In this document: in pieces, positions 1 through 64,000 of the stretch | How the letters are laid out: each line of letters opens with the position of its first letter | Numbering within the stretch: position 1 is the stretch's first letter | Source: a virus | Taxonomy: Duplodnaviria; Caudoviricetes | Reading direction: 5' to 3' (one strand) | IMG/VR virus record: IMGVR_UViG_3300037807_000296 | Location: 1,295 to 65,294 of that record | DNA length: 64,000 nt | Notes under the pieces: generated by a model | The model's input: only the letters and a program-made list of their open reading frames with translations | Databases searched by the model: none | What the model was told of the DNA's origin: nothing | Position numbers and translations under genes: made by a program

Positions 1-777
1 TGTAAATTTATTATAGGCAATCATGATACATTCTTTAGGGATACATTATCAGTTAATTCCCCATCATTATTAATTGATAAAGATATGATAGTAGATGTAC
101 CACAAGAGTGGATGGGGATTGATTTAATTCCGTGGATCAACTCAGAGAATGAAGATAGTGTTGCGGAGTTTATCAAAAACTCGACTAACCGAATTGCAGG
201 AGGTCATTTTGATCTTGCTGGTTTCTATATGAATAAAGGTGTTAAGTCTCAGTACACAGCTAGATCCAGAGAATCGTTAAACAAATATGAGAAAATATTC
301 TCAGGACATTTTCACACTAGATCAGATGATGGTCACGTGTATTATATAGGGGCTCCGTATGAAATGACTTGGGCTGATTATGATGATCCTCGAGGTTTTG
401 TAGTATATGATACAGAAACACAAGAACATGATTATATAGATAATCTTCATACAATATATGCTCAATGTTTATATAATAATGGATTAGAATATCTTCCTAA
501 AGATAAAATAGTAAAACTTATTGTAGAGAGAAGAGAGAATTACAGCTCTTTTGAATTACTTACATATAAATTGATAGATCAATCGATTGATGTTAAGATC
601 ATTGAAGTGTTACCTGATGATGTAATAAGTGTAGATGTAGCTGATTTTGAAGTGATAGACACAGAAAAGTATTTGTTGGGATGGGTTGATAGATTAGAAT
701 CTGATATACATACTATTGCAGATAAAAAATCCATTAAGAGGTTGTTGTCTAAAATGTATAAAGAGGCTATGACGTGA
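1..777 (+). CDS. 47: Recombination nuclease subunit gp47 (Mre11/SbcD-like), 5'-truncated by the window
   Basis: Frame is open from base 1 (CKFIIGNHD...); metallophosphoesterase motifs GNHD, GHF, SGHFH, YIGAPY; overlaps gp46. Confidence 0.92.
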   Translation, partial: CKFIIGNHDTFFRDTLSVNSPSLLIDKDMIVDVPQEWMGIDLIPWINSENEDSVAEFIKNSTNRIAGGHFDLAGFYMNKGVKSQYTARSRESLNKYEKIFSGHFHTRSDDGHVYYIGAPYEMTWADYDDPRGFVVYDTETQEHDYIDNLHTIYAQCLYNNGLEYLPKDKIVKLIVERRENYSSFELLTYKLIDQSIDVKIIEVLPDDVISVDVADFEVIDTEKYLLGWVDRLESDIHTIADKKSIKRLLSKMYKEAMT

Positions 778-2432
778 TTAAGTTTAAGAGTATAACATTC
801 AAAAATGTATTATCGTATGGCAATATTCCAACTACCATAGAATTAGATGTATGCGGAACTTCTCTAATAACGGGAGCTAATGGTTGTGGTAAATCATCAA
901 GTTTATTGGATACATTGTGTTATGGTTTATATGGTAAAGCGTTTAGAAAGATTAATAACATTGATTTGATTAATCGTATTAATAACAAAGCAGCTGAAGT
1001 TGAAATTGTGTTTGATGTAAATGATCGTAATTATATCGTGCGGAGAGGAATGAAACCTACTAAGTTTGATATCACGGTTGATGGAAAACCTCGTAATAAA
1101 GATGCTGCTGTTCGTGATCAACAGGATTGGTTAGAGAGTGTTCTTGGTATGAATGAAAAGAGTTTTAGACAGATTGTTGTCTTAGGCTCAGGTAATTATA
1201 TCCCATTTATGCAGTTATCATCTAATGATAGAAGAAAGGTTATTGAACAGCTTCTTGATATAGAAATATTCTCTAGTATGAATGTTACGTTAAAAGAACA
1301 TGTCCGTATTGTAAAAGATAGTGTAAAATCTACTCAACATGATTATGATATATTAGAAAGAGAAGTTGATGTTAATCGTAAACATATTAATGATAATGAT
1401 GTGAAACGATCTGTGTCATTACAGAAGCTAGATGAAGAAATTAATAAAATTGATGCTGATATTAAAAAACTCAACAACGAGAATAAAGAGTTGAGTTCAA
1501 TTGATACGTCAGATATCAAAGGTAAAATTCGGAAATTAACATCCATTAAAAGTGATGTGGATGCACGGATAAAATCAAATAAAAGTATGATTAAAATTAT
1601 TAATAACGCTAATGGAACTTGTCCTACATGCACCCAGTCTATAAGTGAATCATTTAAAAATAGTTATATATCTGGTAGTGAAAGTGTTATCGATAGGTTA
1701 GAGGAGGGGAAAGTTGAGATGGTTGATGTGCTTGATTCTATGAATGATATGTTAAGTGTCATGGAGTTGAATATGAAAAAGTTATCTGAAAATGAGACTA
1801 TTATTGATCAGAAGTTATCATTGATAACGATGTTAAAAGAATCAGATGCTATTACAGATGACTCTAAGCTTAAAGAGGATGTTAAGTTAAAGGAAGATGA
1901 GTTAAAATTGTTTAGGAGATCATTGAGTAAATATAATAAAACTGCTAATCATTTAAGTGTTATTGAGATTATGTTAAAAGATTCAGGAATTAAGACTAGA
2001 ATCATTAAAAAGTATCTTCCTGTACTTAATGGTATAATTAACAAATATTTACAAGTATTTGAATTTAATGTGATATTGAATTTAGATGAGACGTTTAACG
2101 AGACTATAACACAGAATGGCAGAATAATTTCAGGTTATAATAATTTTAGTGAAGGAGAAAAGCTGAGAGTTGATCTTGCTATTCTATTTTCATTTAGAGA
2201 ACTTGCACGAGTTAAAAACAGCGCAAATACTAATATATTAATATTAGACGAGACTCTTGATAAGTCTATGGATAGTACTGGAGTTGAGCATTTTTTAAAT
2301 ATTATCAGAGAGCAAGATAAATCACATATATTTGTTATATCTCATAAAGATGATATGGCAGGTAATTTTAATAGAAATATCAACGTGACAAAAGATGGTC
2401 AATTTTCTGTTTTAACTGAAACGATGTTGTGA
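774..2432 (+). CDS. 46: Recombination ATPase subunit gp46 (Rad50/SbcC-like)
   Basis: Walker A GANGCGKS, CPTC zinc hook, signature FSEGEK, Walker B LILDE, coiled coil. Confidence 0.95.
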   Translation: MIKFKSITFKNVLSYGNIPTTIELDVCGTSLITGANGCGKSSSLLDTLCYGLYGKAFRKINNIDLINRINNKAAEVEIVFDVNDRNYIVRRGMKPTKFDITVDGKPRNKDAAVRDQQDWLESVLGMNEKSFRQIVVLGSGNYIPFMQLSSNDRRKVIEQLLDIEIFSSMNVTLKEHVRIVKDSVKSTQHDYDILEREVDVNRKHINDNDVKRSVSLQKLDEEINKIDADIKKLNNENKELSSIDTSDIKGKIRKLTSIKSDVDARIKSNKSMIKIINNANGTCPTCTQSISESFKNSYISGSESVIDRLEEGKVEMVDVLDSMNDMLSVMELNMKKLSENETIIDQKLSLITMLKESDAITDDSKLKEDVKLKEDELKLFRRSLSKYNKTANHLSVIEIMLKDSGIKTRIIKKYLPVLNGIINKYLQVFEFNVILNLDETFNETITQNGRIISGYNNFSEGEKLRVDLAILFSFRELARVKNSANTNILILDETLDKSMDSTGVEHFLNIIREQDKSHIFVISHKDDMAGNFNRNINVTKDGQFSVLTETML

Positions 2433-2513
2433 TTTTAATGTAAAATAACAGTTAACATATATAGTAATGTGCTGTATGATTAATAATATAATATAACTAA
2501 TGAGGATTTTAAT

Positions 2514-3170
2514 ATGAAACTATGTAAAACAACCCAAGAAGCTATTAAGAACGTTTCTTCCATTAATCAAAGTATTATTTTTAAAACAGGGGAGAGTAGA
2601 CTTAATACAATATCAGCTGAAAAAAATATATTAGCTTCTATCGCGATTGATGAGACATTCCCAGTTGATTGTGCTATATATGATTTGAATAGTTTCTTAG
2701 GAGCAATTAACTTGTTTGATGATCCTGAATTAACATTTAATGATACTAATGTAATTATATCAGAAGGTAATAATAACTGTGTATTCTATTATACTGATCC
2801 AAGTATAGTTATTTCTCCTCCGGAAAAAGATATTAAACTACCATCATTAGATGTAGAGTTTAATCTTAAAGAAGAATCAATCTACACTCTTCTAAAAGCA
2901 TCAAGTGTTTTAGGAGTTGAGGATATAGTGATTAAAGGAGGAGATGGTAAAATTGTGATGCAAGCTGCTGATATTAAAACCTCTGGATCTAATTCTTTTA
3001 CAATTGAACTCGGAGAATATTCTGGTGGTGTTTTTCAAGCTAGTATTAAAACTTATCATATTAAACTTCTTCCAGGAAGTTATAATATACAAGTATGTCG
3101 AGATGGTATTTCTAAATGGTCTAATGTCAATCGAGATGCTACATATCACGTTGCAATGAGTATGGTGTAA
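2514..3170 (+). CDS. 45: DNA polymerase sliding clamp gp45
   Basis: SINQSI, IYDLNSFL, DPSIV motifs; synteny 46-45-44-62. Confidence 0.92.
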   Translation: MKLCKTTQEAIKNVSSINQSIIFKTGESRLNTISAEKNILASIAIDETFPVDCAIYDLNSFLGAINLFDDPELTFNDTNVIISEGNNNCVFYYTDPSIVISPPEKDIKLPSLDVEFNLKEESIYTLLKASSVLGVEDIVIKGGDGKIVMQAADIKTSGSNSFTIELGEYSGGVFQASIKTYHIKLLPGSYNIQVCRDGISKWSNVNRDATYHVAMSMV

Positions 3171-3433
3171 TGTCGGATTCTAAAAGTAATTATGAAAATA
3201 GCAGTTATGATTGTGAACACTTTATTTACGATTCGTTAATGCCTATGATTAGAAGTGTTGAGGAAAATCAATATCACCGTTATAGTGATGATATGCATGA
3301 TGTGTTTTTAGATGTGTTTTGTATGGCGTATAGTGTAATGCGACATTCAGGTTGGTCTGAAGAGATGATAACTGAACAAATACATAATATAGATAGTAAT
3401 GTTGATTACAGTATTCAGGAAACTATACATTGA
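3170..3433 (+). CDS. Hypothetical protein
   Basis: 87-aa ORF overlapping both neighbours. Confidence 0.6.
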   Translation: MSDSKSNYENSSYDCEHFIYDSLMPMIRSVEENQYHRYSDDMHDVFLDVFCMAYSVMRHSGWSEEMITEQIHNIDSNVDYSIQETIH

Positions 3434-4374
3434 AAATGCAAATGATATGGGTTGAGAAGTATAGACCTCAAACGATTAAAGATTTAATTCTTCCTGATAA
3501 AGTAAAATCTACTTTTGAAGATTATGTGAATAATGGAGATTTTACTCATTTAATGCTCACAAGTCCTAGTCCAGGAACTGGAAAAACTTCTTGTGCGAAA
3601 GCGTTGTGTCAAGATCTTGATTTTGATTATATAGTGATAAATGGTTCAAATGAAGGTCGTCAAATAGATGTTCTAAGAACATCTATGCTTAATTACGCTA
3701 CTACTATATCTCTCAATGGTAAACCTAAATGTATTATCATTGATGAAGCTGATCATCTTGGTCCTCAAGTACAGAAAGCGTTTCTTAATTTTCTTGAAGA
3801 ACATTCAGATAAGGTTAGATTCATTCTAACCGCTAACAGTACTAATAAACTAATCGAGCCTATACATTCTAGAACTACAGAGATTAAATTTAATACTAGT
3901 AAAGCAGATAAACCTATGATGATGGCTACAATCATGAAACGATTGATGTTCATTCTCACAGAAGAAAAAATCGAACTTAAAGATCCTAAGATTTTAGCGA
4001 CTCTTATTGAGAAACATTATCCTGACAATAGACGGATTATTAATGAGCTTCAGAGATATTCGAGTTCAGGTGTGATAGATGTTGATGTACTTGAGATGTT
4101 ATCTCAGGATCATATCAATGAGTTGGTTAATGCTTTAAAGAAGAAAGATTTTAATCAGATGCGAATTTGGGTTGGAGAGAATATGGATCATGATATTCAA
4201 GGAATGTTCAAAGTTGTATATGAATATATGCTCCCATTACTAAATCCTGCGAGTATCCCTGAAGCGGTTGTGATGATGAGTGAGTATATCCATAAATGTA
4301 ATTTCGCAGTAGATTCAGAAATTCATTTAGTTGCTTTTTTTACAGAGTTGATGGTAACAGTTGAGTGGAAGTAA
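3430..4374 (+). CDS. 44: Clamp loader ATPase subunit gp44
   Basis: WVEKYRP, SPGTGKTS, IIDEAD RFC-type motifs. Confidence 0.96.
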   Translation: MKMQMIWVEKYRPQTIKDLILPDKVKSTFEDYVNNGDFTHLMLTSPSPGTGKTSCAKALCQDLDFDYIVINGSNEGRQIDVLRTSMLNYATTISLNGKPKCIIIDEADHLGPQVQKAFLNFLEEHSDKVRFILTANSTNKLIEPIHSRTTEIKFNTSKADKPMMMATIMKRLMFILTEEKIELKDPKILATLIEKHYPDNRRIINELQRYSSSGVIDVDVLEMLSQDHINELVNALKKKDFNQMRIWVGENMDHDIQGMFKVVYEYMLPLLNPASIPEAVVMMSEYIHKCNFAVDSEIHLVAFFTELMVTVEWK

Positions 4375-4375
4375 T

Positions 4376-4759
4376 ATGTCTAAAATAAATCCATTTGATT
4401 TTTTAAACAAGATTAATAACAATGGGAATAATATTGTTAGAGATAATCCAGAACTAACATACCCAGAGTTTATGGTTAATAGAGGTATGTCACTTCACTC
4501 TGATACAATCTTTCAAGCGTATCAGGCTGATCAAATGCACGATATACACGATGAAGCTAAAATGGATTATTATATCGGAAGTGTATCGAAAAGGAAACGA
4601 TACAGTAAATGGCCAAAACAAGTTGCAGATGATGATGTAACGTTTATACAAGAGTTATATCAAGTTAATCGATATATAGCTGAAGATTATATTAAATTAA
4701 TGCCTGATAATGGTGTTGATATGCTTAGATCTAAGTATAATAAAGGAGGCATGGTTTAA
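4376..4759 (+). CDS. 62: Clamp loader small subunit gp62
   Basis: PFDFLN, FMVNRGMS, KRKRYSKW motifs; follows gp44; start moved to ATG 4376. Confidence 0.88.
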   Translation: MSKINPFDFLNKINNNGNNIVRDNPELTYPEFMVNRGMSLHSDTIFQAYQADQMHDIHDEAKMDYYIGSVSKRKRYSKWPKQVADDDVTFIQELYQVNRYIAEDYIKLMPDNGVDMLRSKYNKGGMV

Positions 4760-4815
4760 CATTTTCTAGAATCATAAATAACTTGATATTAATGATTTAC
4801 AGAGAATATTGGATT

Positions 4816-5223
4816 ATGGAAATTGAAGAAGTTGTTAAATGGGATACCTCTCTTTTAATTAAAGTTGAGTTAATTGATACAGATAGTTTTCTAAAAATTA
4901 AAGAGACATTGTCAAGGATAGGCATCAGTACAAAGGATAATGTATTATATCAAAGTTGTCATATACTACATAAACGTGGTGTATATTTCATAGTGCATTT
5001 TAAAGAGATGTTTGCTATGGATGGTAAACACGTGAATTTCACGTTGGAAGATATGACTAGACGGAATCGCATAACACTCTTATTAGAGGAATGGGGGTTA
5101 TTGGAGATAGTATCAGACAACTTCAATGAGCAACCAAGATCTGATTATAACAATTTTAAAGTTATACCTTATAAAGATAAACATAACTGGGAATTGATAC
5201 CTAAATACAGTTTCGGGAGATAG
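4816..5223 (+). CDS. regA: Translational repressor RegA
   Basis: FLKIKETLSRIGI, LYQSCHILHKRG, YFIVHFKEMF signature; probable start ATG 4816. Confidence 0.95.
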   Translation: MEIEEVVKWDTSLLIKVELIDTDSFLKIKETLSRIGISTKDNVLYQSCHILHKRGVYFIVHFKEMFAMDGKHVNFTLEDMTRRNRITLLLEEWGLLEIVSDNFNEQPRSDYNNFKVIPYKDKHNWELIPKYSFGR

Positions 5224-5291
5224 ATGTTACCTGTGTATGAATGTATAGAGTTAAAATAAGCGGATAAACATACACAGTATTACTCCAGTTA

Positions 5292-5708
5292 ATGACTAGT
5301 AATACAACCAAAGGAATAATTATGAGTACAAGTGAAGATATTTTTAAACAATTTGATGGCGAAAGTTTTGAATTTGGGATTGACTTCGTCGATAGCGTCA
5401 GCAAAGAACAAGAAGTTGATGACATTAAACAAGTAGTATCAGACAGCAATAGTAACCTAGAACATAAATTAGATGGACTAACATCTCACTTAGATCAATT
5501 AGCAGCTAAGATAGACTTTAGCGAATCTAAAGAATTAGTAGAAGCTAATGCGCAGCGCAAGGTGGTTGACATTGTGCAATTGATAGTACCTTTGCTTCGT
5601 AACCTACAAAAATCTCCAGAATCAGATACCATTTATTGGCCTGGTTCTAAGAGGGTGCCGATGATCGATTCTCAGTTAAATAAGATGAAAGTGATATTAG
5701 ATAGTTAA
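5292..5708 (+). CDS. Conserved hypothetical coiled-coil protein
   Basis: 138-aa ORF (start may be 5322, after AAGGA); PLLRNL..SPE..IYWP motif. Confidence 0.65.
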   Translation: MTSNTTKGIIMSTSEDIFKQFDGESFEFGIDFVDSVSKEQEVDDIKQVVSDSNSNLEHKLDGLTSHLDQLAAKIDFSESKELVEANAQRKVVDIVQLIVPLLRNLQKSPESDTIYWPGSKRVPMIDSQLNKMKVILDS

Positions 5709-7003
5709 CTGTCTAGATAGAACCCTAGATCTTTCCACGTCAAACCAACAATATCATCCTCTGTTCCTAAATATTGAAGGTAGTTGTTACGAAGATAAGA
5801 TAATTTGGTTATCACTTGGTTGAAATTTGTCCGTGCTAATCTTATGATCACAGATGGTGATAAGTGTGGTAATTGATCAGCCATTAATACTCCAGTTCTG
5901 AAACACCCTAACTCAATATGACATATGTTACTATATCTAAATCCTTTAGTTTTGGTTGATTTTTTATGAGCTCTCTCAAATGAATTTAAACCAGTATCAT
6001 CCACATCGTTTAATTTTGTGCTAAGCATTTTAATACCAGCTCTCTTAAACGAATTTAAACCATTTTCATCTATATCATCTAATCTAGTGTTGAGGGTTTT
6101 GATACCAACTCTCTGAAACGTATTCAAACCATTTACATCTACATCATTTAATTTAGTCTCATTTCCTTTTCTTGTGTTTCGGATACAAGCATTCAAACCA
6201 TTTTCGTCTATATCATTCAATTTAGTATTAAGCATTTTAACACCAACTCTCTGAAACGTATTCAAACCATTTTCGTCTATATCATTTAGTTTCGTATTAG
6301 ATGCTTTAATACCAACCCTCTGAAATGTATTCAAACCATCTTCGTCTATGTTGTTTAGTTTAGACTCAATCATCCGTTTAGTTGATGGTATTTTAACATT
6401 ATCAATCCAATCAGGATCGTTGTAATGTGATTTAATTTTATCTACAGCTGCTACCCACACTGTAGATTTCCAATCAGGGTTATTGTGATACTTGCTGTTA
6501 CTCTTACCTATCTGGATGCATGCTGGTTTCCACACATCATTAACCCAATTTACATCTTCATGGTGTTTGGATATCTTCAAGCTAGTTCTGTTAAATTCAT
6601 TTAACCCATTATCATCAATATTATTTCTTTTAGTTTCGAGTCCCTTATTAATACTTTCTACTGAATTCATAAACGAGTTAGCATACGATAGATTATAGAA
6701 TAAAGGATTTGAAGCTGCCTCATATTCTCTTTGTAACTTCTCCTCGTAATCTAAACAATCTTTCTTAAACGAAAATGTTTTAACGATAATGCGTTCTAAT
6801 TGAGGGGATTGATTTTTTTGAAGGATCTTGAAATGCTCAACGGTAGAAGATCCAAAGTAAGTATCCTCTTCAGGATTAATATTTTTCTCAATGAGTTCTT
6901 TACGTGTTGAGGAACCAATATAATACTTCTCTGTTCCTATAGGATTGAGATCAGTAATAAGATAAACGTAAAAGTTGGGGCCGCTATAAATAGATGTATA
7001 CAT
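5705..7003 (-). CDS. Free-standing GIY-YIG (Seg-like) endonuclease with tandem repeats, paralog 1
   Basis: YVY...YIG, Arg, Glu and FYN motifs in the first 110 aa; 23-aa and ~21-aa repeats; C-terminal domain ending WKDLGFY. Confidence 0.88.
   Translation of the reverse strand: MYTSIYSGPNFYVYLITDLNPIGTEKYYIGSSTRKELIEKNINPEEDTYFGSSTVEHFKILQKNQSPQLERIIVKTFSFKKDCLDYEEKLQREYEAASNPLFYNLSYANSFMNSVESINKGLETKRNNIDDNGLNEFNRTSLKISKHHEDVNWVNDVWKPACIQIGKSNSKYHNNPDWKSTVWVAAVDKIKSHYNDPDWIDNVKIPSTKRMIESKLNNIDEDGLNTFQRVGIKASNTKLNDIDENGLNTFQRVGVKMLNTKLNDIDENGLNACIRNTRKGNETKLNDVDVNGLNTFQRVGIKTLNTRLDDIDENGLNSFKRAGIKMLSTKLNDVDDTGLNSFERAHKKSTKTKGFRYSNICHIELGCFRTGVLMADQLPHLSPSVIIRLARTNFNQVITKLSYLRNNYLQYLGTEDDIVGLTWKDLGFYLDS
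5948..6637 (-). repeat. Coding repeat array A-B-B-B-A6 (A = 23 aa/69 bp TKLNDIDENGLNxxxRxxxK; B = ~21 aa NDPDW type)
   Basis: Visible in both translation and DNA. Confidence 0.9.
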
Positions 7004-7030
7004 GATAATACTCCAGTATTGTTGTGTTAG

Positions 7031-7063
7031 AAAGGGATTGATGCTAAGAACATTAATCCTTTT
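7031..7063 (+). terminator. Hairpin plus T-run, conserved upstream of the three GIY-YIG paralogs
   Basis: AAAGGGATTGATG-7nt-CATTAATCCTTTT. Confidence 0.6.
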
Positions 7064-7102
7064 TGTGTATCTATGATTATTTATCGTTTAAAGAATCTCT
7101 CG

Positions 7103-7131
7103 TTCACAATTATCGTTTTGTGTGGTATAAT
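7103..7131 (+). promoter_or_regulatory. Sigma70-type promoter for gene 43
   Basis: TTCACA-17-TATAAT with extended TG. Confidence 0.65.
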
Positions 7132-7137
7132 TGTGTT

Positions 7138-9642
7138 ATGATTAAAAATAAAAACACGTATGTATCTGTTGCCAAGCAAGGTAACAAAATTCTTCACCGT
7201 TTCGTTGATGAGAACGGTAATAAACACAACGAGAAGGTCACCTATAAACCTACACTCTTCACTAAATCTAAAGATGAATATAAACACAAGGATCTGCACG
7301 GAAATTCTATGCAACCCCATAAGTTTGATAATATGTGGGAAGCATCTCAATTCATTAATCAATATAAAGATGTAGATGGGATTGAAGTTGGGGGAATGGA
7401 TAATCATGTTCTAGCGTATCTGGGTGATGTGTATCGTGATAGAGATCTTCAGAGACCTGATGGTATTAGTATCCTCATCTATGATATTGAGACTGAGTTT
7501 GTAGCAGGAAATGGGTTCCCTTTTCCGGATTTGGCAGCACATAGAATCAATGCTGTATCAGTATATTCATCATTGGAAGACAAATATTGGGTATTAGGTT
7601 TAGGACCAGATACATGGGAGTCGGATGAGTGTGAGTATAGGGCGTTTGATACTGAAACCGCTCTTCTTGAGAATTTCATTGAGCTTTGGAGATCCATTGA
7701 TCCTGATATAATATCTGGATGGAATATTGACACATTTGATAATCCATACATCTACAATCGAATCACATCAATACTTGGGCAAGCGTATGCTGATAGTTTA
7801 AGTCCGTGGGGAATTGTTAAGAAGCGTATGATTAGGGATAAGTTTGGTAAGGATAAAGAGATTGTTGATTTCACGGGTATTGCATCTTTTGATTATATCC
7901 AGTTGTATCAGAAGTTTACGTTTACCGTTAGAGAGAATTACAAATTAGATACTATAGCTCATATTGAGTTAGGGGATAATAAAATCTCTTATGATGAGCA
8001 TGCAGATTTAATGCAGTTGTATGAGAATGATTATCATAAGTTTCTTGAATATAATTTGAAAGATACTCAGTTGGTTAAGAGGTTAGATGATGCTTTAGGT
8101 CTTATGGATATTGGTATCAACTTCTCGTATATGGTTAAAGTTCCGTTTGATAAAGTGTTTGGAACTGTTACTCCTATAGATGCATGGATATATAATTACT
8201 GTTTAGCTAATGATATAATCGTTCCCCGAAATAGTCCATTTCAAGGAGATGCATCATTTATGGGAGGGTATGTATCAGATCCTGTAATAGGAAGACATGA
8301 TTGGATAATCAGTTCAGATTTAACATCGTTGTACCCGAGTATCATTAGAGCGTTAAATATTAGTCCTGAAATGAAGATTGGGCATCGAGATGGTATTAGT
8401 ATAGACGCTCTTTTAAATAAAGAGATTGATCTTCGGGGTATCGATTATACTATTAGTGCGTCAGGGGTAATGTATGATAGATCTAAACAAGGTATGATTC
8501 CGCATCTCATTGAAGGGTTATTTAAAGAACGGAAATGGAATAAAGGGAAGATGTTTGAAGCACAACGAGAGGTGGAGAAGTTAAAATCTGAGGGAAAGGA
8601 TTACTCTGCTGCATCCAAACAAGTTGTCTTATATGATAATGCTCAGATGACAAGGAAGATTACGTTAAACTCTATTTTTGGTTCATTTGGATCTGTGTAC
8701 TTCAGGTACTTTGATTTAGATGCAGCTAGATCGATTACTCATACAGGGCAGTTGATTGTTAAGTGGATGAGTGTTGGAATGGAACAATTCTTTCAAGGTA
8801 TAGTACCATCTAAGAAAAAGTATTGTTATTACATTGACACTGATTCCAATTATTTTGATGTCACTCCTTTGGTTAATAAGATGCTTCCTAATGAATCACT
8901 TGATCAGAGAGTTGAAGCTCTTGCTAGATTTAGCTCCGACAAAATGGAACCTAAGCTCAATGAAGTGTATGATGAGTTGATGGATTATCTTAATGTAGCT
9001 GATAGATGTATCGCAGCTGATAGAGAGATTATTGGAACACAAGGAATTTGGGTATCAAAGAAGAGGTATGCTGTTAGAGTACATGATAATGAAGGGGTTA
9101 GATTAGACACTCCCAAGCTAAAGATTATGGGTCTCGATATCATTAAATCAAGTACTCCATCTATCCTTCGTGATAAACTTAAAGGTGCTTTAGAGATGAT
9201 GATGGATTCTGATAACAATACTCTCATCTCATATATAGATAAAATTCGAGATGATTATAAGGATTATACGATTGAGGATATTGGTATGCCTAAATCAGTG
9301 TCTTATGTTGATAAGTATATTGATCTAGATGGTGGGTTGATTAAAGGAACTCCGATTAATAGTAGAGCTGCTATCATACATAATAGATTGTTGATAGAAG
9401 GTGAAGCGTTAACAGAAATAGGAGATGGAGATAAGATGATATATGTATTTCTGAAAACTCCGAATCCGTATCATTCTAATGTAATTGCTTTTAAAGATGG
9501 CATTCCATCAAAATTTGATTCTAAATGGATTGATAGAGATGTTCAATTTGAGAAATCGTTTATCAAACCTCTTCAGTTAATGTTAAAAGCAGTAAACTGG
9601 AATCATGAGAAAAAAGCTGATTTGAGTGGTTTTTTTGGGTAA
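7138..9642 (+). CDS. 43: Family B DNA polymerase gp43
   Basis: Exo motifs YDIET, SGWNIDTFD, YNLKD; pol motifs DLTSLYPSII, KITLNSIFG, YIDTDS, KKRY; start taken as ATG 7138. Confidence 0.97.
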   Translation: MIKNKNTYVSVAKQGNKILHRFVDENGNKHNEKVTYKPTLFTKSKDEYKHKDLHGNSMQPHKFDNMWEASQFINQYKDVDGIEVGGMDNHVLAYLGDVYRDRDLQRPDGISILIYDIETEFVAGNGFPFPDLAAHRINAVSVYSSLEDKYWVLGLGPDTWESDECEYRAFDTETALLENFIELWRSIDPDIISGWNIDTFDNPYIYNRITSILGQAYADSLSPWGIVKKRMIRDKFGKDKEIVDFTGIASFDYIQLYQKFTFTVRENYKLDTIAHIELGDNKISYDEHADLMQLYENDYHKFLEYNLKDTQLVKRLDDALGLMDIGINFSYMVKVPFDKVFGTVTPIDAWIYNYCLANDIIVPRNSPFQGDASFMGGYVSDPVIGRHDWIISSDLTSLYPSIIRALNISPEMKIGHRDGISIDALLNKEIDLRGIDYTISASGVMYDRSKQGMIPHLIEGLFKERKWNKGKMFEAQREVEKLKSEGKDYSAASKQVVLYDNAQMTRKITLNSIFGSFGSVYFRYFDLDAARSITHTGQLIVKWMSVGMEQFFQGIVPSKKKYCYYIDTDSNYFDVTPLVNKMLPNESLDQRVEALARFSSDKMEPKLNEVYDELMDYLNVADRCIAADREIIGTQGIWVSKKRYAVRVHDNEGVRLDTPKLKIMGLDIIKSSTPSILRDKLKGALEMMMDSDNNTLISYIDKIRDDYKDYTIEDIGMPKSVSYVDKYIDLDGGLIKGTPINSRAAIIHNRLLIEGEALTEIGDGDKMIYVFLKTPNPYHSNVIAFKDGIPSKFDSKWIDRDVQFEKSFIKPLQLMLKAVNWNHEKKADLSGFFG

Positions 9643-9904
9643 TATAATATTGGAAACACAAAATTTAATCTTATTGGGAGCCTCTTTTATTATGGTATTA
9701 TTAAGAGGATTTCAACAACAAAATGTTATTCACTCATATTACTATTGGGCAGTGTTAACTACATGGGGATTATCTGTAGCTGAAGTTGCTATGTTGTTGT
9801 ATGTGGTTAAGATTGGATGGGAAGCAGTTCCGTATATCGGATTAGGAGGTTCATTTGGAGTTGTATCAGCAATGTATATCCATAAACGCTTCATTAGAAA
9901 ATAA
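9626..9904 (+). CDS. Small multi-pass membrane protein
   Basis: Three hydrophobic segments; exact start uncertain. Confidence 0.6.
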   Translation: MVFLGNIILETQNLILLGASFIMVLLRGFQQQNVIHSYYYWAVLTTWGLSVAEVAMLLYVVKIGWEAVPYIGLGGSFGVVSAMYIHKRFIRK

Positions 9905-9917
9905 CGTTAAATAGTTG

Positions 9918-9946
9918 TTGACTTTTATCATTTTATATAGTATAAT
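9918..9946 (+). promoter_or_regulatory. Sigma70-type promoter for the uvsX N-half
   Basis: TTGACT-17-TATAAT; SD AAGGAG before ATG 9977. Confidence 0.8.
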
Positions 9947-9976
9947 AATGATAGTATCAATGTAAGGAGATTATAA

Positions 9977-10216
9977 ATGAGTTTGTTAGATAAGTTAAAA
10001 AAAGCTAGTACGATTGAAGATGTTGAGGTTTTGAGTAATTCTGAATTTTTCACTGATAAAGATAATACAGTTACTGAATTACCTATTCTTAATATTGCGT
10101 GTTCAGGACAATTGGATAAAGGTTTCACTTCTGGATTGACTTTAGTCTGTGGGCCTTCAAAACATTTTAAATGTTGTGGACCTGATACACCTATTGTTGT
10201 TTACGTTGCTGATTAG
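9977..10216 (+). CDS. uvsX: UvsX recombinase N-terminal fragment fused to a 14-aa N-intein
   Basis: PILNIACSG...GLTLVCGPSKHFK (Walker A up to Lys), then CCGPDTPIVVYVAD-stop. Confidence 0.92.
   Translation: MSLLDKLKKASTIEDVEVLSNSEFFTDKDNTVTELPILNIACSGQLDKGFTSGLTLVCGPSKHFKCCGPDTPIVVYVAD
10172..10213 (+). mobile_element. Split intein N-fragment (IntN, 14 aa)
   Basis: Block A-like C-x-x-x-D-T-P-I starting exactly at the UvsX breakpoint. Confidence 0.85.
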
Positions 10217-10221
10217 ATTAA

Positions 10222-11106
10222 TTAATTAGCTATTTCATAATAATAAAATCCTAAACTTTTCCAAGTCTTATTTATAGGATTATTGGGGAGGTTTTGAAGG
10301 AATAAACTTCGATTGATGCTGCCTTTACTGATTACAGCATTAAAATCTTGTTTACACAATCTTCGGATAGTTCTCGCTAGTACACTGTAAGTGTGTATCT
10401 CTTTAATAGCGTTTACTAGAGCTTGAGCTGAGTGGAATTCTCCAACTCCCTTGAACCCGTAAAATTTGTAACCGTGTCTTGTCTCTACATGTTTTCGTAT
10501 CTTATCCTTCCCGATAGTCGCTTTCCATTCAGGATCAGTAATAGTTTCAATGTGTTTAGCGGTACTATCCTTTCCTGTAGTTGCTTTCCACTCAGGATCG
10601 TTTCTGGTGTTTATCATTTTAGCTGATTGTTTTTTTCCTGTAGTTGCTTTCCATTCAGGATCAGTAATAGTTTCTAATCTTTTAGCTGATTGTTTTTTTC
10701 CTGTAGTTGCTTTCCATTCAGGATCAGTAATAGTTTCAATGTGTTTAGCGTTTGAATTAAATGATGGGGCAAATCCTTTATTAGCATATCCTTTGTTGTA
10801 GAATAAAGGATTAATAGCTGCTTTGTGTTCTCGTTGTAAATTCTCCTCATAATCTAAACATTCTTTGATGTTATCAAATGTTTCAATTATTACACGTTCT
10901 AATTGAGATGATTGGGTTTTTTGAAGGATCTTAAAATGCTCAACAGAGGATGATCCGTAATAAGTATCCTCTTCAGGATTAATGTTATTTTCTTGTAATT
11001 CTTTACGATAAGAGGAACCAATATAATACTTCTCTGTTCCTATAGGATTGAGGTCAGTGATTAAGTAAACATAAAAGTTAGGGCCGCTATAAATAGATGT
11101 ATACAT
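10222..11106 (-). CDS. GIY-YIG endonuclease paralog 2, lying between the uvsX halves
   Basis: N-terminus nearly identical to 5705..7003; four 21-aa repeats; ends WKSLGFY. Confidence 0.88.
   Translation of the reverse strand: MYTSIYSGPNFYVYLITDLNPIGTEKYYIGSSYRKELQENNINPEEDTYYGSSSVEHFKILQKTQSSQLERVIIETFDNIKECLDYEENLQREHKAAINPLFYNKGYANKGFAPSFNSNAKHIETITDPEWKATTGKKQSAKRLETITDPEWKATTGKKQSAKMINTRNDPEWKATTGKDSTAKHIETITDPEWKATIGKDKIRKHVETRHGYKFYGFKGVGEFHSAQALVNAIKEIHTYSVLARTIRRLCKQDFNAVISKGSINRSLFLQNLPNNPINKTWKSLGFYYYEIAN
10498..10749 (-). repeat. Four 63-bp/21-aa repeats AKxxETITDPEWKATTGKxxx
   Basis: Visible directly. Confidence 0.92.
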
Positions 11107-11133
11107 TGCAATACGTCCTTATTGTTGTGTTAG

Positions 11134-11166
11134 AAAGGGATTAATGTTCGAATCATTAATCCTTTT
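11134..11166 (+). terminator. Conserved hairpin plus T-run
   Basis: AAAGGGATTAATG-TTCGAAT-CATTAATCCTTTT. Confidence 0.65.
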
Positions 11167-11180
11167 TATTTATCTTTATG

Positions 11181-11209
11181 TTGACATTTATCGTTTAATG
11201 TTGTATAAT
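11181..11209 (+). promoter_or_regulatory. Consensus sigma70 promoter for the uvsX C-half
   Basis: TTGACA-17-TATAAT; SD GGAG before ATG 11244. Confidence 0.85.
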
Positions 11210-11243
11210 TATATTAATGTTAATGATATTATGGAGAAAGTGA

Positions 11244-11627
11244 ATGAAGCGGTTAAAATTAACGTATAAAGAGTTGTATGAGTTGATTGAAAAAGATCAG
11301 ATGATAGAATATCATGTTAAGGATCATAACGGAGAATTTACAAAGGTTATAGGTATCAATAAGAAACAATCTGATACATATGATATCGATATCTCAGATG
11401 GTGCTATTAAGATGACTGTTGGTGATCGGCATGCTTTTATGAATTCAATCGGTAATGCTGTTGTTACAGAAGATTTAGTCCCAGGTGATCAATTAAAATC
11501 ATTACATGGAAATTTACTAGTCACATCTGTTGACAATTTCAAGAAAGATCAAGAAGTGTATGATATAGCTATATCAGATCCACATTGGTATACTAATGAT
11601 GATAGTCATGGATTAATTCATCATAAT
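11244..11627 (+). mobile_element. Split intein C-fragment (IntC, 128 aa)
   Basis: Ends GLIHHN|S(+1). Confidence 0.88.
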
Positions 11628-12458
11628 AGTTTAGTTTCTTTACAATTCGTTTCTGCTTATATGGGTAAGCATAAAGATGCTGTATGTTTATTTTACGATT
11701 CAGAATTCGGTATGCCTGAGAATTACTTCACATCTAATGATGTAGATGTTGATAGAGTTATACATCTTCCAGTCAAGAATATTGAGGAGTTGAAGTTTGA
11801 TATCATGCAACAGTTAGAAGCTATCAGCAAAGATGATAAGGTTATAATCTTTATTGATAGTATCGGTAATCTATCCAGTAAGAAGGAAATGGATGATGCT
11901 ATTGATGGAAAATCAGTTGCTGATATGTCAAGAGCTAAGATGTTGAAATCGTTATTCCGTATGGTTACTCCTTATCTAACAATGAAGGATATTCCTATGA
12001 TTGCTGTTAATCATGTATATAATGAGATTGGTTTATATCCTAAAGCTATCGTTGGAGGAGGGCAGGGTGTGTACCTCTCAGCTGACACAATCTTCATCAT
12101 GGGAAGACGTCAGAATAAGAAGGGTACTGAGGTTAAGGGTTATGATTTTATCATGAACATTGAGAAAAGTCGATATGTTAGGGAGAAGTCTAAGTTACCT
12201 ATAACAGTATCATGGGAAGGTGGTATTGATAAGTATTCAGGATTGCTTGAGATTGCTAGACAGTTGGAGTATGTTACCTCACCTAAGAATGGATGGTATA
12301 CTAGACCCATGATTGAGGGTGATAAGAACTGGAGAGCGGGAGATTCATCGTGTGCTGAGTTTTGGGATCCATTATTGTTGAGTGATGAATTTAAAACAGC
12401 TATTACACGTTCTTATGAAGTGGGTAGCTCTCCTATGGAAGGTGATATGGATGAGTGA
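11244..12458 (+). CDS. uvsX: 128-aa C-intein fused to the UvsX C-terminal part
   Basis: Intein block B (TVGDRH), block F (VYDI), terminal HN then S; extein carries CLFYDSEFG, IFIDSIGNL, VGGGQG, IEKSR. Confidence 0.93.
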   Translation: MKRLKLTYKELYELIEKDQMIEYHVKDHNGEFTKVIGINKKQSDTYDIDISDGAIKMTVGDRHAFMNSIGNAVVTEDLVPGDQLKSLHGNLLVTSVDNFKKDQEVYDIAISDPHWYTNDDSHGLIHHNSLVSLQFVSAYMGKHKDAVCLFYDSEFGMPENYFTSNDVDVDRVIHLPVKNIEELKFDIMQQLEAISKDDKVIIFIDSIGNLSSKKEMDDAIDGKSVADMSRAKMLKSLFRMVTPYLTMKDIPMIAVNHVYNEIGLYPKAIVGGGQGVYLSADTIFIMGRRQNKKGTEVKGYDFIMNIEKSRYVREKSKLPITVSWEGGIDKYSGLLEIARQLEYVTSPKNGWYTRPMIEGDKNWRAGDSSCAEFWDPLLLSDEFKTAITRSYEVGSSPMEGDMDE

Positions 12459-12735
12459 GCTTGATGTAGATCTTAAAAGATATAAGTTGTGTGTAGATCA
12501 ACATGGAGTTGATAGATATTCTGATATGAAGGGTATCTTCACCCAAGATGCTATTGTATTTATAAATGAGAATGATCTAGTTGATGTTAGTCTTGATGAT
12601 GTTATAGATCACCATGGTATTATATTTTATGCACATGCTTTATCTAGGGATGACCCATCTATATACGGTACATATTATAATAAAGGAGAGCCAATGTTAA
12701 TGTTAAAGTCAATGATGGAGATAGCAGATGAATAA
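12451..12735 (+). CDS. Hypothetical protein
   Basis: ORF overlapping the uvsX stop; start moved to ATG 12451. Confidence 0.55.
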   Translation: MSELDVDLKRYKLCVDQHGVDRYSDMKGIFTQDAIVFINENDLVDVSLDDVIDHHGIIFYAHALSRDDPSIYGTYYNKGEPMLMLKSMMEIADE

Positions 12736-12952
12736 TGATCAAGTTAATTTAGTTACAGAATCTGGATATCATATACAATTTAATCCTGATTCTGTTGAGA
12801 TTTCGGAAGATGGAGAGGTGGTACTTGATATTGTAGTGTATAAAAATGACGTTCCTGTTAATGATTATGATAAAGATGAAGTTGATGGAGCTATATCAAG
12901 ATTTATAACAGATGTATTTAAACAAGCAATGGAGATTGATGAACATGAGTAA
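12728..12952 (+). CDS. Hypothetical acidic protein (in the position of gp40)
   Basis: Lies between uvsX and 41; identity inferred from synteny only. Confidence 0.5.
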   Translation: MNNDQVNLVTESGYHIQFNPDSVEISEDGEVVLDIVVYKNDVPVNDYDKDEVDGAISRFITDVFKQAMEIDEHE

Positions 12953-13259
12953 AATTGTAGTAATGAAGTTGTTGTCAGGGGATGATATTGTAGCAAATGT
13001 TGTAGATGCAGGTACTAATGAATCTGTTATTGAAATACGGGATGTGATAGCTCTACACCAAGTACCTATGGAACAAGGGGGTATTGGTGTAGCTGTTCAT
13101 CCATTCTTACCTTATGTTACTGAAGGACATGTTTTTTCTATCGCTCTATCTCATGTTATTGTTATGGCTCCTCCATCAGAAGATATTCTGAAACAATATA
13201 ATAATGTATATAAAGAGAAAGAGAAAGAGTTAATCAATCGTAAAGAATACAAACATTAA
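12945..13259 (+). CDS. Sm-like fold protein of T4-like phages
   Basis: KLLSGDDIVA and PFLPY motifs. Confidence 0.55.
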   Translation: MSKIVVMKLLSGDDIVANVVDAGTNESVIEIRDVIALHQVPMEQGGIGVAVHPFLPYVTEGHVFSIALSHVIVMAPPSEDILKQYNNVYKEKEKELINRKEYKH

Positions 13260-13280
13260 AGTATAGGGTATACTGTATAT

Positions 13281-14639
13281 ATGATCACAACTGAAAATGT
13301 TATAATATCTGAGTTATTGACTAACGTTGATTATCTTCAAAGAGTGATCGCACATATTAGACCAGAATATTTTCATGATGCAGCAGAGAGAGTGGTTCTA
13401 GAAGAGATTATAAAATATACAATTAAATATGGCAATGCTCCTAGTAAAGATGCTCTTGCTATTAATATTGATTCTCGAGATGATCTTAATGAGCAGCAAT
13501 ATATTAATGTGATTGATGTATTGGAAAATTTATCTGAAGAATCTCATGATAATGATTGGCTTATAGATGCAACAGATCAGTTTATCAAAGATAAGAGTGT
13601 ATATAATGCTGTAATGGAAAGTATCTCTATTATTGATGATAATGAAAAGCCTAATACATCCCTCCCTGATATACTGAGTGATGCGTTATCTGTATCTTTA
13701 GATGATCATGTTGGTCATGATTATTTGGATGATATTGAAGAACGATATGATTTTTATCATAACGTAGAGGAACGTATACCGTGTGATCTAAGCCGATTGA
13801 ATGTGGCAATGAAAGGGGGAGCACCTAAAAAAACGTTAAACTGTGCTATGGCGGGTACAAACGTGGGGAAAACAGTATTTTTATGTTCATTAGCGGCATC
13901 TTATTTAAAACAACATAAAAATGTGTTGTATATTACGATGGAGATGGCTGAGGAACGTATTGCTGAACGTATTGATGCTAATATTCTAAAAACCCCAATG
14001 GATGAGTTGGAACATCTTGATAGAGATATGTACACCACAAAATTTAAGAATGCTATGAGTAATGTGAAAGGTAATCTTATTGTAAAGGAATACCCTACAG
14101 GTGCAGCATCTGCAGCAACGTTTAGAGGGTTGTTAAAGGAATTGAAAATAAAGAAGGATTTTACTCCGGATATTCTTTTAATTGATTATCTAGCGATCTG
14201 CTCTTCTACTAGATATAGTGGAGTGTCGGAGAATAGTTATCATTTCGTTAAAGCAGTCGCAGAAGAGTTGCGGGGATTAGCGATTGAATGTAATGTTCCA
14301 ATATGGACAGCAGCTCAAACGAATCGTGGTGCATTTAACGATTCTGATCCTGATATGACAAGTATTGCTGAATGTATATACGTAGAAGAGCAGGTTGAGT
14401 TAGTTAATGGTGATTTCATTGCTATTAAAGATGTTGAAATTGGTGATAAGATTTTAGATAATGAGATGTATAAGACTGTGGTGACTACTCATCACGTGAA
14501 ACCTAAAGATTGTGTTAAGATCACATTAAAATCGGGGAAAACTATCATTGTATCTAAGCAACACGTTTTCCCTACTAAGAGTGGTCGTAAATCGATAGAT
14601 TTAGGGTTGTGTGTTGGGGATAGATTGAATACTAAATGA
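13281..14639 (+). CDS. 41: Replicative helicase gp41 N-terminal part fused to an 88-aa N-intein
   Basis: AGTNVGKT, ITMEMAE, LIDYL, AAQTNR; after SIAE the sequence switches to intein CIYVEEQV...SKQHVFPT. Confidence 0.94.
   Translation: MITTENVIISELLTNVDYLQRVIAHIRPEYFHDAAERVVLEEIIKYTIKYGNAPSKDALAINIDSRDDLNEQQYINVIDVLENLSEESHDNDWLIDATDQFIKDKSVYNAVMESISIIDDNEKPNTSLPDILSDALSVSLDDHVGHDYLDDIEERYDFYHNVEERIPCDLSRLNVAMKGGAPKKTLNCAMAGTNVGKTVFLCSLAASYLKQHKNVLYITMEMAEERIAERIDANILKTPMDELEHLDRDMYTTKFKNAMSNVKGNLIVKEYPTGAASAATFRGLLKELKIKKDFTPDILLIDYLAICSSTRYSGVSENSYHFVKAVAEELRGLAIECNVPIWTAAQTNRGAFNDSDPDMTSIAECIYVEEQVELVNGDFIAIKDVEIGDKILDNEMYKTVVTTHHVKPKDCVKITLKSGKTIIVSKQHVFPTKSGRKSIDLGLCVGDRLNTK
14373..14636 (+). 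mobile_element. Split intein IntN (88 aa) in gp41
   Basis: Cys1, IKDVEIGDKI, block B SxxH. Confidence 0.9.
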
Positions 14640-14692
14640 TCTGTTGTTGATGTGGTTATATAAAGATAGGATTACCAGAAACGGAGATTGGA

Positions 14693-15244
14693 ATGACACA
14701 AAAAGAGTTTGAGCAGGATTGTTATGAAAAAGCGCAAAAATATATACAAGGTGGATTGGTACACGCTGGTACTGATTTATTAAACCTCACTGAAGTGTTT
14801 ATATCTATGGGTCAAGAGCATTTGGATAGAATGTTATTATCTGACTCTAAAATAGATTATAATGATGAGATAGTTGCTATTGAAGAGGTGGGAGTTAAGG
14901 ATACTGTGGATATTTCAGTTACTGGAGATCATCTTTTCTATTGTAATGGCATATTAACGAAAAATTCATTTGGACTTGCTGCCACTCTCGATTTCCTCAT
15001 TTCATTAACGACTAATGATGAGTTATCTGAGATGGGTCAAATTAAATTCAAAACTATTAAAAATAGGTATACTGAGGATAAAAAATCATTTATGGTGAAT
15101 GTTGATTTCCCTCGAATGACATTCTCTGATGTTGATGATATATCTACTAACTATTCAGTATCACCCCAAACTCAAGATTTGATGTCTAATAAACCTACAT
15201 TTAACTCTAGAGTTAGTAAATTTGATAGTATCGTTGTTAATTGA
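14693..15244 (+). CDS. 41: C-intein fused to the gp41 C-terminal part
   Basis: DEIVAIEEVG..TVDISVTGDHLFYCNGILTKN|SFGLAATLDF...IKNRY. Confidence 0.92.
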   Translation: MTQKEFEQDCYEKAQKYIQGGLVHAGTDLLNLTEVFISMGQEHLDRMLLSDSKIDYNDEIVAIEEVGVKDTVDISVTGDHLFYCNGILTKNSFGLAATLDFLISLTTNDELSEMGQIKFKTIKNRYTEDKKSFMVNVDFPRMTFSDVDDISTNYSVSPQTQDLMSNKPTFNSRVSKFDSIVVN

Positions 15245-15260
15245 ACTGATAAATAATGAG

Positions 15261-15476
15261 ATGAATGAAGAACATAAAAATAGATTGATATCTAAAACGA
15301 TATCAGATGATATCCGGACATTAGAGAGATTCGTTAAATTATACTCAAGAAAATCATCAATAATCCGTAAATTATCATCTGGTAATAACGTTGATTATGG
15401 ACAAGATTCTGATGTGATTTTACATGGAATTTCTTTGATATCTCAAACACTAACTAAATTAAAGAGTGTAACATGA
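15261..15476 (+). CDS. Hypothetical protein
   Basis: ORF after GATAAATA at 15248; start uncertain. Confidence 0.5.
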   Translation: MNEEHKNRLISKTISDDIRTLERFVKLYSRKSSIIRKLSSGNNVDYGQDSDVILHGISLISQTLTKLKSVT

Positions 15477-16891
15477 AAAGTTTCTTAGATCATTTGGATG
15501 AGGTTAAATTCAGCTCTAAACGTATTAACTCAGTGTTAACTTTACTAGCATCTCTAGCTAGTAAAAAAGTTGGAAGTGAGTTTAAGAGACTTGAGGGATC
15601 CATCTTCCTTGATGTGCAATTTAAGAAAGCTGATGGTATAAAAGGATCTGGTGCCTTATATATGAATGAAAAAGGTCAGATGCTTCGTATAGGAGTTAGC
15701 AAAGGTAAGGGTTTCGAGAATAAGAGTAATGAGCTTAATACTTTTGATTTCTGGGAAGCGGGGATGGATTGGTCGAAGCCTTCTCGATCAGCTATAGCAT
15801 ACCCTCATTATAATATCATAGATGTAGTGAATGATGTACTTCTTTATGTTATTAAAGGTAATTATCCTATTAAAGAGAGTTTAGATGAAGCAGCGACTCA
15901 AGTTAAATCAGGGTCAAAATTATTCCTCTACGCATTATCTAAAGGGTGGGAAGCAGAGGATGCTGTAGCATTAACACAGCATAGTCTCAAATCCCGATTG
16001 AATAAATCTGGTGATTGGGATAATGATGAGTTTAGAGGATATAAGAAGATAAGCTCATCAGAAGTTAATAGCGTTAAAGTTAATATGAAAAAAGCTGATA
16101 AAATATTAGCAGATCGTAAGTATGCTGATCCCGATTTAGTATTTAATGATATTGAGGATTTAGCTAAAGTGGTTGCATCAGGTGCTCAGAATAGTATGAT
16201 TGTGGCTGGGATGGCTGGAATTGGTAAAACGTATCACATCGAAAAAACTCTAGAATCTATGTTTGGATCTCCTGACGGTCCAAACGCGAGATGGAGACAT
16301 TATAAAGGGGCTAAGTTATCAGTCTTTGGTTTATATAATGCTCTATATCAAAATAGAACTGATATGACTATAGTATTTGATGACTCTGATAGTGTGTGGA
16401 AGGATGCTGATGCAGTTAACATCCTCAAATCTGCTTTAGATACTTATGAGAAGAGAAAATTATCGTGGACTAGTAAAGCGACGTTCCCTGTTCAAAATCT
16501 AACTCCAGAAGAGAGATTGGAATATGAGATGAAGGTTGATGGAGAGTTATTGGATCCTGATTCACTTTCTGCTGTTAAACTTCCATCAGAGTTTATCTTC
16601 ACGTCTAGAGTTATATTTATTAGTAATCTCCCTCCTAATAAGATTGACTCTGCTATTCAATCAAGATCACTGTTTATTGATGTAAACTTAACAAGAGAGA
16701 GTGTAATCCTCCGAATCAAATCAATCCTTAAAGTTATTCATTTAGATGTATCAGATGAGGAGAAGTTTGCTATTGTGGATGCGTTATCAGAAAACTCTTC
16801 GACTCTAACTATGAGAGCTGTTGAGGCTGCTATGGCTATTAAAAAGGCAGGAATCAATGATTGGGAAAGACTTGTTTCACAGTACGTCTAA
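15473..16891 (+). CDS. AAA+ ATPase with capsid-targeting-like N-terminus
   Basis: GMAGIGKT, IVFDDSD, FISN, AIQSRS; begins MKSFLDHLDE. Confidence 0.82.
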   Translation: MKSFLDHLDEVKFSSKRINSVLTLLASLASKKVGSEFKRLEGSIFLDVQFKKADGIKGSGALYMNEKGQMLRIGVSKGKGFENKSNELNTFDFWEAGMDWSKPSRSAIAYPHYNIIDVVNDVLLYVIKGNYPIKESLDEAATQVKSGSKLFLYALSKGWEAEDAVALTQHSLKSRLNKSGDWDNDEFRGYKKISSSEVNSVKVNMKKADKILADRKYADPDLVFNDIEDLAKVVASGAQNSMIVAGMAGIGKTYHIEKTLESMFGSPDGPNARWRHYKGAKLSVFGLYNALYQNRTDMTIVFDDSDSVWKDADAVNILKSALDTYEKRKLSWTSKATFPVQNLTPEERLEYEMKVDGELLDPDSLSAVKLPSEFIFTSRVIFISNLPPNKIDSAIQSRSLFIDVNLTRESVILRIKSILKVIHLDVSDEEKFAIVDALSENSSTLTMRAVEAAMAIKKAGINDWERLVSQYV

Positions 16892-16989
16892 ACATCCTCG
16901 TAATAGTAAAATCCTAAATCTTGATGGGATGTTGCGATGGACGTGAACAGTATACAAACGGAAACTACAGTTATTGGAGAGTGTATCAA

Positions 16990-17943
16990 ATGAAAACATT
17001 TGAGATGTATATCAGTGAGCGGAGACGGAATCCAGATCAGAATCCTAGAATATCAGCATATGATGCTCTATTAAAGTATAAAGATGATTCTGATATGTAT
17101 ATCAGTTTTACCTCAAAACGAAAGATTGGGATTAATCCAGCGTCTGATTACAATACTCCCTTATCTATATACACTTACCCTTTAAAAGAGATTTGGAAGG
17201 GATTTGATCATAAACATAAACGAATTGTAGTACCGTTTGCAGGTCAATATAAACATATATGGGTGTTGAAGCAAACTGGGACTAAATTTATAAAAAACAT
17301 GAATCAGGATTACTTATCGAGTGATTATGATCGAGATATGATGAAGTTGAGAGATTTATATGAAAAGGAATCGATGGCCTCTGTAACTAAAGACGCTATA
17401 CTATTCTCAGCTAAAAAGATAACCCGAGCTATTATAGGTATTAACTCTAATCAAGATTCTAAGCATCTTGTATTTGGATCTATGATTGAAAATGTTTATG
17501 ATGTTATTAAGATTGGAGTTATTAGCTGGGATGAGTTTAAGTTGAAGGTAAATGCATTTCAATCCCTTGATAAAGATTATACACAAGTTGAAGTTGAGCT
17601 TAAAAAACACAATGATATGTTCATTGCTAATAGTATATCATTTATAGAGAAGCAGGGAGCACAAAACGCTCGTTTTAAATCGCCTATTGGAATATTTTGG
17701 TATGTTACTATGAAGCTTGCTGAGAAGCTTGCTACTGGAGGACAGTTTAAACCAAGAGGTGTCAAAATTGGAAATAAGACTTCAAGAAAATGGAATAGTG
17801 TATTACGATCCTTAGGTTATGCGGGTTTCGCTGATAAAGATGGAAAGGGAATTATACACTCTTCAGAACCAATGCAGGCAATATTCTTAGATAAGAAGAG
17901 TTTTAAAGTCATTGAACTGATATACAATGAGATTGATAAATAA
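16990..17943 (+). CDS. Hypothetical protein, possibly ADP-ribosyltransferase-like
   Basis: SD GGAG before ATG 16990, MKTFEMYISE; LGYAGF...EP.QAIF pattern; fold is a guess. Confidence 0.55.
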   Translation: MKTFEMYISERRRNPDQNPRISAYDALLKYKDDSDMYISFTSKRKIGINPASDYNTPLSIYTYPLKEIWKGFDHKHKRIVVPFAGQYKHIWVLKQTGTKFIKNMNQDYLSSDYDRDMMKLRDLYEKESMASVTKDAILFSAKKITRAIIGINSNQDSKHLVFGSMIENVYDVIKIGVISWDEFKLKVNAFQSLDKDYTQVEVELKKHNDMFIANSISFIEKQGAQNARFKSPIGIFWYVTMKLAEKLATGGQFKPRGVKIGNKTSRKWNSVLRSLGYAGFADKDGKGIIHSSEPMQAIFLDKKSFKVIELIYNEIDK

Positions 17944-17947
17944 TAAT

Positions 17948-19312
17948 ATGAAAACATTTACCCAATACATCTTTGAAGGAAAAGCGTCTCTAAGTAGATC
18001 GAATTTCTCGGATAATCCAATTAGATTTGAGAAGTTTAAAGAGTTGATTTCTCAAGGATTTGAATTTGAATTAGTAGATAAACATGGATCTAAGAAGGTT
18101 GTTATAGATAAAGCGGTATTATCAGTGTTATCTGATGATCCTTCGTCCATTCCTGCATCTATTGATACAACGGACGGTCCTCATACAATTGGGCACTTCT
18201 TCAAAATCCCAGAACTTGGAGGGGGCAAGGGATCAGGAGGAGGGGCAGCGTCAACTAGATTGATGGAATCACTTCAATGTTTGTACTGTTCTTTAGCGTT
18301 TAATGTAGTTAAAGGGAATATATCAACACTCCACCTCCTCTCAGATAATTTAAAATCTGCGGCAAAGTACATTGATGTGGATGAGCAGTTTGATAATCTC
18401 TTAAACGTTAATCAACAAGATTGGATTGATGGGACTATATTAGCAGCGAATAAAATATACAACTATCTAGGTAATCACAAGTATACAATGCATCGTGGAT
18501 CTAAATTCATGAAGAAGATATACCAAAATAAAACTGATTTAATGAAAAAGGAATTGGGAACAGACTTGAATCCAGATAAATGGAATCCAGGGGATGTCTG
18601 GTTCGTAACATCTGAAGGGGAGAAGCAGATTAATAGAGGAAGTGGATCTATTGATGATTATAATCTATTGATTAAACGGTTATTCCAGAGTAGAGATTTA
18701 GTCGGTATATCCTTAAAGAAGATTGGGGGATCGGTAGCTATAGATGCTTATAATATAGAAGTTGAAGTTGTTGATGATAAATTCTCTTCATTTATAACTT
18801 CATCTAAACGAAATGATTTTTTTAATTCAATTGATGTGTATCTATTCTCAGATAAAAATACTACAATTCAATTGAGAGCATTTGGTAAGATTACGGGATG
18901 GCAGGCTGAGATTAAAGAGAAGTTAGCTAGTGGGGGTAAGATGAGTTTAGGCCCGATTAACATGCTCCTAAGAAGATTGAAGCATAGAATTCTCCCTGAT
19001 AGTAAACGAGTATCAAAAGCAGCTAAGGAACCTAATAACGTGTTCTGGAAAGAGTTTCATAGACTGTATGAGAAATATTCCGATGAACAATCTATGTCAC
19101 TAGAAGATTTTATCCTTAAAGCTACTTCTGGGAAGATGTCAAATCCTCAAAAAGCACACTCCTTCCGTTATAGTAAGTTTTTAGGATTGAAGTTCATTGA
19201 TATTTTAAACGGAACATCTAAAAGATCTGATAAAGATGATATAATTAAAGGTATGATAAGGTATGCTAGATCATCAACAGATCTCTCTTCTGTTTATATT
19301 AAAGTTCATTAA
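17948..19312 (+). CDS. Putative PD-(D/E)xK-type nuclease
   Basis: KWNPGDVW...VGISLKK; begins MKTFTQYIFE. Confidence 0.6.
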   Translation: MKTFTQYIFEGKASLSRSNFSDNPIRFEKFKELISQGFEFELVDKHGSKKVVIDKAVLSVLSDDPSSIPASIDTTDGPHTIGHFFKIPELGGGKGSGGGAASTRLMESLQCLYCSLAFNVVKGNISTLHLLSDNLKSAAKYIDVDEQFDNLLNVNQQDWIDGTILAANKIYNYLGNHKYTMHRGSKFMKKIYQNKTDLMKKELGTDLNPDKWNPGDVWFVTSEGEKQINRGSGSIDDYNLLIKRLFQSRDLVGISLKKIGGSVAIDAYNIEVEVVDDKFSSFITSSKRNDFFNSIDVYLFSDKNTTIQLRAFGKITGWQAEIKEKLASGGKMSLGPINMLLRRLKHRILPDSKRVSKAAKEPNNVFWKEFHRLYEKYSDEQSMSLEDFILKATSGKMSNPQKAHSFRYSKFLGLKFIDILNGTSKRSDKDDIIKGMIRYARSSTDLSSVYIKVH

Positions 19313-19332
19313 TCAAATAAAAAGGTACACTA

Positions 19333-20532
19333 ATGTATACGTTTAAAGAATATATAGATCTGAATGAAGGGGGTAATATAACAATCCCTGATATACATGG
19401 AGTTGAGCATGATGCAGCTCGTATCCCATTAGAGGATATTGGCCGTAAAACATTTGTTGAATCTTTCCAAAAATTTTTCTTAAAGCTTAATACTATATTC
19501 GAGAAAGAGTATAATTATCCTCTATGGCCGGATACTGGGGAAATCACTAATGCTGGTATCTTTAACGGCTCCACTAGTTTCATTATGAGTGCTGATTACT
19601 CTGATGAAGAAGTGCTTAAATATAAAAAAACTGCTGGTGATATTGATGTTGCATTCCCTCGAGAATATGGTCCTGATCTATATAACTTACTTCTTAAACT
19701 TAGAGGAAAGGAGTTGGTTCCGGGATTAGAGTATATAGGGAATAACGCTAAAACTCAAGATAAATTAGGCAATACTATAATATGTATAGTGAAAGCTCGT
19801 TATGGTGATATAGAAGTATCTGCTCAAGTAGATATGGAATTATCAGAATTCGTACAAGGTAAACAAACCGATTGGAGTGCTCATATACACTCGAGTAGCT
19901 TTGAAGACGCTAAGGCAGGAATTAAAGGAGCAGCATCAAAATTCTTATGGAGAGCGTTGATTGGGATCACTTCACAAGTAACAGATAACTTCTTAGAAGC
20001 GACACCATCTAGTACACCTGATAAGATAACAATCAAAAAGAAACAGCCTGCTTACTTGAGTCTTATAGTGTATGGAGGAGAAGCAGGTGTTGGTACGAAT
20101 CCTGCATATGAGTTAATGGTTGATTCAAAGAATAAACCTATCTTAGTAAATGGGAAGAGGGTGTTCCGTAAGCTGAAGCCTAAAGAGAGGACTTATGATA
20201 GAAATCTAGGAAACCTCATTAAGATAGCATTTGGGGGCAAGATTGATTCTAAGAAGATACCTAAGAAGGAGTTAGATAGTTTTGTTAAGACATTAGCGAT
20301 AGCTAATAAGTATCTTGATAAAAAGAGTAAGGAAGATGTGAATTATAGGTTCATGTTAATATTGTTTGGAGAAGATGGAAGGACACAAACTATTGAGCCT
20401 AAAAATCCAAGAGAGGATTTAGAGATTAAGATGGCTATGTATAATAAACTAATTGAACTCTTGAAAATTAAAGCACATCCGCAATTAGAGGCTAAGGTTA
20501 ATATGTACATGAAGGTTATGCATAAGTCATAA
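19333..20532 (+). CDS. Pol-beta superfamily nucleotidyltransferase
   Basis: NGS...GDIDV and QVD motifs; begins MYTFKEYIDLNE. Confidence 0.68.
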   Translation: MYTFKEYIDLNEGGNITIPDIHGVEHDAARIPLEDIGRKTFVESFQKFFLKLNTIFEKEYNYPLWPDTGEITNAGIFNGSTSFIMSADYSDEEVLKYKKTAGDIDVAFPREYGPDLYNLLLKLRGKELVPGLEYIGNNAKTQDKLGNTIICIVKARYGDIEVSAQVDMELSEFVQGKQTDWSAHIHSSSFEDAKAGIKGAASKFLWRALIGITSQVTDNFLEATPSSTPDKITIKKKQPAYLSLIVYGGEAGVGTNPAYELMVDSKNKPILVNGKRVFRKLKPKERTYDRNLGNLIKIAFGGKIDSKKIPKKELDSFVKTLAIANKYLDKKSKEDVNYRFMLILFGEDGRTQTIEPKNPREDLEIKMAMYNKLIELLKIKAHPQLEAKVNMYMKVMHKS

Positions 20533-21837
20533 TTTAACATCTTCGTAATAATAAAACCCTAAATCGTGATATGATTTACCAGTAGGATCATCTTCTAGGG
20601 ACTGGAGAAATGGACTATTCCCTCTTCTCGTGATGATTGTTTTGAAATTACTTTTAGCTAATTCATGAATACGAGATGAGCTCAAACTACATCCGTAATG
20701 TTTTTTAATAGCAGCAGCGAGTGCTTTAGGAGTGTGAACAACCTCCACTCCTTTAAATCCGTAACACTTGTGACCACATAACGTTTTACTTCTCTTCTGT
20801 GCAGCGTCTTTTCCGGTAGTATTTTTCCATTTTACATTATTTACAGTTTTGATGTGTTTAATAGCACCTCGTTCATGAGAATTCAATCCACTATCGTCTA
20901 TATCATTTAATTTAGTGTATTTAGTTTTAATAGCACCTCGTTCATGAGAATTCAATCCACTATCGTCTATATCATTTAATTTAGTGTATTTAGTTTTAAT
21001 AACACCTCGTTCATAAGAATTCAATCCATTATCATCTATATTATTTAATTTAGTTTCACTTATTTTAAATACACTTCTTTGGTATGAATTTAATCCATCA
21101 TCATCTATATTATTTAATCGAGATGCACAAGTTTTAGCACCAGCTCTTTGATAAGAGTTCAATCCATCGTTGATATCATTTAATCTAGTTTCTTTTACTT
21201 TAAATGCACTTCTTTGATTTGTATTCAATCCGTCATCATCGATGTCATTTAATTTAGTTTCTTTTACTTTAAATGCACTTCTTTGATAAGAGTTTAATCC
21301 ATCATCATCGATATCATTTAATCTAGTTTCTTTTGCTTTAACTCCAACTCTTTGATAAGAGTTCAATCCGTTACTATCTATATCTTTTAATCTCGTTGTG
21401 TTAGATTTAAGGATAGCTCTTTCAAATACATTTAATCCATTCTCATCCACATTAGTGAGTTTTGTTTTTACTGTTTTCAGTTGCGATTCAGCAGTTGTTG
21501 AGAATCCACGATTAGCATAACATTTGTTGTAGAATAAAGGATTGGAAGCGGCATCATGATCTCTTTGTATCTTCTCCTCATAATCTAAACATCTTTTCTT
21601 AGAAGAAAATGTTTTAATAATAATGCGTTCTAATTGAGGTGATTTGGATTTTTGAAGAGCTCTAAAATGTTTAACAGAAGAAGACCCAAAATAAGTATCT
21701 AGTTCTGGATTTATGTTATTCTCTTGTAGCTCTTTACGATGTGATGACCCAATATAATACATCTCTGTTCCTATAGGATTGAGATCAGTAATAAGATAAA
21801 CGTAAAAGTTGAGGCCGTTATAAATAGATGTATGCAT
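20527..21837 (-). CDS. GIY-YIG endonuclease paralog 3 with tandem repeats
   Basis: Same N-terminal nuclease domain; nine A-type repeats plus one B-type; ends YHDLGFY. Confidence 0.88.
   Translation of the reverse strand: MHTSIYNGLNFYVYLITDLNPIGTEMYYIGSSHRKELQENNINPELDTYFGSSSVKHFRALQKSKSPQLERIIIKTFSSKKRCLDYEEKIQRDHDAASNPLFYNKCYANRGFSTTAESQLKTVKTKLTNVDENGLNVFERAILKSNTTRLKDIDSNGLNSYQRVGVKAKETRLNDIDDDGLNSYQRSAFKVKETKLNDIDDDGLNTNQRSAFKVKETRLNDINDGLNSYQRAGAKTCASRLNNIDDDGLNSYQRSVFKISETKLNNIDDNGLNSYERGVIKTKYTKLNDIDDSGLNSHERGAIKTKYTKLNDIDDSGLNSHERGAIKHIKTVNNVKWKNTTGKDAAQKRSKTLCGHKCYGFKGVEVVHTPKALAAAIKKHYGCSLSSSRIHELAKSNFKTIITRRGNSPFLQSLEDDPTGKSYHDLGFYYYEDVKL
20788..21468 (-). repeat. Coding repeat array A9-B (69-bp unit)
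   Basis: TKLNDIDDxGLNSxxRxxxK repeated. Confidence 0.9.
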
Positions 21838-21864
21838 GATAATACTCCCGTATTGTTATGTTAG

Positions 21865-21897
21865 AAAGGGAATGGTGATTGGTTCATCATTCCTTTT
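21865..21897 (+). terminator. Conserved hairpin plus T-run
   Basis: AAAGGGAATGGTGA-TTGGT-TCATCATTCCTTTT. Confidence 0.6.
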
Positions 21898-21901
21898 CGT
21901 A

Positions 21902-21921
21902 TATTTATCAGATGATAAATA
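21902..21921. promoter_or_regulatory. Back-to-back late promoters (GATAAATA on both strands)
   Basis: TATTTATC-AGAT-GATAAATA between divergent genes. Confidence 0.7.
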
Positions 21922-21926
21922 TTAAT

Positions 21927-23075
21927 ATGAAAACATTTAAAAGTTACCTTAATGAATTAGTGCACTTCTCTGAAATACTCACGAAGAAGGGTGAGTCTTT
22001 TGTTGATAAGTTACTCTCACAATACATCATAGTGAACTTTAAGATTGATGTAAGTGCATTCGTTTTTGGTAAAGAGAATGGTGAACTTGTCTTTTATGGA
22101 AGAGAAGGTAAAGTCGAGATTGATAAAGTTAAACGAGCTGGTATGGATCTTTTTGAGCCATTCATTGAGCGTATAGAACAATCCGATTGGCAACAGATGC
22201 CAGATGGTATTAGAATATATGCTGAAATGTTTACTGGTAAATTTGAGCCTATCATTAAACATCCTGTAACACCTAAGAATGGATTGATCATATCTTACAG
22301 TGAACTCAATGGTAAAAGGTTGTTGCCTAATAATCCTATTAATATAGAGATGGCTAAGTTATTTGATATAGCTCCCCCTCCTATTATGTTTGAAGGTAAG
22401 TTGAATAATAAACAGAAAGGTATGATCAAAGACTTCTTGAATAATCCAGAAGATTATAAACAAGTTGATTTTACCAAATTCATCTTAGGCTTATTCTTAC
22501 CACCTAAGAGTGTTAGTGGATTAATTGATGATCTAATTGAAGGTATTGTGATATACTTTGATGATGGATCAATGAGTAAGATTGTAGATCCAGGCTTTAC
22601 TGATACAGTTAAGATGAAAAAAGTGAAGATGAATGATAATACTTATAATGACACTTTGAAAGATGTTATCTTCAAGAATATAAAGTCTTCATATGATGCT
22701 ATTATGACTAATAAGACTACATTAAAGAAGATTAATAAAGAGAAGAGTTTGGATGATAAGTATATTAGATTAGCTGCTGCATTAACTGGTTCATTGATGC
22801 ATAAAGTGTCTAAGCAGTTTAAAGATATTGATATGTATAAAGATAGTGCACTAGAGAATAGATTCTCTTCTGTAACACATAAGATGTTGCCTGTTGGATT
22901 TAGTCAGATGATAAAGATTAAGAGTTGGTGGGCTGAAGATGTATTCCGAGTTGTATTGTTTGCATTGCCTAGAGAAAAGAAGAGAGTGCATAAAGCATCA
23001 GGATTAACACGAGAACGGAAAGAGTTGATTAATAACATAGTTGCTGATTTAAGAGTTAGAGGAATAGTAGAATGA
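21927..23075 (+). CDS. RNA ligase-like nucleotidyltransferase-fold protein
   Basis: FKID (motif I-like), YAEMF, IEGIVI, SKIVD; begins MKTFKSYLNE. Confidence 0.6.
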   Translation: MKTFKSYLNELVHFSEILTKKGESFVDKLLSQYIIVNFKIDVSAFVFGKENGELVFYGREGKVEIDKVKRAGMDLFEPFIERIEQSDWQQMPDGIRIYAEMFTGKFEPIIKHPVTPKNGLIISYSELNGKRLLPNNPINIEMAKLFDIAPPPIMFEGKLNNKQKGMIKDFLNNPEDYKQVDFTKFILGLFLPPKSVSGLIDDLIEGIVIYFDDGSMSKIVDPGFTDTVKMKKVKMNDNTYNDTLKDVIFKNIKSSYDAIMTNKTTLKKINKEKSLDDKYIRLAAALTGSLMHKVSKQFKDIDMYKDSALENRFSSVTHKMLPVGFSQMIKIKSWWAEDVFRVVLFALPREKKRVHKASGLTRERKELINNIVADLRVRGIVE

Positions 23076-23632
23076 AATTGTTTAAAGATTTTGTGAATGA
23101 AGGTAAGGAGATATTACCTCGAGATGATAACGCTCCTAAAGTATCATTATTTTTAGGTCGTATGGCACCGTTACATATAGGTCATCTTGCGATAATAAAG
23201 GAGATGGGTGATAATCCTATTATATTATTAGTGAAGGGTAAAGATTCATCTAATGATAAGAAAAAGAATCCATTTGACGCTAAAACACAGACTAAGTGGA
23301 TCAAGATGGTAGCGCCACATGCGGAAGTAAGAGAGATCAGTTCTGGATTTTTACCTAAGATTGCCGCAGAGTTGAGATATGAAGGTAAAGAATTGACTGC
23401 AGTATTCGCTGGTGAAGATAGGTTAGCTTCATACGAGAAGCAATTCAAGCGTATGACATTAGAACCTGAATTTGAGTATAACATAGACTTTAAATTGACG
23501 AAGCGTATTGCGAGTGCTACTGATGTTAGACAAGCTATTATTGATGATGACTATAATGCATATAAGAAGTTAATGCCGAGTAAGTTACACTCTGAGTATA
23601 AATTAATGCAAACGTTGATGACTGATAAATAA
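23072..23632 (+). CDS. HIGH-family cytidylyl/adenylyltransferase
   Basis: GRMAPLHIGH, KNPF, AGEDR, SATDVR. Confidence 0.85.
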   Translation: MKLFKDFVNEGKEILPRDDNAPKVSLFLGRMAPLHIGHLAIIKEMGDNPIILLVKGKDSSNDKKKNPFDAKTQTKWIKMVAPHAEVREISSGFLPKIAAELRYEGKELTAVFAGEDRLASYEKQFKRMTLEPEFEYNIDFKLTKRIASATDVRQAIIDDDYNAYKKLMPSKLHSEYKLMQTLMTDK

Positions 23633-23659
23633 GATTATTAATTAAAAGGATATAAAAAT

Positions 23660-23857
23660 ATGTTTAAGAAAACTAAGAAAAATGAAAATAAACGAGAAAA
23701 ATCAAATGTAGAAGTGTTGGTTGAGTCACCTGATAGATCAGCCTCTAAAGGAGATTCTCTTCTTAGAGATGCGTCCACAGGTGTATTTTATCGTGGCCCA
23801 GCTCAAACTGGTTCTGCTACTGGTACTAATGCAGGTGAGAAGTTCTGGGAAGTGTAA
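23660..23857 (+). CDS. Hypothetical late protein
   Basis: GATAAATA at 23624 and SD AAGGA. Confidence 0.55.
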   Translation: MFKKTKKNENKREKSNVEVLVESPDRSASKGDSLLRDASTGVFYRGPAQTGSATGTNAGEKFWEV

Positions 23858-24084
23858 TGTCTAAACCAACGATTATAATCAAAACCGTTGAGGATATGTA
23901 TCGTTCTATTGAAGAAATGATAAATCAGATACATTCCCAGTATGATAATGATGTTCAAGCTTCCAGTTCAATTAGAAGAAGTGTTATTGAAGGGTTAATT
24001 ATGGGGGCAGGAGGATCGTTAAAGAATAATATTGGAATATTCTCTGCTGCAATGGCTAATAATAAATTCAAGAAGGCTTTATGA
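23857..24084 (+). CDS. Hypothetical protein
   Basis: Overlapping start/stop codons with neighbours. Confidence 0.55.
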   Translation: MSKPTIIIKTVEDMYRSIEEMINQIHSQYDNDVQASSSIRRSVIEGLIMGAGGSLKNNIGIFSAAMANNKFKKAL

Positions 24085-24410
24085 CTGAAAGTGAGATTAA
24101 ATCATATGCTGCTCGATTTTATAATGATGTGGCATCTGATACTAGAATCTTCTTACAAGATTTTAGTAAGATAAGACATCTTATTAGATATCTTGGGGAA
24201 GAAGATAAACGTTGTAGACTTATTCTTAATACTGTTATAATATTAAATAATGTATTTGATCCAAGAGCGTTATCAGTTATTTTGTTCCATAGCGTTCCGG
24301 AATCGACTCATCTTGAATTGAATACATATTTAAAATATCTTAATATCAATGTTCAAGAGATAACAGATTATGATACTGTTTTATATGATAAACTAATATT
24401 TGATATCTGA
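24081..24410 (+). CDS. Conserved T4-like phage protein
   Basis: RLILNxxIILNNVF motif. Confidence 0.65.
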   Translation: MTESEIKSYAARFYNDVASDTRIFLQDFSKIRHLIRYLGEEDKRCRLILNTVIILNNVFDPRALSVILFHSVPESTHLELNTYLKYLNINVQEITDYDTVLYDKLIFDI

Positions 24411-24470
24411 TGTGTTGATAAATAATATTGTTAATTAAGGAAATAATGGAGTTTAATATGTGGATATCTA

Positions 24471-25190
24471 ATGCCGATTAAATCTGAAGGAAAACGATCT
24501 AAATTTGGAAGATTAGGAGATCTATATTACTCTTATAGATTCATTAAACTTATAAGTTTACCCTGGGAAGAGTGGGAAGCTTTCAAGTTAGGTATTATTG
24601 ATGATGATGGTAAAGTTATTAAGAAGCATAGAATCGGTAATGAAGAAAAGAATGCATATACCCCTTTCCACCGATTAACGAGAAATTTAAAAAGACTTTT
24701 ACATAAACTACCCCTAGGATCCCGTATGATTTCTAAAGCTGCTGCTGCATATTTTCTATTAAGAGAAGAGTTGGTGAATCAAGGTGGTAAATCTGATGTT
24801 ATAGATGAAGCGTTCCTCGATTACATTAATAAAGATGATACAGTTGATTTGAATGAGGAGATTGCATTGAAGATCCTTGTGAATGAATCAGCTGTCATGT
24901 CTGCAGATGTTGCATCATCTCCATCCCCTTTAATATCAGATCCTGATGGATATGCAATGGGAATGCCGTATTATACTTGCTCTCTTGATGTTTATCACAA
25001 ATGTGTAAATGGAAAAAGGAAAACGGGCCGTTGGCAATCACATTTGGATGGGGATGAAAGAGCAGAAGGTATTAAGAATTGGGCTAAACTTAATGCTAAA
25101 GAGGGTTTAATGATACAAAATGAGAAAACTAATGCATATACGGTTTTGAGAAGACCATCAGGTCCAGGGAGATGGAACCCTCATACATAA
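24471..25190 (+). CDS. Conserved T4-like phage late protein
   Basis: YRFIKL..PWEEWEAFKLGIIDDDGK, AYTPFHRL motifs; GATAAATA at 24417. Confidence 0.7.
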   Translation: MPIKSEGKRSKFGRLGDLYYSYRFIKLISLPWEEWEAFKLGIIDDDGKVIKKHRIGNEEKNAYTPFHRLTRNLKRLLHKLPLGSRMISKAAAAYFLLREELVNQGGKSDVIDEAFLDYINKDDTVDLNEEIALKILVNESAVMSADVASSPSPLISDPDGYAMGMPYYTCSLDVYHKCVNGKRKTGRWQSHLDGDERAEGIKNWAKLNAKEGLMIQNEKTNAYTVLRRPSGPGRWNPHT

Positions 25191-25200
25191 TGGAGTTATA

Positions 25201-25386
25201 ATGAGATATTTTTGTGATAGTGTTAAACGGCCGTATTCATGTGGATATGCCGCGTATAAACCAGTGGTGTGTTGTTTTCATTGTGATAAGAAAGATCATT
25301 GTTGGCAAGAGCAGATTAATGAAAAGTCAGAAGCTAAAATCCCTTGTTTGAATACAGATGTGACTCAATGCGACTTCAATTTCTGA
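25201..25386 (+). CDS. Small Cys-rich protein
   Basis: SD GGAG; 8 Cys in 61 aa. Confidence 0.55.
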   Translation: MRYFCDSVKRPYSCGYAAYKPVVCCFHCDKKDHCWQEQINEKSEAKIPCLNTDVTQCDFNF

Positions 25387-25454
25387 GTGCCTTATCAATA
25401 GAATATATGATTTAATTGATGTGATAAATAATATCATAATTAACGGAGAATATA

Positions 25455-26405
25455 ATGGGAAGTAGAAAAATATCTAGTTTACCAGTAGCATCTATTGATG
25501 GTACGGAAGAGTTACTAGTCAATGACTCAGGTACATCTAAAAAAGTAACGATTTCTAATGCAGTCAACTCAGTAGTAGACGTATCAGGCGCTACTGTGGG
25601 TGGTGATCTGAGCGGAACAGTCTCAAATGCCCAACTAACAGCTAATTCCGTGGGAACATCAGAAATTGTAGATGGATCGGTTACAGCAGCTAAATTAGAT
25701 ACTACATATGAATCTGCTGATGCTGACATTCAAACTCACATCACAGCAAGTCATGCACCTTCTGATGCTAACAATTACACATTACCAAGTTCGGTTGTAC
25801 ATGATAGTGAGTTGAGTTCTTCTACATCAAGTACATCCACCTCAACAGGTGCTAACAGTGCTGCTGTTAAAGCTGCTTACGATAAAGGTAATCATAGTCA
25901 CTCTTATTTAGGTGACTCAGACTCTAGAATTTCTGGTTGGGATGATGCAGCTGCATTTGCTAACGGTGTAGATGATGGTGATAATGTATTAAATAAAGCA
26001 CATGAATTTATCGATGCATTTAATACACTACCAGAATCTTTAAATCTTGCAAATGAACTAGCTGGAAAGGTAGATGATTCACAAGTTCTTACTGATGTAC
26101 CTACTGGTGCTGTATTCTCTGATACTACTTATAGTGTTGGTGATAATGGGTTATCTCAGAAGAACTTTACAACTACACTTAAATCTAAGTTAGATGGTAT
26201 TGAGACTGGTGCTACAGCAGACCAAACACAATCAGATATAAATGCTTTAGGCATTACAGCAACAGGAGTTGACCTAGGTAACTGGACATTAACTGAGTCA
26301 GCTGGTGTACTATACTTTGCTACAGGTGGGACTAACAAGATGAAGCTAGATGCTTCAGGTAATCTAACAGTAGTTGGAGACGTTACAGCGTTTGGTACAA
26401 TTTAA
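25455..26405 (+). CDS. Tail fibre / virion structural protein
   Basis: KISSLP start, fibre motifs STSTGANSAAVKAAYD and KSKLDGIETGATADQT, C-terminal GNLTVVGDVTAF; late promoter at 25423. Confidence 0.75.
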   Translation: MGSRKISSLPVASIDGTEELLVNDSGTSKKVTISNAVNSVVDVSGATVGGDLSGTVSNAQLTANSVGTSEIVDGSVTAAKLDTTYESADADIQTHITASHAPSDANNYTLPSSVVHDSELSSSTSSTSTSTGANSAAVKAAYDKGNHSHSYLGDSDSRISGWDDAAAFANGVDDGDNVLNKAHEFIDAFNTLPESLNLANELAGKVDDSQVLTDVPTGAVFSDTTYSVGDNGLSQKNFTTTLKSKLDGIETGATADQTQSDINALGITATGVDLGNWTLTESAGVLYFATGGTNKMKLDASGNLTVVGDVTAFGTI

Positions 26406-26415
26406 GGAGTAATCT

Positions 26416-27378
26416 ATGGCTTTACAGTCTTCGGGAGCAATATCACTAGCTAACACTCAAACAGAGTTTGGAGGTTCTCATCCTATCAGCCTTAGTGAAT
26501 ATTATGGTGTAGATACTGTACCTTCTTCAGGTGCTATTAGTTTGAGTGACTTCTATGGTACAAGTAATATTGTATATACCGTCGCCACAGGTGGTACAGT
26601 TACCACTGATGGGGATTATAAGATACATACCTTTACAGGCTCTAGTTCATTTAATGTTTCACAAGTAGGTACTGATGGTACTGTTGAATACTTAGTTGTA
26701 GCTGGTGGTGGTGCAGGTACTCAAGCTGGCGCTGGTGGCGGCGGTGGAGGAGCAGGGGGTTTTAGGAATGGAAACCTTACGATTTCTACTACAGGAAGCA
26801 ATACCGTAACTATTGGTGCTGGTGGTACAGACGGTAACGGGTCATCTCAATGGGCAACTAACGGCTCTAATTCGGTATTTAGTTCTATCACCTCAACAGG
26901 TGGTGGCGCTGGTGGTGGTAGACTAACAACACAAGGCTGTAATGGAGTTAACGGTGGTTCAGGTGGCGGTGGCGGCGGACGTGTAGCTTGTTCAGGTGGA
27001 ACTGGAGTAAGCGGACAAGGTAAAAATGGCGGAAACGGTTATGGTTACTCAGGTATGTTCCACCCAGGTGGTGGCGGTGGTGGCGCAGGTCAAGCAGGAG
27101 TAGGGGGTAACTCTAGTAATGGAGGTAACGGTGGTAATGGTAAACAGTTCTATGGTACTTACTACGCTGGCGGTGGTGGCGGTGGTAAAGAATACGCAGG
27201 TTCAAATGGTACTGGCGGCTTAGGTGGCGGTGGTGGTCCTACTGGAAATGATGCAGGAGATATTAACACAGGCTCAGGTGGAGTAGGTGGTGGTGGCTCA
27301 GGTTGGGGCAGCTACCCTAACCAACCATCAGGGGCAGGCGGTTCAGGCGTTATAATTATTCGTTACAAGTACCAATAA
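26416..27378 (+). CDS. Glycine-rich tail fibre tip / adhesin
   Basis: MALQSSGAISL, YLVVAGGG, poly-Gly motifs, GGSGVIIIRY. Confidence 0.78.
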   Translation: MALQSSGAISLANTQTEFGGSHPISLSEYYGVDTVPSSGAISLSDFYGTSNIVYTVATGGTVTTDGDYKIHTFTGSSSFNVSQVGTDGTVEYLVVAGGGAGTQAGAGGGGGGAGGFRNGNLTISTTGSNTVTIGAGGTDGNGSSQWATNGSNSVFSSITSTGGGAGGGRLTTQGCNGVNGGSGGGGGGRVACSGGTGVSGQGKNGGNGYGYSGMFHPGGGGGGAGQAGVGGNSSNGGNGGNGKQFYGTYYAGGGGGGKEYAGSNGTGGLGGGGGPTGNDAGDINTGSGGVGGGGSGWGSYPNQPSGAGGSGVIIIRYKYQ

Positions 27379-27387
27379 GGAGATAAT

Positions 27388-27762
27388 ATGGCACATTTTG
27401 CACAAATAGAAAACAACATAGTAACTCAAGTAATTGTTGTAGATAATAACGATATACTTGACGCACAAGGTAATGAATCAGAAGCTATAGGTACTCAGTT
27501 TTGTACTGACCTATTAGGTGGCACATGGGTACAAACATCTTATAATAATTCTTTTAGAAAGAATTACGCGGGTACTGGTTTTACTTTCGACGACAATAGA
27601 GATGCGTTTATTGCTCCTCAACCTTATCCATCATGGGTATTAGTTGAAGATATTTGCATTTGGGAAGCACCTGTACCATATCCAGAAGATGTTGGTACAG
27701 AAGATGATCCGATAAGGTATATTTGGAATGAAGCATCAGTTTCTTGGGTAGAAACTGATTAA
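27388..27762 (+). CDS. Tail-fibre-associated (chaperone-like) protein
   Basis: MAHFAQI, WVQTSYN, DAFIAPQPYPSW, WEAPVPYP motifs typical of genes after Gly-rich fibres. Confidence 0.7.
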   Translation: MAHFAQIENNIVTQVIVVDNNDILDAQGNESEAIGTQFCTDLLGGTWVQTSYNNSFRKNYAGTGFTFDDNRDAFIAPQPYPSWVLVEDICIWEAPVPYPEDVGTEDDPIRYIWNEASVSWVETD

Positions 27763-28125
27763 CATGATATAATTATTATCAACATTCTTAACACTACTGA
27801 GATTATTGATATTAAAGATTATTTTACCTTTGATGAAATAAAGAGTTAAATTTGGAACAGATGAGCGATAATACCAAACCTCCTCTGTTTGTAAGGTTTA
27901 TCAGATTCATTCTTAGGTATAAAAAGTATAAACCTAGAGAGCACAGATTCATCGATTATAAGTTGACGAACTTGGATAAGTTTATGCTGGATATGCCACA
28001 TAATGGACATATAAATGTAACCTTTCACTAATTAAAATTACAATAGTTAAAGAACATAAATACTATCTAAATGGATATAAAATTTAGCTTCTTATGATAG
28101 CTTGAGAATGTATTAAGGAGTAGTA

Positions 28126-28416
28126 ATGAGTCAAGATTTAGAGGATCGTGTTACTGCTCTTGAAAAAGAGGTAGCAGGTATTCAAGGGCAGTTAAAGTCT
28201 GATATGAAGCATATTGATAGACGATTTGATGAGCTTGAATCTGATATGCGGAGATTATTGGAGAAGTTGGATACTGTTAATGATAGTATATCAATTGCGA
28301 ATACAACAGGTCAATTAGCAACTCAGAAAGCATCAGGTAATGAGAAATTATTAGCTACTGTTATTGCAGTTATAGCGGCGTTGATTGGTTATTTTGGTGA
28401 GAGGGTGATGCTATAA
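28126..28416 (+). CDS. Coiled-coil protein with C-terminal TM helix (haemolysin XhlA/holin-like)
   Basis: Heptad pattern then hydrophobic tail; CATAAATA upstream; SD AAGGAG. Confidence 0.6.
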   Translation: MSQDLEDRVTALEKEVAGIQGQLKSDMKHIDRRFDELESDMRRLLEKLDTVNDSISIANTTGQLATQKASGNEKLLATVIAVIAALIGYFGERVML

Positions 28417-28751
28417 TGGATACATCAATATTTCTTACAATTTCTCAAGCTGCTATGGTAGGTATCACATTCACAGTCTTAGTCTATTTATTCTGTCATC
28501 GTAATATATACAGTATCCATGACTTTGGGATAGTAATAGCGATATTTATCTCATTGATGACTAGATATAGCCTCCCTATGCCCCCTGCTTCACATGTCGG
28601 AGGCATTACGCTGCTTAACATTATATTTGTTGCAGTGTTGGCGATGGTTTGGTCAAGACCTTCTAATATACCTTTTATAGATAAATTTAATGATTGTGGA
28701 TGGAAACGATTAGCTTGTAAATTATTCGGAGGAAAAATTTGCTATGACTAG
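28416..28751 (+). CDS. Three-TM membrane protein (holin candidate)
   Basis: Three hydrophobic stretches. Confidence 0.55.
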   Translation: MDTSIFLTISQAAMVGITFTVLVYLFCHRNIYSIHDFGIVIAIFISLMTRYSLPMPPASHVGGITLLNIIFVAVLAMVWSRPSNIPFIDKFNDCGWKRLACKLFGGKICYD

Positions 28752-28968
28752 AGAAGATAAGTTTTGGAATATAGCTGCAATCATTTCCACTGTGATTGCT
28801 TGTATTATTATAATTTCATCATTATCAGGCTGCAACACTGGTATTAGATATGAACACCCTAAACAATTTAATCCAGTATTATACAAAGAAAGAATTATAC
28901 AAGTAAGCGTTGATATAGATGGTAATTGTAGAACTGAAGATGAGGATTGGGTATGCCAGATGAATTAG
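28744..28968 (+). CDS. Small lipoprotein
   Basis: Signal peptide with lipobox LSGC. Confidence 0.55.
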   Translation: MTREDKFWNIAAIISTVIACIIIISSLSGCNTGIRYEHPKQFNPVLYKERIIQVSVDIDGNCRTEDEDWVCQMN

Positions 28969-29041
28969 TAGTATTCCTTTTAATAGTAACAATAGCTATT
29001 GGTATTGGTTGTATATATAGCAATTGTGGTGAAGATAAACA

Positions 29042-29290
29042 ATGAATATTGAAGCGGAATGGCTGTTGGCGTTGATAGCATTTCCTGTAATAGGGTTTTT
29101 CTTTAAGATGTTCCTGACGAACTTCGATAAGCACGATGCAAGAATGGACTTGATGGAAAAGGAACTAGTTAGTCGAGTGGAGTGGCAGAGAGAGTTAGAC
29201 AGAACTAATCGAATTGTAGGAGAACTCTTTAATCAAAAAGCAGATAAAGAGTTGGTTGAAGCTATAACAGGAAAATCAAATGAAACTTAG
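29042..29290 (+). CDS. N-terminal TM plus coiled-coil protein
   Basis: Hydropathy pattern. Confidence 0.55.
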   Translation: MNIEAEWLLALIAFPVIGFFFKMFLTNFDKHDARMDLMEKELVSRVEWQRELDRTNRIVGELFNQKADKELVEAITGKSNET

Positions 29291-29660
29291 TATAGAGAAA
29301 TTAGGAACCTTTTTAGGTATCGCAACTGCACTAAGTGCATCAGTCGGTGGTTACTTTGTGATGGAAGATAGACAAAACACTCTAATCAATACTGTTGAGA
29401 CGTTATCTCAAGAGATGAAAGAAGTTAGAGAGAGTGGTGATCTGATATTGAGAGTCGGGATATTAGAGACTAAAATTGAGTTAACGGAATCTTACGATGA
29501 TGCTTGGATTAGAAAGTTATCTGATGATAATATGAACAAAATCATACTAATAAATGAGCGTACACGTAAAATCAAAGATATCGAGAAAATTATTAATGAT
29601 GAGATAATACCATCAATTGATGATATATTCGATGATATAGATAAATTTACAGGAAGATAG
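29280..29660 (+). CDS. N-terminal TM plus coiled-coil protein
   Basis: Hydropathy pattern. Confidence 0.55.
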   Translation: MKLSIEKLGTFLGIATALSASVGGYFVMEDRQNTLINTVETLSQEMKEVRESGDLILRVGILETKIELTESYDDAWIRKLSDDNMNKIILINERTRKIKDIEKIINDEIIPSIDDIFDDIDKFTGR

Positions 29661-29662
29661 AT

Positions 29663-29971
29663 ATGAAATTAATAATGATGCTTATGGTTATGGTTACCTT
29701 TACTGCTAATGGCGCAGAGCTTTTGGAATGTAAAGACGGAGAATTGAGTTTTGGTATAGATAGAGCTCAAGCAGTTAATGAGAACACTTTTAGACTGGGA
29801 TGGATAATGCCTATTAACTCTAATTGTAAACAAATCAATAGAGATCAAGCTAGAGCCAATCGAATCAAAGATGAAACTAACTTACTAGCAGCATGTGCTG
29901 ATTACAGAAGTTTAACAGTTGATCCAACTAAATTCCCGACACTTGAAGCGGCTTGTAAATTAAGTAAATAA
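29663..29971 (+). CDS. Secreted small protein
   Basis: Signal peptide (ANG/A), 4 Cys. Confidence 0.55.
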   Translation: MKLIMMLMVMVTFTANGAELLECKDGELSFGIDRAQAVNENTFRLGWIMPINSNCKQINRDQARANRIKDETNLLAACADYRSLTVDPTKFPTLEAACKLSK

Positions 29972-30011
29972 CTAATATAGATAAATATCTCTATTAATAC
30001 GAGGAATTATC

Positions 30012-30389
30012 ATGCACATGTCGAATTACTTAGAGGATGGTCTACTTAACCATCTCTTGTCTAATATACCACTTGAATTTACAATACCATATCTAGCCTT
30101 ATACACATCTGATCCTACTGATGCTGAAATTGGTATTGAATGTTCTGACGTTAATTATAGTAGACAATCAATAACATTTGATACATCTTTGAATGGTGAA
30201 ACTTCTAATACTGACTACATTACATTCCTTCCATTTACAGGTGATGTTACAATCACTCATATTGGTATCATGAATGCTCCTATTGGAGGGAATTTGATGT
30301 TTCACGTGGACTTATCTACATCTAAAATAATGCATGATACAGATGAGTTAAGATTTCATCCAGGAAGTCTTACTATAAGATTATCATAA
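30012..30389 (+). CDS. Virion structural (tail-associated) protein
   Basis: MSNYLE, YLALYTSDP, ITHIGI, GGNL motifs; GATAAATA at 29980. Confidence 0.7.
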   Translation: MHMSNYLEDGLLNHLLSNIPLEFTIPYLALYTSDPTDAEIGIECSDVNYSRQSITFDTSLNGETSNTDYITFLPFTGDVTITHIGIMNAPIGGNLMFHVDLSTSKIMHDTDELRFHPGSLTIRLS

Positions 30390-30823
30390 TGGGTGCTAAG
30401 TTAGCCCCTAACTCATTTCATGAACGTGTTATATTAGTCCATAACTGGGCTTATGAGAAGTTATCGGAGTATAAAAGTTGTCACGAAAAGATATCAGTTG
30501 AGTGTAAAGAGCATGGAGTTTTTGAAATAGAGCCTCATAGTCTATTAAGTGGCCATGGGTGTCCTAAGTGTGCTAGAGAAGAACGGAGACGTAGTTTAAC
30601 TATGTTCCTTGAAAAAGCTAAGATGGTCCATAAGAATACATATTCATATACTATGATTAAACCAGGATGGATAACCGGGAAGATTGAAGTTACATGTATA
30701 GATCACGGAGGTTTCATGGTGGATGCAGACTATTTCCTTAAAACTAATAAAGATGGGAGCCCTAAGACTGGCTGCCCTAAATGTAACAAAAGACAGAAAA
30801 TAGGTAATACATTATTAGGTTGA
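30389..30823 (+). CDS. Tandem zinc-ribbon (CxxHG...GCPKC) protein lacking a nuclease domain
   Basis: Two DUF723-like repeats. Confidence 0.7.
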   Translation: MGAKLAPNSFHERVILVHNWAYEKLSEYKSCHEKISVECKEHGVFEIEPHSLLSGHGCPKCAREERRRSLTMFLEKAKMVHKNTYSYTMIKPGWITGKIEVTCIDHGGFMVDADYFLKTNKDGSPKTGCPKCNKRQKIGNTLLG

Positions 30824-30900
30824 CAACGCACTCAGAATGTTATTAAAAATAACATTAATTGAGAGATAAATAAATACACAATCAAATAACGGAGATGTAA

Positions 30901-31416
30901 ATGGGTATCAAATTTTCAAATAATGCTGGAACAATAATATCAGCAGATGTAACTAGTGACGCAACAAGTATACTTGTCGATGATGCATCAGAATTTCCTA
31001 CTTTAGGAGCAGGTGATTGGTGTTATGCTACGATTATAGGTTCTTTTGGAATTGAAATAGTGAAAGTTACTGCTATAACGGGTAATAATATGGTCGTTGA
31101 GCGAGCAAAAGATAATACTAGCGCTCTCACGTTCACATCAAGTGATAGATTCGAATTACGTAATAATGCGGCAATGTTTGAAGATATTACAGCAGCTGCT
31201 GTAATATCCCTAAACCATAGTGCTATAACCACAGTCACAGATGCTGGTATATCAACATATAACTTTACATACAACCCAAACTTTGTCACTGTTTACATTA
31301 ATAGACAGATATTGAGAGAAGCGGAATACACAGCAACCAACGGAACAAGCATCACATTTATTGTTTCGTTGAATGTTGGGGATGATATCGAAACCACTAC
31401 TACAACAGGAGCATAA
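30901..31416 (+). CDS. Virion structural protein
   Basis: [27 protein letters not shown] motifs; GATAAATA at 30865. Confidence 0.7.
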
Positions 31417-31417
31417 C

Positions 31418-31999
31418 ATGGGTAAATTCAGACAAATATATAATAAAGCAGGTGTTGTGCAGAGTATTGATAAGGATAAGTTTTACACTCTTGATATATC
31501 AGGTAATGTAACTGAGCATGTTGATAAAACTGCCGCTGAAGCTGCAAGTGCACCTGAAGACACTTTAAACATAACTGGTAACCCAGCTGATATTAGACGT
31601 ACTGATAACCTTGAGGAGAATATTAGTGTATTAGCTCGTAAGAAAGCTAATGCTGATATGAGCAACGTTGATAGTCTTCCACCATCTGTAGTTGCTACAT
31701 TGAAGGGTGATACTGGTAATACTGGCCCTGCTGGTTCTAATGGAGCTACTGGTAATACTGGCCCTGCTGGTTCTAAGGGTGATACTGGTAATACTGGCCC
31801 TGCTGGAGCTACTGGTAATACTGGCCCTGCTGGTTCTAATGGAGCTACTGGTAATACTGGCCCTGCTGGTTCTAATGGAGCTACTGGTAATACTGGCCCT
31901 GCTGGTTCTAATGGAGCTACTGGCCCTGCTGGAGCTAAAGGAGATGTTGGTGCAACTTTTGTGATGAATGGCTCAACTTTAGCAATTACGACCCCATAA
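31418..31999 (+). CDS. Collagen-like fibre protein
   Basis: About 28 Gly-X-Y triplets; SD AGGAG before ATG 31418. Confidence 0.85.
31706..31957 (+). repeat. Collagen repeat (36-bp [12 protein letters not shown] units)
   Basis: Near-perfect DNA repeats. Confidence 0.9.
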
Positions 32000-32003
32000 C
32001 ACT

Positions 32004-32543
32004 ATGGCTACTCAGTTAATAGATTTTTCGATTGTTCGTGACTTCATTTACAACGGTGTTAATCAAGGGTACAGTTGTATCTACCTCAATGGTACTCGTC
32101 TATGGGAACGCTATCAAATAGAAGAGGTGTATCAAGAGTGGGTGAATTCAGGGTATGAAGAGGATGTATTAGAGTGGGTGAATGTATATCGAGACTCTAG
32201 CGGTACATACGTTTTACCTAGTTCCATATTAGGTGAGAGCTGGATTGGCGCGAGTTATTTTTATACTATTTTTAAGGAGGGTATAGCTGTTGAACTCACA
32301 GATACTGGAAATCACGGCAACAAAGGTCAACATACCTATGGAGCGGGTGGACGGGGTGCCTTCTCGACAGGTCGTGGGTATCAACTTAAAAACACACAAC
32401 CCGGCGGACAGATTCACAGTATTGTGCATTCAGGTGCCACTCCCGCATGGAATAACAGTTACCAACAAGTCGTAGGTACGCAGTGGGTAGACACTAGTAT
32501 TTATGTATATAAAACTAAATTAACAGATATGTGGTATTACTAG
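32004..32543 (+). CDS. Putative fibre tip / receptor-binding module
   Basis: Follows collagen gene; conserved-looking ends around a higher-GC variable centre. Confidence 0.55.
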   Translation: MATQLIDFSIVRDFIYNGVNQGYSCIYLNGTRLWERYQIEEVYQEWVNSGYEEDVLEWVNVYRDSSGTYVLPSSILGESWIGASYFYTIFKEGIAVELTDTGNHGNKGQHTYGAGGRGAFSTGRGYQLKNTQPGGQIHSIVHSGATPAWNNSYQQVVGTQWVDTSIYVYKTKLTDMWYY

Positions 32544-32555
32544 GAGATATATAAG

Positions 32556-32963
32556 ATGAGCATTTTAATTTATAACGGAGTCACTTCGTTAATTGAAAAG
32601 GATAACAAACAACTACTGTCTAAGCAGAAGCCAAAGTTTACTTTTGAATATGAGACAATTCAGTTCACGGAGCATACTAAATCTTTTGTTTTTGCTGACA
32701 AAGTCGTAGAGTTAAGTGAAGAGCAAAGCATAGAGGTGTTGGATTTTATAGGGGGCGTGTCTGAAGATAAAGAAACTGCTAGTCAGATCGCATCAAATTT
32801 AGAGAGTTTGCGATATCTCACAGACACTGATTGGGTAAATAGTAAGTACACTGATGAAGTTGTATTGTTAAAGAACATGACTAGAGTTGAGTTTCTGGCC
32901 AAATATCGTGAGGTTTTGGAAGCGAGAGTAATAGCAAGGAAAAATGTAGTTGAAATAGAGTAA
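32556..32963 (+). CDS. Fibre assembly chaperone-like protein
   Basis: YLTDTDW...R..AR C-terminal motif. Confidence 0.55.
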   Translation: MSILIYNGVTSLIEKDNKQLLSKQKPKFTFEYETIQFTEHTKSFVFADKVVELSEEQSIEVLDFIGGVSEDKETASQIASNLESLRYLTDTDWVNSKYTDEVVLLKNMTRVEFLAKYREVLEARVIARKNVVEIE

Positions 32964-33094
32964 TGAAATTAGAATTGATAATTCAATAACACTTCATGGT
33001 GTAGATGTTGTTTCAGTTAAGTACTCTAGATAATTGTAAGTATTAATTCATGTTCATTATTACCATCTAGCATTTTATGTGGTATAATATAATC

Positions 33095-34090
33095 ATGGAT
33101 TATATTGATATATCATACATTAGACAGTTATCTCCTCAGCTCAATAAGTTCAAGGATAAAGGTAACAACACATTTAATGCTAGATGTCCTGTATGTGGTG
33201 ATTCAAGTCTAAATCCCAACAAAGCTCGATTCTGGTTCTTTCCTGAAAAAGTTAAGACTAGAGTTCATTGTTTCAATTGTGGGTACTCATCAGAGTTATC
33301 ATGGTTTCTGAAAGATTATTATCCCAATTTATATAAAGAGTATCAGCGAGAGCGTTTTGGGTCCAGATCAATCAAGTCTAAGGAAGTTAGGCTTCCGAGT
33401 GTTCCGAAGCCGATATTCAAGCCAAAGCCTTTGAATCTCAAGAGTATTAAAGATTTATCAGTAGATCATCCAGCGAGGTTATATGTAACCAATCGGTTCA
33501 TACCAGAGGATAAGTTACATCTTTTATACATAGCTCCCAAGTTTAAAGCTTGGTCACATGAGATGATGCCTGAGAAGTATACATACATTAAACAAGATGA
33601 ACCTCGTCTTATTATACCATTCTTTGATAGAGATCATAATTTAATAGCATTTCAGGGAAGGAGTTTTGATCCCAGAGCAGATGTTAAATATATCACGATA
33701 AAAATTCAAGATACTGTTAAGCTTTTTGGACAAGAGCGGATAAATAATGATACAGATATAATTATCGTTGAAGGTCCTCTTGATAGTTTATTCCTTGACA
33801 ATTCATTAGCTATGGCTGGATCAGCAGTTAAAGATGTACCATATGATAAGGATAAGGTTATATTTGCATTCGATAGAGAGCCTCGTAATAAAGAAATCGT
33901 TAAAGCGATGCATAAAAAGATCAAACAAGGTTATAGGGTTTGTATAGCTGATAATCTCGAAGGTGGTAAAGATATTAATGATTGGATTAAGGCGAGACAC
34001 ACACCAAAACAGATACAATGTGATATAATAGAACATACGTATCAAGGAATGGAAGCTGAATTGAAATTAACCGAATGGAGAAAGTGTTGA
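33095..34090 (+). CDS. 61: DNA primase gp61
   Basis: RCPVCGDS...HCFNC zinc finger, FQGRS, VEGPLDSLF, FDREPRN, KDIND; start ATG 33095. Confidence 0.96.
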   Translation: MDYIDISYIRQLSPQLNKFKDKGNNTFNARCPVCGDSSLNPNKARFWFFPEKVKTRVHCFNCGYSSELSWFLKDYYPNLYKEYQRERFGSRSIKSKEVRLPSVPKPIFKPKPLNLKSIKDLSVDHPARLYVTNRFIPEDKLHLLYIAPKFKAWSHEMMPEKYTYIKQDEPRLIIPFFDRDHNLIAFQGRSFDPRADVKYITIKIQDTVKLFGQERINNDTDIIIVEGPLDSLFLDNSLAMAGSAVKDVPYDKDKVIFAFDREPRNKEIVKAMHKKIKQGYRVCIADNLEGGKDINDWIKARHTPKQIQCDIIEHTYQGMEAELKLTEWRKC

Positions 34091-34815
34091 AATCTTTTAA
34101 AGAATATGTGAATGAATCTTTTATCATTAAAGATGATGTGTTATCATTTGATTATAGCAATACTGAATCAACTAAGATGGGTAAACGAATTGTGATGGAA
34201 CCTTATAAGAAAAGGGGGAAGTCGACTGGTGGTATTGATGTGTATAGTGTATATAATGTTCATAATCAGACAGATGTTATTAAAAGTATCAAAGGTAAAG
34301 GACCGTACACGATCAGTTCAGAAGATTATCAGCAATTCTTAAAACGGACTGATTTATATATATCATCTAAGATTATAAAGTCTCATAAAATATCAACGAT
34401 CATCACTCCTAAATCTAGTAGTGGTATATTAAACGATCTTATAGTCTTATTGAAGAAACGTAATCCTCATATTAAGTTTTTACCGGAGACGTTGATTAAA
34501 GTGATTGATCCGAATCAGATTAAGATAGATTATGATCACCCTAAGATCACAGATAAAATTTCCAAAAGACTTGAGGGTATAATTAGAGCAGCTGTTAAAA
34601 ATAAATATTTTGAGATAAAAAAGGTAGATAAGAGATTCGCTCAATTTGTTTCTGGTTATTTTGAATCCAAGGATAATGTCAAATTCGAAGATGATGATAA
34701 TATTATGATCCTTGATGATGTAGTTAGCTCAGGTTCCACATTCACTGAAATACACAATATCATTAAAGGTTACAGATATAATAATGTCATTGGCACGACA
34801 ATTTTTAAGACATGA
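34087..34815 (+). CDS. Type I phosphoribosyltransferase-fold protein
   Basis: PRPP loop ILDDVVSSGST, PKSSS; probable TTG start giving MKSFKEYVNE. Confidence 0.72.
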   Translation: MKSFKEYVNESFIIKDDVLSFDYSNTESTKMGKRIVMEPYKKRGKSTGGIDVYSVYNVHNQTDVIKSIKGKGPYTISSEDYQQFLKRTDLYISSKIIKSHKISTIITPKSSSGILNDLIVLLKKRNPHIKFLPETLIKVIDPNQIKIDYDHPKITDKISKRLEGIIRAAVKNKYFEIKKVDKRFAQFVSGYFESKDNVKFEDDDNIMILDDVVSSGSTFTEIHNIIKGYRYNNVIGTTIFKT

Positions 34816-35156
34816 CGATTTTCGCTATAATAGGAAGTCGGACCTTCGATGATATTGAGTATGCTGCTAATAAATTAGATGAGATAATAAGTCAGTATGA
34901 TTCTATTGTATCGGGTGGAGCTAAAGGTGCTGATAGTATCGGAGCCGCGTACGCTGATATAAATGGATTACCATTAACAGTGTATAAGCCAGATTGGAAG
35001 AAGTATGGAAAAGGTGCTGGATTTATAAGGAATAAGTTAATAATAGATGAGTGTGATGTTGTGATTGCGTTTTGGGATGGTTCATCTAAAGGAACCAAAC
35101 ATAGTATAAATTTAGCTAGAAAGAGTGGTAAAGAAGTAATAATATTGAAACCTTGA
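34812..35156 (+). CDS. SLOG/YspA-like (DUF2493) protein
   Basis: IIGSR, VSGGAKGAD, AGFIRN, FWDGSSKGT. Confidence 0.85.
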   Translation: MTIFAIIGSRTFDDIEYAANKLDEIISQYDSIVSGGAKGADSIGAAYADINGLPLTVYKPDWKKYGKGAGFIRNKLIIDECDVVIAFWDGSSKGTKHSINLARKSGKEVIILKP

Positions 35157-35166
35157 GGAATATAAA

Positions 35167-35373
35167 ATGCCTGTATTTGATGTGAGATGTAAGAGTTGTG
35201 ATAGAACCAAAGAGATACTAACCTTAAAGATTAACACTGAAATCAAAGCATCTGACTGCTTATGTGGTGTTAATGACTGGGAGAAGATTGTTAGTGTATC
35301 TCATTCAAAAAATAAAGAACTTGATAGTGAAACACGACAAACAGAAGATATGTGTGATTCACGCTGGACATAA
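35167..35373 (+). CDS. FmdB-like zinc-ribbon protein
   Basis: MPVFDVRCKSC...CLCG. Confidence 0.65.
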   Translation: MPVFDVRCKSCDRTKEILTLKINTEIKASDCLCGVNDWEKIVSVSHSKNKELDSETRQTEDMCDSRWT

Positions 35374-35386
35374 TGGAGAGTAAATA

Positions 35387-37072
35387 ATGAACGATTATCA
35401 AAAATTTATAGCATTATCAAGATATGCTAGATGGTTACCTGAAGAGAAACGGAGAGAGCACTGGAGTGAGACAGTTGCTCGATATTTTGATTTTTTCACA
35501 AATCATTTAAAAGAAATTCATGAATATGATCTCACATCAAATGATCGTGAAGTATTAGAGGTTGCTATTAACAATCTTGATGTGATGCCATCAATGCGTT
35601 GTATGATGACAGCTGGAGATGCTCTCAAAAAGAATAATATAGCTGGATACAATTGCTCATATGTTGCTATTGATCACCCAAAAGCATTTGATGAAATTTT
35701 GTTCATTTTGATGCATGGAACTGGTGTGGGATTTTCTGTAGAGCGTCAGTTTATCCAGAAGCTCCATGAAATCCCGGAATTAGAATTAACAGGCTCCGTT
35801 ATTCAGGTAGCTGATAGTAAAGAAGGGTGGCAGAAGGGTTTGAGGAGATTGTTTCAACATTTGTGGGATGGGGAGATTCCTACATGGGATCTATCCAAGA
35901 TTAGAGAGAAGGGAGCGAGACTTAAAACGTTTGGGGGAAGAGCTAGTGGTCCTCAGCCATTAGAAGACCTTTTTCAGTTCACTGTACAGATGTTTAAAGG
36001 TGCTCAAAATCGTAAGTTGACATCTGTTGAGTGTCATCGGATTGCTTGTAAGATCGCAGAGGTTGTTGTGGTTGGGGGAGTTAGAAGAAGTGCTTTGATA
36101 TCCCTTTCCAATTTGAGTGATGAACGGATGAGACATGCTAAGTCAGGGCAATGGTGGGTTGACACACCAGAAATGGGTTTAGCTAATAATAGTGTATGTT
36201 ACACAGAGAAGCCTGATATCGGTATTTTTATGATTGAGTGGACTAGTTTATACGAATCTAAGTCAGGGGAACGTGGTATCTTTAACCGTGAAGCAGCGTA
36301 TAAACATCTCCCAGCTCGACGCAGAGAGCAATATGATGGTAAAGATCTACCTTTATACGGGACAAACCCCTGCAGCGAGATAGTTTTGCAAGATGGTCAA
36401 TTTTGTAATCTATCTGAGGTAGTATTAAGGACTAATGATACATTAGATGACATCCGATCTAAAGTTAAGCTTGCTGCTATATTAGGTACTATGCAAGCAA
36501 CATTAACAAATATTAAAGGTCTCCGTGCTAAATGGAAACAAGCTACTGTAGAGGAAGCTCTTCTAGGAGTTTCATTGACCGGTATTATGGATCACACATT
36601 CATGAATGGATCTAAAAAAACGGTGGAAGGTTTATCATTGCCTGATTTTTTGTCTGAGATAAAAGATATTGCAGTTTCTGTTAATGAGGAGTGGGCTAAT
36701 AAGTTTGGTATTAATCCTGCTATGGCTGCTACAGCAATCAAACCCAGTGGATGTACAACGTTAAACACTAAAATCAAAACAACTTCTGGTGATATGAGTA
36801 TGGCAGATATATTCATAGCTAATAAAGTTGAAGATGTTTTCAGTTTAAAACCTAATACATGGATTGAACCAATTATCGATGTTAAAGTTTATGATGAAAA
36901 TAATGATGAGCAATTGATAACAAAACTTTTTATTAATGGTTTATCAGATGTATATGAAGTAGAGTTTAATAATGAAAAATATAAATTTACAGGAAATCAT
37001 AAACTAAAGACGGTTGATGGATGGAAAAGAGTTGATGAAATAACTATAGATGATGATGTTATACAGTTGTAA
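35387..37072 (+). CDS. nrdJ: Class II (B12-dependent) ribonucleotide reductase N-part fused to a 106-aa N-intein
   Basis: PSMR, YNCS, GGVRRSA, TNPCSE, AIKPSG then intein CTTLNT...FTGNH. Confidence 0.94.
   Translation: MNDYQKFIALSRYARWLPEEKRREHWSETVARYFDFFTNHLKEIHEYDLTSNDREVLEVAINNLDVMPSMRCMMTAGDALKKNNIAGYNCSYVAIDHPKAFDEILFILMHGTGVGFSVERQFIQKLHEIPELELTGSVIQVADSKEGWQKGLRRLFQHLWDGEIPTWDLSKIREKGARLKTFGGRASGPQPLEDLFQFTVQMFKGAQNRKLTSVECHRIACKIAEVVVVGGVRRSALISLSNLSDERMRHAKSGQWWVDTPEMGLANNSVCYTEKPDIGIFMIEWTSLYESKSGERGIFNREAAYKHLPARRREQYDGKDLPLYGTNPCSEIVLQDGQFCNLSEVVLRTNDTLDDIRSKVKLAAILGTMQATLTNIKGLRAKWKQATVEEALLGVSLTGIMDHTFMNGSKKTVEGLSLPDFLSEIKDIAVSVNEEWANKFGINPAMAATAIKPSGCTTLNTKIKTTSGDMSMADIFIANKVEDVFSLKPNTWIEPIIDVKVYDENNDEQLITKLFINGLSDVYEVEFNNEKYKFTGNHKLKTVDGWKRVDEITIDDDVIQL
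36752..37069 (+). mobile_element. Split intein IntN (106 aa) in NrdJ
   Basis: Cys1 after PSG; block B TxNH; GWKRVDEI. Confidence 0.9.
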
Positions 37073-37128
37073 TTTGATGGTTATGTCAGTGCCTGGTGGA
37101 TTGATATAACTATTTACGGAGAAGTGTA

Positions 37129-37711
37129 ATGGAGTATGTACCGTATGTTTACATTATAAAGAATATAACAACTCAATTAAAATATATCGGAGTTCGGTAT
37201 GCTCTGATTATTTGAATATGTGTTTTAGTTCAGGACTTCAAGATTTGAGAATAAACTCTAAAGCGGGAAAGGTAGGAGGGGCGATAGTTAAGGCTAAGGG
37301 TGTTGGAATTTTTAGAGATTATAGTGAAAGACTTGAATGGGCTAAGATGGGTGGAAAAGCAAGCATGAAAGCTGGGAAGCTTGAATATGAAGAAACAGGA
37401 AAAAAGAATTTTTATTGTTGGTCAACTGTTGCTGGAAGGAAAGAAAGATCTAGTTTAGGTGGAAAGAATGGAGCTTTTTCAGTTAATTATATTATGAAAA
37501 CACATAATTGCTCTGAAAAAACAGCAATAGAAATTTTAAAAGAAGAGCAATCTATTAGAGGGACAATAGGTGGTAAAGGAAATAAAGGTTTTATTTGGAT
37601 AACTGATGGTATAAAAACATTCAAATACACTAAAAATATTAAAATGAAAAACACATTGACGTTTTTCTAGATGAAAATTCAAACTATAAAAAAGGTAGAA
37701 TACTTAAATGA
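37129..37711 (+). pseudogene. Decayed GIY-YIG homing endonuclease between the nrdJ halves
   Basis: MEYVPYVYIIKN..KYIGVR stops after 28 codons; second frame carries YLN, GGK repeats, WITDG; third frame ends YKKGRILK. Confidence 0.8.
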
Positions 37712-38394
37712 AAATAACAGCTATTACAAAATTAGATGTGCAAGAATTTACAGTTGATGTTGAAGTGGACAATACCCATTCGTATCAATTAAACAACGGT
37801 TGTGTGTCACATAATACGGTCAGTCAATTAGTTGACTCTGCATCTGGTATCCACGCTAGACATAATCCTTATTACATCCGTAGAGTTAGAGCTGATGCTA
37901 AAGACCCTCTTGCAGAGTTGATGGTAGATGCTGGTGTTCCAATGGAATCAGATGTGATGGCAAAGGGTAATGTTAATGTATTCTCGTTCCCTATGAAAGC
38001 TCCTAAAAATGCTGTATTTAGAGAAGATCGGACAGCTATTGAGCAGTTAGAGTTATGGTTGACATATCAGCAAAATTGGACAGAGCATAAACCATCTATT
38101 ACAGTATCAGTAAAGGAACATGAGTGGATGGATGTTGGAGCGTGGGTGTATAAGCATTTTGATGATTGTTCTGGTGTATCATTCTTACCATTCTCAGAAC
38201 ATTCTTATGCTCAAGCACCGTATGAGGATATTGATAAAGAGACTTATGATGAGCTATTAAGTAAAATGCCGAAGAGTATTGATTGGACTCAAATTGTTAA
38301 GTATGAATCTGATGATTCAGCATTGAAGAATACCAAAGAGCTTGCTTGTAGTGCTGGTGTTTGTGAAGTAGTTGACTTAGTTGCTGATGAATGA
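37708..38394 (+). CDS. nrdJ: 36-aa C-intein fused to the NrdJ C-terminal part
   Basis: VDVEVDNTHSY..VSHN|TVSQLVDSASGIH; HKPSIT, QAPYE, terminal CSAGVC. Confidence 0.94.
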   Translation: MKITAITKLDVQEFTVDVEVDNTHSYQLNNGCVSHNTVSQLVDSASGIHARHNPYYIRRVRADAKDPLAELMVDAGVPMESDVMAKGNVNVFSFPMKAPKNAVFREDRTAIEQLELWLTYQQNWTEHKPSITVSVKEHEWMDVGAWVYKHFDDCSGVSFLPFSEHSYAQAPYEDIDKETYDELLSKMPKSIDWTQIVKYESDDSALKNTKELACSAGVCEVVDLVADE

Positions 38395-38827
38395 TTGGTT
38401 GTATGATGATGTAAAATTCACAACAGATGATATTGGTGATGCTATAGGGTTTGTCTATAGGATCACTAATACGCAGAATGGGATGGATTACATCGGTAAG
38501 AAGAATTTCTGGCGGAAGGTGACTAAGCCTCCTCTTAAAGGAAAGAAACGAAAGCGACGATCTATAGTGGAATCTGATTGGCAGGTATATCATGGTTCAT
38601 CTAACAAATTGTTATCTGATATAGATGGATATGGTTACGATGCATTTAATCGGGAGATTTTGTGTCTGTGTACATCTAAATCAATGATGAGTTATATCGA
38701 GTTATGGTATCAAATGAAAGAAGGTGTGTTGTTTAGTGATATGTCGTATAATGGTATCATCAACATTAGGATTAATTCTTCAGCTATTAAAAAGGATAAA
38801 GAGTTTATATTAAATGAGACAAAATAA
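38387..38827 (+). CDS. GIY-YIG nuclease (single-domain type conserved in T4-like phages)
   Basis: GFVY...YIGKK, ESDW..YHGSS, YNG. Confidence 0.8.
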   Translation: MNDWLYDDVKFTTDDIGDAIGFVYRITNTQNGMDYIGKKNFWRKVTKPPLKGKKRKRRSIVESDWQVYHGSSNKLLSDIDGYGYDAFNREILCLCTSKSMMSYIELWYQMKEGVLFSDMSYNGIINIRINSSAIKKDKEFILNETK

Positions 38828-38917
38828 TTTGAAATTTTAGTTGACAGGTATCTAAATATATGGTATACTGGTACTATCAATTGAATTATTCTTTTGATAC
38901 TAATTATGGGATTTAAT

Positions 38918-39175
38918 ATGAATAAAGATGAATTAAAACAAGCATTACATGAAGGGGCAGTTCGTATCACTTTTACAAAGAAAGATGGCTCAGAACGAAC
39001 TGGTTGGTTTACTCTTCAAGCTGATGTATTAGCAGAAATTGTAGGAACAGGAAAATCAAAGACTATCAATAACCCTGATCTTATTGTTGCTACTGAGATT
39101 GCTGTAGATGGGAATAATCAATGGAGATCATTTAATTTCGATCAAATAACTGATATTAAAACAGAGAGATCATAA
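38918..39175 (+). CDS. WYL_2/SH3-barrel domain protein
   Basis: FTKKDGSER...TL...WRSF; promoter TTGACA-17-TATACT at 38841. Confidence 0.75.
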   Translation: MNKDELKQALHEGAVRITFTKKDGSERTGWFTLQADVLAEIVGTGKSKTINNPDLIVATEIAVDGNNQWRSFNFDQITDIKTERS

Positions 39176-39381
39176 TGAAGGTTAATCTAACACAAGAATA
39201 TTATACTAGCCGAGTTCAGTTCGGAAATTATCACTCAATCACAACTCCATTTGCATCTGATACAGATAAAGCTGCAGGAAGAGAGTGGACACTTCCTGGA
39301 ACGAAAAAACTTTTCCTTGCATCTGAGATTCAAACGTTTGCAACTAAACTCGGTTACGGTGGTATATTTGAGAGTGTATGA
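39175..39381 (+). CDS. Hypothetical protein
   Basis: ORF overlapping both neighbours. Confidence 0.5.
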   Translation: MKVNLTQEYYTSRVQFGNYHSITTPFASDTDKAAGREWTLPGTKKLFLASEIQTFATKLGYGGIFESV

Positions 39382-41201
39382 AAGATAATCAAATTAAAGT
39401 GTTGAGTGATAGAGATCACGTACTATTGCGACCAGCGATGTATTTGGGATCGGTTAACACTAAACTCCACGAAGACTTTTTTCTTGAGGATGATTCTATA
39501 TCACATCAAGGTAAAGAGTATGTCCCTGCATTGGTTAAGATGTTTGGGGAGGTATTTGATAATGCTGTGGATGAAGCTATTCGTACCAACTTTGAATACG
39601 CTACGGATATCCGTGTAAAGATAACTTCTGATAGTATCACTATCAAGGATACTGGAAGAGGTATACCAGTTGAATTAGAAGAATCTACAGGAGAATATGG
39701 TCCAGTATTAGCTTGGGGACAAATGAAAGCTGGTTCTAACTTTGAAGATGATGATACTAGAATGACAGCTGGTATGAATGGTGTTGGGGCGTCTGTTGTA
39801 AATATATTCTCAACCAAATTTAAAGGTGAAACTTCAGATGGTCAACAGAAATTAGTTTACACCTCAAAAGATAATATGGATAGTAATTATGTAAAGGTTA
39901 CTAATTCATCTCTCAATTACACTCAAGTTACATTCCATCCAGATTTTTCTAGATTGGAGTGTGATGTTATAGATGATGTAACGTTGAATGTTATGAAACA
40001 GAGAGTATTAATAGCATCTATTATGTTTCCTGATATCTCTTTCAGATTTAATAATAAAAAAATACATTCTAAGAGTCCTAAACATTTTATCAATTTATTT
40101 GGGAAAGGAGCAGACGTTTTAACTGGAGGGGATGGTAAGTGGTTTGTTGGTGTTATTCCTAATGATAATGATGATTTCAGATTCTTCTCTTATGTTAACG
40201 CTCTACATATGAAGGATGGAGGAACTCATATTGATAATATTTCATATAATATAGTAAACCGTCTTAAAGATAAACTCATTAGAAAGCATAAAGGTATTAA
40301 ACCAGGAGACATTAGAAATAAGATGCAATTAGTTGTATTCTTTAGAGATTTTCCTAAATTTGAAACAAACTCACAGACCAAAGAGAGTTTGAGTAACTCA
40401 GCATCATTCATTAGGGAGTATATGGGAGATGTTGATTGGGATAGTTTTGTATATAAGTTAGCGAAGAATAAATTATTAATTGATCCTATCACAGAAGTGT
40501 TTAGAATTAAGGAAGAGTTTAAGAAAAGGCAAGAGCTTAAAAAATTAGATAAAGTCACTAAAAGGATTAAGTCAGAGAAATATTTTCCTGCTATTGGGGG
40601 AGTTGATAAGTTATATATCTGTGAAGGGACAAGTGCTCGAGTTGGTTTAATGAAAATACTCGGGAGGAGAGGAAATTCCTTTTATGAACTTAAAGGGGTA
40701 CCGTTGAATGCAGTGAACGCGTCGCAACAAAAATTCACAGCAAATAAAGAGTTATCAGAATTGTATAAAATTATTAATAATGTAGATTTTAATCGGATTG
40801 TGATTGCAACAGATGCTGATCTTGACGGTAATAAAATTACTGGTCTTTTGTTTGGATTCTTTATAACATACATGCCTGATGTAAGTGTATCAAGATTAAG
40901 AACTCCATTGATGGTCCTTAAAAAAGGAGATAAGGTTATTAAGTGGGCTTATGATATGACAGAAATTAATTCATGGACTGAAGTAGATATGAAGGGTTGT
41001 GAAGCTTTTTACGTAAAAGGATTAGGATCTTGGAGAGCAGATCAATTAAGACATGTTATTAATATTGATGGTCTAGATAATATGATTGATAATGTAATTT
41101 TTGATGATAACACTATTATCACTAGTTGGCTATCATCTAATACATCTGACATCAGAAAAGAATATGTATTAGCTAATGAATTTTCTATTGCTAAATTGTA
41201 A
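39378..41201 (+). CDS. 39: Type IIA topoisomerase large subunit (gp39+60 fused)
   Basis: HVLLRPAMYLGS, EVFDNAVDE, GMNGVG, CEGTSA, TDADLDG, KGLGS. Confidence 0.95.
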   Translation: MKDNQIKVLSDRDHVLLRPAMYLGSVNTKLHEDFFLEDDSISHQGKEYVPALVKMFGEVFDNAVDEAIRTNFEYATDIRVKITSDSITIKDTGRGIPVELEESTGEYGPVLAWGQMKAGSNFEDDDTRMTAGMNGVGASVVNIFSTKFKGETSDGQQKLVYTSKDNMDSNYVKVTNSSLNYTQVTFHPDFSRLECDVIDDVTLNVMKQRVLIASIMFPDISFRFNNKKIHSKSPKHFINLFGKGADVLTGGDGKWFVGVIPNDNDDFRFFSYVNALHMKDGGTHIDNISYNIVNRLKDKLIRKHKGIKPGDIRNKMQLVVFFRDFPKFETNSQTKESLSNSASFIREYMGDVDWDSFVYKLAKNKLLIDPITEVFRIKEEFKKRQELKKLDKVTKRIKSEKYFPAIGGVDKLYICEGTSARVGLMKILGRRGNSFYELKGVPLNAVNASQQKFTANKELSELYKIINNVDFNRIVIATDADLDGNKITGLLFGFFITYMPDVSVSRLRTPLMVLKKGDKVIKWAYDMTEINSWTEVDMKGCEAFYVKGLGSWRADQLRHVINIDGLDNMIDNVIFDDNTIITSWLSSNTSDIRKEYVLANEFSIAKL

Positions 41202-41210
41202 AGGTATATT

Positions 41211-42527
41211 ATGACAACAACGACTGAATTCTTCTCAACTGATTATGTTGATTATGCATCATATGACAATTTACGTAAAATCTGTAGTTATGTTGATGGA
41301 TTAAAAAACACATCTCGGAAGATTATTGCTACAATCATTCGAAATAATATTAATAAAGAACATAAAGTGTTACAGCTTGCTAGTAAGATGTCTGAGCAAT
41401 ATCAATACTTACACGGGGATGCAAGTGGTGTGATTGTTACATTAGCTCAACATCACATCGGTTCAAATAATCTACCACTGTTAAAAGATGCAGGAGAATT
41501 TGGATCTCGTTTCGAGCCTATTGCAGCAGCTCCAAGATACATATTTACTCACAAGGAGAGTTATTTCAACTCTTTATTCAATGATGATGATTCACCTGTA
41601 TTGAAACATCAAACATTTGAAGGAGAGGTTATTGAACCTATATTCTTTATACCAACACTACCTCTTATATTAGTTAATGGATCTGAAGGTATATCACCTG
41701 GATTTGCTCAGAAAATACTTCCTCGGAAGGTAGATGGAATTAAGAAGTCTTTGATTAATTTTATTAATGGAAAGAGTATCCGAGCCCAGAAACCACATTA
41801 CAACGGCTTCAGAGGAACTATCTCTAAAGGGGATGGAGATAGTAAGTGGTTAATTTCAGGGAGTATTAAGTTACTGTCTATGAATAAAGTAGAGATTACT
41901 GAATTACCTATTGGATATACTCTTAAATCATATGTTAACATTCTTAATGGTCTTGAAGATAGTAAAGTGTTAAAATCATTTGAAGATCGAAGTGACAATG
42001 ATCAATTTAATTTTATTGTAGATTTCTCTAGAGGGGTTATCAGAGATCGAGATGAGGGTTTTATTCTCGATACGTTAAAATTGGTTAAGAAAGTGTCGGA
42101 GAACTTCACTACAATAGATCAAGATAATAAAATTAAAGTGTTTAATAATGATGTTGATCTGCTGAAAGCGTGGGTTGATATTAAACTTACATATACTTTG
42201 AAACGAAAAAAATATATGTTATCACAAATGCAACATGAAGGAGAACTGTTGACATCGAGATATATCTTCATTAAATCTGTAATAGATGGAGATATAATAG
42301 TTACAAACACTAAAAAATGTGATATAATAAAACAAATTAAAAAAGTCAATGGGGTAATCGAGAAAGATGGGTTATATGATTACTTATTGAATATGCCGAT
42401 TCACTCCCTAACAAAAGAGAAGGTTACTATGTTGAAAAGTAAAATTAAAGTGTTGATGGTTGATATAAAATCACTGAAACGTAAGACTGAACAAGAGTTG
42501 TATATGGAGGATCTGGATCAATTATGA
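41211..42527 (+). CDS. 52: Type IIA topoisomerase medium subunit gp52
   Basis: DGLK, YLHG, AAPRY catalytic Tyr, ITELP. Confidence 0.95.
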   Translation: MTTTTEFFSTDYVDYASYDNLRKICSYVDGLKNTSRKIIATIIRNNINKEHKVLQLASKMSEQYQYLHGDASGVIVTLAQHHIGSNNLPLLKDAGEFGSRFEPIAAAPRYIFTHKESYFNSLFNDDDSPVLKHQTFEGEVIEPIFFIPTLPLILVNGSEGISPGFAQKILPRKVDGIKKSLINFINGKSIRAQKPHYNGFRGTISKGDGDSKWLISGSIKLLSMNKVEITELPIGYTLKSYVNILNGLEDSKVLKSFEDRSDNDQFNFIVDFSRGVIRDRDEGFILDTLKLVKKVSENFTTIDQDNKIKVFNNDVDLLKAWVDIKLTYTLKRKKYMLSQMQHEGELLTSRYIFIKSVIDGDIIVTNTKKCDIIKQIKKVNGVIEKDGLYDYLLNMPIHSLTKEKVTMLKSKIKVLMVDIKSLKRKTEQELYMEDLDQL

Positions 42528-43372
42528 GTACGTTAATGCTAGTTGATCAGAATCAGATTCTGCTTGGAGCTATATTTGCTACTACTAGAAAACAAGATGA
42601 TGTTGATATAAGTCTCATTCGTCATGTGTTTTTTAGATCTATTATTGCATTAAATAAAAAGTTTAAACCAGATGATATTGTGATATGTGGGGAGGGACGA
42701 TCTTGGCGGAAGGATGTGTATCCTCATTACAAAGCTCATCGTAAGAAGGGTAGAGATAAATCACCTTATGATTTTGATAAGATATTTCCAATGATCAATC
42801 AAATTATAGATGAGATTAATGAGTTTATGCCGTGGAAAGCTGTTAGTCATAAAAGGGCAGAGGCTGATGATATTATAGGTCAGTTAGGGCGACGACATGC
42901 TATGAGTGGAGGTAAAGTTGTTATCGTAAGTTCAGATCATGATTTCAAACAGCTTCACGAGTTTGGGAATGTAGTGCAATGGAATCCAACTATGAAGAAG
43001 TTGGTTAGAGGGGAACCCGGATATCTGAAGACTCATATCATCAAAGGAGATTCAGGTGACGGTATCGAGAATATATTGACTGATGGAGGAACGCTTATAA
43101 CCGAAGGGAAGAGACAGACTCCGATCAGAAAGATGTTCTTAGATGCGTGTATGGCTATGCATGAGGATGAGTTAATTGCTCATCCAGATTTATCAGAAAA
43201 TTATCAACGGAATAGGGAATTGATTGATTTGAGTTACACTCCTCAAGATATTAAATTAGATATCAATAAGATGTATGATGAATATGATGGACAAGGGGAT
43301 CGGAAAAAAGTGTTTAACTATTTCATTAAGAATAAGTTGAAGAATTTAATGGGAGATATTAATAATGTGTGA
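42524..43372 (+). CDS. rnh: RNase H / 5'-3' exonuclease
   Basis: WRKDVYPHYKAHR, EADDII, SSDHDFKQL, GDSGDGI. Confidence 0.94.
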   Translation: MSTLMLVDQNQILLGAIFATTRKQDDVDISLIRHVFFRSIIALNKKFKPDDIVICGEGRSWRKDVYPHYKAHRKKGRDKSPYDFDKIFPMINQIIDEINEFMPWKAVSHKRAEADDIIGQLGRRHAMSGGKVVIVSSDHDFKQLHEFGNVVQWNPTMKKLVRGEPGYLKTHIIKGDSGDGIENILTDGGTLITEGKRQTPIRKMFLDACMAMHEDELIAHPDLSENYQRNRELIDLSYTPQDIKLDINKMYDEYDGQGDRKKVFNYFIKNKLKNLMGDINNV

Positions 43373-43378
43373 TTACCG

Positions 43379-43573
43379 ATGAATATGTACTCTCCTTGCT
43401 TAGAATGTTTATTCAAGCAACGTTATCAGTATGGGTTAATATATTGTACCCATCAGAATACAGATTCAATGAGAGTAGAGGTTAAGGTTGATGAGAAACA
43501 TTGGCCTAACATGTACGATCAATATAATATAATTGAATGTCGAGAAGGTCGATATTCTATAAAAAAGGATTAA
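43379..43573 (+). CDS. Small Cys-containing hypothetical protein
   Basis: ORF filling the gap between rnh and the exonuclease. Confidence 0.45.
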   Translation: MNMYSPCLECLFKQRYQYGLIYCTHQNTDSMRVEVKVDEKHWPNMYDQYNIIECREGRYSIKKD

Positions 43574-43574
43574 T

Positions 43575-44141
43575 ATGAAAAGTTTTTTAATTATAGATTT
43601 CGAGACCTTAGATACTCGTCCATCAGCCGTTGTGTTATCTTTAGGAGCTTACTACGTGGATCTAGATAAAGATTTACCTAGTTATCAAGATATCATTGAT
43701 ACTGGATATTACAAAACGTTTGATGTTGAGGAGCAAGTACAGGATGGTCGCACCATCAGCAAAGATACATTAGATTGGTGGAAAGATGTTGGAGAAGAAG
43801 CTCAGCATATTCTTAAACCGTCAAATGATGATGTATCATATAAGAGTTTGATTCCATCACTTCGTGAATATATATCAGATTATTCTGATTTTTTTGTATT
43901 CGCTCGATCTCCGTCATTTGATTTTAGTATCATTGATGATATTATATACTCTCAAAAAGAAGAGGTATTGTACCCTCAGTGGATGCAGAGAGATACCCGT
44001 ACTTGGATTGAATGTATGTCTGATTATAAGATTTATAACGGATTTAATATACCAGATCAAGGAGTTTCTATTATAAAACATCACGCTCTCCATGATATTG
44101 CTATAGATATTATTAGAATGAAAATGATAGTGGAGGCTTAA
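43575..44141 (+). CDS. dexA: DEDDh 3'-5' exonuclease (DexA-like)
   Basis: IDFETL, SFD, RDTRT, HHALHD. Confidence 0.82.
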   Translation: MKSFLIIDFETLDTRPSAVVLSLGAYYVDLDKDLPSYQDIIDTGYYKTFDVEEQVQDGRTISKDTLDWWKDVGEEAQHILKPSNDDVSYKSLIPSLREYISDYSDFFVFARSPSFDFSIIDDIIYSQKEEVLYPQWMQRDTRTWIECMSDYKIYNGFNIPDQGVSIIKHHALHDIAIDIIRMKMIVEA

Positions 44142-44142
44142 T

Positions 44143-44454
44143 ATGGAAATTGAAAATATAACCAATCCTATTAACTATATCATCACTTATTGTTTAGATG
44201 AAGATAAAGAATCATGTGTTGAGTATGATATTGTAGTTGATGGAGAGATTTCTAATAAACCAGCAATGGTATTTGAACATTTGGAATCCATCCCTTATAT
44301 AGTGGAGATGCCTGACGGAACTATGATTAATCTTAAACAATTTAAATATGCTTATATTGATACTGTTTCTAATGAGATTCCTAAACCTGATATTAATAAT
44401 TCTACTTCTGGTGGTAATGTTGTAAATATATTTAGTAGATTGAAACCTGAATGA
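44143..44454 (+). CDS. Hypothetical protein
   Basis: 103-aa ORF with SD GGAGG. Confidence 0.55.
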   Translation: MEIENITNPINYIITYCLDEDKESCVEYDIVVDGEISNKPAMVFEHLESIPYIVEMPDGTMINLKQFKYAYIDTVSNEIPKPDINNSTSGGNVVNIFSRLKPE

Positions 44455-44710
44455 TACATTTACAACATTCCAATAACTTGTCTTGTGTAGAATACTTTCA
44501 GCTGATTGTGTAATTTTAATCCAGATATCATAACTTTCATTAATAAGCGTGTTTTTTGATTTGAGGTGGAAGTTAGGTATGAGAGTACAGTAACCTTAAT
44601 AAACACGGTTATTTAAACATTTCTTGTATTTTGGGCACTTAAACCCCCTGTGTTTATGTGGTTTATATTTTAAGGGATATGTGTATATTTGCTGATTATT
44701 AAATTTTATT

Positions 44711-44774
44711 AAAATAACTGTTGACTTTTTTTTCAAATCCTGTATAATAGACCTCACTGAAGCAAGAAAGGAAA
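44711..44774 (+). promoter_or_regulatory. Early promoter/leader cassette, copy 1
   Basis: AAATAACTGTTGACT..TGTATAATAGACC..AGCAAGAAAGGAAA, near-identical to 48409-48471. Confidence 0.8.
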
Positions 44775-44861
44775 GTAATATGAGTATAATTGAATTGATG
44801 TTTGTAGGGTTAGTTGCTGGACCTGTTATAGGTCGTTTAATTGAATTATGGGAGAATTATA

Positions 44862-45029
44862 ATGTTTAAAGTATTCACAATTGATGCGTATCATTCATGT
44901 ATTGTTGATGTCGCTGATGATCTCAAATTAATGATTACCGAAGCAAGGGAGCTATTTAAGATGGGGTTTCCTGATACAGAGGTAATGGTATTGGATCAGG
45001 ATGATAATATATTATGGTCGGGGGGTTAG
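44862..45029 (+). CDS. Small early hypothetical protein
   Basis: SD GGGAG before ATG 44862. Confidence 0.5.
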   Translation: MFKVFTIDAYHSCIVDVADDLKLMITEARELFKMGFPDTEVMVLDQDDNILWSGG

Positions 45030-45305
45030 ATGGTTAAGCAAGATGGGTATAAGGGGTTGGGATTTAATCCTGCAATGAGTCTCAGAGAAGTAGCAGAGCA
45101 ACTTCAATTTGAAGAAGGAGCTGAAAAACCTCTTACAATTCAACGAATTCTCGCTATTGAAAAGTCAGCGCTCGCTAAGTTATCTAAGAATCCTACATTA
45201 AAGAAGATGTTTGATACATATGTAACCGGAAATTCATCAGATGAGTATTTCGGTGAAGGTCAAGGGGCGGGTGGTAATATTAGACCAGATAAAACAATGA
45301 TGTAG
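45030..45305 (+). CDS. Stand-alone sigma70 region 4-like HTH protein
   Basis: MSLREVAEQL...LTIQRILAIEKSALAKL resembles TLEEVG..VTRERIRQIEAKALRKL. Confidence 0.72.
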   Translation: MVKQDGYKGLGFNPAMSLREVAEQLQFEEGAEKPLTIQRILAIEKSALAKLSKNPTLKKMFDTYVTGNSSDEYFGEGQGAGGNIRPDKTMM

Positions 45306-45307
45306 AT

Positions 45308-45535
45308 TTGGAGATCAACGTGTTTAAACGTGCAGAAATTGAAGGTGGATGGGAATTCATCGATAAAACCCCTGCTGGTGGAATGACTTATTATGATCTA
45401 AATTTAGATCAAGTTGCAGTGGTTTATGACGACATCATCAAAGTGTTTAATAGGAAACGAAGATTACCTATTGAGCACTCGAATGGAAAATATCCTTGTG
45501 CTTATGATGTAGATGGTCAGGATTTTTTGCTTTGA
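45308..45535 (+). CDS. Hypothetical protein
   Basis: 75-aa ORF, TTG start. Confidence 0.45.
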   Translation: MEINVFKRAEIEGGWEFIDKTPAGGMTYYDLNLDQVAVVYDDIIKVFNRKRRLPIEHSNGKYPCAYDVDGQDFLL

Positions 45536-45637
45536 ATATTTGTAATATGAACTGGAGTTACTAATTGAAATTATATATAATAATCACCAGGAAGTCTTGA
45601 TAGCAGATGGTAAATAGGTTATCAAGAAAAAAAATGA

Positions 45638-45709
45638 ACAAAAGAGATAAATAATAGTATAATATAGAAATATACAAAAGAGATAAATAATAGTATAATA
45701 TAGAAATAT
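45638..45709 (+). repeat. Perfect 36-bp tandem duplication containing GATAAATA and TATAAT
   Basis: ACAAAAGAGATAAATAATAGTATAATATAGAAATAT x2. Confidence 0.95.
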
Positions 45710-45726
45710 ACAAACAAAAGGATTTT

Positions 45727-45849
45727 ATGAAAACATTTACACAACCACTTAGACAGGAACAAGATCACGGCACAATTACGCCCGTGTTCAGTCCTGCCAT
45801 AGTATGTTGGTTAAATGGATCGAATTATAAGGGAGGGGTCCCTGAATGA
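45727..45849 (+). CDS. Putative attenuator leader peptide (40 aa)
   Basis: SD AAGGA; MKTFTQPLRQEQDHGTITPVFSPAIVCWLNGSNYKGGVPE; 3' end overlaps the antiterminator strand. Confidence 0.75.
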   Translation: MKTFTQPLRQEQDHGTITPVFSPAIVCWLNGSNYKGGVPE

Positions 45850-45885
45850 AGTAGCTCAATACACTCATTCAAGAAGGACCCTCCC
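45831..45885 (+). promoter_or_regulatory. Antiterminator hairpin
   Basis: GGGAGGG-G-TCC..TGAATGA pairs with TCATTCA..GGA-CCCTCCC. Confidence 0.75.
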
Positions 45886-45909
45886 AGTATGAACTTGGAG
45901 GGTTTTTTT
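45878..45909 (+). terminator. Intrinsic terminator that also sequesters the downstream SD
   Basis: ACCCTCC-CAGT-ATGA-ACTT-GGAGGG followed by T7. Confidence 0.85.
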
Positions 45910-46053
45910 ATGCAAACAATTAAACAAGAGAAAAAGAATGTGTCTCGTAATTTTGTTGCGAAACATTCAAGTGAATATAATCATTCTCGAGTCTTTCGAG
46001 ATAGGAAGAATGATTATAAACGGAAGTCTAAACACGTAACAACTGTTTATTGA
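45910..46053 (+). CDS. ArfA-like small basic protein (47 aa)
   Basis: MQTIKQEKKNVSRNFVAKHSSEYNHSRVFRDRKNDYKRKSKHVTTVY; RV..........Y.RK.KH pattern; SD GGAGG. Confidence 0.62.
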   Translation: MQTIKQEKKNVSRNFVAKHSSEYNHSRVFRDRKNDYKRKSKHVTTVY

Positions 46054-46204
46054 TATATAGGATACCTAGATCCATAAGCTAGGGTATTGTAGAGGGAACA
46101 AGTCTTTTAAGATGGTAACCAACACAATTGCATAGAGACATGAGGAATTTTGTATTCCTCGTTTCTTTAAGGGTATTCGTTAGAGTATCTTTAAAGAAAT
46201 TTTT

Positions 46205-46279
46205 GCCTTGGTCGTATAATGGTTAGTACAGAAGATTGTCGATCTTCATATAGGGTTTCGATTACCCTCCAAGGCGCCA
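46205..46279 (+). tRNA. tRNA-Asp(GTC)
   Basis: Cloverleaf, GAAGA-TTGTCGA-TCTTC, encoded CCA. Confidence 0.9.
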
Positions 46280-46557
46280 AATAACCGATTGATGTGAAAT
46301 GAAGATATTTCACTAAGTCTAGCGCTGCGGTATCGTTAATACATTAGCAAGTATAATTTGGAACCTTAGTTGAGATGTATATTATCATATTCAGTAATAG
46401 CAGTGATTAAATCACTATATGATATTGTTGATTTTGTTTTCTTGGTATTGTTCTCTGTTTGTAACATTAATTCACAATTTAACATGTGTTTAATAGTAAA
46501 ACATCTCTCTTACAAAGAGGAGCCAAAGGAGCGTTACCTTTATTGGATACCAAAAAT

Positions 46558-46631
46558 GTCGTGTTAGCTCCAATTGGCAGAGCAGGAGTTTCCAACACTC
46601 ATGGTTCGGGGTTCGAATCCCTGGCACGGCG
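46558..46631 (+). tRNA. tRNA-Trp(CCA)
   Basis: Cloverleaf, loop TTCCAAC, GTTCGAATC; no encoded CCA. Confidence 0.85.
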
Positions 46632-46633
46632 CC

Positions 46634-46705
46634 CGTAATCGATCAAGAGATCATTCATCTTTCATAAAGAAGAATAGCTTGGGGCAGTACCAAGGATTAC
46701 GACCA
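46634..46705 (+). tRNA. Atypical tRNA with CAT anticodon (Met-like)
   Basis: CGTAATC/GATTACG acceptor plus ACCA; loop TTCATAA; T-loop GGCAGTA; short D arm. Confidence 0.68.
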
Positions 46706-46722
46706 TATAATGTTATAAAATA

Positions 46723-46798
46723 GGGGAATGGGCTTGGGTACCCAGGATTCTTTTGCAAGGAGTCAGCTTGATCAGTTCAATTCTGATATTCTCTACCA
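46723..46798 (+). tRNA. tRNA-Ala(TGC)
   Basis: G3:U70, loop TTTGCAA, ACCA. Confidence 0.85.
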
Positions 46799-46805
46799 GT
46801 TATAT

Positions 46806-46878
46806 GCCTGTGAGCTAATGGATAGACGCCAGCCTTCCAAGCTGTGCTGAGAGGTTTCGATCACCTCCACAGGCTCCA
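46806..46878 (+). tRNA. tRNA-Gly(TCC)
   Basis: GCCTGTG/CACAGGC, loop CTTCCAA, TCCA. Confidence 0.88.
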
Positions 46879-46903
46879 TTTAATGATTGATGTAATATAT
46901 TTA

Positions 46904-46987
46904 GTCTTTTGTTCCTGACATCAGTCTTCTAAACTGATCCAAGAGTTAGGTGGATGGCGTGAGGTTCGATTCCTCCAGAGGACACCA
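46904..46987 (+). tRNA. Atypical tRNA-Arg(TCT): D arm missing, long variable region
   Basis: Acceptor GTCTTTT/AGAGGAC plus ACCA, ATCAGT-CTTCTAA-ACTGAT, GGTTCGATTCC. Confidence 0.72.
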
Positions 46988-46993
46988 ACAAAC

Positions 46994-47079
46994 GGAAGAT
47001 AAACTAGTCAGGGACTAGACTTGTTTGCTAAACAATGTGAACCGCAAGGTTTGAATTTCGAATATTCTGTCTTCCACCA
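46994..47079 (+). tRNA. tRNA-Ser(GCT)
   Basis: Long variable arm with GCAA loop, anticodon loop TTGCTAA. Confidence 0.88.
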
Positions 47080-47084
47080 ATAAA

Positions 47085-47159
47085 GGGCCTTTAGCTTAAA
47101 GGTAAAGCACTCCACTCATAATGGATTGAGTCTAGGTTCGATTCCTGGAAGGCCCACCA
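47085..47159 (+). tRNA. tRNA-Ile2 or Met (CAT)
   Basis: Canonical cloverleaf GGGCCTT/AAGGCCC, loop CTCATAA. Confidence 0.88.
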
Positions 47160-47170
47160 TGTTACATAAT

Positions 47171-47242
47171 GCCCTTGTAGTCTAATGGAAAGGCTACAGT
47201 CTTCGAAACTGTTATATAGAGGTTCGAATCCTCTCAAGGGTA
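47171..47242 (+). tRNA. tRNA-Arg(TCG)
   Basis: ACAGT-CTTCGAA-ACTGT; followed by CTA rather than CCA. Confidence 0.85.
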
Positions 47243-47249
47243 CTAAATT

Positions 47250-47342
47250 GGAAGTCCCATCCGATGGTTGGCGACGGATGCTGTCTTGAAAACAGTTAGC
47301 TCTGAAACGGGCGTTAGGGTTCGATCCCCTAGGCTTCCGCCA
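47250..47342 (+). tRNA. tRNA-Ser(TGA)
   Basis: Long variable arm, loop CTTGAAA, GCCA. Confidence 0.9.
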
Positions 47343-47479
47343 TTTTATATACAGTTGAATAGTTATTCGCTATTGACTTTCATTATTTTATATGGTATAC
47401 TAAAGTTAAATACTATTTCATGAAATGTTATAGTGTAATATTAATAACTGTGGTAATTAATTTCAGGAGAAATGTAGAT

Positions 47480-47737
47480 ATGACAGAAGCAGAATACGAT
47501 TTATTTGAACAGTTAACGGTAGTTGATGATCAACAAGCTAAACGAATTACTGAATTAGAAGCTAGATTGGAAGAATTAGAGAATAATAACAATATACCTC
47601 TGTATTATCCGACTCCACCAACTTTTAAATCTGAATCCCCAGTGTGCAATCTATGTGGAATGGATTTTAACGGCACTACTGGATATGTATGTACTAATAT
47701 GAATTGTCCAATGGGTCGTGGGCCAATAATATCCTAA
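47480..47737 (+). CDS. Coiled-coil plus CxxC/CxxxxC protein
   Basis: SD AGGAG before ATG 47480. Confidence 0.55.
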   Translation: MTEAEYDLFEQLTVVDDQQAKRITELEARLEELENNNNIPLYYPTPPTFKSESPVCNLCGMDFNGTTGYVCTNMNCPMGRGPIIS

Positions 47738-47752
47738 CAATAGAGAAATAAA

Positions 47753-48193
47753 ATGAAAATACAAAATGTTTCATATGCTGATATTGTTACAGGAGTTCAC
47801 GTGAATCCAGGAACAAACTCAATGCTTATACAGATTGTTGATCCTGGTATGGAATTTCCGTTGCCTAATCATCAGTTCAAAAGTATGCATCAGTTTGAAT
47901 TTACAGATGTTGAATGTTCTGATGATGTTGGTTGGGAGTCTAGAATAACAAAAGCACAAACACGAGACATCGCAAATTTAATTAGAAAAGCGAAGCACGG
48001 TGATATGAATATAGTAGTTCATTGTGTTGCAGGCGTATGCCGTTCTGGTGCTGTGGTTGAAGTAGCAACGATGGCAGGTTTTGATGATATTCCTGGAATA
48101 TTCAGACTTCCAAATATATATGTTAAAAGGATGTTGATGGAAGAATTTGGATATTATGTAACAAAATCTGACTTTGATAATATATTTAAATAA
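47753..48193 (+). CDS. Cys-based (CX5R) phosphatase
   Basis: VHCVAGVCRS active-site loop. Confidence 0.85.
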   Translation: MKIQNVSYADIVTGVHVNPGTNSMLIQIVDPGMEFPLPNHQFKSMHQFEFTDVECSDDVGWESRITKAQTRDIANLIRKAKHGDMNIVVHCVAGVCRSGAVVEVATMAGFDDIPGIFRLPNIYVKRMLMEEFGYYVTKSDFDNIFK

Positions 48194-48197
48194 CATT

Positions 48198-48271
48198 TCT
48201 CCTGTCGTCTAATGGTCGGACAATAGACTTTGAATCTGTTTATGAAGGTTCGAATCCTTCCAGGAGATCCA
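48198..48271 (+). tRNA. tRNA-Gln(TTG)
   Basis: TCTCCTG/CAGGAGA, loop CTTTGAA, CCA. Confidence 0.9.
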
Positions 48272-48277
48272 ATTAAT

Positions 48278-48355
48278 GCACATGTACCAAAGTGGTTTAA
48301 TGGAACAGATTGCAAATCTGTATAGTCGTTGGTTCGAATCCAATCATGTGCTCCA
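48278..48355 (+). tRNA. tRNA-Cys(GCA)
   Basis: GCACATG/CATGTGC, loop TTGCAAA, TCCA. Confidence 0.92.
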
Positions 48356-48408
48356 AACATCTAGAATTTAATTTAACATTTTATTTAAATTCAAAGAGTT
48401 AAATGAGT

Positions 48409-48471
48409 AAATAACTGTTGACTTTTTCTTCAAATCCTGTATAATAGACCTTACTAAAGCAAGAAAGGAAA
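48409..48471 (+). promoter_or_regulatory. Early promoter/leader cassette, copy 2
   Basis: Near-identical to 44711-44774. Confidence 0.8.
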
Positions 48472-48476
48472 CTAAA

Positions 48477-48671
48477 ATGAATATAATATACGAAGAGATG
48501 TTACATAATATTAAAGAGCATATTGATATTAATTATGACTCAACGGAAGTTGATCCAGAAACTGCGTATGATTTAATTAGAGGAGTTGCTATTGCTATAG
48601 CAATGGATCAAGATGATATTTATGATGATTACATTGAATTGTGTAAAGAGGAGAATTGTTACAATGATTAA
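48477..48671 (+). CDS. Small acidic early protein
   Basis: Directly after promoter and SD AAGGA. Confidence 0.55.
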   Translation: MNIIYEEMLHNIKEHIDINYDSTEVDPETAYDLIRGVAIAIAMDQDDIYDDYIELCKEENCYND

Positions 48672-48852
48672 ATTTTTTGATGAACGTGATTTTAGAGAAA
48701 TGTTAGGTCCAGAGGTGGTTAGAAAATTAACAATCACTGGTACTGATGTATCAGAGTTGTACGAGTCTTTTAGAGAATGTAAACACTCTCCAGTGAGTAT
48801 GGATTATCATAATCTAAGCTTAGTTTTCAGATTGTTGGAACCAGAAGAATAA
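48664..48852 (+). CDS. Hypothetical protein
   Basis: SD GAGGAG before ATG 48664. Confidence 0.5.
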   Translation: MIKFFDERDFREMLGPEVVRKLTITGTDVSELYESFRECKHSPVSMDYHNLSLVFRLLEPEE

Positions 48853-49071
48853 TTAAATAGGAGAAGTAAAATGAATGAAGTAAAAAATTACAATTACAAT
48901 TATAATAATGTTGGTTGGGTTATTGTTTTTTTGGTGTTATTATTTCAAAATTTTGAAGATAGTAATGGAGTGGAGACAGAAAAAGATTTATACGACCATA
49001 TCTATCTAATCGTGGATAATACAGTGACAGGTAAGTAATATGATAACGGAGTTATCGATATATCCGCTGAT

Positions 49072-49254
49072 ATGCGCCTAATGAAAGAAGAGCATCCAAA
49101 ATTTGAATTTGAGGGTAATGCTAAGAAAGTGGATATTGAAGTATTGCTATGGAACGCTATTGCTATAGCTGATAACTTGTCTATTGCTGATGGTATTTCT
49201 TTTATGAGAGAAGTTATTATTATTGCATCAGCATATGCTCACAATAAAAAATAA
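49072..49254 (+). CDS. Hypothetical protein
   Basis: 60-aa ORF; start uncertain. Confidence 0.4.
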   Translation: MRLMKEEHPKFEFEGNAKKVDIEVLLWNAIAIADNLSIADGISFMREVIIIASAYAHNKK

Positions 49255-49275
49255 ATTTATTAAAAAAGGTAAAAT

Positions 49276-49458
49276 ATGAAATTACTAATTAAACGGCTGT
49301 TAACACCTATATTATTTTTAGGATTTCCTTTCTTCTTTGTTATAAAGTGGTTATTCTGGGATGAATTTGATTCTAAATTTTATAAAGATCCTTGGGAATG
49401 TACTTGGTATACGTTTTTAATGGTTAGTGGATGGAAAAGTGACAGTTGTATATTATAG
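49276..49458 (+). CDS. Small membrane protein
   Basis: SD AAGG, hydrophobic N-terminus. Confidence 0.5.
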   Translation: MKLLIKRLLTPILFLGFPFFFVIKWLFWDEFDSKFYKDPWECTWYTFLMVSGWKSDSCIL

Positions 49459-50130
49459 ATTAGTAGATGAATGTGAAGATAGTTACTACAAGCTGGAAAC
49501 ACTGTGAGATGTTACATCTCAACAAGATTATATTGCAGGAGACTCTGCTGAAAATTACTTTAAGTATTACGATGGCATTGAACATACTGAAGCAGGTGAT
49601 AGCTTATTAATTTCACTGCATACTGCAAAAACTGAGGAATCGGAGATAGGAATGTTAATATGTTCAGTAAGTCTAGCTACACTTGTTTTAGTATATTATT
49701 TGTCCTTGTAAATTCCCTTCATAACCATTGAAGTAAAATAGTGGTCTGATCTTAGAGTATAAGGTGCTTAGCGAGGATAATGACGTTACGGTTTATCTAC
49801 GATAATTGATACGAGCAGAGCATACTGCTATGTTAGTAAATAAAACACTCACGCTATCTCATCTAATTGGAACTAGGTGGTGGAAAACCTTAATGGTTTG
49901 AAGTAGCCTTGTTATGCTATACGATAGATAGTTCGAATCTATCCGGGGGAAAGGGCACGCGAATAAGACCCTGTGCCCCGAGGTCATAAGGGGTCAATGC
50001 GACAATGACATGTATAGTATTTGACTCCCTGAGTGTGTGGTCACAAATGCATATTGGCGGTTCAATTCCGTTGCAGGGAGGCGCATTTGAAGTATTAAGC
50101 ATGTTAACTTGTTACTGGAGGAGAATATCA

Positions 50131-50466
50131 ATGACATATGATGTTAAATATAACTCGATTGATGAAAACAGTCAAATAGAAGTTTTAAGGGTGTATATAG
50201 ATATTGAATTCTTATCTGATGTACCAGTGATAATAAATATAATAGACGAGTCTGGTAAAAAATATGGTTCATTAAGTCATATTAACCATCCTAGTTTTGA
50301 AGCAACTAGAACTCTACTAGAGGAAAAAGGATATTTGCTAGTAGAAAGGGGATGGTGTAATGGTGATGTAATATTAAGAGATTTTTATTTCAATGATAAG
50401 TTACTTAAAGCAGGCACGAGTTTTTATTCAGCAGTTGCTATGGGTATACGCTCTCAGTTTAATTGA
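50131..50466 (+). CDS. Hypothetical protein
   Basis: SD GGAGG before ATG 50131. Confidence 0.6.
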   Translation: MTYDVKYNSIDENSQIEVLRVYIDIEFLSDVPVIINIIDESGKKYGSLSHINHPSFEATRTLLEEKGYLLVERGWCNGDVILRDFYFNDKLLKAGTSFYSAVAMGIRSQFN

Positions 50467-51316
50467 TATCAAATTTCATTAACATTTCGGAACCGACAGA
50501 AGATAATGGATTCATTGCTAAAGCATATCTATTGATGATTCCGATGTTATCTTGCATAGATTTGGAGAATGTGCTTGTTACAATTTCTTGTTGATAAGTT
50601 CCCATTATTAAAGATGAAGAAGCACCGAATTCATCATTTTCCTCTTTAAGTCCTATGAACGCTTTAGTTGCACTAATGTCTGGATTTACATAGTATAGAG
50701 TTTTACCTACACGTCCAACTATTAATCTTTTGCTTCTAGATGTTACATATTCACTTCCTCCAATATACGCATTCAATGCTGATATACTAGCAGCTGCTTT
50801 ATATGGAAGGATAACAAAGGCATCATACGTTCGGAAATTAGGTGTATTCATTTTCATCACTAATTCTTGTACCCTCTGAGTGATCTCGAATAATGATGTT
50901 TCAGAGCTTCCTTTATCTGATAATGTTAAAACTGGTGTAGATAATGAGTTATTATCGAGATAATTTAGTAACGTATAATCTTCATTTGATTCTACTATAC
51001 TCTTCAATAATTTACTTGCATAATTTTGTCCTGTATCTCCATATTGAATAGATATATCTTTAATAGCTTCTGTAGATAAACCAGTTTGTAGTGGGTTAGA
51101 TGTATCGGTATTTACTTGAAGAACACTTTCAACTGCTTCATAAGCATTTGAACCAGTTTGTTTCTTAATGTTTATTATCTTACCACTTGGTAATTTCATT
51201 GGTACTATAGTAGCAATTTCACGCATTAATGATAAAGTTGGAAGCTCCTGAAAATTTGTGATTACATCATTAAAATTATATTGAGCTGCATTGTTTACTA
51301 TTGTATTTTCGTTCAT
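50459..51316 (-). CDS. Short gp23/gp24-like (HK97-fold) capsid protein paralog
   Basis: IATIVPMKLPSGKI and IINRYALAMNPL resemble gp23 motifs; GATAAATA upstream on the minus strand. Confidence 0.65.
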   Translation of the reverse strand: MNENTIVNNAAQYNFNDVITNFQELPTLSLMREIATIVPMKLPSGKIINIKKQTGSNAYEAVESVLQVNTDTSNPLQTGLSTEAIKDISIQYGDTGQNYASKLLKSIVESNEDYTLLNYLDNNSLSTPVLTLSDKGSSETSLFEITQRVQELVMKMNTPNFRTYDAFVILPYKAAASISALNAYIGGSEYVTSRSKRLIVGRVGKTLYYVNPDISATKAFIGLKEENDEFGASSSLIMGTYQQEIVTSTFSKSMQDNIGIINRYALAMNPLSSVGSEMLMKFDIN

Positions 51317-51514
51317 GTTATTCCTTGTTAATATTGATTATATTTATCTATAATATATGTTAAGATAAATTAAAATAATCGTTGACTTTTATCATTATTT
51401 AGAGTATAATATACATATAGAAAAGGTTGTAAATAAATGATAACGCCTAATCAGCAGTAAGTTAATTGCTACCTTACCGAAAGTTAGTTCTAAGTAAATT
51501 GGATAGATTACTAA

Positions 51515-51745
51515 TTGAACAGACTAGTTAGTAGTGTTAAATACATAGAAGATAACGGGTATCAGAGATTCTATCGGATTAATGTTAATAGCGAAAATGT
51601 ATTTGAAGTGTATGAAGGTGGAGACAATAATCTTGGCTGGAATTTCAATGATGTGTACTTGATTCCAACATTAATGCAAATAGCATATCACGCTGGTAAG
51701 AATGGTGAAGAATTCAAGATATCTAATGCTGAAAGTGATAAATAA
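51515..51745 (+). CDS. Hypothetical protein
   Basis: 76-aa ORF downstream of a TTGACT..TATAAT promoter at about 51382. Confidence 0.45.
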   Translation: MNRLVSSVKYIEDNGYQRFYRINVNSENVFEVYEGGDNNLGWNFNDVYLIPTLMQIAYHAGKNGEEFKISNAESDK

Positions 51746-51750
51746 TCAAT

Positions 51751-51821
51751 AGCGAGTTAGTCAAGGACTGGATTGGGTTCATATCCCTTTTAGCATGGAG
51801 CGTTACCATGGCTCGCTACCA
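51751..51821 (+). tRNA. Atypical initiator-like tRNA-Met(CAT)
   Basis: AGCGAGT/GCTCGCT plus ACCA; GGG-TTCATAT-CCC; T-loop AGCGTTA; minimal D loop. Confidence 0.7.
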
Positions 51822-51823
51822 AA

Positions 51824-51967
51824 ATTCAACGTAGACATCTCTAAATGGAATGTTTCTATAGTATGAGTGTTATGTTCAAAGGCAGTAAAATTCCAGCAGA
51901 TTATATTAAGAAACAGTTACCGTACAAAAGAGTAGAGTACGAATATACAAGGATGTTAGATTTATGA
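51824..51967 (+). pseudogene. 3' remnant of a DUF285 paralog
   Basis: Aligns with the 3' end of the downstream gene (GACATCTCTAAATGGAAT...AAAATTCCAGCAGATT...TTAGATTT). Confidence 0.75.
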
Positions 51968-52611
51968 TTAAAATCAGCGACAAGGCACATCTAAAGAGTA
52001 TTATTAATGAAAGATTAGATGATGCAGATTTAAATGATCTTGATGTTTCTAAAGTGACTGATATGGATTCTGTGTTTTATGAGTCTCAATTCAATGGGGA
52101 TATCTCTAAATGGAATGTCTCTAAAGTAACTAATATGAGTTATATGTTCTATAATTCTCAATTCAATGGGGACATCTCTAAATGGAATGTTTCTAAAGTA
52201 ACTGATATGTCTAGTATGTTCCAAGATTCTCAATTCAATGGGGATATATCTAAATGGAATGCTTCTAAAGTGAAAAATATGAGTTATATGTTTTATAATT
52301 CTCCGTTCAACAGGGACATCTCTAAATGGAAGACTTCTAATGTGACTAGTACATACTCAATGTTTATAAATTCTCCGTTCAACGGAGATATCTCTAAATG
52401 GGATACTTCTAAAGTAACTAATATGAGTTATATGTTCTATAATTCTCAATTCAATGGAGATATTTCTAAGTGGAATACTTCTAAAGTGATGTATACAACC
52501 TCTATGTTCAAAGGTAATAAAATTCCAGCAGATTCAATAGAAGATTATATTAAGAAACAACTGCCATTTAAAAGAATCGGTAGGAAATTTATGAAGGTGT
52601 TAGATTTGTAA
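51964..52611 (+). CDS. DUF285/BspA-like repeat protein
   Basis: About seven 22-aa repeats FNGDISKWNVSKVTNMSYMFYNSQ-type. Confidence 0.9.
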   Translation: MIKISDKAHLKSIINERLDDADLNDLDVSKVTDMDSVFYESQFNGDISKWNVSKVTNMSYMFYNSQFNGDISKWNVSKVTDMSSMFQDSQFNGDISKWNASKVKNMSYMFYNSPFNRDISKWKTSNVTSTYSMFINSPFNGDISKWDTSKVTNMSYMFYNSQFNGDISKWNTSKVMYTTSMFKGNKIPADSIEDYIKKQLPFKRIGRKFMKVLDL

Positions 52612-52691
52612 AATAATTATTAAAAATTGATTACCAAACTCCTCTTTTCGTGGTATAATTAAATTACAGACAACATAACGGGAGATATATT

Positions 52692-53258
52692 ATGATACAC
52701 ACTAAACTATTATTAGCGGGAGCGATTACTGCATCATTATCTGGATGTGTAACGAATCCACTAACATCAAATGATTCTGATTTATCTACTATGGGACCAG
52801 AAACACAAGTACCGAGTTGGTACTTAAATTTTCCAGAGGATGATGATGTGATTTATGCATCAGGTACAGGTATCTCAGATGACCTTCAATTCAGTATGAA
52901 AAAGGCTACTCACTCTGCTAAAGTGTCATTAGGAGATAAGATTGCTTCTGATGTAGGTGCTCAGTTCAAATCTTATACTGCTGATAATAGTTCAGGTGGA
53001 CAAGGTCGAACAACATCAGAAAGTGAGAGTGTATCGAAATCTGGATTTAAAGATGTATCGATTCGTGGATATGATATTATAGAGAAGGCTGCATTCAAAG
53101 ACTCAACTGGATTTTATAGAACTTACGTTCTTGTATCTCTATCATTAGATGGTCCTCAATTCACTGAAGGTGATTATAATAAACCACAAGTGATTGAGAT
53201 TAACACTTATAGTGAAGGGGATCATAATAAAGCTTCTGAAGCGTTTAAGAGATTTTAA
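52692..53258 (+). CDS. LPP20-like lipoprotein
   Basis: Lipobox LSGC, PSWY, YASGTG, A...AK..L, YRTYVLV. Confidence 0.75.
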   Translation: MIHTKLLLAGAITASLSGCVTNPLTSNDSDLSTMGPETQVPSWYLNFPEDDDVIYASGTGISDDLQFSMKKATHSAKVSLGDKIASDVGAQFKSYTADNSSGGQGRTTSESESVSKSGFKDVSIRGYDIIEKAAFKDSTGFYRTYVLVSLSLDGPQFTEGDYNKPQVIEINTYSEGDHNKASEAFKRF

Positions 53259-53516
53259 GTGAAAAACGTCATCTTTATGATGTTGGTTGTTGGGAACACA
53301 CCCGTATATTCATTTGGATTCGGGGATGTTGTGATGGAATTAACTTATATCATATCACCTGCTTATAAAGAGTTGTATGGACCTATTGAGGTTGTTAAAT
53401 CACCTAGATCTGATACATCGATTAAAAGTAACGAAATTGAGTATTGTGTTGATAATAAGTGTGTTACAGTATTGAGGGTGGAGACTATAAAAGAAGAACG
53501 AGAGATCATAGAATGA
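53259..53516 (+). CDS. Hypothetical protein
   Basis: GTG start adjacent to the previous stop. Confidence 0.45.
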   Translation: MKNVIFMMLVVGNTPVYSFGFGDVVMELTYIISPAYKELYGPIEVVKSPRSDTSIKSNEIEYCVDNKCVTVLRVETIKEEREIIE

Positions 53517-53802
53517 TCCGAATATCCTGGGCATATGATGTAATCTCCTTGCATCGCTTAGCGCTGGGGGATTATTGTGATCCGCGCCAGCTCTAAATTA
53601 GGTATAATATGTTAAAAATGTGCAATTTTAACGTTTTAAGATAAATAAAGATAGGGATTGATCGGATTCCCTTAAAATAACCGGCAGAATAGATGTTGAG
53701 TTGTATAGTATACTGTCAAAGAACAGATCTTGCAAACTCCTAAAATAGTAAAACAAAGGCCACTTTGGTCATTATTTAATTACAATTCTTAGGAGAATTA
53801 TT

Positions 53803-54086
53803 ATGTTTGGAATTTCCAATCTACAAAGCCCTGTTATGGGTTCTATTGACCGTACAGATACTCGTATGAGTCAAGTTGGTAAAATGTTATCAACTGGTAA
53901 AAATGATTTAAACGCTGCTCAAACGGGTATGGTGACACGTCTTAATGCATCTATTGCTGGATTTGATGCAGCACAAGATAATATTACAAATCTATACACA
54001 TTCTTAACTCTGCTATCAAAACACGTGACTTCAAAAAATTGATGATCGTTCAAAGCACTATAGGCACGTTACTAAACGGATGGTAA
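53803..54086 (+). pseudogene. Flagellin-like gene, internally deleted or frameshifted
   Basis: KMLSTGK..NAAQTGMVTRLNASIAGFDAAQDNI resembles the flagellin N-terminal helix; stops at 54042; out-of-frame tail ends TIGTLLNGW-stop at 54086. Confidence 0.65.
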
Positions 54087-54089
54087 ATA

Positions 54090-54455
54090 ATGGATACTTC
54101 AGTAATACAAACTAACATTTCATCATCAATTTCTATTCCAGGAGCAATGGTACCAGATCGAGATAATTCTAGAGTTATTGAAGTAGATGCATTAGATCTT
54201 AAAGCAACTGAGACTGTTGCTAATGTTACTGAAACTGATATCATTAACGTGAACAAAGCGTTATATAATCAGAATCACTCAGTTCGATTTGAGATGGTTG
54301 AAGATCACTCGGTAATAAAAATAACAGATACTACTACTGATAAAGTCATTCGAGAAATTCCATCCGAAACATCTAGAGCAATTATCGATGCAATCAAAGA
54401 AAAATTAGCTAATAATGAAGATGTTATAGGAACATTAATCAATGAAATTGTCTAA
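54090..54455 (+). CDS. flaG: FlaG-family protein
   Basis: VRFEM....VIKITDTTTDKVIREIPSE; position directly after flagellin. Confidence 0.78.
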   Translation: MDTSVIQTNISSSISIPGAMVPDRDNSRVIEVDALDLKATETVANVTETDIINVNKALYNQNHSVRFEMVEDHSVIKITDTTTDKVIREIPSETSRAIIDAIKEKLANNEDVIGTLINEIV

Positions 54456-54753
54456 GTGTGAATTGTGTGATAGAGATATACCTGATAATGAAATCTCTAT
54501 GCACCATCTGATACCTAAAACATTTAAAGGTAAACGAGATGATTCTAATTTATTAACTTTACATAAAGTGTGTCATATGAAGTTACATTCACTTTTCTCT
54601 GAGAGAGATATGTTACATTTATACAATACTTTGGATATGATTAAAACTGATAAGAATATAGAGAAATTTGTAAAATGGATAATCAAGAAGCCGATTGAAT
54701 TCAATGATAGCAGTAAAGACTCTATATCAAGAAAAGGTAAACGAAGGTATTAA
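54442..54753 (+). CDS. Small HNH endonuclease
   Basis: CELC, HHLIP, NL..LHKVCH. Confidence 0.82.
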   Translation: MKLSKCELCDRDIPDNEISMHHLIPKTFKGKRDDSNLLTLHKVCHMKLHSLFSERDMLHLYNTLDMIKTDKNIEKFVKWIIKKPIEFNDSSKDSISRKGKRRY

Positions 54754-55040
54754 TTGAATTCTTCTGGGTGAATAGGTTGATCTAAAAACAACTTTAACGC
54801 TACTAGAATCTCATGTAATGTAACTTCTTTGAACCACTCACCTTTTAACCGTTTATTTGAGAATTTTTGGTGAAGATATTTTTCCGCTTTTTCAGGTTTG
54901 TAGCGTTCTTCAATGTGAATGACATTGATTTCATGAGCATTACCAGTTTGTAACGATTTCAATCTATTTGTGATATTATTCGTTATTCCTATTTTATAAT
55001 ACCCGTTGCATTCTAATACATATAGTTGATCACTTTTCAT
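54750..55040 (-). CDS. GIY-YIG nuclease (T5orf172/MUG113 type)
   Basis: YKIGIT, RLKSLQTGN, EKYLH, GEWF. Confidence 0.85.
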   Translation of the reverse strand: MKSDQLYVLECNGYYKIGITNNITNRLKSLQTGNAHEINVIHIEERYKPEKAEKYLHQKFSNKRLKGEWFKEVTLHEILVALKLFLDQPIHPEEFN

Positions 55041-55111
55041 ATGTTTATTTATTAGCTATTAACATTATCAGATATTCGTGATATACTATACATTCACGAA
55101 AGGAAAATAAT

Positions 55112-55414
55112 ATGAAATATAGAGATTGTTTTGATGATAACACACTACTCAACCAACTTGAGATTTATAATCTTGAATTTGATGTAAATGATAGAGAATT
55201 TCAGATGAGAATACTTGATGTGTATAACACTTTAATTGATGATATTGTAAAATTAAAAGAATTGGTTGAAATAAATAACGTTGAATCTTATGACAACGGG
55301 TTTTATGATGCAGTCGATAATATGACTAGAGATTTTGATGTAACATTAGCAGGAACTGATTTTGATGATACTGTTATTGAACTTATTGATGATGTTATTA
55401 GCAAGTACAAATGA
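55112..55414 (+). CDS. Acidic hypothetical protein
   Basis: SD AAGGA. Confidence 0.55.
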   Translation: MKYRDCFDDNTLLNQLEIYNLEFDVNDREFQMRILDVYNTLIDDIVKLKELVEINNVESYDNGFYDAVDNMTRDFDVTLAGTDFDDTVIELIDDVISKYK

Positions 55415-55935
55415 ATATTAATGAGCTTGAGGGTTGGTTGGTATCATCATACCTAGATTCAGATGTGGTGTTTTATGATTCACCTGAATCTGAAATAGGG
55501 GTTACTATTATAGGGGGATTTTTTGATGGATCTCAGATGATTTGGGATGATGAACCAGAAATCACATTCGCAGTTTATATAAATCCTGATACATATGAGA
55601 TAACTACACCTCATCACCTTATCGAAGAAGATGCGCATACAACTTATCATCATGAAATGCGTCATGTATATCAATATTCTCGAAAACCTGTTGATATTAT
55701 ACAAAAAGAAATGGGAAGAAGTTTAAAGCAGGGGATTGAGTATAGACAAGATCTTGATGAAATTGATGCATTTGGGTCGGTTGATTTACCTGTATTCATT
55801 CAGATATATGGATGGGATCAAGCTTGGCTTGATGAATTCTCTCCATTGAAACAATATGTAGATATATTTGGTAAAGGAAGTGTGGAGGTTAAACGTTTGA
55901 TTAAAAAAGCAGTTAAAGTTTTGGATAGTGTATGA
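55411..55935 (+). CDS. HExxH zincin-like protein
   Basis: HHEMRHVYQ...Y....DEIDAF. Confidence 0.68.
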   Translation: MNINELEGWLVSSYLDSDVVFYDSPESEIGVTIIGGFFDGSQMIWDDEPEITFAVYINPDTYEITTPHHLIEEDAHTTYHHEMRHVYQYSRKPVDIIQKEMGRSLKQGIEYRQDLDEIDAFGSVDLPVFIQIYGWDQAWLDEFSPLKQYVDIFGKGSVEVKRLIKKAVKVLDSV

Positions 55936-56174
55936 TGGAATTTTTGACATATATTGATATTTTGTTTTTTATTTTAGGTTGTATTATTGGTACAGCTACT
56001 GGTTATATTTTCACAGAATTAGAGAACTGGTATTATAGAATAATGTTTATGGTATTAAGCTCTTTAGTTGGGGGAATTGTAGGTGTTATTTTGTTGTATA
56101 GCTTACTGTTTATTATGATAATGTTGGGTGGTATTATCATTTTTACGATTATTTTGAGTATATTTAATAGATGA
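55932..56174 (+). CDS. Membrane protein
   Basis: Highly hydrophobic. Confidence 0.55.
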   Translation: MMEFLTYIDILFFILGCIIGTATGYIFTELENWYYRIMFMVLSSLVGGIVGVILLYSLLFIMIMLGGIIIFTIILSIFNR

Positions 56175-56441
56175 GTGTTAACATCAAGAAGTTACGATGG
56201 ATGAAGCTTCTCTGTGATTCTAATCATTATTATACCACATTACTCCACTAGAAAGAAAATATTTTAAGTTGAAAATAACTGTTGTCTTTTATCATTTTCT
56301 AGTGTATAATAGACATACAATAAATGGAGATATTAATATGTATGATTTTATGGCGGTGTTTTTAGGTTTGATAATTTTCACTAGTGTTATAGTTATTAGT
56401 TTGAAGAGTATTGGTTTCAATAAAATATTAGGAGTACAATT

Positions 56442-56912
56442 ATGAGTACAAATGCTTTAGTTGGTATTTTGAATGAAGATGGAACTATTGAATCGATATA
56501 CAATCATTGTGATGGTGATTCACTGTTAGATGTATTAAAAGATGATTATACTGATGAAGATAGTGTTCGAAGTATGTTAGCACGAGGAGATGCATCTAGT
56601 TTATATGAAACTAAAAGAGGTTGGTTTGATTGGAATAATTATGTTTACTTCTACCTTTTTGAACCAGAAGAATGTGAATGGACTATGTATGATTCGCATG
56701 GTATCGTTATAAAGTCTATATGGGTTGGTGATTTATCAAAAGAGAGGATATTTTCAGATGATATATCTTGTAACGTAAATGAAACATTGAAAGAACAGAT
56801 GATCATCAAAGCAATGGAAGCATTAATTGTTAAAAGTGGGTATTATTGTGATATTGGTATAGATGCTGTTAATGCAGTTAATAGAACTTTAGAGGCGATG
56901 GCTGATGATTAA
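56442..56912 (+). CDS. Conserved phage early protein
   Basis: MST.A.VG...SIYNHCDG and YVYFY motifs; SD AGGAG. Confidence 0.62.
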   Translation: MSTNALVGILNEDGTIESIYNHCDGDSLLDVLKDDYTDEDSVRSMLARGDASSLYETKRGWFDWNNYVYFYLFEPEECEWTMYDSHGIVIKSIWVGDLSKERIFSDDISCNVNETLKEQMIIKAMEALIVKSGYYCDIGIDAVNAVNRTLEAMADD

Positions 56913-57120
56913 ATTGATGGGATGGTCACTCGTTGTTATGTTTTTAATCGCTGGACTTACTAATTATGGGTTTGTTGATTTATCTAATGGAATTTTTAGA
57001 TTGGAGGTTGATTTTAATTTTATGATGGAGATTTATAATGATATTTGATATGCTTATATTTGTAATAGTTATGTTGATTATCACTTGGGTATTTCTAGGT
57101 TCAAATGGAGGAGGTACAGT

Positions 57121-58416
57121 ATGAATATTAAAGATATACTAAATGCGTTGACAGTAACAAGTAAGAAAACTGAGAAACTTGCTATTCTAAATGAACACAA
57201 AGATAATGAGTTACTTAAACAAGTTTTTAAGTATGCACTCGATCCTATGATTACATTCGGCATTAAAAAAATTCCGTCTTATCTAAATGCAGAAGAATCA
57301 TATAATCTTGAAGATTCATTTATTACACTCGAATTACTTATTAGTAGAGAGCTTACTGGTAATGCTGCTATTGATGCATTGAGTAAAGAGTTATCTGAAC
57401 AATCTTCTTTAAATGCTCCGATTCTTGAAATGATTATTAAGAAGGATCTTAGATGTGGTGTATCATATAAAACAGTAAACAAGGTATGGGGAAATGATTT
57501 CATTAAGGAATTCCCTGTTATGTTAGCTTCATCATTTAATGAGAAGAATCTAGCTAGAATTGATTTTGAAAGGGGTATATTAGCGCAAACGAAAATGGAT
57601 GGAGGGCGTTTAGAAGTTATCGTAGATGGAGGTGATATAACTTGTTACACTCGTAATGGTCGTGTTATTGATATAACATCACAATTCTCTGATCTACCTT
57701 TTGGACGATACGTTATAGATGGAGAGTTGTTAGCTTACGAAGATAATATAATTCTTGATAGGAAGACTGGTAATGGTATCATGAATAGTTGTATAGCTTT
57801 CACAGCTTCTGATAAAGATAAATTGAAAATGAAAATGGTTGCTTGGGATATTGTTCCTTTGGATGATTTTTGGAAAGGGAAGTATAATAAAGGAGCAGAG
57901 GAACGTCTTGATGATCTAAAGGGTATGGTTGAAGAATGTGTGAATGTATCTACAATTGATAATATTATTATTTACACTCATGAACAAGCTCAAGAATTAT
58001 ATAAGATTAAAGTTGCTGAGGGAGAAGAAGGTATAATACTCAAAAATCGAGATTCTATTTGGGAGAATCGACGAAGTCGTGATTGTGTGAAAATGAAAGA
58101 AGTGTTAGATATTGATTTGAAAATTACAGGTCTAAATGAAGGTTCTGGGCGGCATAAAGGGCGTTTGGGATCAATATCTGTGACTGATGCTTCTGATACG
58201 CTTAGAGTGGATGTTGGAACTGGATTATCAGATGCTCAACGAACGTTATTCTGGGATCGAAGGGATGAGTTGATTGGGAGTATAATTGAGGTTCAGTATA
58301 ATGCTATCATCAATAGTAAAGGTAAAAAAGCACCTTCTCTATTCCTTCCAGTGTTTGTAGAATTGCGAAAGGATAAGAGTTTACCTAATAATATTGGATA
58401 TAATAGCGATAAATAA
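57121..58416 (+). CDS. 30: ATP-dependent DNA ligase gp30
   Basis: TKMDG, IDGEL, EGIILK, VKMK, VGTG, SLFLPVF; SD GGAGG before ATG 57121. Confidence 0.96.
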   Translation: MNIKDILNALTVTSKKTEKLAILNEHKDNELLKQVFKYALDPMITFGIKKIPSYLNAEESYNLEDSFITLELLISRELTGNAAIDALSKELSEQSSLNAPILEMIIKKDLRCGVSYKTVNKVWGNDFIKEFPVMLASSFNEKNLARIDFERGILAQTKMDGGRLEVIVDGGDITCYTRNGRVIDITSQFSDLPFGRYVIDGELLAYEDNIILDRKTGNGIMNSCIAFTASDKDKLKMKMVAWDIVPLDDFWKGKYNKGAEERLDDLKGMVEECVNVSTIDNIIIYTHEQAQELYKIKVAEGEEGIILKNRDSIWENRRSRDCVKMKEVLDIDLKITGLNEGSGRHKGRLGSISVTDASDTLRVDVGTGLSDAQRTLFWDRRDELIGSIIEVQYNAIINSKGKKAPSLFLPVFVELRKDKSLPNNIGYNSDK

Positions 58417-58450
58417 AAGGGTAATATATTAATAACTAAGGATACTATTC

Positions 58451-58687
58451 ATGCACAATTTCAGTAACATTATAGACAAAATATTAGAAGATTCAACTGA
58501 TATTCAAACATTTTCATCACAATCTGATGACTATTACTGGGAGCAATTAGATCCTACAACAGAACAACGGTTTAGAATTCCGATGCTTAGCACTGATAAT
58601 TTTGAATATTATGATACTTATATCAAATATATGAAGCTAAGAGAAGCGAATCCAGAACAATTTGAAAGATTGATGGCGTGGAGTTAA
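58451..58687 (+). CDS. Hypothetical late protein
   Basis: GATAAATA at 58408, SD AAGGA. Confidence 0.55.
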   Translation: MHNFSNIIDKILEDSTDIQTFSSQSDDYYWEQLDPTTEQRFRIPMLSTDNFEYYDTYIKYMKLREANPEQFERLMAWS

Positions 58688-58688
58688 A

Positions 58689-61577
58689 ATGAAAAAATTT
58701 AGAGATTTTAATTCTGCGGATGAAGTATCAGTAAACGAAGTTGTAGTTAAAGGAATTTTCAAAAGAAAAAATACAGGACTTAATATAAATAGTAAAAATT
58801 TAGTTAAATTCTTCCATTCTATTGCTGGAAAAGAGTTTAGAAGTTTCAGAGATCCTGAGTTCCATAACGTATTTAATGATTATTTTAAATTAGATCCTAG
58901 AATCAAGACATTTTATAAAGATGAAGTTGCTTACTTCTTTAAGCATTTCGCTACAAAAATTCATAATAAAAAAATCTCTATTAATGTTATTCCCAGTAAA
59001 GTGGATGACAATGTCAAAGTGAAGGTATCACAGTTATCTAAAGGTAAAGTTAAGAAACTAAAGATCCCATCAGCAATCAAAGGAGATAAAATAGAGAAGT
59101 TCGCTAAAACAGTCCTTAAAAATATGATGGGTACCAGCAAAGGTAGATTATTATTAACTGGTGATCCTGGCACAGGTAAAACGAGTTCAGTTCAAACTGT
59201 TATGTCGTTGTTGCGTATGAATGTGATTACAATTGAAGCTCCTCATGTATCAGAAGAGCACATCATTAACGTTCCTTATCTCGTTAAACGTGGTGTAGCT
59301 GATACTAAACATGAATCATCATTTGAGGAAATTGGGTCATCATTTGAAGTTGTTAATGCTGATTCAAATCTAATCACAACACTTAGAAAAGCAAAACCAA
59401 TCAAAGATGTTGAATATGAAAAATTCCTTAAAGCTAATAGAGCATTAGCTCCTTTAGCAGCACAGTTAAAAAATGTAATTGCTTCGTTAAATTATACTAA
59501 TGTATTGTTCATTGATGAGTTCTTCCGTTCAGGATCCACTAGGATTCAGAATTTATTCAGAACTATATTGAATGGTAAGATTGGTACTACTGCGATCCCA
59601 GCTAATACATATATCATTTACTCATCTAATATGGATGATTCTGATGGTTCCTTGGACGGTATAGCATTAAACCAGCAATTCCAAGAGGTTGAGTTTGATA
59701 AACCTGAAGCTGCTGGTTTCATGACATATATGGCTGATAAGTTCACTAATATTGATCCAATAACCGGTGAAGAAATAGGTGATAAACAGGATCCCATTAC
59801 ACCTGAAGTGTATAATGCGTTTATTGATGCACTCAAAGATGAAGAAATGGGTGTTAAAGATAAATCTACAGAAGCTGAAATTAGAGTGTCACCGAGACGT
59901 TGGGAAGAAATTATCAAATATGTGAATGCTAATATACCAGCATCAAGTAATATAGCAGCTAATAGACTGTTGACGTATATTAGAGATAATATGAAAGATT
60001 ATGAGACTGGAGAATTATCTAGTTTATATCCTAAATATGCTGATCTAGTTAAGAAATTGATTACTGATTCATCTGATATTAATGCTGAAGATATCGTTGT
60101 TATAGAAGATGAAGATTGGAGAGATAATCTTTCTGGTCAGATTGAATCTAAGTTGAAGATGGGTAACGATCGTAAATATGTTCCTATCATATCTGGAAAA
60201 CCAGGCTTAGGTAAGACAACGATTATTGATAATATATGTGAAACATACTCACTCAAGAAGATTGATATTGATTGCTCTGTATTAAATTCAGAAGATGTAA
60301 TCGGATTAACTACTCCATCAACTAATGGGGGTGTAACAACAACAGAGTTTACAACACCTCCTCTACATGCTCAAATCATGGCTGATTATGATGAATCAAT
60401 AGAGCCTGTAAACGGTTATAAGTATACTCATATACTATTCTTAGATGAGATTACTCGTGTTGCTACTCCATCAGTCTTTAATGGTATCAGAGCTTTGATA
60501 CTAGATAAGAAAGTAGGTCAAGTTGAAATCCCTAAAGATATTATGATTGTAGGAGCTATGAATCCAGTAGATGTAGGTGCGGAAACCTTAACTGATCATA
60601 TGAAAGATGTAGTGGATATCGTAACAGCTGAAGCTAATTACATTAAATTATTTCAATATTTCAAAAGTGTAACTGTATACAAGAATAACAAAGATACAAT
60701 TGGATTTGATATTAGTCCCGTTGTATCAGAAGTATTCGATGGTATCGTTGATACATTTAAATCAGATGTTGATCCAGATGGAAATACTTTGAATGTTAAT
60801 GATGGACATTTCTATTGGACTGATGGTTTCAATGTTGTATATGTATCACCTCGTGAATTTGATGATATGATGATCGGTAGTATTGAGAATGTTGTAAGTG
60901 CTTTGATCATTGATGGGTATGATAGCGATGTTAATTACAGTGACGTTGAATCTGATGAATATATCAATGTTATAATCGATGCTGTTAAAGAAACAATGGT
61001 TGGTGCATTTAAGTTTATTATCAGCAAACACAATTTAGTGGATACTGAGTTTATGAGTAAATTTGATTTGTATATTCAAACCACTTTATCTAGTCAATAT
61101 ACTGTTATAGAGGAATTGATGAATAGTATTCAATCTGAAGCTATTGTATCAATGAGAGGTATATTCAATGATTCTGAGTCTATTGAGGAGTTGCTTAATT
61201 ATGACGGTGTTAAAGATATTTTAGAGACTATAATCGATACTAATGATGTTGATATTATCATCAATGAGATTAGTGATGTTCTCATAGAGAAATCACAAAC
61301 CAATGATATTGCTGTTATATTTGATAATCTACTCGATATTAGAAAGTTGCTGATGAAGGTTGATTGGTCGAAATATAGTGGAGAGATTACAAATGGATTG
61401 AGTAATAAATTCATTGAGATGATCTTAAAACCGTTAATGAATAAGATCCTTAAAAATGATGGTATGTATAATGATATACCGTTCATTGATTATATGACGA
61501 ATATATACACTCGATACGATGAATTGATATCGATGATTGATATGGCAAAAGAAAATAAAAATAATATGTTTATATAA
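58689..61577 (+). CDS. Tandem double AAA+ ATPase (MoxR/dynein-related)
   Basis: GDPGTGKT/LFIDE and GKPGLGKT/LFLDE; two SPR sensor motifs. Confidence 0.88.
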   Translation: MKKFRDFNSADEVSVNEVVVKGIFKRKNTGLNINSKNLVKFFHSIAGKEFRSFRDPEFHNVFNDYFKLDPRIKTFYKDEVAYFFKHFATKIHNKKISINVIPSKVDDNVKVKVSQLSKGKVKKLKIPSAIKGDKIEKFAKTVLKNMMGTSKGRLLLTGDPGTGKTSSVQTVMSLLRMNVITIEAPHVSEEHIINVPYLVKRGVADTKHESSFEEIGSSFEVVNADSNLITTLRKAKPIKDVEYEKFLKANRALAPLAAQLKNVIASLNYTNVLFIDEFFRSGSTRIQNLFRTILNGKIGTTAIPANTYIIYSSNMDDSDGSLDGIALNQQFQEVEFDKPEAAGFMTYMADKFTNIDPITGEEIGDKQDPITPEVYNAFIDALKDEEMGVKDKSTEAEIRVSPRRWEEIIKYVNANIPASSNIAANRLLTYIRDNMKDYETGELSSLYPKYADLVKKLITDSSDINAEDIVVIEDEDWRDNLSGQIESKLKMGNDRKYVPIISGKPGLGKTTIIDNICETYSLKKIDIDCSVLNSEDVIGLTTPSTNGGVTTTEFTTPPLHAQIMADYDESIEPVNGYKYTHILFLDEITRVATPSVFNGIRALILDKKVGQVEIPKDIMIVGAMNPVDVGAETLTDHMKDVVDIVTAEANYIKLFQYFKSVTVYKNNKDTIGFDISPVVSEVFDGIVDTFKSDVDPDGNTLNVNDGHFYWTDGFNVVYVSPREFDDMMIGSIENVVSALIIDGYDSDVNYSDVESDEYINVIIDAVKETMVGAFKFIISKHNLVDTEFMSKFDLYIQTTLSSQYTVIEELMNSIQSEAIVSMRGIFNDSESIEELLNYDGVKDILETIIDTNDVDIIINEISDVLIEKSQTNDIAVIFDNLLDIRKLLMKVDWSKYSGEITNGLSNKFIEMILKPLMNKILKNDGMYNDIPFIDYMTNIYTRYDELISMIDMAKENKNNMFI

Positions 61578-61620
61578 CACACACGATGCGGTATAATTAA
61601 ATGATAATTAAAGGTATTAT

Positions 61621-63546
61621 ATGAAGAATTTTTTAAGTGAGATTGCTGGAAGTGGTATTAAATCTCAGAAAGGTGTTACATTTTCAACATCAACAATGAG
61701 TACACCTTTCGTAGTCAATTTGATCAACAAAATATCAGACACGTCTGGTAAATCAGTTGCTACGATTAAAGCAGATGTACAATTTCAAAGTGAAATAGCT
61801 TTAGAAAAAATGAAAGATGGACCTGATAGATTCTATGCAGATGCTAGAAAGAATGTTATTGAAAGCATATTGTTTAGTATGATTAAAGAGATTGATCATA
61901 CAGAAAAATTCAATGTCGAAGAGTTTAAAATACTCTTTAATTATATTCTAGTTAAGAATAAGAATTTCCTCAAAATCAAAGATCCTATGACAGGTAAACG
62001 TGTTAAACTTAATATCATGTACACTCCTATGCCGTCCTTTGTGAAACAACCTGATTGGGTTAAAAACGTTGATACTGCATCAGCGTCTCCTGAGGGTGAT
62101 ATTGTATTTAATATTAACTTTATTAATCAATTAATCACATACGCTTCTTATAAAGAGATAAAACCGAAAGGTAGCATATACAAATCTAATGGTGGTTTAG
62201 TATCAGATAATTTAGCGTACATTGAGTTTCTAATTCTACATGAAATATATCATATCATACACGGAGATCATTTCTTTCAATCAAAGAAAGAAGGTATGAC
62301 ACCAATTGTCCAGAATTATTTAGGTGATTTCATCAGCAATGCTAATCTAGTTAAAGCTGGGTATGAGCAATTACCAATTGGATTATATTCATCTAATTAT
62401 AACTATGATAATTATACTACAATGAATGATATGCAGGATGATATTATAGAAGATATAGAATCTATGACTGATGTTCAGAAACAGAATGCTGACGATCAGA
62501 TGGATCATCATATGGATGATAATCATGAGAAGTTAGATTCTACATCTGATGGTCAAGATGGTCAAGATGGTCAAGATGGTCAAGATGGTCAAGATGGAGA
62601 ATCGCGAGATGATTTGTTGGATGATGCTATGAAAAAATCATCAGATGATATTGTTGATGCAGCTGATGAAATGACTGCTGATGAAATTGAAAATGCTATT
62701 AAGAAAATGAAAGAAGAACAGCAAAATGAATCTGCTGCAGATAGACGAAAATCAATTGACTCTCGAACTAAACGCGCTGAAGAGAGAGATAAAAACATCA
62801 AAGATCTTAATCAAAATTCTGATTTTAAACCTATCAACTGGCTTAAACTGCTACGAATGATGATTCCTAAAAAGAAAGTTAAAGAAGAGGAGTCTATAAC
62901 TAAGTTGAGTAGACGTACTAGAGCGTCTCTAGCAACAGCTAGCACTAACAGCAAGATCAGCATCAAAGCTGGTATAATCAAAGATGAGGAAAATGAACAA
63001 AATCTAATGTTTGTACTTGACTCTTCTGGGAGTATGAGTGGTATAATTGAAGATATTAGCATCGATATATTAAAGTTGATTGATAAGAGTAAATCTACAG
63101 GTGTGAAAAATGTGTATATTATCAGGTTTGACTCTGATTATGCTATGTATAAGGTTATTATAGATCCAAGAGGACGGAACCACACGTACATTGAGTTGAA
63201 GCGTCCTATGGATATTCTAACAAAAGATGGAAGTAGACTAGATTTTATCGGAACTACGAAACCCTTGAAAAATCTATTTAAATTATCATGGGGTGGTGGA
63301 ACAATTTTCCCTAAGGGAGTAGTTTTAATTATACAGAAACTACTGAAGATGAAATTCAATCAAGTTCTTTTCACTGATTCAGATATATTAACTGAAGAAA
63401 ATATTAAAATGCTGAATATAGCATCAAGAACTGGAACAAAACGACCATACTCATTTAATGTATTATTAGATAAAAAAGATACGTATGAACAAGTGTCCAA
63501 AGCATTAGGTGGACGATATAAGTATATGAGCTACATTAGTGATTAA
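61621..63546 (+). CDS. Metallopeptidase-like plus vWA domain protein
   Basis: LHEIYH, acidic (GQD)n linker, INW..LL, MIDAS DSSGS, GGGT, FTD. Confidence 0.85.
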   Translation: MKNFLSEIAGSGIKSQKGVTFSTSTMSTPFVVNLINKISDTSGKSVATIKADVQFQSEIALEKMKDGPDRFYADARKNVIESILFSMIKEIDHTEKFNVEEFKILFNYILVKNKNFLKIKDPMTGKRVKLNIMYTPMPSFVKQPDWVKNVDTASASPEGDIVFNINFINQLITYASYKEIKPKGSIYKSNGGLVSDNLAYIEFLILHEIYHIIHGDHFFQSKKEGMTPIVQNYLGDFISNANLVKAGYEQLPIGLYSSNYNYDNYTTMNDMQDDIIEDIESMTDVQKQNADDQMDHHMDDNHEKLDSTSDGQDGQDGQDGQDGQDGESRDDLLDDAMKKSSDDIVDAADEMTADEIENAIKKMKEEQQNESAADRRKSIDSRTKRAEERDKNIKDLNQNSDFKPINWLKLLRMMIPKKKVKEEESITKLSRRTRASLATASTNSKISIKAGIIKDEENEQNLMFVLDSSGSMSGIIEDISIDILKLIDKSKSTGVKNVYIIRFDSDYAMYKVIIDPRGRNHTYIELKRPMDILTKDGSRLDFIGTTKPLKNLFKLSWGGGTIFPKGVVLIIQKLLKMKFNQVLFTDSDILTEENIKMLNIASRTGTKRPYSFNVLLDKKDTYEQVSKALGGRYKYMSYISD

Positions 63547-64000
63547 AATAAATAGTAAAACACATTTACAGAATATTATCAATGAAAGATCTGATGATGC
63601 TGATCTTAATGACCTTGATGTTTCTAATGTTACTGATATGAGTAATGTGTTCATGCACTCTAAATTTAATGGTGATATAAGTGAGTGGGACATCTCTAAT
63701 GTTACTGATATGAGTGATATGTTCAATCAATCACCATTCAATGGTGATATAAGTGAGTGGAATGTTTCTAATGTTACTGATATGAGTTATATGTTTGGTA
63801 GTTCTAAATTCAATGGTGATATAGGTAAGTGGGATGTTTCTAATGTTACTGATATGAGATTTATGTTTAATAGTTCTAAATTCAATGGTGATATAAGTAA
63901 ATGGGATGTGTCTAATGTAACTAATATGAGTTATATGTTTGGTAGTTCTATATTTAATAATGATATAAGTAAATGGGATGTTTCTAATGTTACTGATATG
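63539..64000 (+). CDS. Second DUF285/BspA-like repeat protein, 3'-truncated by the window
   Basis: GTG start; N-terminus and 22-aa repeats paralogous to 51964..52611. Confidence 0.88.
   Translation, partial: MIKINSKTHLQNIINERSDDADLNDLDVSNVTDMSNVFMHSKFNGDISEWDISNVTDMSDMFNQSPFNGDISEWNVSNVTDMSYMFGSSKFNGDIGKWDVSNVTDMRFMFNSSKFNGDISKWDVSNVTNMSYMFGSSIFNNDISKWDVSNVTDM

Follow-up and report, generated by a model that had tools for sequence, protein, structure and literature searches.

Two unnamed tandem repeats in the variable middle of GIY-YIG endonucleases from a T4-like phage

The stretch of DNA analysed here (the window; 64,000 nucleotides) carries three genes, E1, E2 and E3, whose predicted products are tripartite: a GIY-YIG nuclease, a variable set of tandem single-helix repeats (A and/or B), and a compact C-terminal domain. 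We consider it probable, at about 0.6, that they are freestanding homing endonucleases of the Seg/I-TevI type, in which the repeats link the nuclease to a C-terminal anchor as new NUMOD-like modules that track DNA or act as spacers. The genes, together with a fourth copy that starts just beyond the window (G000:C1:162, minus strand), belong to an uncultured marine T4-like myovirus. Judged from their sequences, E1, E2 and E3 are clearly paralogs, and they and the related fourth copy probably home. All three ORFs lie on the minus strand amid plus-strand genes, at exactly the coordinates given in an earlier note on this DNA. That note's proposal that one family had spread within a genome agrees with the presence of four or more copies at separate sites in this phage. 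The genes and their parts are as follows:

5705..7003, minus: E1, 432-aa GIY-YIG endonuclease gene
6668-7003, minus: E1 nuclease domain
6566-6634, minus: E1 single A unit
6365-6565, minus: E1 degenerate B-like Trp-rich segment
5951-6364, minus: E1 six A units
5708-5950, minus: E1 C-terminal domain
10222..11106, minus: E2, 294-aa GIY-YIG endonuclease gene
10771-11106, minus: E2 nuclease domain
10486-10737, minus: E2 four B units
10225-10485, minus: E2 C-terminal domain
20527..21837, minus: E3, 436-aa GIY-YIG endonuclease gene
21502-21837, minus: E3 nuclease domain
20848-21465, minus: E3 nine A units
20782-20847, minus: E3 one B unit
20530-20781, minus: E3 C-terminal domain

Nuclease and C-terminal domains

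The nuclease domain of about 110 residues is shared by E1, E2 and E3 as first noted, but "near-identical" overstated the likeness: pairwise identity was 77-82% (89/109, 86/109 and 86/112 residues), with 264-269 of 336 nucleotides identical. The domain contains the GIY/YIG-type motifs YVYLI ... YYIGSS, and Y12, Y28, G30, E87, N99 and N104 were almost invariant in the family alignments. Matches to Pfam GIY-YIG and SegE_GIY-YIG had E-values of 0.002-0.007, the GIY-YIG scores lying under the curated cut-offs (18.8 vs 22.6; 17-18.4 vs 25); E1 had no match in the Pfam profile scan. The PHROG matches were to 'homing endonuclease' families 7504 and 314. BFVD returned 34 matches at E ≤ 1e-3, and apart from two uncharacterised proteins the named ones were phage GIY-YIG, Seg-like, NUMOD and intron-endonuclease entries. 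The I-TevI catalytic domain was the top PDB fold match for both E2 (VIA Z 5.5, rmsd 3.7, 83 aligned) and E3 (Z 4.8, rmsd 3.3, 84 aligned); the search tool's own guidance classes fold Z-scores of 3.5-5.5 as weak. Based on the motifs, the sub-threshold HMM matches and the top fold match, the N-terminal domain is a GIY-YIG nuclease. The motifs and family matches, with the varied middles, fit the earlier description of the proteins as modular homing-type GIY-YIG endonucleases.

All three proteins terminate in W.DLGFY, in keeping with the related, LGFY-ending C-terminal domain noted earlier. The domains of E2 and E3 were identical at 34 of 78 positions, and that of E1 could be aligned to them over 42-45 residues only (20/42 and 22/45 identical). 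The domain, which is basic in E2 (+7), has a predicted beta-alpha-alpha-beta arrangement and probably acts as a NUMOD1/HTH-like sequence-specific anchor; relative to the I-TevI HTH, it presumably contains an insert of about 25 residues. The B unit and C-terminal domain of E3 weakly resembled the DNA-binding end of I-HmuI (1u3e; Z 3.5, rmsd 4.2, 66 aligned), and an HNH endonuclease in L008 ends with the same C-terminal domain.

The repeat arrays

Repeat A is 23 aa long; repeat B is 21 aa, basic and Trp-containing. The arrays had been described as A-B-B-B-A6, B4 and A9-B. The last two stand: E2 has four clear B units, and E3 has nine A units (one of 22 aa) and one B unit (B-profile score 15.3). 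E1 does have seven A units (1 + 6), whereas the three 'B' units of the 67-aa Trp-rich segment that splits them are degenerate, scoring 5.5 and 0 with a B profile made from 91 repeats. Neither repeat matched a Pfam, NCBIfam or PDB entry, so the view that they belong to no named domain holds, and a literature search found no papers describing either. With hhalign, no relation was detectable between A and B or between either and the DUF7487-type repeat (probabilities 0.1-1.4%).

The A-repeat scaffold is under purifying selection. DNA identity among the 15 A units that are 23 aa long was 52-93% and, over 105 pairs, D7, G10, L11, N12, R16 and K20 had 50, 62, 54, 26, 54 and 14 synonymous differences, respectively, and 0 non-synonymous ones. 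At positions 17-19 and 21-23, almost all differences were non-synonymous. The fixed scaffold with variable residues at set places is thus real, scaffold differences being synonymous only, and the repeats exceed what chance or recent duplication would leave. AlphaFold predicted one helix and a loop per repeat in an extended string, not a solenoid (pLDDT ~80 locally; pTM 0.26-0.37). Each A unit comprises a 15-residue helix and an 8-residue acidic loop; the loop NDIDENGLN is the best-conserved part, and the variation lies inside the helix. The A array aligned solely to elongated coiled-coil-like chains, with an rmsd >7 Å in every row.

The repeats are associated with nucleases well beyond the window. 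A query with the A array retrieved 96 metagenomic proteins and one with whole E3 retrieved 313 cluster representatives; A units occurred in 168 of 210 retrieved proteins, most commonly spaced by 23 aa. In the 121 A-repeat proteins scanned, Pfam matches were to DUF7487 (36), SegE_GIY-YIG (6), T5orf172, MTES_1575, NUMOD3 and zf-C2H2 (2 each), and HNH, MUG113, TnsA-like, DUF559 and Phage_endo_I (once each); at least half had no recognised nuclease domain. The companions of repeat A include Vsr/DUF559-type domains. B units were found in 22 additional proteins: in P0226 they lie directly behind NUMOD3 motifs, in P0220 they are followed by an I-TevI-like HTH tail, and some precede CxxC...WHGxNC fingers. 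Their position is that of NUMOD3 in I-TevI-type enzymes.

On the preferred reading, the repeats would fill the role of NUMOD3 and the linker in I-TevI and probably bind DNA. The string of helices would lie along the DNA, adding footprint chiefly through backbone or shape contacts, and the array would set the reach from anchor site to cut site. Duplication or unequal recombination inside an array would lengthen or shorten it, and new targets would come mostly from joining the nuclease cassette to a different whole binding region rather than from a per-repeat code.

A code of this kind had been proposed, in a TALE-like form. In the manner of TALEs or STPR, each 23-aa helix would read a few bp through positions 13, 14, 17-19 and 21-23. 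The target would be spelt by the sequence of units, and their gain, loss or exchange would retarget the enzyme. We consider this decidedly unlikely. The fixed, selected scaffold with its variable residues speaks for it, as do arrays of up to 11 units across repeat-bearing proteins, joined to many nuclease types. Closely related nuclease domains at different loci also bear different arrays, both in the window and among relatives (A7, A8, B5, B1 and A+B mixes), as the idea of shuffled modules predicted. However, positions 17 and 18 are mostly A/G/S/V and position 19 is I/L; across the 490 A units, residues 17-19 form 262 distinct triplets, and no small set recurs. Together with the conserved loop, this argues against a TALE-like code; nor did any of the 50 matches listed in the fold search have a TALE/PUF/TPR-type fold. 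A helical wheel on the AlphaFold helix limits placed the invariant face on the conserved polar side (S13, R16, K20, T1, N4). Since A units group by protein, not across E1 and E3, the arrays grew by local duplication and not by repeats passing between these two paralogs. Differing targets could also be explained by the C-terminal domain, which differs among the paralogs too. The B region of E2 aligned to the STPR structure 5d23 (Z 3.7, rmsd 4.8, 64 aligned), a weak match in the Z range common to any long helices. PMC4856987 describes the STPR of silkworm FMBP-1 (5D23) as tandem 23-aa one-helix repeats that zig-zag in the major groove at ~4 bp per helix, a precedent that itself involves shape readout, not a code.

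Alternatively, the arrays could stay off the DNA as a semi-rigid ruler or tether setting the nuclease-anchor distance, or as a surface for a protein partner. A passive spacer would suit the near-neutral A arrays of the window (E3 A9, +1 over 206 aa, pI 7.7; E1 A6, +2 over 138 aa) and the extended, low-pTM AlphaFold model; the B array of E2 is basic (+5 over 84 aa). Fewer-unit alleles were also apparent (9, 8 or 7 units in E3; 4, 3 or 1 in E2; E1 minus 138 bp in one contig); if real, they mean that unit number is not critical, although they may be assembly collapses. We nonetheless judge a passive spacer unlikely: it has no need for invariant D7, G10, N12, R16 and K20, selected across hundreds of proteins, although R16 and K20 could merely pair with the acidic loop. 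Moreover, mean charge per unit is +1.3 over all 490 A units and +2.1 for B, and B units occupy NUMOD3's place in other enzymes.

The almost invariant loop D5-x-D7-x-N9-G10, followed by a helix, we take to resemble DxDxDG loops. It might bind calcium or magnesium in the EF-hand or dockerin manner, such that the array folds or stiffens only with divalent ions, which could be compatible with any other reading of the arrays. This is very improbable: the position of the EF-hand bidentate acid is the invariant R16, no Pfam EF-hand or dockerin match was found at E ≤ 1, and the enzyme works intracellularly, where free calcium is low.

Cassette leaders and the uvsX site

Each gene is a self-contained cassette opposite to its neighbours, with a late-promoter-like box, a hairpin, a ribosome-binding site and the ORF. 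The hairpin, with compensatory changes, was conserved in 4/4 copies. The leaders and the interrupted uvsX gene are:

7004..7090, minus: E1 leader, with GATAAATAA late-promoter-like box, conserved hairpin, CTAACACAACAATA and ribosome-binding site
11107..11193, minus: E2 leader, with hairpin as in the E1 leader
21838..21924, minus: E3 leader, with E1-type hairpin retained through compensatory base changes
9977..10216, plus: uvsX 5' fragment
11244..12458, plus: uvsX 3' fragment

The uvsX N-extein stops at the P-loop GPSKHFK; after it come 14 aa starting with Cys, which may be a short N-intein piece, and then a stop codon. The fragment ends 5 nt from the E2 stop codon. The 3' fragment encodes a putative C-intein piece of ~125 aa ending in HHN, then S and the RecA/UvsX core. 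It was matched by 63 relatives' loci, and most rows begin at residue 126; in one relative, uvsX is continuous across GPSKHFK|T, where the window is broken. As E2 sits inside a split intein where relatives' P-loop is uninterrupted, it probably targets the uvsX allele that has no interruption.

The nucleases might instead serve another phage function, such as degrading host DNA or excluding competing phages, with the repeats serving that function. No endonuclease-free allele was found at the three sites in close relatives, and T4 EndoII and a 5hmC-specific restriction enzyme also have the GIY-YIG fold (Z 3.1-5.0). Such a role is nevertheless highly improbable, as E2 lies exactly within the split intein at the uvsX P-loop, a classic homing arrangement, the copies adjoin conserved replication genes, each with the conserved leader, and the top family matches are homing endonucleases.

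Comparison with known systems

DUF7487 brings a 23-aa repeat of its own (T.LE+YG....Q..EI..K); in the A-repeat proteins that contain the domain, this repeat and A units alternate. E1-E3 have no DUF7487 match, the hhalign relation of the two repeats is not significant, and the literature search found no papers mentioning the domain. The TALE unit comprises 34 aa and two helices with a hypervariable pair in the loop. The present arrays are likewise nearly uncharged and built of fixed-length tandem repeats in which variable positions are set in a conserved scaffold, but their unit has one helix, conservation peaks in its loop, and there is no discrete recurring residue set. STPR shares with repeat A the 23-aa length and the tandem arrangement of one helix each; it is an animal transcription-factor domain of four repeats.

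Passages of Dassa et al. 2009 (PMC2677866) describe fractured genes, in which an endonuclease gene separates the halves of a split intein; GIY-YIG endonucleases are described as well, and one intein is split after motif N1 and has a C part of 122 residues. Similarly, E2 lies between the N-extein with its short N-intein piece and the long C-intein piece with the C-extein of uvsX, and the E-gene leaders match the 5' hairpins and late-promoter boxes reported there for endonuclease genes. In contrast to the hosts named in those passages, the host gene here is uvsX, the N piece has just 14 aa, and the endonuclease is on the opposite strand.

Like A and B, NUMOD3 (PF07460) and similar modules are short helix-forming units that vary in number and combination beside GIY-YIG, HNH and Vsr-like nucleases, and NUMOD3 occurs with B units in P0226 and with A units in 2/121 proteins. 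Unlike them, A and B recur with a strict period (23 or 21 aa) in far longer arrays, and A bears a conserved acidic DxDxNG loop. The repeats show no sequence relation to PF07460, which was matched neither across the contig at E ≤ 10 nor in hmmscan at E ≤ 1. Like E1-E3, I-TevI and the T4 Seg-type enzymes carry the GIY-YIG nuclease at the N terminus and a compact binding domain at the C terminus, with an extended region between them. In both cases, the genes are freestanding and adjoin conserved phage genes, with several paralogs per T4-like genome, and SegE_GIY-YIG ranked first or second among the Pfam matches. In E1-E3, the zinc finger and NUMOD3 helix of those enzymes are replaced by arrays of up to nine units, built from two unnamed repeats.

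Three GIY-YIG paralogs carrying tandem repeats

The three open reading frames that the earlier note had described as paralogous nucleases were recovered, all running on the minus strand whereas the genes around them are on the plus strand:

5705-7003, minus strand: E1, GIY-YIG endonuclease gene, 432 aa
10222-11106, minus strand: E2, GIY-YIG endonuclease gene, 294 aa
20527-21837, minus strand: E3, GIY-YIG endonuclease gene, 436 aa

Their paralogy was borne out. In pairwise comparisons of the first ~110 residues, 89/109, 86/109, and 86/112 positions were identical (77-82%). The last ~80 residues were also related: 34/78 identical between E2 and E3, and 20/42 and 22/45 between E1 and the other two. 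The modular, shuffled architecture of the intervening arrays was likewise supported. E1 contains one unit of repeat A (23 aa), a 67-aa Trp-rich segment, and six further A units; E2 contains four units of repeat B (21 aa); and E3 contains nine A units, one of them of 22 aa, followed by one B unit. The proposal that E1 has three B units held only in part: a DP(D/E)W-like motif is common to them, but a profile built from 91 B units scored just 5.5 and 0, as compared to 15.3 for the single B unit of E3 and 32-34 for the units of E2. Overall, E1-E3 are Seg/I-TevI-type putative homing endonuclease paralogs bearing two new NUMOD-like repeat modules.

Homing endonucleases combine a nuclease with small DNA-binding modules, and such modules are used in genome-editing fusions. 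The GIY-YIG superfamily is defined by N-terminal GIY and YIG motifs approximately 10-15 residues apart, and E1-E3 all have FYVYLI at residues 11-16 and YYIGSS at residues 27-32. In family alignments, Y12, Y28, and G30 are nearly invariant, as are E87, N99, and N104; all three proteins have R34 after YIG. The conserved residues of I-TevI include R27 after YIG, the catalytic glutamate E75, and the downstream asparagine N90. Based on residue order, R34, E87, and the asparagines are probably equivalent to these.

Profile searches yielded Pfam GIY-YIG and SegE_GIY-YIG matches to E2 and E3 at E 0.002-0.007, below the curated cut-offs (PF01541 on E3, 18.8 bits against 22.6; PF19835 on E2 and E3, 17-18.4 against 25). 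No Pfam match to E1 was found by hmmscan at E ≤ 1. Of the PHROG homing-endonuclease families, 7504 matched E1, E2, and E3, and 314 matched E2 (E 2.6e-13). The best PDB match of both AlphaFold models (E2 and E3) was the I-TevI catalytic domain, 1ln0, with weak scores: VIA gave Z 5.5, rmsd 3.7, and 83 aligned residues for E2 and Z 4.8, rmsd 3.3, and 84 aligned residues for E3, and Foldseek gave a probability of 0.8-0.84 at E about 0.2. UvrC GIY-YIG domains ranked next, and the pLDDT of the E3 N-terminal domain was only 41-69. Among predicted viral structures there were 34 matches at E ≤ 1e-3; with the exception of two uncharacterised proteins, those carrying a name were phage GIY-YIG, Seg-like, NUMOD3, or intron-endonuclease proteins. 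We accept the assignment of E1-E3 to GIY-YIG, although each line of evidence is weak when taken singly.

The source virus is a marine T4-like myovirus. The IMG/VR record, of which the window is part, comprises 65,294 bases with an estimated completeness of 37%. The window encodes a clamp loader, RegA (PF01818, E 7e-47), a family-B DNA polymerase, UvsX, and a DnaB/gp41-type helicase; the polymerase shares just 36-37% identity with the top matches among GenBank phages, which are cyanophages. In tblastn searches of 50,697 GenBank phage records with E3, four matched, over residues 9-126 alone, and none reached the repeats. Searches for related loci yielded nine for E2 in metagenome contigs, none near-identical, and two each for E3 and for the database protein P0003. 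Of the 20 marine or seawater runs listed, 18 contained half or more of the words sampled from 9900-12500; the rows name 14 studies, 12 rows may themselves be sources of this DNA, and three rows carry no study name. The same segment was nearly word-identical (0.96-0.98 of sampled words) in 13 marine or seawater runs from 2012-2020, suggesting that the phage is widespread and very uniform.

Gene sites, leaders, and the interrupted uvsX gene

The E genes are tightly packed on the opposite strand beside regA/gp43 (E1), inside uvsX (E2), and between two unknown genes (E3). They have their own expression signals and are inserted between or within conserved genes, features by which a freestanding homing endonuclease gene is recognized, together with presence/absence polymorphism at the site in close relatives and cleavage of the endonuclease-free allele near the insertion. 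The elements concerned are as follows:

7004-7090: leader of E1
11107-11193: leader of E2
21838-21924: leader of E3
L006, 163-269: leader of a fourth E copy, upstream of the window
9977-12458: fractured uvsX, with E2 between the halves on the opposite strand; N piece of 14 aa, C piece of ~125 aa

The leader, of ~90 nt and common to the four copies, contains a GATAAATAA box and a hairpin that compensatory changes have preserved, then CTAACACAACAATA and the ribosome-binding site. We take the GATAAATAA box to resemble the T4 late promoter. Hairpins and late-promoter boxes are described upstream of endonuclease genes in fractured genes (PMC2677866), and the E leaders echo both elements. When the leader is read on the plus strand, a T run comes after the hairpin, which could double as a terminator.

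The fourth paralog (G000:C1:46-162, in locus L006 of the same record) lies outside the window. It starts at base 162 and reads as a 38-aa ORF with a stop in the record. An 18-kb contig from sequencing run X7 extends the homology to about codon 109; the first bases of the record may therefore be unreliable or misassembled, and this copy may in fact be complete.

In a fractured gene with a split intein, the host protein is interrupted at a single point, the intein N piece starts with Cys, and the C piece ends in HN before Ser, Thr, or Cys. The N fragment of uvsX breaks in the P-loop (...GPSKHFK|CCGPDTPIVVYVAD-stop), with 14 residues starting with Cys after the break. The C fragment opens with some 125 residues that end in HHN (...GLIHHN|SLVSLQ), after which come S and the RecA core. 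In a distant relative, locus L017, whose UvsX is 57% identical, the sequence GPSKHFK|TSFALL is uninterrupted. The C fragment was matched by the loci of 63 relatives, in most of which the match starts at residue 126. The C piece had no match among Pfam intein models at E ≤ 0.01; it is therefore from the junctions that the intein is identified. The uvsX/E2 locus has the fractured-gene arrangement, with a putative intein split unusually early.

No close relative lacking the gene was found, and no endonuclease-free allele in the contigs of four runs over 5500-22000. Contigs of runs X14 and X15 span the uvsX-N/E2 junction without differences. The gene neighbouring E3, 19333-20532, led to no relatives. 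At 13281-15244, the DnaB/gp41-type helicase is apparently also intein-split: after the helicase core, the first ORF ends in ~88 aa that start with Cys, the second lies 53 nt further on with the junction ...LFYCNGILTKN|S, and an endonuclease gene between them is absent. The arrangement is apparently like that of the gp41 split inteins reported by Dassa et al. 2009.

Sequence, copy number, and spread of repeats A and B

The consensus of repeat A is T-K-L-N-D-I-D-E-N-G-L-N-S-Y-Q-R-a-a-i-K-x-x-x. The earlier note did not recognise either repeat as a named domain. Indeed, Pfam, NCBIfam, and the PDB sequences yielded none for A or B. More specifically, the repeats of E1-E3 had no Pfam match at E ≤ 1; the NUMOD3 profile, PF07460, had none in a six-frame search of the whole contig at E ≤ 10, nor on E1-E3 by hmmscan at E ≤ 1; and NCBIfam gave only far sub-threshold noise on E1-E3. 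Against PDB sequences, the A2 family profile gave six chance-level rows (E 0.09-0.77) and the A array alone gave none at E ≤ 10. In the ESM Atlas, the A array scored 0.82 to DUF7167 clusters and 0.76 to NUMOD3 clusters; these and the other Atlas results are leads only, as all scores were <0.9. DUF7487, a frequent partner of repeat A, was mentioned in no paper found, and none of those found on modular GIY-YIG tandem repeats concerned such repeats, judged by title or the start of the abstract. A common origin of A, B, and DUF7487-type repeats was also considered. Alignment of the profiles using hhalign gave no significant relation, which is weak evidence either way because each profile spans just 21-23 columns.

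The 15 A units of 23 aa have DNA identities of 52-93%. Over their 105 pairs, the differences at D7, G10, L11, N12, R16, and K20 were all synonymous (50, 62, 54, 26, 54, and 14, respectively), and almost all of those at positions 17-19 and 21-23 were residue-changing. The units are old rather than recent copies. They are 81-93% identical to neighbours in their own protein versus 52-72% to units of the other protein, from which we infer that the arrays grew by local duplication.

Unit number apparently differs among related sequences: E3-like database proteins have 8 or 7 A units (P0001, P0002), E2-like ones have 3 or 1 B units (P0208, P0099), and a contig of run X15, at a depth of 4.4, lacks 138 bp (two units) of E1 and is joined at a 31-nt exact repeat; it was the only array variant in the contigs of the four runs. 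The longest exact internal DNA repeat of E1 is 31 nt, exact repeats of 58 nt and 60 nt occur in E2 and E3, respectively, and in the deep run X7 contigs end at every array. The run contigs were indexed by 31-letter words; as the X15 joint is of the same length as both the index word and the longest E1 repeat, it may be an assembly shortcut. Similarly, the four database variants were not counted as real polymorphism because of the 58-nt and 60-nt exact repeats. Short-read assembly collapse explains the unit-number variants as well as real polymorphism does. Other contig joints (sides of 21-49 letters, 90% likeness) connect paralogous pieces.

The A region of E3 matched 96 proteins at E ≤ 1e-3, and whole E3 matched 313 representatives among 1.84 billion proteins. 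As the earlier note had proposed, an HMM of repeat A was built, using the 16 units of the window, and searched. A units were found in 168 of 210 fetched proteins, with up to 11 per protein; the spacing was 23 aa in 188 unit pairs and, next commonest, 19 aa in 36 pairs. The repeats are widespread in uncultured viruses. Some A-repeat proteins come from contigs 130-305 kb in length; the main carriers may therefore be large viruses.

Partner domains were evaluated by Pfam scan in 121 of the 145 proteins with at least two A units, after dropping three near-copies of window proteins and 21 oversize proteins. At least half of the 121 had no Pfam match.

Pfam domains in A-repeat proteins (number of 121)
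DUF7487: 36
SegE_GIY-YIG: 6
T5orf172: 2
MTES_1575: 2
NUMOD3: 2
zf-C2H2: 2
HNH, MUG113, Tn7_TnsA-like_N, DUF559, Phage_endo_I: 1 each

B units were present in 22 further proteins. In P0226 they follow classical NUMOD3 motifs, in P0220 they precede an I-TevI-like HTH tail, and in P0211, P0216, and P0226 they precede C-terminal CxxC...WHGxNC fingers. Repeat B thus takes the position of NUMOD3 in I-TevI-type enzymes. These partners and placements indicate that both repeats are nuclease-associated modules. Free combination of NUMODs with nucleases of the GIY-YIG, HNH, and Vsr-like kinds is established (PMC2677866, PMC3239194). What is new here is two unnamed, strictly periodic helix repeats, which viruses join to five or six nuclease folds at the least and in arrays that reach 11 units. 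Even on a modest reading, the domain databases should define families for the repeats, since the metagenomic proteins that carry them number in the hundreds and are unannotated.

Many A-repeat proteins start with a conserved region that contains a CxCG...C..C zinc-ribbon-like motif (P0003, P0008, P0015, P0036, P0040, P0077), and the C-terminal ends of proteins of this type are Vsr/DUF559-like or Mom-like. The genes beside a P0003-like gene in locus L086 had no Pfam match. Another marine phage contig, L008, encodes at 6002-7336 an HNH endonuclease that has the same C-terminal domain as E1-E3 and a third repeat type, W[YF]N...Y...SPG[DE]GW[IV]KQG, of ~25 aa in roughly ten units. A GIY-YIG relative with 8 A units (3992-5149) lies 850 nt upstream of the HNH gene, among apparent tail or baseplate genes.

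Array structure and DNA recognition

In the AlphaFold model of E3, each A unit forms a 15-residue helix that runs from position 13 into position 4 of the following unit, with D5-N12 as an 8-residue loop (local pLDDT ~80 over residues 120-270; pTM 0.26). In that of E2, each B unit is a helix of roughly 20 residues with a one-residue break (pLDDT 78-88, pTM 0.37). Fold matches to the A array were only elongated, coiled-coil-like chains, with rmsd >7 Å throughout the matches listed; no solenoid repeat protein was among the 50 listed. The B region aligned weakly to many helical chains, including the STPR domain, which also has 23-aa repeats, on DNA (5d23, Z 3.7). Based on these models, we read the array as a predicted extended string of helices.

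The C-terminal domain was modelled with a pLDDT of 86-93 in both E2 and E3, in the order beta-beta-alpha-alpha...beta. The B unit and C-terminal domain of E3 matched the DNA-binding end of I-HmuI weakly (1u3e, Z 3.5, rmsd 4.2, 66 aligned), and the ESM Atlas scores of the domain were 0.84-0.86 to NUMOD1, I-HmuI_NUMOD-like, and I-TevI_DNA-bd clusters. In the E2/E3 subtype, a B unit always precedes this domain, which was detected in 14 fetched proteins using phmmer and in L008 by eye. A word-indexed search with the E2 domain returned only two E2 variants among eight candidates and is uninformative as to the range of the domain.

The earlier note had raised the possibility that the arrays read DNA by a TALE-like code. 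The evidence leans against this. TALE units are near-invariant apart from hypervariable residues in the inter-helix loop, whereas the loop of repeat A is its most conserved part (D7, G10, L11, N12), and variation falls within the helix at positions 13, 14, 17-19, and 21-23. Nor is there a small recurrent residue set: across 490 A units, positions 17-19 show 262 distinct triplets and positions 17/18 show 123 distinct pairs, the commonest of which, AA, occurs in 40 proteins. The variable sites are mostly small or hydrophobic (17, A/G/S/V/T; 18, A/S/G/V/I; 19, I/L/K/R). We therefore regard a TALE-like code as a minority reading, and an unlikely one.

A helical wheel drawn from the AlphaFold helix limits would place the conserved S13, R16, K20, T1, and N4 on one face. 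If this face meets DNA, the contacts would be the same in every unit, suggesting that backbone or shape is read, as in STPR, each helix of which covers 4 bp and reads groove shape (PMC4856987). Should the arrays track DNA, they would provide a new compact scaffold, with units of 23 aa, by which nuclease footprints could be lengthened or adjusted, and would also show one selfish gene family colonising several sites of one phage genome. That the arrays have no DNA role draws on the low charge of the A arrays, which are almost uncharged in E3 (+1 over 206 aa) and E1 (+2 over 138 aa). Net charge is +5 over 84 aa for the B array and +7 for the C-terminal domain of E2, both basic, and averages +1.3 across the 490 A units.

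We assign a probability of about one in eight to the reading that repeat A, and perhaps B, is a new class of tandem DNA-reading module, in which each 23-aa helix-loop unit would cover a constant, small number of base pairs and the accepted sequence or groove shape would be biased by the variable positions of the helix. On this reading, viruses could redirect nucleases of many kinds as arrays are built up, trimmed, and recombined. A TALE array packs two-helix units in a superhelical solenoid, with each unit reading a fixed stretch of bases, whereas the A unit is modelled as a single helix (AlphaFold, pTM 0.26). As a module that reads DNA, it would be a natural parallel to TALE or STPR arrays, linked to nucleases and open to engineering.

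Follow-up and report, generated by a model that had tools for sequence, protein, structure and literature searches.

The natural atypically split inteins covered in the passages cited here have N-terminal fragments (IntN) of 15 to 37 aa; PolB16 OarG, with 15 aa, is described there as "record-short," and VidaL has 16 aa (PMC13014065, PMC10189870). We describe a locus of an uncultured marine T4-like phage, represented by a metagenomic contig, in which the recombinase gene uvsX lies in two pieces; a split intein with a 14-residue first fragment very probably joins the two pieces of UvsX. VidaL (PDB 6vgv/6vgw), a cysteine-dependent natural split intein, resembles the UvsX intein in having Cys1 and, in the passages cited, in being split at the same site, S1, right after β-strand 2 (PMC13014065); the two share 19% identity, with an IntN of 16 aa in VidaL and 14 aa here. 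PolB16 OarG, as far as the cited text goes, is likewise split at S1 and has an IntN short enough for peptide synthesis, but it combines Ser1/Ser+1, a PolB polymerase host, and a 168-aa C-terminal fragment (IntC), whereas the locus described here combines Cys1/Ser+1, the UvsX P-loop, and a 128-aa IntC. AceL TerL (25 aa) and GOS TerL (37 aa) are also natural short-IntN inteins of metagenomic phage genes; by the same partial source, however, they are split after the first helix (S2), have a longer IntN, and reside in a terminase rather than in UvsX (PMC13014065).

The wider arrangement resembles that of the "fractured genes" of Dassa et al. (2009, PMC2677866), in which the halves retain their locus and orientation, as they do in uvsX here. 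In the parts of that study cited here, eight fractured host types are given and UvsX appears only as a neighboring open reading frame (ORF); the inteins are canonically split, whereas the UvsX intein is atypically split, and the endonuclease runs in the direction of the gene halves and overlaps the downstream one at its 3′ end, whereas here it is antisense and the C-half has a candidate promoter of its own (PMC2677866).

No description of a split UvsX intein turned up in our literature search, which did not reach supplementary lists of metagenomic inteins. The metagenomic names appear to have been VidaL T4Lh-1 and VidaL UvsX-2; if so, a split intein of UvsX has already been published.

Results

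Layout of the split uvsX gene

Coordinates refer to the window, that is, the whole stretch of 64,000 nucleotides that was analyzed. The features of the locus are as follows.

9918..9946, + strand: sigma-70-like candidate promoter before the N-half, TTGACT-17-TATAAT, 11/12 matches, one of a class of phage promoters that have a TTTATC spacer
9964-9969, + strand: Shine-Dalgarno sequence AAGGAG of ORF1, 7 nt upstream of the ATG, read directly
9977-10216, + strand: ORF1, 79 aa, ending in GPSKHFK, then CCGPDTPIVVYVAD and a stop
9977..10171, + strand: UvsX N-extein, residues 1-65, with the Walker A sequence GPSKHFK at its end
10172..10216, + strand: IntN, 14 aa (CCGPDTPIVVYVAD) and a TAG stop; block A Cys1
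10222..11106, - strand: putative GIY-YIG-type homing endonuclease gene by sequence, 294 aa, free-standing and antisense to uvsX
10504..10750, - strand: 63-nt tandem repeat, 3.9 copies, within the endonuclease gene, encoding repeats of about 21 aa
11133..11167, + strand: 14-bp hairpin and T-run, terminator-like on the + strand and a 5′ UTR hairpin of the endonuclease on the - strand
11181..11209, + strand: sigma-70-like candidate promoter before the C-half, TTGACA-17-TATAAT, 12/12 matches (perfect)
11233-11236, + strand: Shine-Dalgarno sequence GGAG of ORF2, 7 nt upstream of the ATG, read directly
11244-12458, + strand: ORF2, 404 aa, the first 128 aa ending in GLIHHN, followed by SLVSLQF
11244..11627, + strand: IntC, 128 aa, with block B His63, block F Asp107 and His114, and block G His127-Asn128
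11628..12458, + strand: UvsX C-extein, 276 aa and a stop; its first residue, Ser+1, is the Walker A serine

A preliminary description of this DNA had placed the break of UvsX inside Walker A, between GPSKHFK and S, and this is borne out by two alignments in which the exteins meet exactly. Residues 1-65 of ORF1 and 129-381 of ORF2 match positions 21-86 and 87-331 of the PHROG family of UvsX-like recombinases (phrog_97), so that the junction falls between 86 and 87; against T4 UvsX (3io5), ORF1 30-65 aligns with chain positions 6-41 and ORF2 131-396 with 44-317, the junction falling between 41 and 42. By the alignments to 3io5, C66 of ORF1 stands at the place of the T4 Walker A serine (chain 42) and is replaced there by S129 of ORF2. 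The 14-aa IntN at the end of ORF1 and the 128-aa intein fragment that opens ORF2, as that description also had it, can both be read from the ORFs, and the nuclease that it put between the halves corresponds to the 294-aa minus-strand ORF at 10222-11106.

Its claim that each half has its own promoter and ribosome-binding site is likewise supported by candidate promoters with 11/12 and 12/12 matches and by Shine-Dalgarno sequences 7 nt before each ATG; the promoter and terminator calls here are consensus matches alone. Across the whole window, promoter-like sites with at most one mismatch number 6, against 2.07 expected, and 6 was reached in 2 of 100 shuffles.

Conservation and predicted structure of the intein

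The catalytic residues of the intein are conserved. Cys1, Thr6, and Ile8 of IntN (C66, T71, and I73 of ORF1) are invariant in 8/8 aligned N-parts; H63, D107, H114, H127, and N128 of IntC show no variation in 12/12 rows, nor do H63, H127, and N128 in 48/48 rows of a wider alignment. The +1 residue, S129 of ORF2, is Thr or Ser in relatives. In place of the block B Thr, the intein has Gly at His-3, and the clade has Gly or Ala. Pfam Intein_splicing (PF14890) matches IntC weakly (16.4 bits; cut-off, 35.8), and a phmmer search of the PDB with the single IntC sequence had no significant hit, whereas a profile of the intein clade matched gp41-1 (E 6.6e-6), DnaE (8.1e-6), and VidaL (2e-5).

On the evidence of an AlphaFold2 model (pLDDT 94.7), IntC is predicted to have a HINT fold, to which the VidaL intein is nearest. 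The top Foldseek match of this predicted structure is 6vgv (TMq 0.82, rmsd 1.8 Å, 19% identity), and matches in the PDB with E<=1e-3 number 46, every one of those listed being an intein or an intein-like domain. A single-sequence model of the intein of a contiguous relative (L002:3938-4402) reached a pLDDT of 31 and was discarded. Complex prediction placed ORF1 64-79 against IntC 1-9, 21-26, 57-64, 103-108, and 126-128, with an ipSAE of 0.73 (best control, 0.00); 58 of 80 solved complexes attain this mark, as do 2 of 110 mismatched pairs. The runs shared at least 72% of their contacts, and the pLDDT of the IntN chain was about 51. This docking result may partly reflect the model's memory of the similar solved VidaL complex. 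Taken with the extein abutment and with the collinear contiguous relatives described below, the invariant residues, the VidaL-like HINT model, and the predicted docking uphold the earlier assignment of an atypically split intein in UvsX.

The weak Pfam match, the missing block B Thr, and a genome heavily invaded by endonucleases would also fit a decayed relic, in which splicing by the intein halves has ceased and the phage has lost, or can do without, UvsX. We consider decay unlikely: relatives with 24-55% identity retain the nucleophiles and the block B, F, and G residues without exception, both ORFs are intact and have a candidate promoter and Shine-Dalgarno sequence each, the fold prediction is a confident one and the predicted docking stands clear of its controls, and almost the same sequence turns up in runs from 14 studies, which date from 2012-2025.

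Somewhat less probable still is a noncovalent assembly of the UvsX pieces that is active without splicing, as is described, in the part of the source cited, for the endonuclease-fractured NrdA of phage Aeh1 (PMC2677866). Endonuclease-fractured genes without inteins do exist according to that source (PMC2677866), and the intein fragments could act merely as a dimerization handle. Against this reading, the P-loop itself is interrupted, 142 foreign residues separating the Lys and Ser of Walker A, and the conserved Cys1, Asn128, and Ser/Thr+1 are needed for the chemistry only and not for binding.

Recurrence of the locus in metagenomes

The stretch is present in 20 runs from 14 studies; the exact ORF1 protein is recorded on 67 contigs and the ORF2 cluster on 40. 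Contigs of four runs (4 studies) bridge the ORF1 stop and the endonuclease 3′ end with 0 differences, and a contig of one run bridges the endonuclease start and ORF2; in the contigs of 4 runs from 4 studies there are no joints that skip any part of the locus, and Rfam families gave no match to it at E<=1. Contigs from RNA libraries cover both halves, although contigs are not proof of transcription, starts, or ends. A blastn search of the locus gave a match limited to the UvsX core, at about 65%.

An artifact, be it an assembly chimera, a sequencing frameshift, or an RNA-level joining (intron) that restores one ORF, is very improbable. In its favor, the source is a metagenomic contig, and in other runs the contigs are interrupted within the repeats of the endonuclease gene. 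Against it, both junctions are covered by independent contigs of 4 runs, which show 0 differences and contain no joints; the exact proteins lie on 40-67 contigs; Rfam gave no match at E<=1; the intervening gene is antisense and intact; and dozens of relatives have the same layout. The split is not a one-off assembly error.

Relatives and the length of the N-fragment

A word-based protein search with IntC matched solely the window's own protein, and an exhaustive HMMER search was required. The split layout is common to dozens of relatives, and in 41 of 59 the C-fragment stands at the start of a protein. Six contiguous relatives (L002, P0005, P0007, P0014, P0016, and P0055) are collinear with IntN plus IntC, and comparison with contiguous relatives places the break in a variable loop. 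Split and contiguous forms are interleaved in a tree of 135 columns with many unresolved forks. A tblastn search with IntC through 50,697 phage records had no hits beyond two weak ones, a terminase in Salmonella phage CRW-SP2 and Vibrio phage vB_VmeM-32; no isolated phage among these records has this intein.

The 14-aa fragment had been placed at the extreme short end for a natural IntN. This stands in relation to characterized inteins (15-37 aa) but not within its own clade: the 11 distinct N-fragments compared from the closest UvsX clade are 12 to 19 aa long, 14 aa falls near the middle, and two are shorter, namely, natural N-fragments of 12 and 13 aa (L003/L004 and L007/L008). A split UvsX intein with a 14-aa IntN is fairly ordinary, of a kind that is widespread and already described.

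The endonuclease cassette

The endonuclease stop lies 5 nt from the ORF1 stop. The product of the endonuclease gene matches the PHROG family phrog_314, "homing endonuclease" (2.6e-13), and falls short of the cut-off for Pfam SegE_GIY-YIG (E 0.007; 17 bits against 25); YVY...YIG motifs were read by eye. Metagenome contigs break within its tandem repeat, and dips in contig coverage also fall there. In relatives such as L003 and L018 the endonuclease is co-oriented and overlaps the downstream half, and the intervening ORFs of the cyanophage-like relatives L018, L029, and L024 gave no Pfam or PHROG match.

The window holds two further paralogs of the cassette, three copies in total, whose endonucleases share 71% identity over 125 aa and 52% over 220 aa. 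The hairpin is kept in 3/3 paralogs, and the right flank is conserved through it; among the three sequences 2 of its 14 pairs show compensatory changes and 0 are broken, and the + strand fold has -15 kcal/mol (z -3.27). The outward promoter is conserved in 2/3 copies, and the C-half candidate promoter at 11181..11209 can be aligned with the one beside the paralog at 5705-7003. A search for a T4 late promoter of the endonuclease gave at best a 7/8 match, GATAAATA at 11174 on the minus strand, and no promoter was called; sequestration of the endonuclease ribosome-binding site was rejected, as this site lies outside the main hairpin in the minus-strand fold. The genome as a whole is heavily invaded by endonucleases, and three fractured replication or repair genes occur in this one phage.

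Discussion

Our results, drawn from sequence comparison and structure prediction, make it highly probable that uvsX is a fractured gene with a class-1 mini-intein in Walker A, whose halves are expressed separately and trans-spliced, and that the gap is an endonuclease cassette. The mini-intein (14 + 128 = 142 aa) would sit between the Walker A lysine and serine and would be broken in the loop after the second β-strand, the S1 site of VidaL and PolB16. Each half would be transcribed from its own promoter, both promoters being of one phage class, and translated on its own; the 14-aa IntN would then dock as strands on IntC and complete the HINT fold, and trans-splicing by Cys1, Ser+1, and Asn128 would yield a UvsX of 341 aa whose P-loop is intact (GPSKHFK-S). 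The 1-kb gap would be one copy of a GIY-YIG homing-endonuclease cassette (antisense ORF, hairpin, and, in some copies, an outward promoter), of which the hairpin may stop read-through from the N-half and the promoter may restart transcription of the C-half. The break is most likely older than the GIY-YIG cassette, since relatives with other or no endonucleases break in the same loop; this order of events is inferred from the relatives.

More tentatively, the N-fragments of the UvsX P-loop intein clade might be shorter than any other natural ones known (12-14 aa, against a record of 15 aa for characterized inteins), and the S1 loop might be a recurrent point of splitting and refusion, enabled by portable endonuclease cassettes whose own terminator hairpin and outward promoter let them split an essential gene while its downstream half stays expressed. 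We regard this broader proposal as possible but rather doubtful.

Since a short IntN can be produced as a peptide, split inteins of this kind are wanted for protein semisynthesis. With the shortest characterized natural IntN at 15 to 16 aa in the literature cited, this locus and its relatives offer natural candidates of 12-14 aa with a VidaL-like predicted fold, which are therefore cheap to test. For the phage, the sequence and models point to a recombinase P-loop that could be completed only after translation, and the homing-endonuclease cassette appears to bring with it the signals, a hairpin and a promoter, that keep the fractured gene expressed.

Results

The gene uvsX occupies two plus-strand ORFs in the window, one carrying the UvsX N-extein and a 14-aa IntN and the other a 128-aa IntC and the UvsX C-extein:

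9977-10216, + strand: ORF1, 79 aa, ending ...GPSKHFK, then CCGPDTPIVVYVAD and a stop
10222-11106, - strand (antisense): endonuclease ORF in the gap, 294 aa
11181-11209: promoter-like site of the uvsX C-half, a perfect TTGACA-17-TATAAT
11244-12458, + strand: ORF2, 404 aa, whose first 128 residues end GLIHHN, then SLVSLQF...

The preliminary description had placed the break at GPSKHFK/S, with a 14-aa tail, a 128-aa start and an antisense ORF between, all of which are present; it had also given each half its own promoter, and both uvsX promoter-like sites were found, in one class with a TTTATC spacer that recurs at 7103 and 51382. On both references the two UvsX parts join up exactly: phrog_97 profile positions 21-86 correspond to ORF1 1-65 and positions 87-331 to ORF2 129-381 (PHROG), while in T4 UvsX (3io5) chain position 41 aligns with ORF1 K65 and position 44 with ORF2 V131 (E 6.1e-93), which puts S129 at 42, the Walker A serine. 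The 14 + 128 extra residues are therefore inserted exactly between the lysine and the serine of the P-loop.

The Pfam intein model matched IntC weakly (16.4 bits; cut-off 35.8), and 59 relatives at E<=1e-3 came out of an exhaustive HMMER search covering 1.84 billion representatives; a profile of the clade matched the gp41-1, DnaE and VidaL inteins in the PDB. Blocks B, F and G, earlier assigned to the 128-aa part, are borne out by IntC His63 (B), Asp107 and His114 (F) and His127-Asn128 (G), invariant in 12 of 12 aligned rows; His63, His127 and Asn128 are also invariant in all 48 rows of a larger alignment, and Cys1, Thr6 and Ile8 of IntN in 8 of 8 N-parts. At +1 the window has Ser and relatives have Thr or Ser, and the block B Thr is replaced by Gly or Ala throughout the clade. 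An AlphaFold2 model of IntC (48-row alignment; pLDDT 94.7) had the VidaL intein 6vgv as its best PDB match in Foldseek (TMq 0.82, rmsd 1.8 A, 19% identity), and all matches listed at E<=1e-3 were inteins or intein-like domains. The invariant nucleophiles make a decayed intein, or halves of UvsX that assemble merely non-covalently, hard to defend. The preliminary description had also raised joining at the RNA level or an assembly error, which the evidence disfavors: no Rfam family, hence no known intron, matches at E<=1; no joint was found in the contigs covering the locus, which show the presence rather than the absence of variants; contigs from four sequencing runs (X11, X12, X13 and X14) show 0 differences where they run across the ORF1 stop into the 3' end of the endonuclease gene, and X11 record 6 spans the endonuclease start into ORF2; and the exact proteins recur on 40-67 contigs. 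The window holds a genuine and, most likely, active atypically split intein.

When an intein start no more than 20 residues from the protein start was used as the criterion of splitting, 41 of the 59 relatives were IntC-first proteins (17 with a UvsX/RecA-like C-extein, 24 with other exteins), 15 held an internal intein and 3 were partial or otherwise unclassifiable. Ten of the other-extein group were sampled, and six had an extein family match (4 DnaB-like helicases, 1 ResIII helicase, 1 AAA ATPase); these matches all begin early in the family profile (positions 12-38), which we infer to be just after the Walker A motif. Genomic context came from two scans, one of IMG/VR with 46 matched stretches (44 loci) and one of metagenome contigs with 99 (49 loci). 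The closest UvsX clade (...[FY]K/C...) held 11 distinct N-fragments of 12-19 aa, including that of the window; 2 are shorter than the window IntN, 2 others equal and 6 longer. Cyanophage-like UvsX genes (GK/CARG...) carry the same intein with an IntN of 24-28 aa.

IntN lengths in the closest UvsX clade (L, loci with relatives of the intein; P, relative proteins)
12 aa: L003/L004
13 aa: L007/L008
14 aa: window; L006 = L052; L009/L010/L054
15 aa: L048; L050
16 aa: L047; L055
19 aa: L051; P0062

Contiguous relatives locate the split. In L002 the UvsX is a contiguous 497-aa protein whose cis mini-intein has 48% identity to IntC, and other contiguous forms are P0005, P0007, P0014, P0016 and P0055. 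The window IntN aligns with their first 14 intein residues, and IntC Met1 aligns with the next L002 residue, so that no residue is gained or lost; the loop that is broken varies in length among contiguous forms. Complex prediction placed ORF1 64-79 on IntC 1-9, 21-26, 57-64, 103-108 and 126-128 with a docking score of 0.73 (best control 0.00); of solved complexes 58 of 80 attain that mark, of mismatched pairs 2 of 110. Contact agreement between runs was at least 72%, and partner pLDDT was about 51. Since the VidaL structure is solved, this pass may partly be memory of a similar complex. The window intein belongs to the S1 type, whose split directly follows beta-strand 2.

In a quick maximum-likelihood tree (84 distinct intein sequences drawn from 105 full-length matches; 135 columns, many open forks), 69 rows were split and 15 contiguous by the offset criterion; one of the latter, L049, is really an endonuclease ORF that continues in frame into IntC. 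On this tree the split/contiguous label changes 14 times, starred branches forcing 7 of the changes, and it clusters no more than shuffled labels do (mean 14.1). Splitting or re-fusion at the break loop has therefore happened repeatedly. On the L049 metagenome contig (about 1540-3375), the endonuclease-like ORF continues without a stop into the IntC-UvsX ORF, with IntC at residue 486 of the stop-to-stop frame; it may represent a fusion of endonuclease and IntC, or just genes that overlap in the same frame.

The antisense ORF matches phrog_314 'homing endonuclease' (2.6e-13) and, weakly, Pfam SegE_GIY-YIG (E 0.007), and has two paralogs in the window:

5705-7003, - strand: 52% identity over 220 aa, first 33 residues identical
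20527-21837, - strand: 71% identity over the first 125 aa

N- and C-terminal domains are common to all three, and what varies is the central tandem repeats (about 21 aa each, e.g. ..TDPEWKATTGK.. vs ..DIDDDGLNSYQR..), which may be modular DNA-binding repeats setting target specificity. About 100 nt of DNA right of each start codon is conserved and holds a 14-bp hairpin (2 pairs changed on both sides and 0 broken, in three sequences only); on the + strand this hairpin folds at -15 kcal/mol (z -3.27) and precedes a T-run. In 2 of the 3 copies the alignment extends through a sigma-70-like promoter, which at uvsX is the perfect site at 11181-11209. In this cassette the hairpin would end read-through from the N-half and the promoter would re-promote the C-half. 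The T4 late-promoter consensus, TATAAATA, occurs on the + strand at 11089-11096, 6986-6993 and 21820-21827, within codons 4-6 of the three antisense genes, and points toward the downstream + strand gene; it could be a late promoter or a mere consequence of conserved coding sequence. Beside the paralog at 5705-7003, the promoter-like site at 7103-7131 ends 6 nt before the likely DNA polymerase ATG (7138, MIKNKN...), so that the message would be nearly leaderless or the polymerase would start elsewhere; the TTG start listed for the polymerase (7063) overlaps the cassette. In relatives, the uvsX gap holds co-oriented ORFs matching phrog_22677, HNH or homing-endonuclease PHROGs or, below cut-off, Pfam MTES_1575, unannotated ORFs of about 330 aa, truncated remnants or, in some, only an 18-209-nt spacer; judging from these occupants, the break probably predates the GIY-YIG cassette.

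Two other genes in the window are fractured:

13281-14639 and 14693-15244: gp41/DnaB-like helicase, split by a canonically split intein
35387-37072, 37212-37670 and 37708-38394: B12-dependent (class II) ribonucleotide reductase (RNR)
38381-38827: clear SegE-type GIY-YIG endonuclease (Pfam E 3.5e-34), directly after and overlapping the RNR C-half

Helicase N-extein residues 1-364 (phrog_19 positions 160-523) precede an 88-aa IntN whose first residue is Cys; 53 nt further on, with no endonuclease gene between, comes an unusually long IntC (91 aa, ending ..ILTKN, then Ser) without the penultimate His, and a C-extein matching phrog_19 positions 522-589. The first RNR ORF (Pfam RNR-II_ins_dom, Ribonuc_red_lgC) ends in an IntN after ...KPSG/C, the gap holds a 152-aa ORF without known family, and the last ORF opens with a 36-aa IntC ending ..CVSHN, then Thr. 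Many relatives carry a second UvsX intein after ...SGG/C (P0002, P0003, P0007, P0015, P0055; L003-L005), canonically split, as the ORF ends within its IntN, so that three pieces would be needed to make up their UvsX. The window UvsX is uninterrupted at that site. A 285-aa ORF at 50459-51316, on the - strand among + strand genes, matches the Gp23 major capsid protein weakly (Pfam E 7.4e-5, below cut-off).

Discussion

The window (33.6% GC) is nearly the whole of a 65,294-base IMG/VR virus contig of 37% estimated completeness. It carries T4-type replication genes; no phage in a 50,697-record collection has a DNA polymerase more than about 37% identical to that of the window, cyanophages being the best matches, and the locus DNA matches isolated phages only in the UvsX core (~65%). 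A 2.6-kb stretch recurs nearly word for word in 20 public runs, 6 of them RNA libraries, from 14 studies of marine or seawater metagenomes (2012-2025). The window thus comes from an uncultured marine T4-like phage that is abundant.

PMC13014065 and PMC10189870 give natural atypical IntN as 15-37 aa long, with VidaL (16 aa) and PolB16 OarG (15 aa, 'record-short') split directly behind beta-strand 2 and AceL and GOS TerL behind helix 1; the fractured hosts listed in Dassa 2009 do not include UvsX (PMC2677866). The window intein, with its 14-aa IntN, shares the S1 split of VidaL, its best structural match in the PDB, and of PolB16 OarG, and differs in this from AceL and GOS TerL. The metagenomic inteins VidaL T4Lh-1 and VidaL UvsX-2 have reportedly been published (Neugebauer 2017; Burton 2020). 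Our literature search found no paper on a split UvsX intein; supplements, outside its reach, might list such inteins.

The extreme shortness claimed for the 14-aa IntN holds in that it is one residue below the characterized record of 15, but such a length is ordinary in its own clade (12-19 aa). Of greater interest are the relatives with 12-13 aa, the repeated switching between split and contiguous forms, and an endonuclease cassette that brings a hairpin and a promoter of its own.

Follow-up and report, generated by a model that had tools for sequence, protein, structure and literature searches.

The internal proteins IPI, IPII and IPIII of phage T4 begin with about ten residues of the form M-K-T-[YF]-x-x-F-[IT]-x-E, at the end of which lies a gp21 cleavage site (MKTYQEFIAE|A in ipII and ipIII of the T4 record, MKTFKEF...ITE|A in ipI). 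Targeting is reported to be determined by residues 4 and 7, and processing by residues 8 and 10 (PMC9026906). The T4 internal proteins are small (95-193 aa) and non-enzymatic, and inhibit GmrSD-type restriction. T4 also has a head-borne enzyme, the ADP-ribosyltransferase Alt, which gp21 trims at the N-terminus after I-T-E and which is injected and acts ahead of phage gene expression. Its 6-residue propeptide is presumably not of the MKTY/F type. Alt is reported to be cleaved at ITE-6 and LTE-619, and the prohead proteases of T4-type and phiKZ-type phages all to cleave after Glu (PMC5694885). In the giant phages phiKZ and SPN3US, many head-internal proteins, the ejection proteins, likewise have N-terminal propeptides, which a gp21-related protease removes by cutting after Glu; the motif there is A/S-x-E, the propeptides are often long, and the excerpted reports describe no common address peptide of the MKxF type. 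Myoviruses have also been proposed to pre-load enzymes of nucleotide or NAD chemistry into heads for delivery, as MuF-fused 'polyvalent' effectors (Iyer et al., PMC9503650); these are packaged as fusions to a MuF or portal structural domain and not by a short cleavable leader such as the one described here. Finally, NMNAT-like or cytidylyltransferase proteins have been reported in virions of the cyanomyoviruses S-CBWM1, S-SZBM1, S-SCSM1 and S-CREM2. The excerpts of these reports mention no targeting leader and leave the entry route open, and the S-SCSM1 authors considered that virion NMNAT may be carry-over of an abundant protein.

The window analysed here is a stretch of 64,000 nucleotides (positions 1,295 to 65,294 of IMG/VR record IMGVR_UViG_3300037807_000296). 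It comes from a divergent myovirus of the T4 superfamily, with a G+C content of about 33% and a DNA polymerase approximately 37% identical to those of the nearest isolates, which are cyanophages. At 37% completeness the record is a fragment, on which we found neither head genes nor gp21. Six adjacent genes (P1 to P6, 15473-23632) and a separate seventh (P7, at 34087) start with a similar leader. The features are as follows.

15248-15255, plus strand: octamer GATAAATA, heading unit 1 (small ORF, P1, P2), 5 nt upstream of the ATG at 15261
15261-15476, plus strand: small ORF of 71 aa without leader, no match in a Pfam search; its stop overlaps the P1 start
15473-16891, plus strand: P1, 472 aa, leader MKSFLDHLDE followed by an N-terminal domain and a putative ATPase domain of the AAA type
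16990-17943, plus strand: P2, 317 aa, leader MKTFEMYISE, then an invariant RRNPxxNP block
17935-17942, plus strand: GATAAATA, heading unit 2 (P3, P4), 5 nt before the ATG of P3
17948-19312, plus strand: P3, 454 aa, leader MKTFTQYIFE
19333-20532, plus strand: P4, 399 aa, leader MYTFKEYIDLNE followed by an invariant GGN
20527-21837, minus strand: GIY-YIG homing-endonuclease-like gene inserted within the cluster
21914-21921, plus strand: GATAAATA, heading unit 3 (P5, P6), 5 nt before the ATG of P5
21927-23075, plus strand: P5, 382 aa, leader MKTFKSYLNE, then a predicted RNA-ligase-type nucleotidyltransferase fold and a C-terminal helical domain
23072-23632, plus strand: P6, 186 aa, leader MKLFKDFVNE; its start overlaps the P5 stop
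34087-34815, plus strand: P7, 242 aa, leader (TTG)KSFKEYVNE, between a primase gene and a SLOG-domain gene
58689-61577, plus strand: double AAA ATPase of 962 aa starting MKKFRDFNSADEVSVNE, a weak candidate leader off the strict pattern
61621-63546, plus strand: DUF2201_N protein of 641 aa starting MKNFLSE, a weak candidate leader off the strict pattern

A six-frame scan of the whole 65,294-b record with the strict pattern [KY].F..[YFH][ILV].{1,3}E returned eight matches. Seven sit immediately after the start codon of a long ORF, which is an ATG at 15473, 16990, 17948, 19333, 21927 and 23072 and a TTG at 34087; the eighth, QKAFLNFLEE at window position 3772, is internal. MK starts are frequent among phage proteins and the genome is A+T-rich, so compositional bias at N-termini was weighed as a source of the repeated motif. 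However, when residues 2-30 were shuffled with composition kept (3000 shuffles; 94 genes, crude calling), the strict leader at an ATG appeared on average 0.001 times per genome, with a maximum of 1, against 6 of the 94 called genes observed. Core matches at internal sites number one among 19,229 residues, and the junction that ends the leader is conserved in hundreds of homologues. The scan and the shuffles effectively refute chance, and the excess is real and far above expectation. This genome-wide count had been proposed as a check in a preliminary description of the DNA, which quoted nine leader-like N-termini, all of them present at the coordinates given. It placed three outside the cluster; the one at 34087 fits the strict pattern, with its TTG start, but those at 58689 and 61621 do not.

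In the ORFs at 16990, 17948 and 21927 an earlier in-frame start exists; the leader ATG is favoured because homologues begin with the leader and because of where GATAAATA lies. An in-frame ATG is also found four codons upstream of the TTG at 34087 (MEKVLKSFKEYVNE).

Across the seven leaders, Phe at position 4 is invariant (7/7), position 7 is Y, F or H, position 8 is L, I or V, and Glu stands at position 10 (12 in P4). These are the positions of head targeting and gp21 cleavage in T4. The codons differ among the copies (TTC/TTT, TAT/TAC, GAG/GAA, and five different codons for L, I and V), and the leader is therefore conserved at the protein level. This bears on a reading in which the peptide is a by-product of conserved DNA or mRNA, such as a translation-initiation enhancer, a repressor operator or a recombination cassette for gene shuffling. 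The leader codons, beginning ATG AAA, are A+T-rich, GATAAATA precedes three starts by exactly 5 nt, and mobile 5' cassettes have reportedly been described in T4-type genomes. We nevertheless regard this reading as very unlikely: changes at the conserved positions are synonymous or class-conserving, leaders vary from about 6 to 30 residues and keep the hydrophobic-x-Glu junction, and the motif persists across very different base compositions and at less than 50% protein identity.

The leader behaves as a removable module. In the families of P1, P2, P3, P4 and P5 it is an add-on, ending in hydrophobic-x-Glu just ahead of the conserved domain. For P2 the xRRNPxxNP block was located in 73 of 110 homologues and is preceded by Glu in 70 of these 73; among the block-bearing homologues, the third residue before the predicted cut is mostly Leu (46) or Ile (14), the residue after it Ala (40) or Lys (21), and the modal leader length is 10. 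For P1 the conserved block was located in 65 of 150 representatives, with hydrophobic-x-Glu before it in 50 (junction h-x-E|A.FS), and the prefixes measure 6 to 30 residues once two artefactual values (0 and 1) are set aside. The P4 leader runs directly into GGN in the window, in CP220 and in the relatives L011 and L013; Vibrio phage Va1, Xanthomonas phage X1 and Stenotrophomonas phage Mendera lack it and start M-GGN. The P3 family is common in T4-like cyanophages; its leader is found in the nearest relatives, and P0124 and most cyanophage members begin at the mature end. Of two P5 relatives, L014 has no leader and L015 one of 6 residues. In the AlphaFold models, residues 1-19 of P5 and 1-8 of P3 have a confidence (pLDDT) under 50, and the leader lies outside the predicted fold.

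Such a module, with its conserved Glu junction, is expected of any processed propeptide. The leader could be another kind of protein signal (a cytoplasmic inhibitory propeptide, a degron that times protein lifetime, or a tag recruiting proteins to a complex), with no packaging in the head. Orthologues without it are evidently functional: leaderless P4 and P6 orthologues occur in Xanthomonas, Stenotrophomonas and Vibrio phages, and the cyanophage cytidyltransferase ACG-2014e gp150 also lacks it, so packaging is not required for enzyme function. In the complete genome G002, a lineage-specific leader is present on 22 of 205 genes, as counted with a pattern devised after viewing G002, and many of these encode small proteins. 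Against this, the targeting residues 4 and 7 of T4 are conserved here in addition to the cleavage residues. The sole known T4 protease of matching specificity is reported to act inside the prohead (PMC9958956), and CsCl-purified virions are reported to contain leader-bearing transferases. We judge a signal other than head targeting to be unlikely. If all 22 proteins of G002 were packaged, they would make a large cargo, which counts against loading into the head.

Relatives provide further evidence on packaging. A gp21-type protease (PF03420) is encoded in all three related phage records with P5 homologues. The S-SCSM1 annotation lists ORF89-93 as virion proteins. ORF91, which is NMNAT-like, starts MKSFLQFLKE|A and matches P6 weakly (23% identity); this leader-bearing HIGH-motif transferase was reportedly detected in the virion by mass spectrometry. 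Its homologue, annotated as a cytidyltransferase, shares the leader in 5/5 further cyanophages sampled (6/6 with S-SCSM1). The cyanophage proteins belong to the superfamily of P6 and, like it, are encoded downstream of gp41, but they are larger (approximately 380-410 aa, with extra domains, versus 186 aa) and the similarity is distant. ORF90, the P3 homologue, is also an annotated virion protein yet has no MKxF leader, and virion presence is thus no proof of entry by the targeting sequence. One of the two S-SCSM1 leader genes is flagged as a virion protein; the other, ORF30 (106 aa), is not, which favours a signal unrelated to the head.

Taken with the T4 precedent, the leader on P1 to P7 is probably (roughly 0.7) a capsid-targeting-type propeptide of about ten residues, M-K-[ST]-F-x-x-[YF]-[LIV]-x-E, by which the seven enzymes would be loaded into the head, cut by gp21 and injected. 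On the model of IPI-III and Alt, the leader genes would be transcribed late from GATAAATA promoters. The leader would then dock each new protein on the scaffolding core during prohead assembly through positions 4 and 7, and a gp21-type prohead protease would cleave after Glu, as specified by positions 8 and 10, releasing the mature enzyme within the head; the enzymes would exit together with the DNA when the next cell is infected. Because the leader is of the T4 head-loading type, the seven enzymes are probably virion-borne. The preliminary description had proposed a packaged and injected payload, which is partly supported. Its core idea, that a set of enzymes shares a T4-type leader for targeting and processing, is supported by the positions, the junction, the protease in 3/3 relatives and the virion homologues; docking, cleavage, delivery and biological role in this phage are what we infer.

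As with the T4 internal proteins, the cargoes are otherwise unrelated, the leader is their sole common part, and the genes lie in a plastic, non-core region of a T4-type genome. They differ in size (186-472 aa), in having mostly predicted enzyme folds or motifs, and in that six of the genes form a single block after gp41. The arrangement recurs elsewhere, which speaks for the proposed payload: in L011 and L012, gp41 is likewise followed by a run of leader genes, among them homologues of P5 and P6 and a P4-like gene of the GGN type, and G002 too has its own leader on many genes. P5 and P6 are neighbours or fused in relatives. We propose that the cargo is a linked module of P5 (an RNA-ligase-fold adenylyltransferase), P6 and P4, together with P1, P7, P2 and P3. 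The predicted chemistry is nucleotidyl transfer and ligation, unlike that of Alt; no ART domain was found here. If this is correct, one might guess that the enzymes repair RNA or nucleotides, or serve in counter-defence ahead of phage gene expression. The roles in RNA repair, NAD metabolism and anti-defence suggested previously are conjectural.

Three of the six enzyme classes first assigned are supported. The predicted fold of P5 agrees with a ligase-like protein, P4 has the GDID and D167 motifs of a Pol-beta-type nucleotidyltransferase, in agreement with Atlas leads, and P6 is supported as a HIGH-motif (cytidylyltransferase-like, NMNAT-like) nucleotidyltransferase. P1 (phrog_1250) has a putative AAA-type domain, weakly suggestive of an AAA ATPase, with AAA_16 scoring under its cut-off; the stretch at residues 224-467 is similar to NrdC.10 of T-even phages. 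A PRTase-like nature is hinted at for P7 by its C-terminus only. The nuclease-like label given to P3 is not supported, and no solved relative of its fold was found. P2 has no match in Pfam or PDB.

GATAAATA resembles the T4 late promoter. Similar octamer sites precede tail-fibre-like genes at 25423, 29980 and 30865, consistent with a late promoter. The enrichment is modest, about twofold (19 matches versus 10.7 +/- 3.2 expected; 19 was reached in 1 of 100 shuffles). That most leader genes follow this octamer was an overstatement: it lies immediately upstream of two of the seven (17948 and 21927, 5 nt from the ATG). Since sites precede 15261, 17948 and 21927, the six cluster genes group in pairs into three units, with one octamer at the head of each. 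The GIY-YIG gene that interrupts the cluster is not cargo, and it has two paralogues, at 5705-7003 and 10222-11106.

When the whole record was translated in six frames and searched with the pattern [KY]xFxx[YFH][ILV]x(1-3)E, eight matches were obtained. Seven of them lie immediately after the start codon of a long open reading frame (ORF), and the remaining match is internal. The seven leader-bearing proteins (P1–P7) start at the following positions:

15473, plus strand, ATG: P1, AAA-like
16990, plus strand, ATG: P2, function unassigned
17948, plus strand, ATG: P3, function unassigned
19333, plus strand, ATG: P4, Pol-beta-like
21927, plus strand, ATG: P5, ligase-like
23072, plus strand, ATG: P6, HIGH transferase
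34087, TTG: P7, PRTase-like

All nine N-termini quoted in the preliminary description were found in the sequence. Seven of these fit the leader pattern, but those at 58689 and 61621 do not, and the leader at 34087 is present with TTG, not ATG, as its start codon. In three of the ORFs, another in-frame start precedes the leader ATG; the leader ATGs were taken as the true starts because the homologues begin with the leader. The strict leader stands at an ATG in 6 of 94 crudely called genes. In 3000 shuffles of residues 2–30 of every protein, the number of such genes averaged 0.001 and never exceeded 1, and the genome-wide enrichment proposed as a check (6 observed against 0.001) is thus borne out. 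Internal matches to the leader pattern amount to 1 in 19,229 residues, and we consider coincidence an extremely improbable source of the seven starts.

Position 4 of the leader is F in all seven proteins, position 7 is Y, F or H, and position 8 is L, I or V. The Glu is found at position 10, or at position 12 in P4 owing to a two-residue insertion. All seven leaders end in L/I/V-x-E, with a hydrophobic residue at cleavage-site position P3 and Glu at P1, which is a site of the type cut by gp21, the T4 prohead protease. The T4 genome record gives MKTYQEFIAE/A as the start of ipII and ipIII and MKTFKEF...ITE/A as that of ipI (slash after the Glu). The first 10 residues of IPIII are enough for entry into the head, and in this capsid-targeting sequence (CTS) residues 4 and 7 chiefly govern targeting, with residues 8 and 10 governing processing (PMC9026906); these four positions are the ones conserved in the window leaders. 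The T4 internal protein (IP) propeptides and the window leaders are similar peptides of approximately 10–19 residues. According to PMC9958956, the N-terminal peptides of IPI–III and Alt are cut off by the gp21 protease, and PMC5694885 states that the prohead proteases of T4-type and giant phages all cleave after Glu, the sites in T4 Alt being ITE-6 and LTE-619. We put at roughly 0.7 the probability that the leader proteins are packaged and injected cargo. A T4-type CTS would direct P1–P7 to the prohead core, the prohead protease would trim the leader after the Glu, and the trimmed proteins would enter the host together with the phage DNA.

The late-promoter-like octamer GATAAATA is approximately twofold enriched (19 copies, as against 10.7 ± 3.2 expected), and one copy heads each of the three two-gene units that make up the six cluster genes (at 15248, 17935, and 21914). 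Among the leader genes, it is immediately upstream of only 17948 and 21927, and the earlier statement that most of them follow such promoters was overstated. The conserved leader residues are encoded by differing codons among the copies; selection therefore acts on the peptide, and we hold an element at the level of DNA or mRNA to be a very unlikely origin of the leader. Late expression alongside the head proteins would be expected of CTS-bearing proteins, and GATAAATA is a putative late promoter of the three units. At 15248–15263, 17935–17950, and 21914–21929, the starts are exactly 5 nt past the octamer, without a Shine–Dalgarno sequence. If the octamer is a late promoter, the late mRNAs of these three units would be leaderless or nearly leaderless.

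The strongest evidence, in our view, is that the peptide behaves as a separable leader ending at the Glu, as judged from the sequences of the homologues. In the P4 family, the leader is followed by an invariant GGN in the window, in Campylobacter phage CP220, and in the related IMG/VR loci L011 and L013; the orthologues of Vibrio Va1, Xanthomonas X1, and Stenotrophomonas Mendera begin M-GGN, without the leader. For P2, 111 proteins were returned, giving 110 homologues once the window's own gene call was excluded. The conserved block xRRNPxxNP was locatable in 73 of the 110, and a Glu directly precedes it in 70 of the 73. At this junction, cleavage-site position P3 is mainly Leu (46 sequences) or Ile (14), and P1′ mainly Ala (40) or Lys (21); the commonest leader length is 10 residues. 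In the P1 family, the block A.FS...L.KV could be placed in 65 of 150 representatives, and 50 of these have hydrophobic-x-Glu in front of it, several of the other 15 being one-residue pattern offsets. With the artefactual values 0 and 1 left out, the prefixes measure 6–30 residues. The nearest relatives of protein P3 carry the leader, and the family member P0124 and most cyanophage members start at the mature end. Homologues of P5 at 47–48 % identity retain the leader; the one in locus L014 has none, and that in L015 has a leader of six residues. The AlphaFold models place the leader outside the fold, with pLDDT values below 50 at residues 1–19 of P5 and residues 1–8 of P3.

The window was assigned to a divergent T4-superfamily myovirus because of its gene content, which includes a gp43-type DNA polymerase, UvsX, a DnaB/gp41-type helicase, a primase-like protein, a class II ribonucleotide reductase, a DNA ligase, and seven tRNAs (cluster at 46205–48355). 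The polymerase is approximately 37 % identical to its counterparts in T4-like cyanophages and matches 2677 phage records, mostly T4-like coliphages and cyanophages. A megablast search of the cluster against isolated phages gave no match. The source record, of whose 65,294 bases the window covers 64,000, is 37 % complete (CheckV); the prohead protease PF03420 was not found on this fragment, nor was a head protein among the window ORFs scanned against family models. The gp21-type protease PF03420 is present in all three records with more distant P5 homologues. One of these is a complete T4-like genome of 159,837 bases (G002), in which a leader variant peculiar to the lineage, M[KR]Y[KS]EILxE, starts 22 of the 205 called genes; this pattern was composed after inspecting that genome, and it also occurs internally 12 times within 48,293 residues, with a shuffle mean of 0.22. 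The leader genes of G002 form four clusters, two of which flank head genes, and are mostly runs of adjacent small genes (131476–140456, for example). In L011 and L012, gp41 is followed by five consecutive leader genes, including homologues of P5 and P6 and a GGN-type P4-like gene, and L013 has three leader genes of that kind.

Homologues of P3 were found in 117 phage records, nearly all from T4-like cyanophages. In the Synechococcus phage S-SCSM1, ORF89–93 lie downstream of gp41 and are annotated as virion proteins, and ORF90 is the P3 homologue. PMC9602691 reports 45 phage proteins by mass spectrometry of CsCl-purified virions, ORF90 and ORF91 included, and highlights ORF91 ("NMNAT") as non-structural and possibly brought into the host. 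ORF91 begins with MKSFLQFLKE/A and shows a weak match to P6. It was matched in 568 phage records, and its homologue starts with M[KR]xFxxF[LI]xE/A in five of five further cyanophages sampled. NMNAT-like or cytidylyltransferase proteins, detected by mass spectrometry, are described in the virions of S-CBWM1, S-SZBM1, S-SCSM1, and S-CREM2 in the portion of PMC10665884 that was available, and a targeting leader goes unmentioned there and in the corresponding portion of PMC9602691. The whole S-SCSM1 genome has only two real leader genes, too few for association statistics. Two of its proteins count against packaging: ORF30 has a leader and carries no virion-protein flag, and ORF90 is a virion protein without an MKxF leader. 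The proteins annotated as midasin and cobS have no leader and are not flagged as virion proteins. The leader could also be some other kind of processed protein signal, which would likewise be a separable peptide; we regard this as unlikely and prefer packaging into the head.

The description of P5 as ligase-like agrees with a ligase adenylyltransferase fold, found by Foldseek with its AlphaFold model (pLDDT 81). The PDB matches listed were all RNA/DNA ligases (T4 Rnl2, Trl1, archaeal Rnl3, and T4 Rnl1), with E values from 1.5e-4 upward and low TM-scores of 0.3–0.4. Residues K39, D41, E100, E205, G206, and K218 are invariant in seven sequences and were assigned by eye to motifs I, III, IV, and V; motif I is KIDVS, not KxDG. 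P5 had no Pfam or PDB sequence match, and its profile gave nothing useful against PDB sequences. We call P5 a predicted RNA-ligase-fold nucleotidyltransferase on the basis of the model. P6 reaches the cut-offs of PF01467 (22.4 vs. 21) and TIGR00125 (28.5 vs. 27.7) and has a HIGH motif at residues 35–38, in keeping with its earlier label of HIGH transferase; by sequence, it belongs to the cytidylyltransferase-like HIGH-motif superfamily. The best PDB matches are archaeal NMNATs (E 0.017). An assignment as NMN adenylyltransferase proper was not supported, as P6 stays under the equivalog/subfamily cut-offs of NF002243 (30.6 vs. 127) and TIGR01527 (21.3 vs. 181).

In P4, GDID (G102, D103, D105) and D167 are invariant in five sequences and are candidates for the G[SD]-x-D...D catalytic carboxylates of Pol-beta-type nucleotidyltransferases. 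The protein-cluster resource Atlas puts P4 among viral nucleotidyltransferase clusters (PF01909 in 33 % of one cluster), with TM values of 0.36–0.40 to PolX palm domains; in some of the clusters structurally similar to P4, PF01467 is carried by 20 % and 37 % of the members. No Pfam or PDB sequence match was found for P4, and its profile gave nothing useful against PDB sequences. The search for related loci with P4 alone gave 51 pattern matches, none of which was confirmed. P5 and P6 are neighbours in L011, L014, and a 462-kb phage. In L015 (424–2097), P5-like ligase and P6-like HIGH transferase domains occur in a single 557-codon ORF, which has a GTG start and begins with MKLYNE/LKHLS; two genes that are neighbours in the window are naturally fused here. 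Given this adjacency and fusion in relatives, P4, P5, and P6 look like one functional module. Conserved leaderless gene blocks, with a P4 homologue at one end and a P6 homologue at the other, are seen in Xanthomonas phage X1 (L030, 2125–5474) and Stenotrophomonas phage Mendera (L031, 1375–4492), where they adjoin baseplate hub genes; a gene between the two homologues in X1 has a KLDG motif resembling ligase motif I.

For P1, AAA_16 scores 19.8, which is under the cut-off of 32.6. Residues 224–467 match T-even NrdC.10-type proteins, some of which are annotated as AAA domain-containing; the T-even NrdC.10 ATPase-like protein, which resembles the C-terminal half of P1, has no leader. P7 has no Pfam match, and its residues 171–238 match four NCBIfam PRT/ComF models with E values of 0.002–0.005, all far under the cut-offs. 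It is directly followed by a 114-residue SLOG-family protein (34812–35156; YAcAr, DprA-like match), and the pair suggests nucleotide-signal chemistry. P2 gave no Pfam, NCBIfam, or PDB match, either as the protein or as a 42-sequence profile. The PGD...SLK pattern is invariant in the P3 family. The nuclease-like label given earlier to P3 is unsupported because its model is confident (pLDDT 91.7) and has no solved relative. Foldseek gave no match at E ≤ 0.001, the best Z in a wide VIA search was 5.0, within noise (MspI, 3.7), and PDB sequences gave no match. The Atlas leads, RE_HpaII and RE_HaeIII, stand at 0.83–0.84, under the trusted level of 0.9. The label of PD-(D/E)xK nuclease was dropped on these results, despite the PGD...SLK pattern.

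Injected phage proteins work ahead of all phage gene expression and are therefore prime candidates for action against host immunity. To our knowledge, few such proteins are known outside T4. What the cargo does biologically is a matter of conjecture. We tentatively propose, at somewhat less than even odds, that the T4-type address peptide is a general, lineage-tuned label of the T4 superfamily, with which some phages pre-load whole enzyme toolkits; in one complete genome, approximately a tenth of all genes are leader-bearing. Such a label could cover marine and uncultured phages and make the injected proteome readable from sequence. The load would be a toolkit (RNA-ligase-fold, HIGH-motif, Pol-beta-type, AAA ATPase, and others), not a few small inhibitors, and P4–P5–P6 may be a pre-formed repair or counter-defence machine that, within seconds of the onset of infection, acts on RNA or nucleotides of the host or the phage.

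If packaging by the leader is true, the leader together with the hydrophobic-x-Glu junction would be a short sequence rule for predicting which proteins many uncultured T4-like phages inject. Packaging by the leader would also explain the entry of NMNAT-like enzymes into cyanophage virions, a route left undecided in the available text of PMC9602691 and PMC10665884. The conserved ligase/nucleotidyltransferase module would be delivered cargo with a substrate worth seeking, and the natural leaders could serve for packaging foreign proteins in the heads of T4 relatives other than coliphages. That the CTS enables T4-like phages to load varied proteins has already been published (PMC9026906), as has the detection of ip genes via the signal sequence (PMC12373910). 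No paper in the non-subscription literature searched connects the CTS with cyanophage transferases or with a ligase/nucleotidyltransferase suite. Within this literature, the leader-bearing enzyme block in a distant relative, the junction conserved across large metagenomic families, and the link to the cyanophage virion transferase appear to be new.

Several other features of the window were noted. The gp41/DnaB-type helicase is divided over two ORFs (13281–14639 and 14693–15244) that are 53 bases apart. The first extends approximately 75 residues past the DnaB_C match, beginning Cys-Ile-Tyr, and the second contains ...LFYCNGILTKN/S; from their sequences, the two look like the halves of a split intein without an intervening endonuclease. 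The class II ribonucleotide reductase ORF (35387–37072) has a weak Intein_splicing match at its end (residues 498–559, E 0.00097), and a separate 150-residue ORF (37218–37670) comes after it; this region is possibly another intein-containing gene that is split or broken. Three GIY-YIG homing-endonuclease-like paralogues are on the minus strand (5705–7003, 10222–11106, and 20527–21837). Their 5′ ends are nearly identical, M[YH]TSIY[SN]G...YVYLITDLNPIGTE, and a minus-strand GATAAATA lies 61–75 nt upstream of each. The third has approximately nine tandem copies of a unit resembling LNDIDDDGLNSYQR. Just upstream of the tRNA cluster, at 45646–45689, a stretch of approximately 30 bases containing GATAAATAATAGTATAATATAGAAATATACAAA occurs in two tandem copies.
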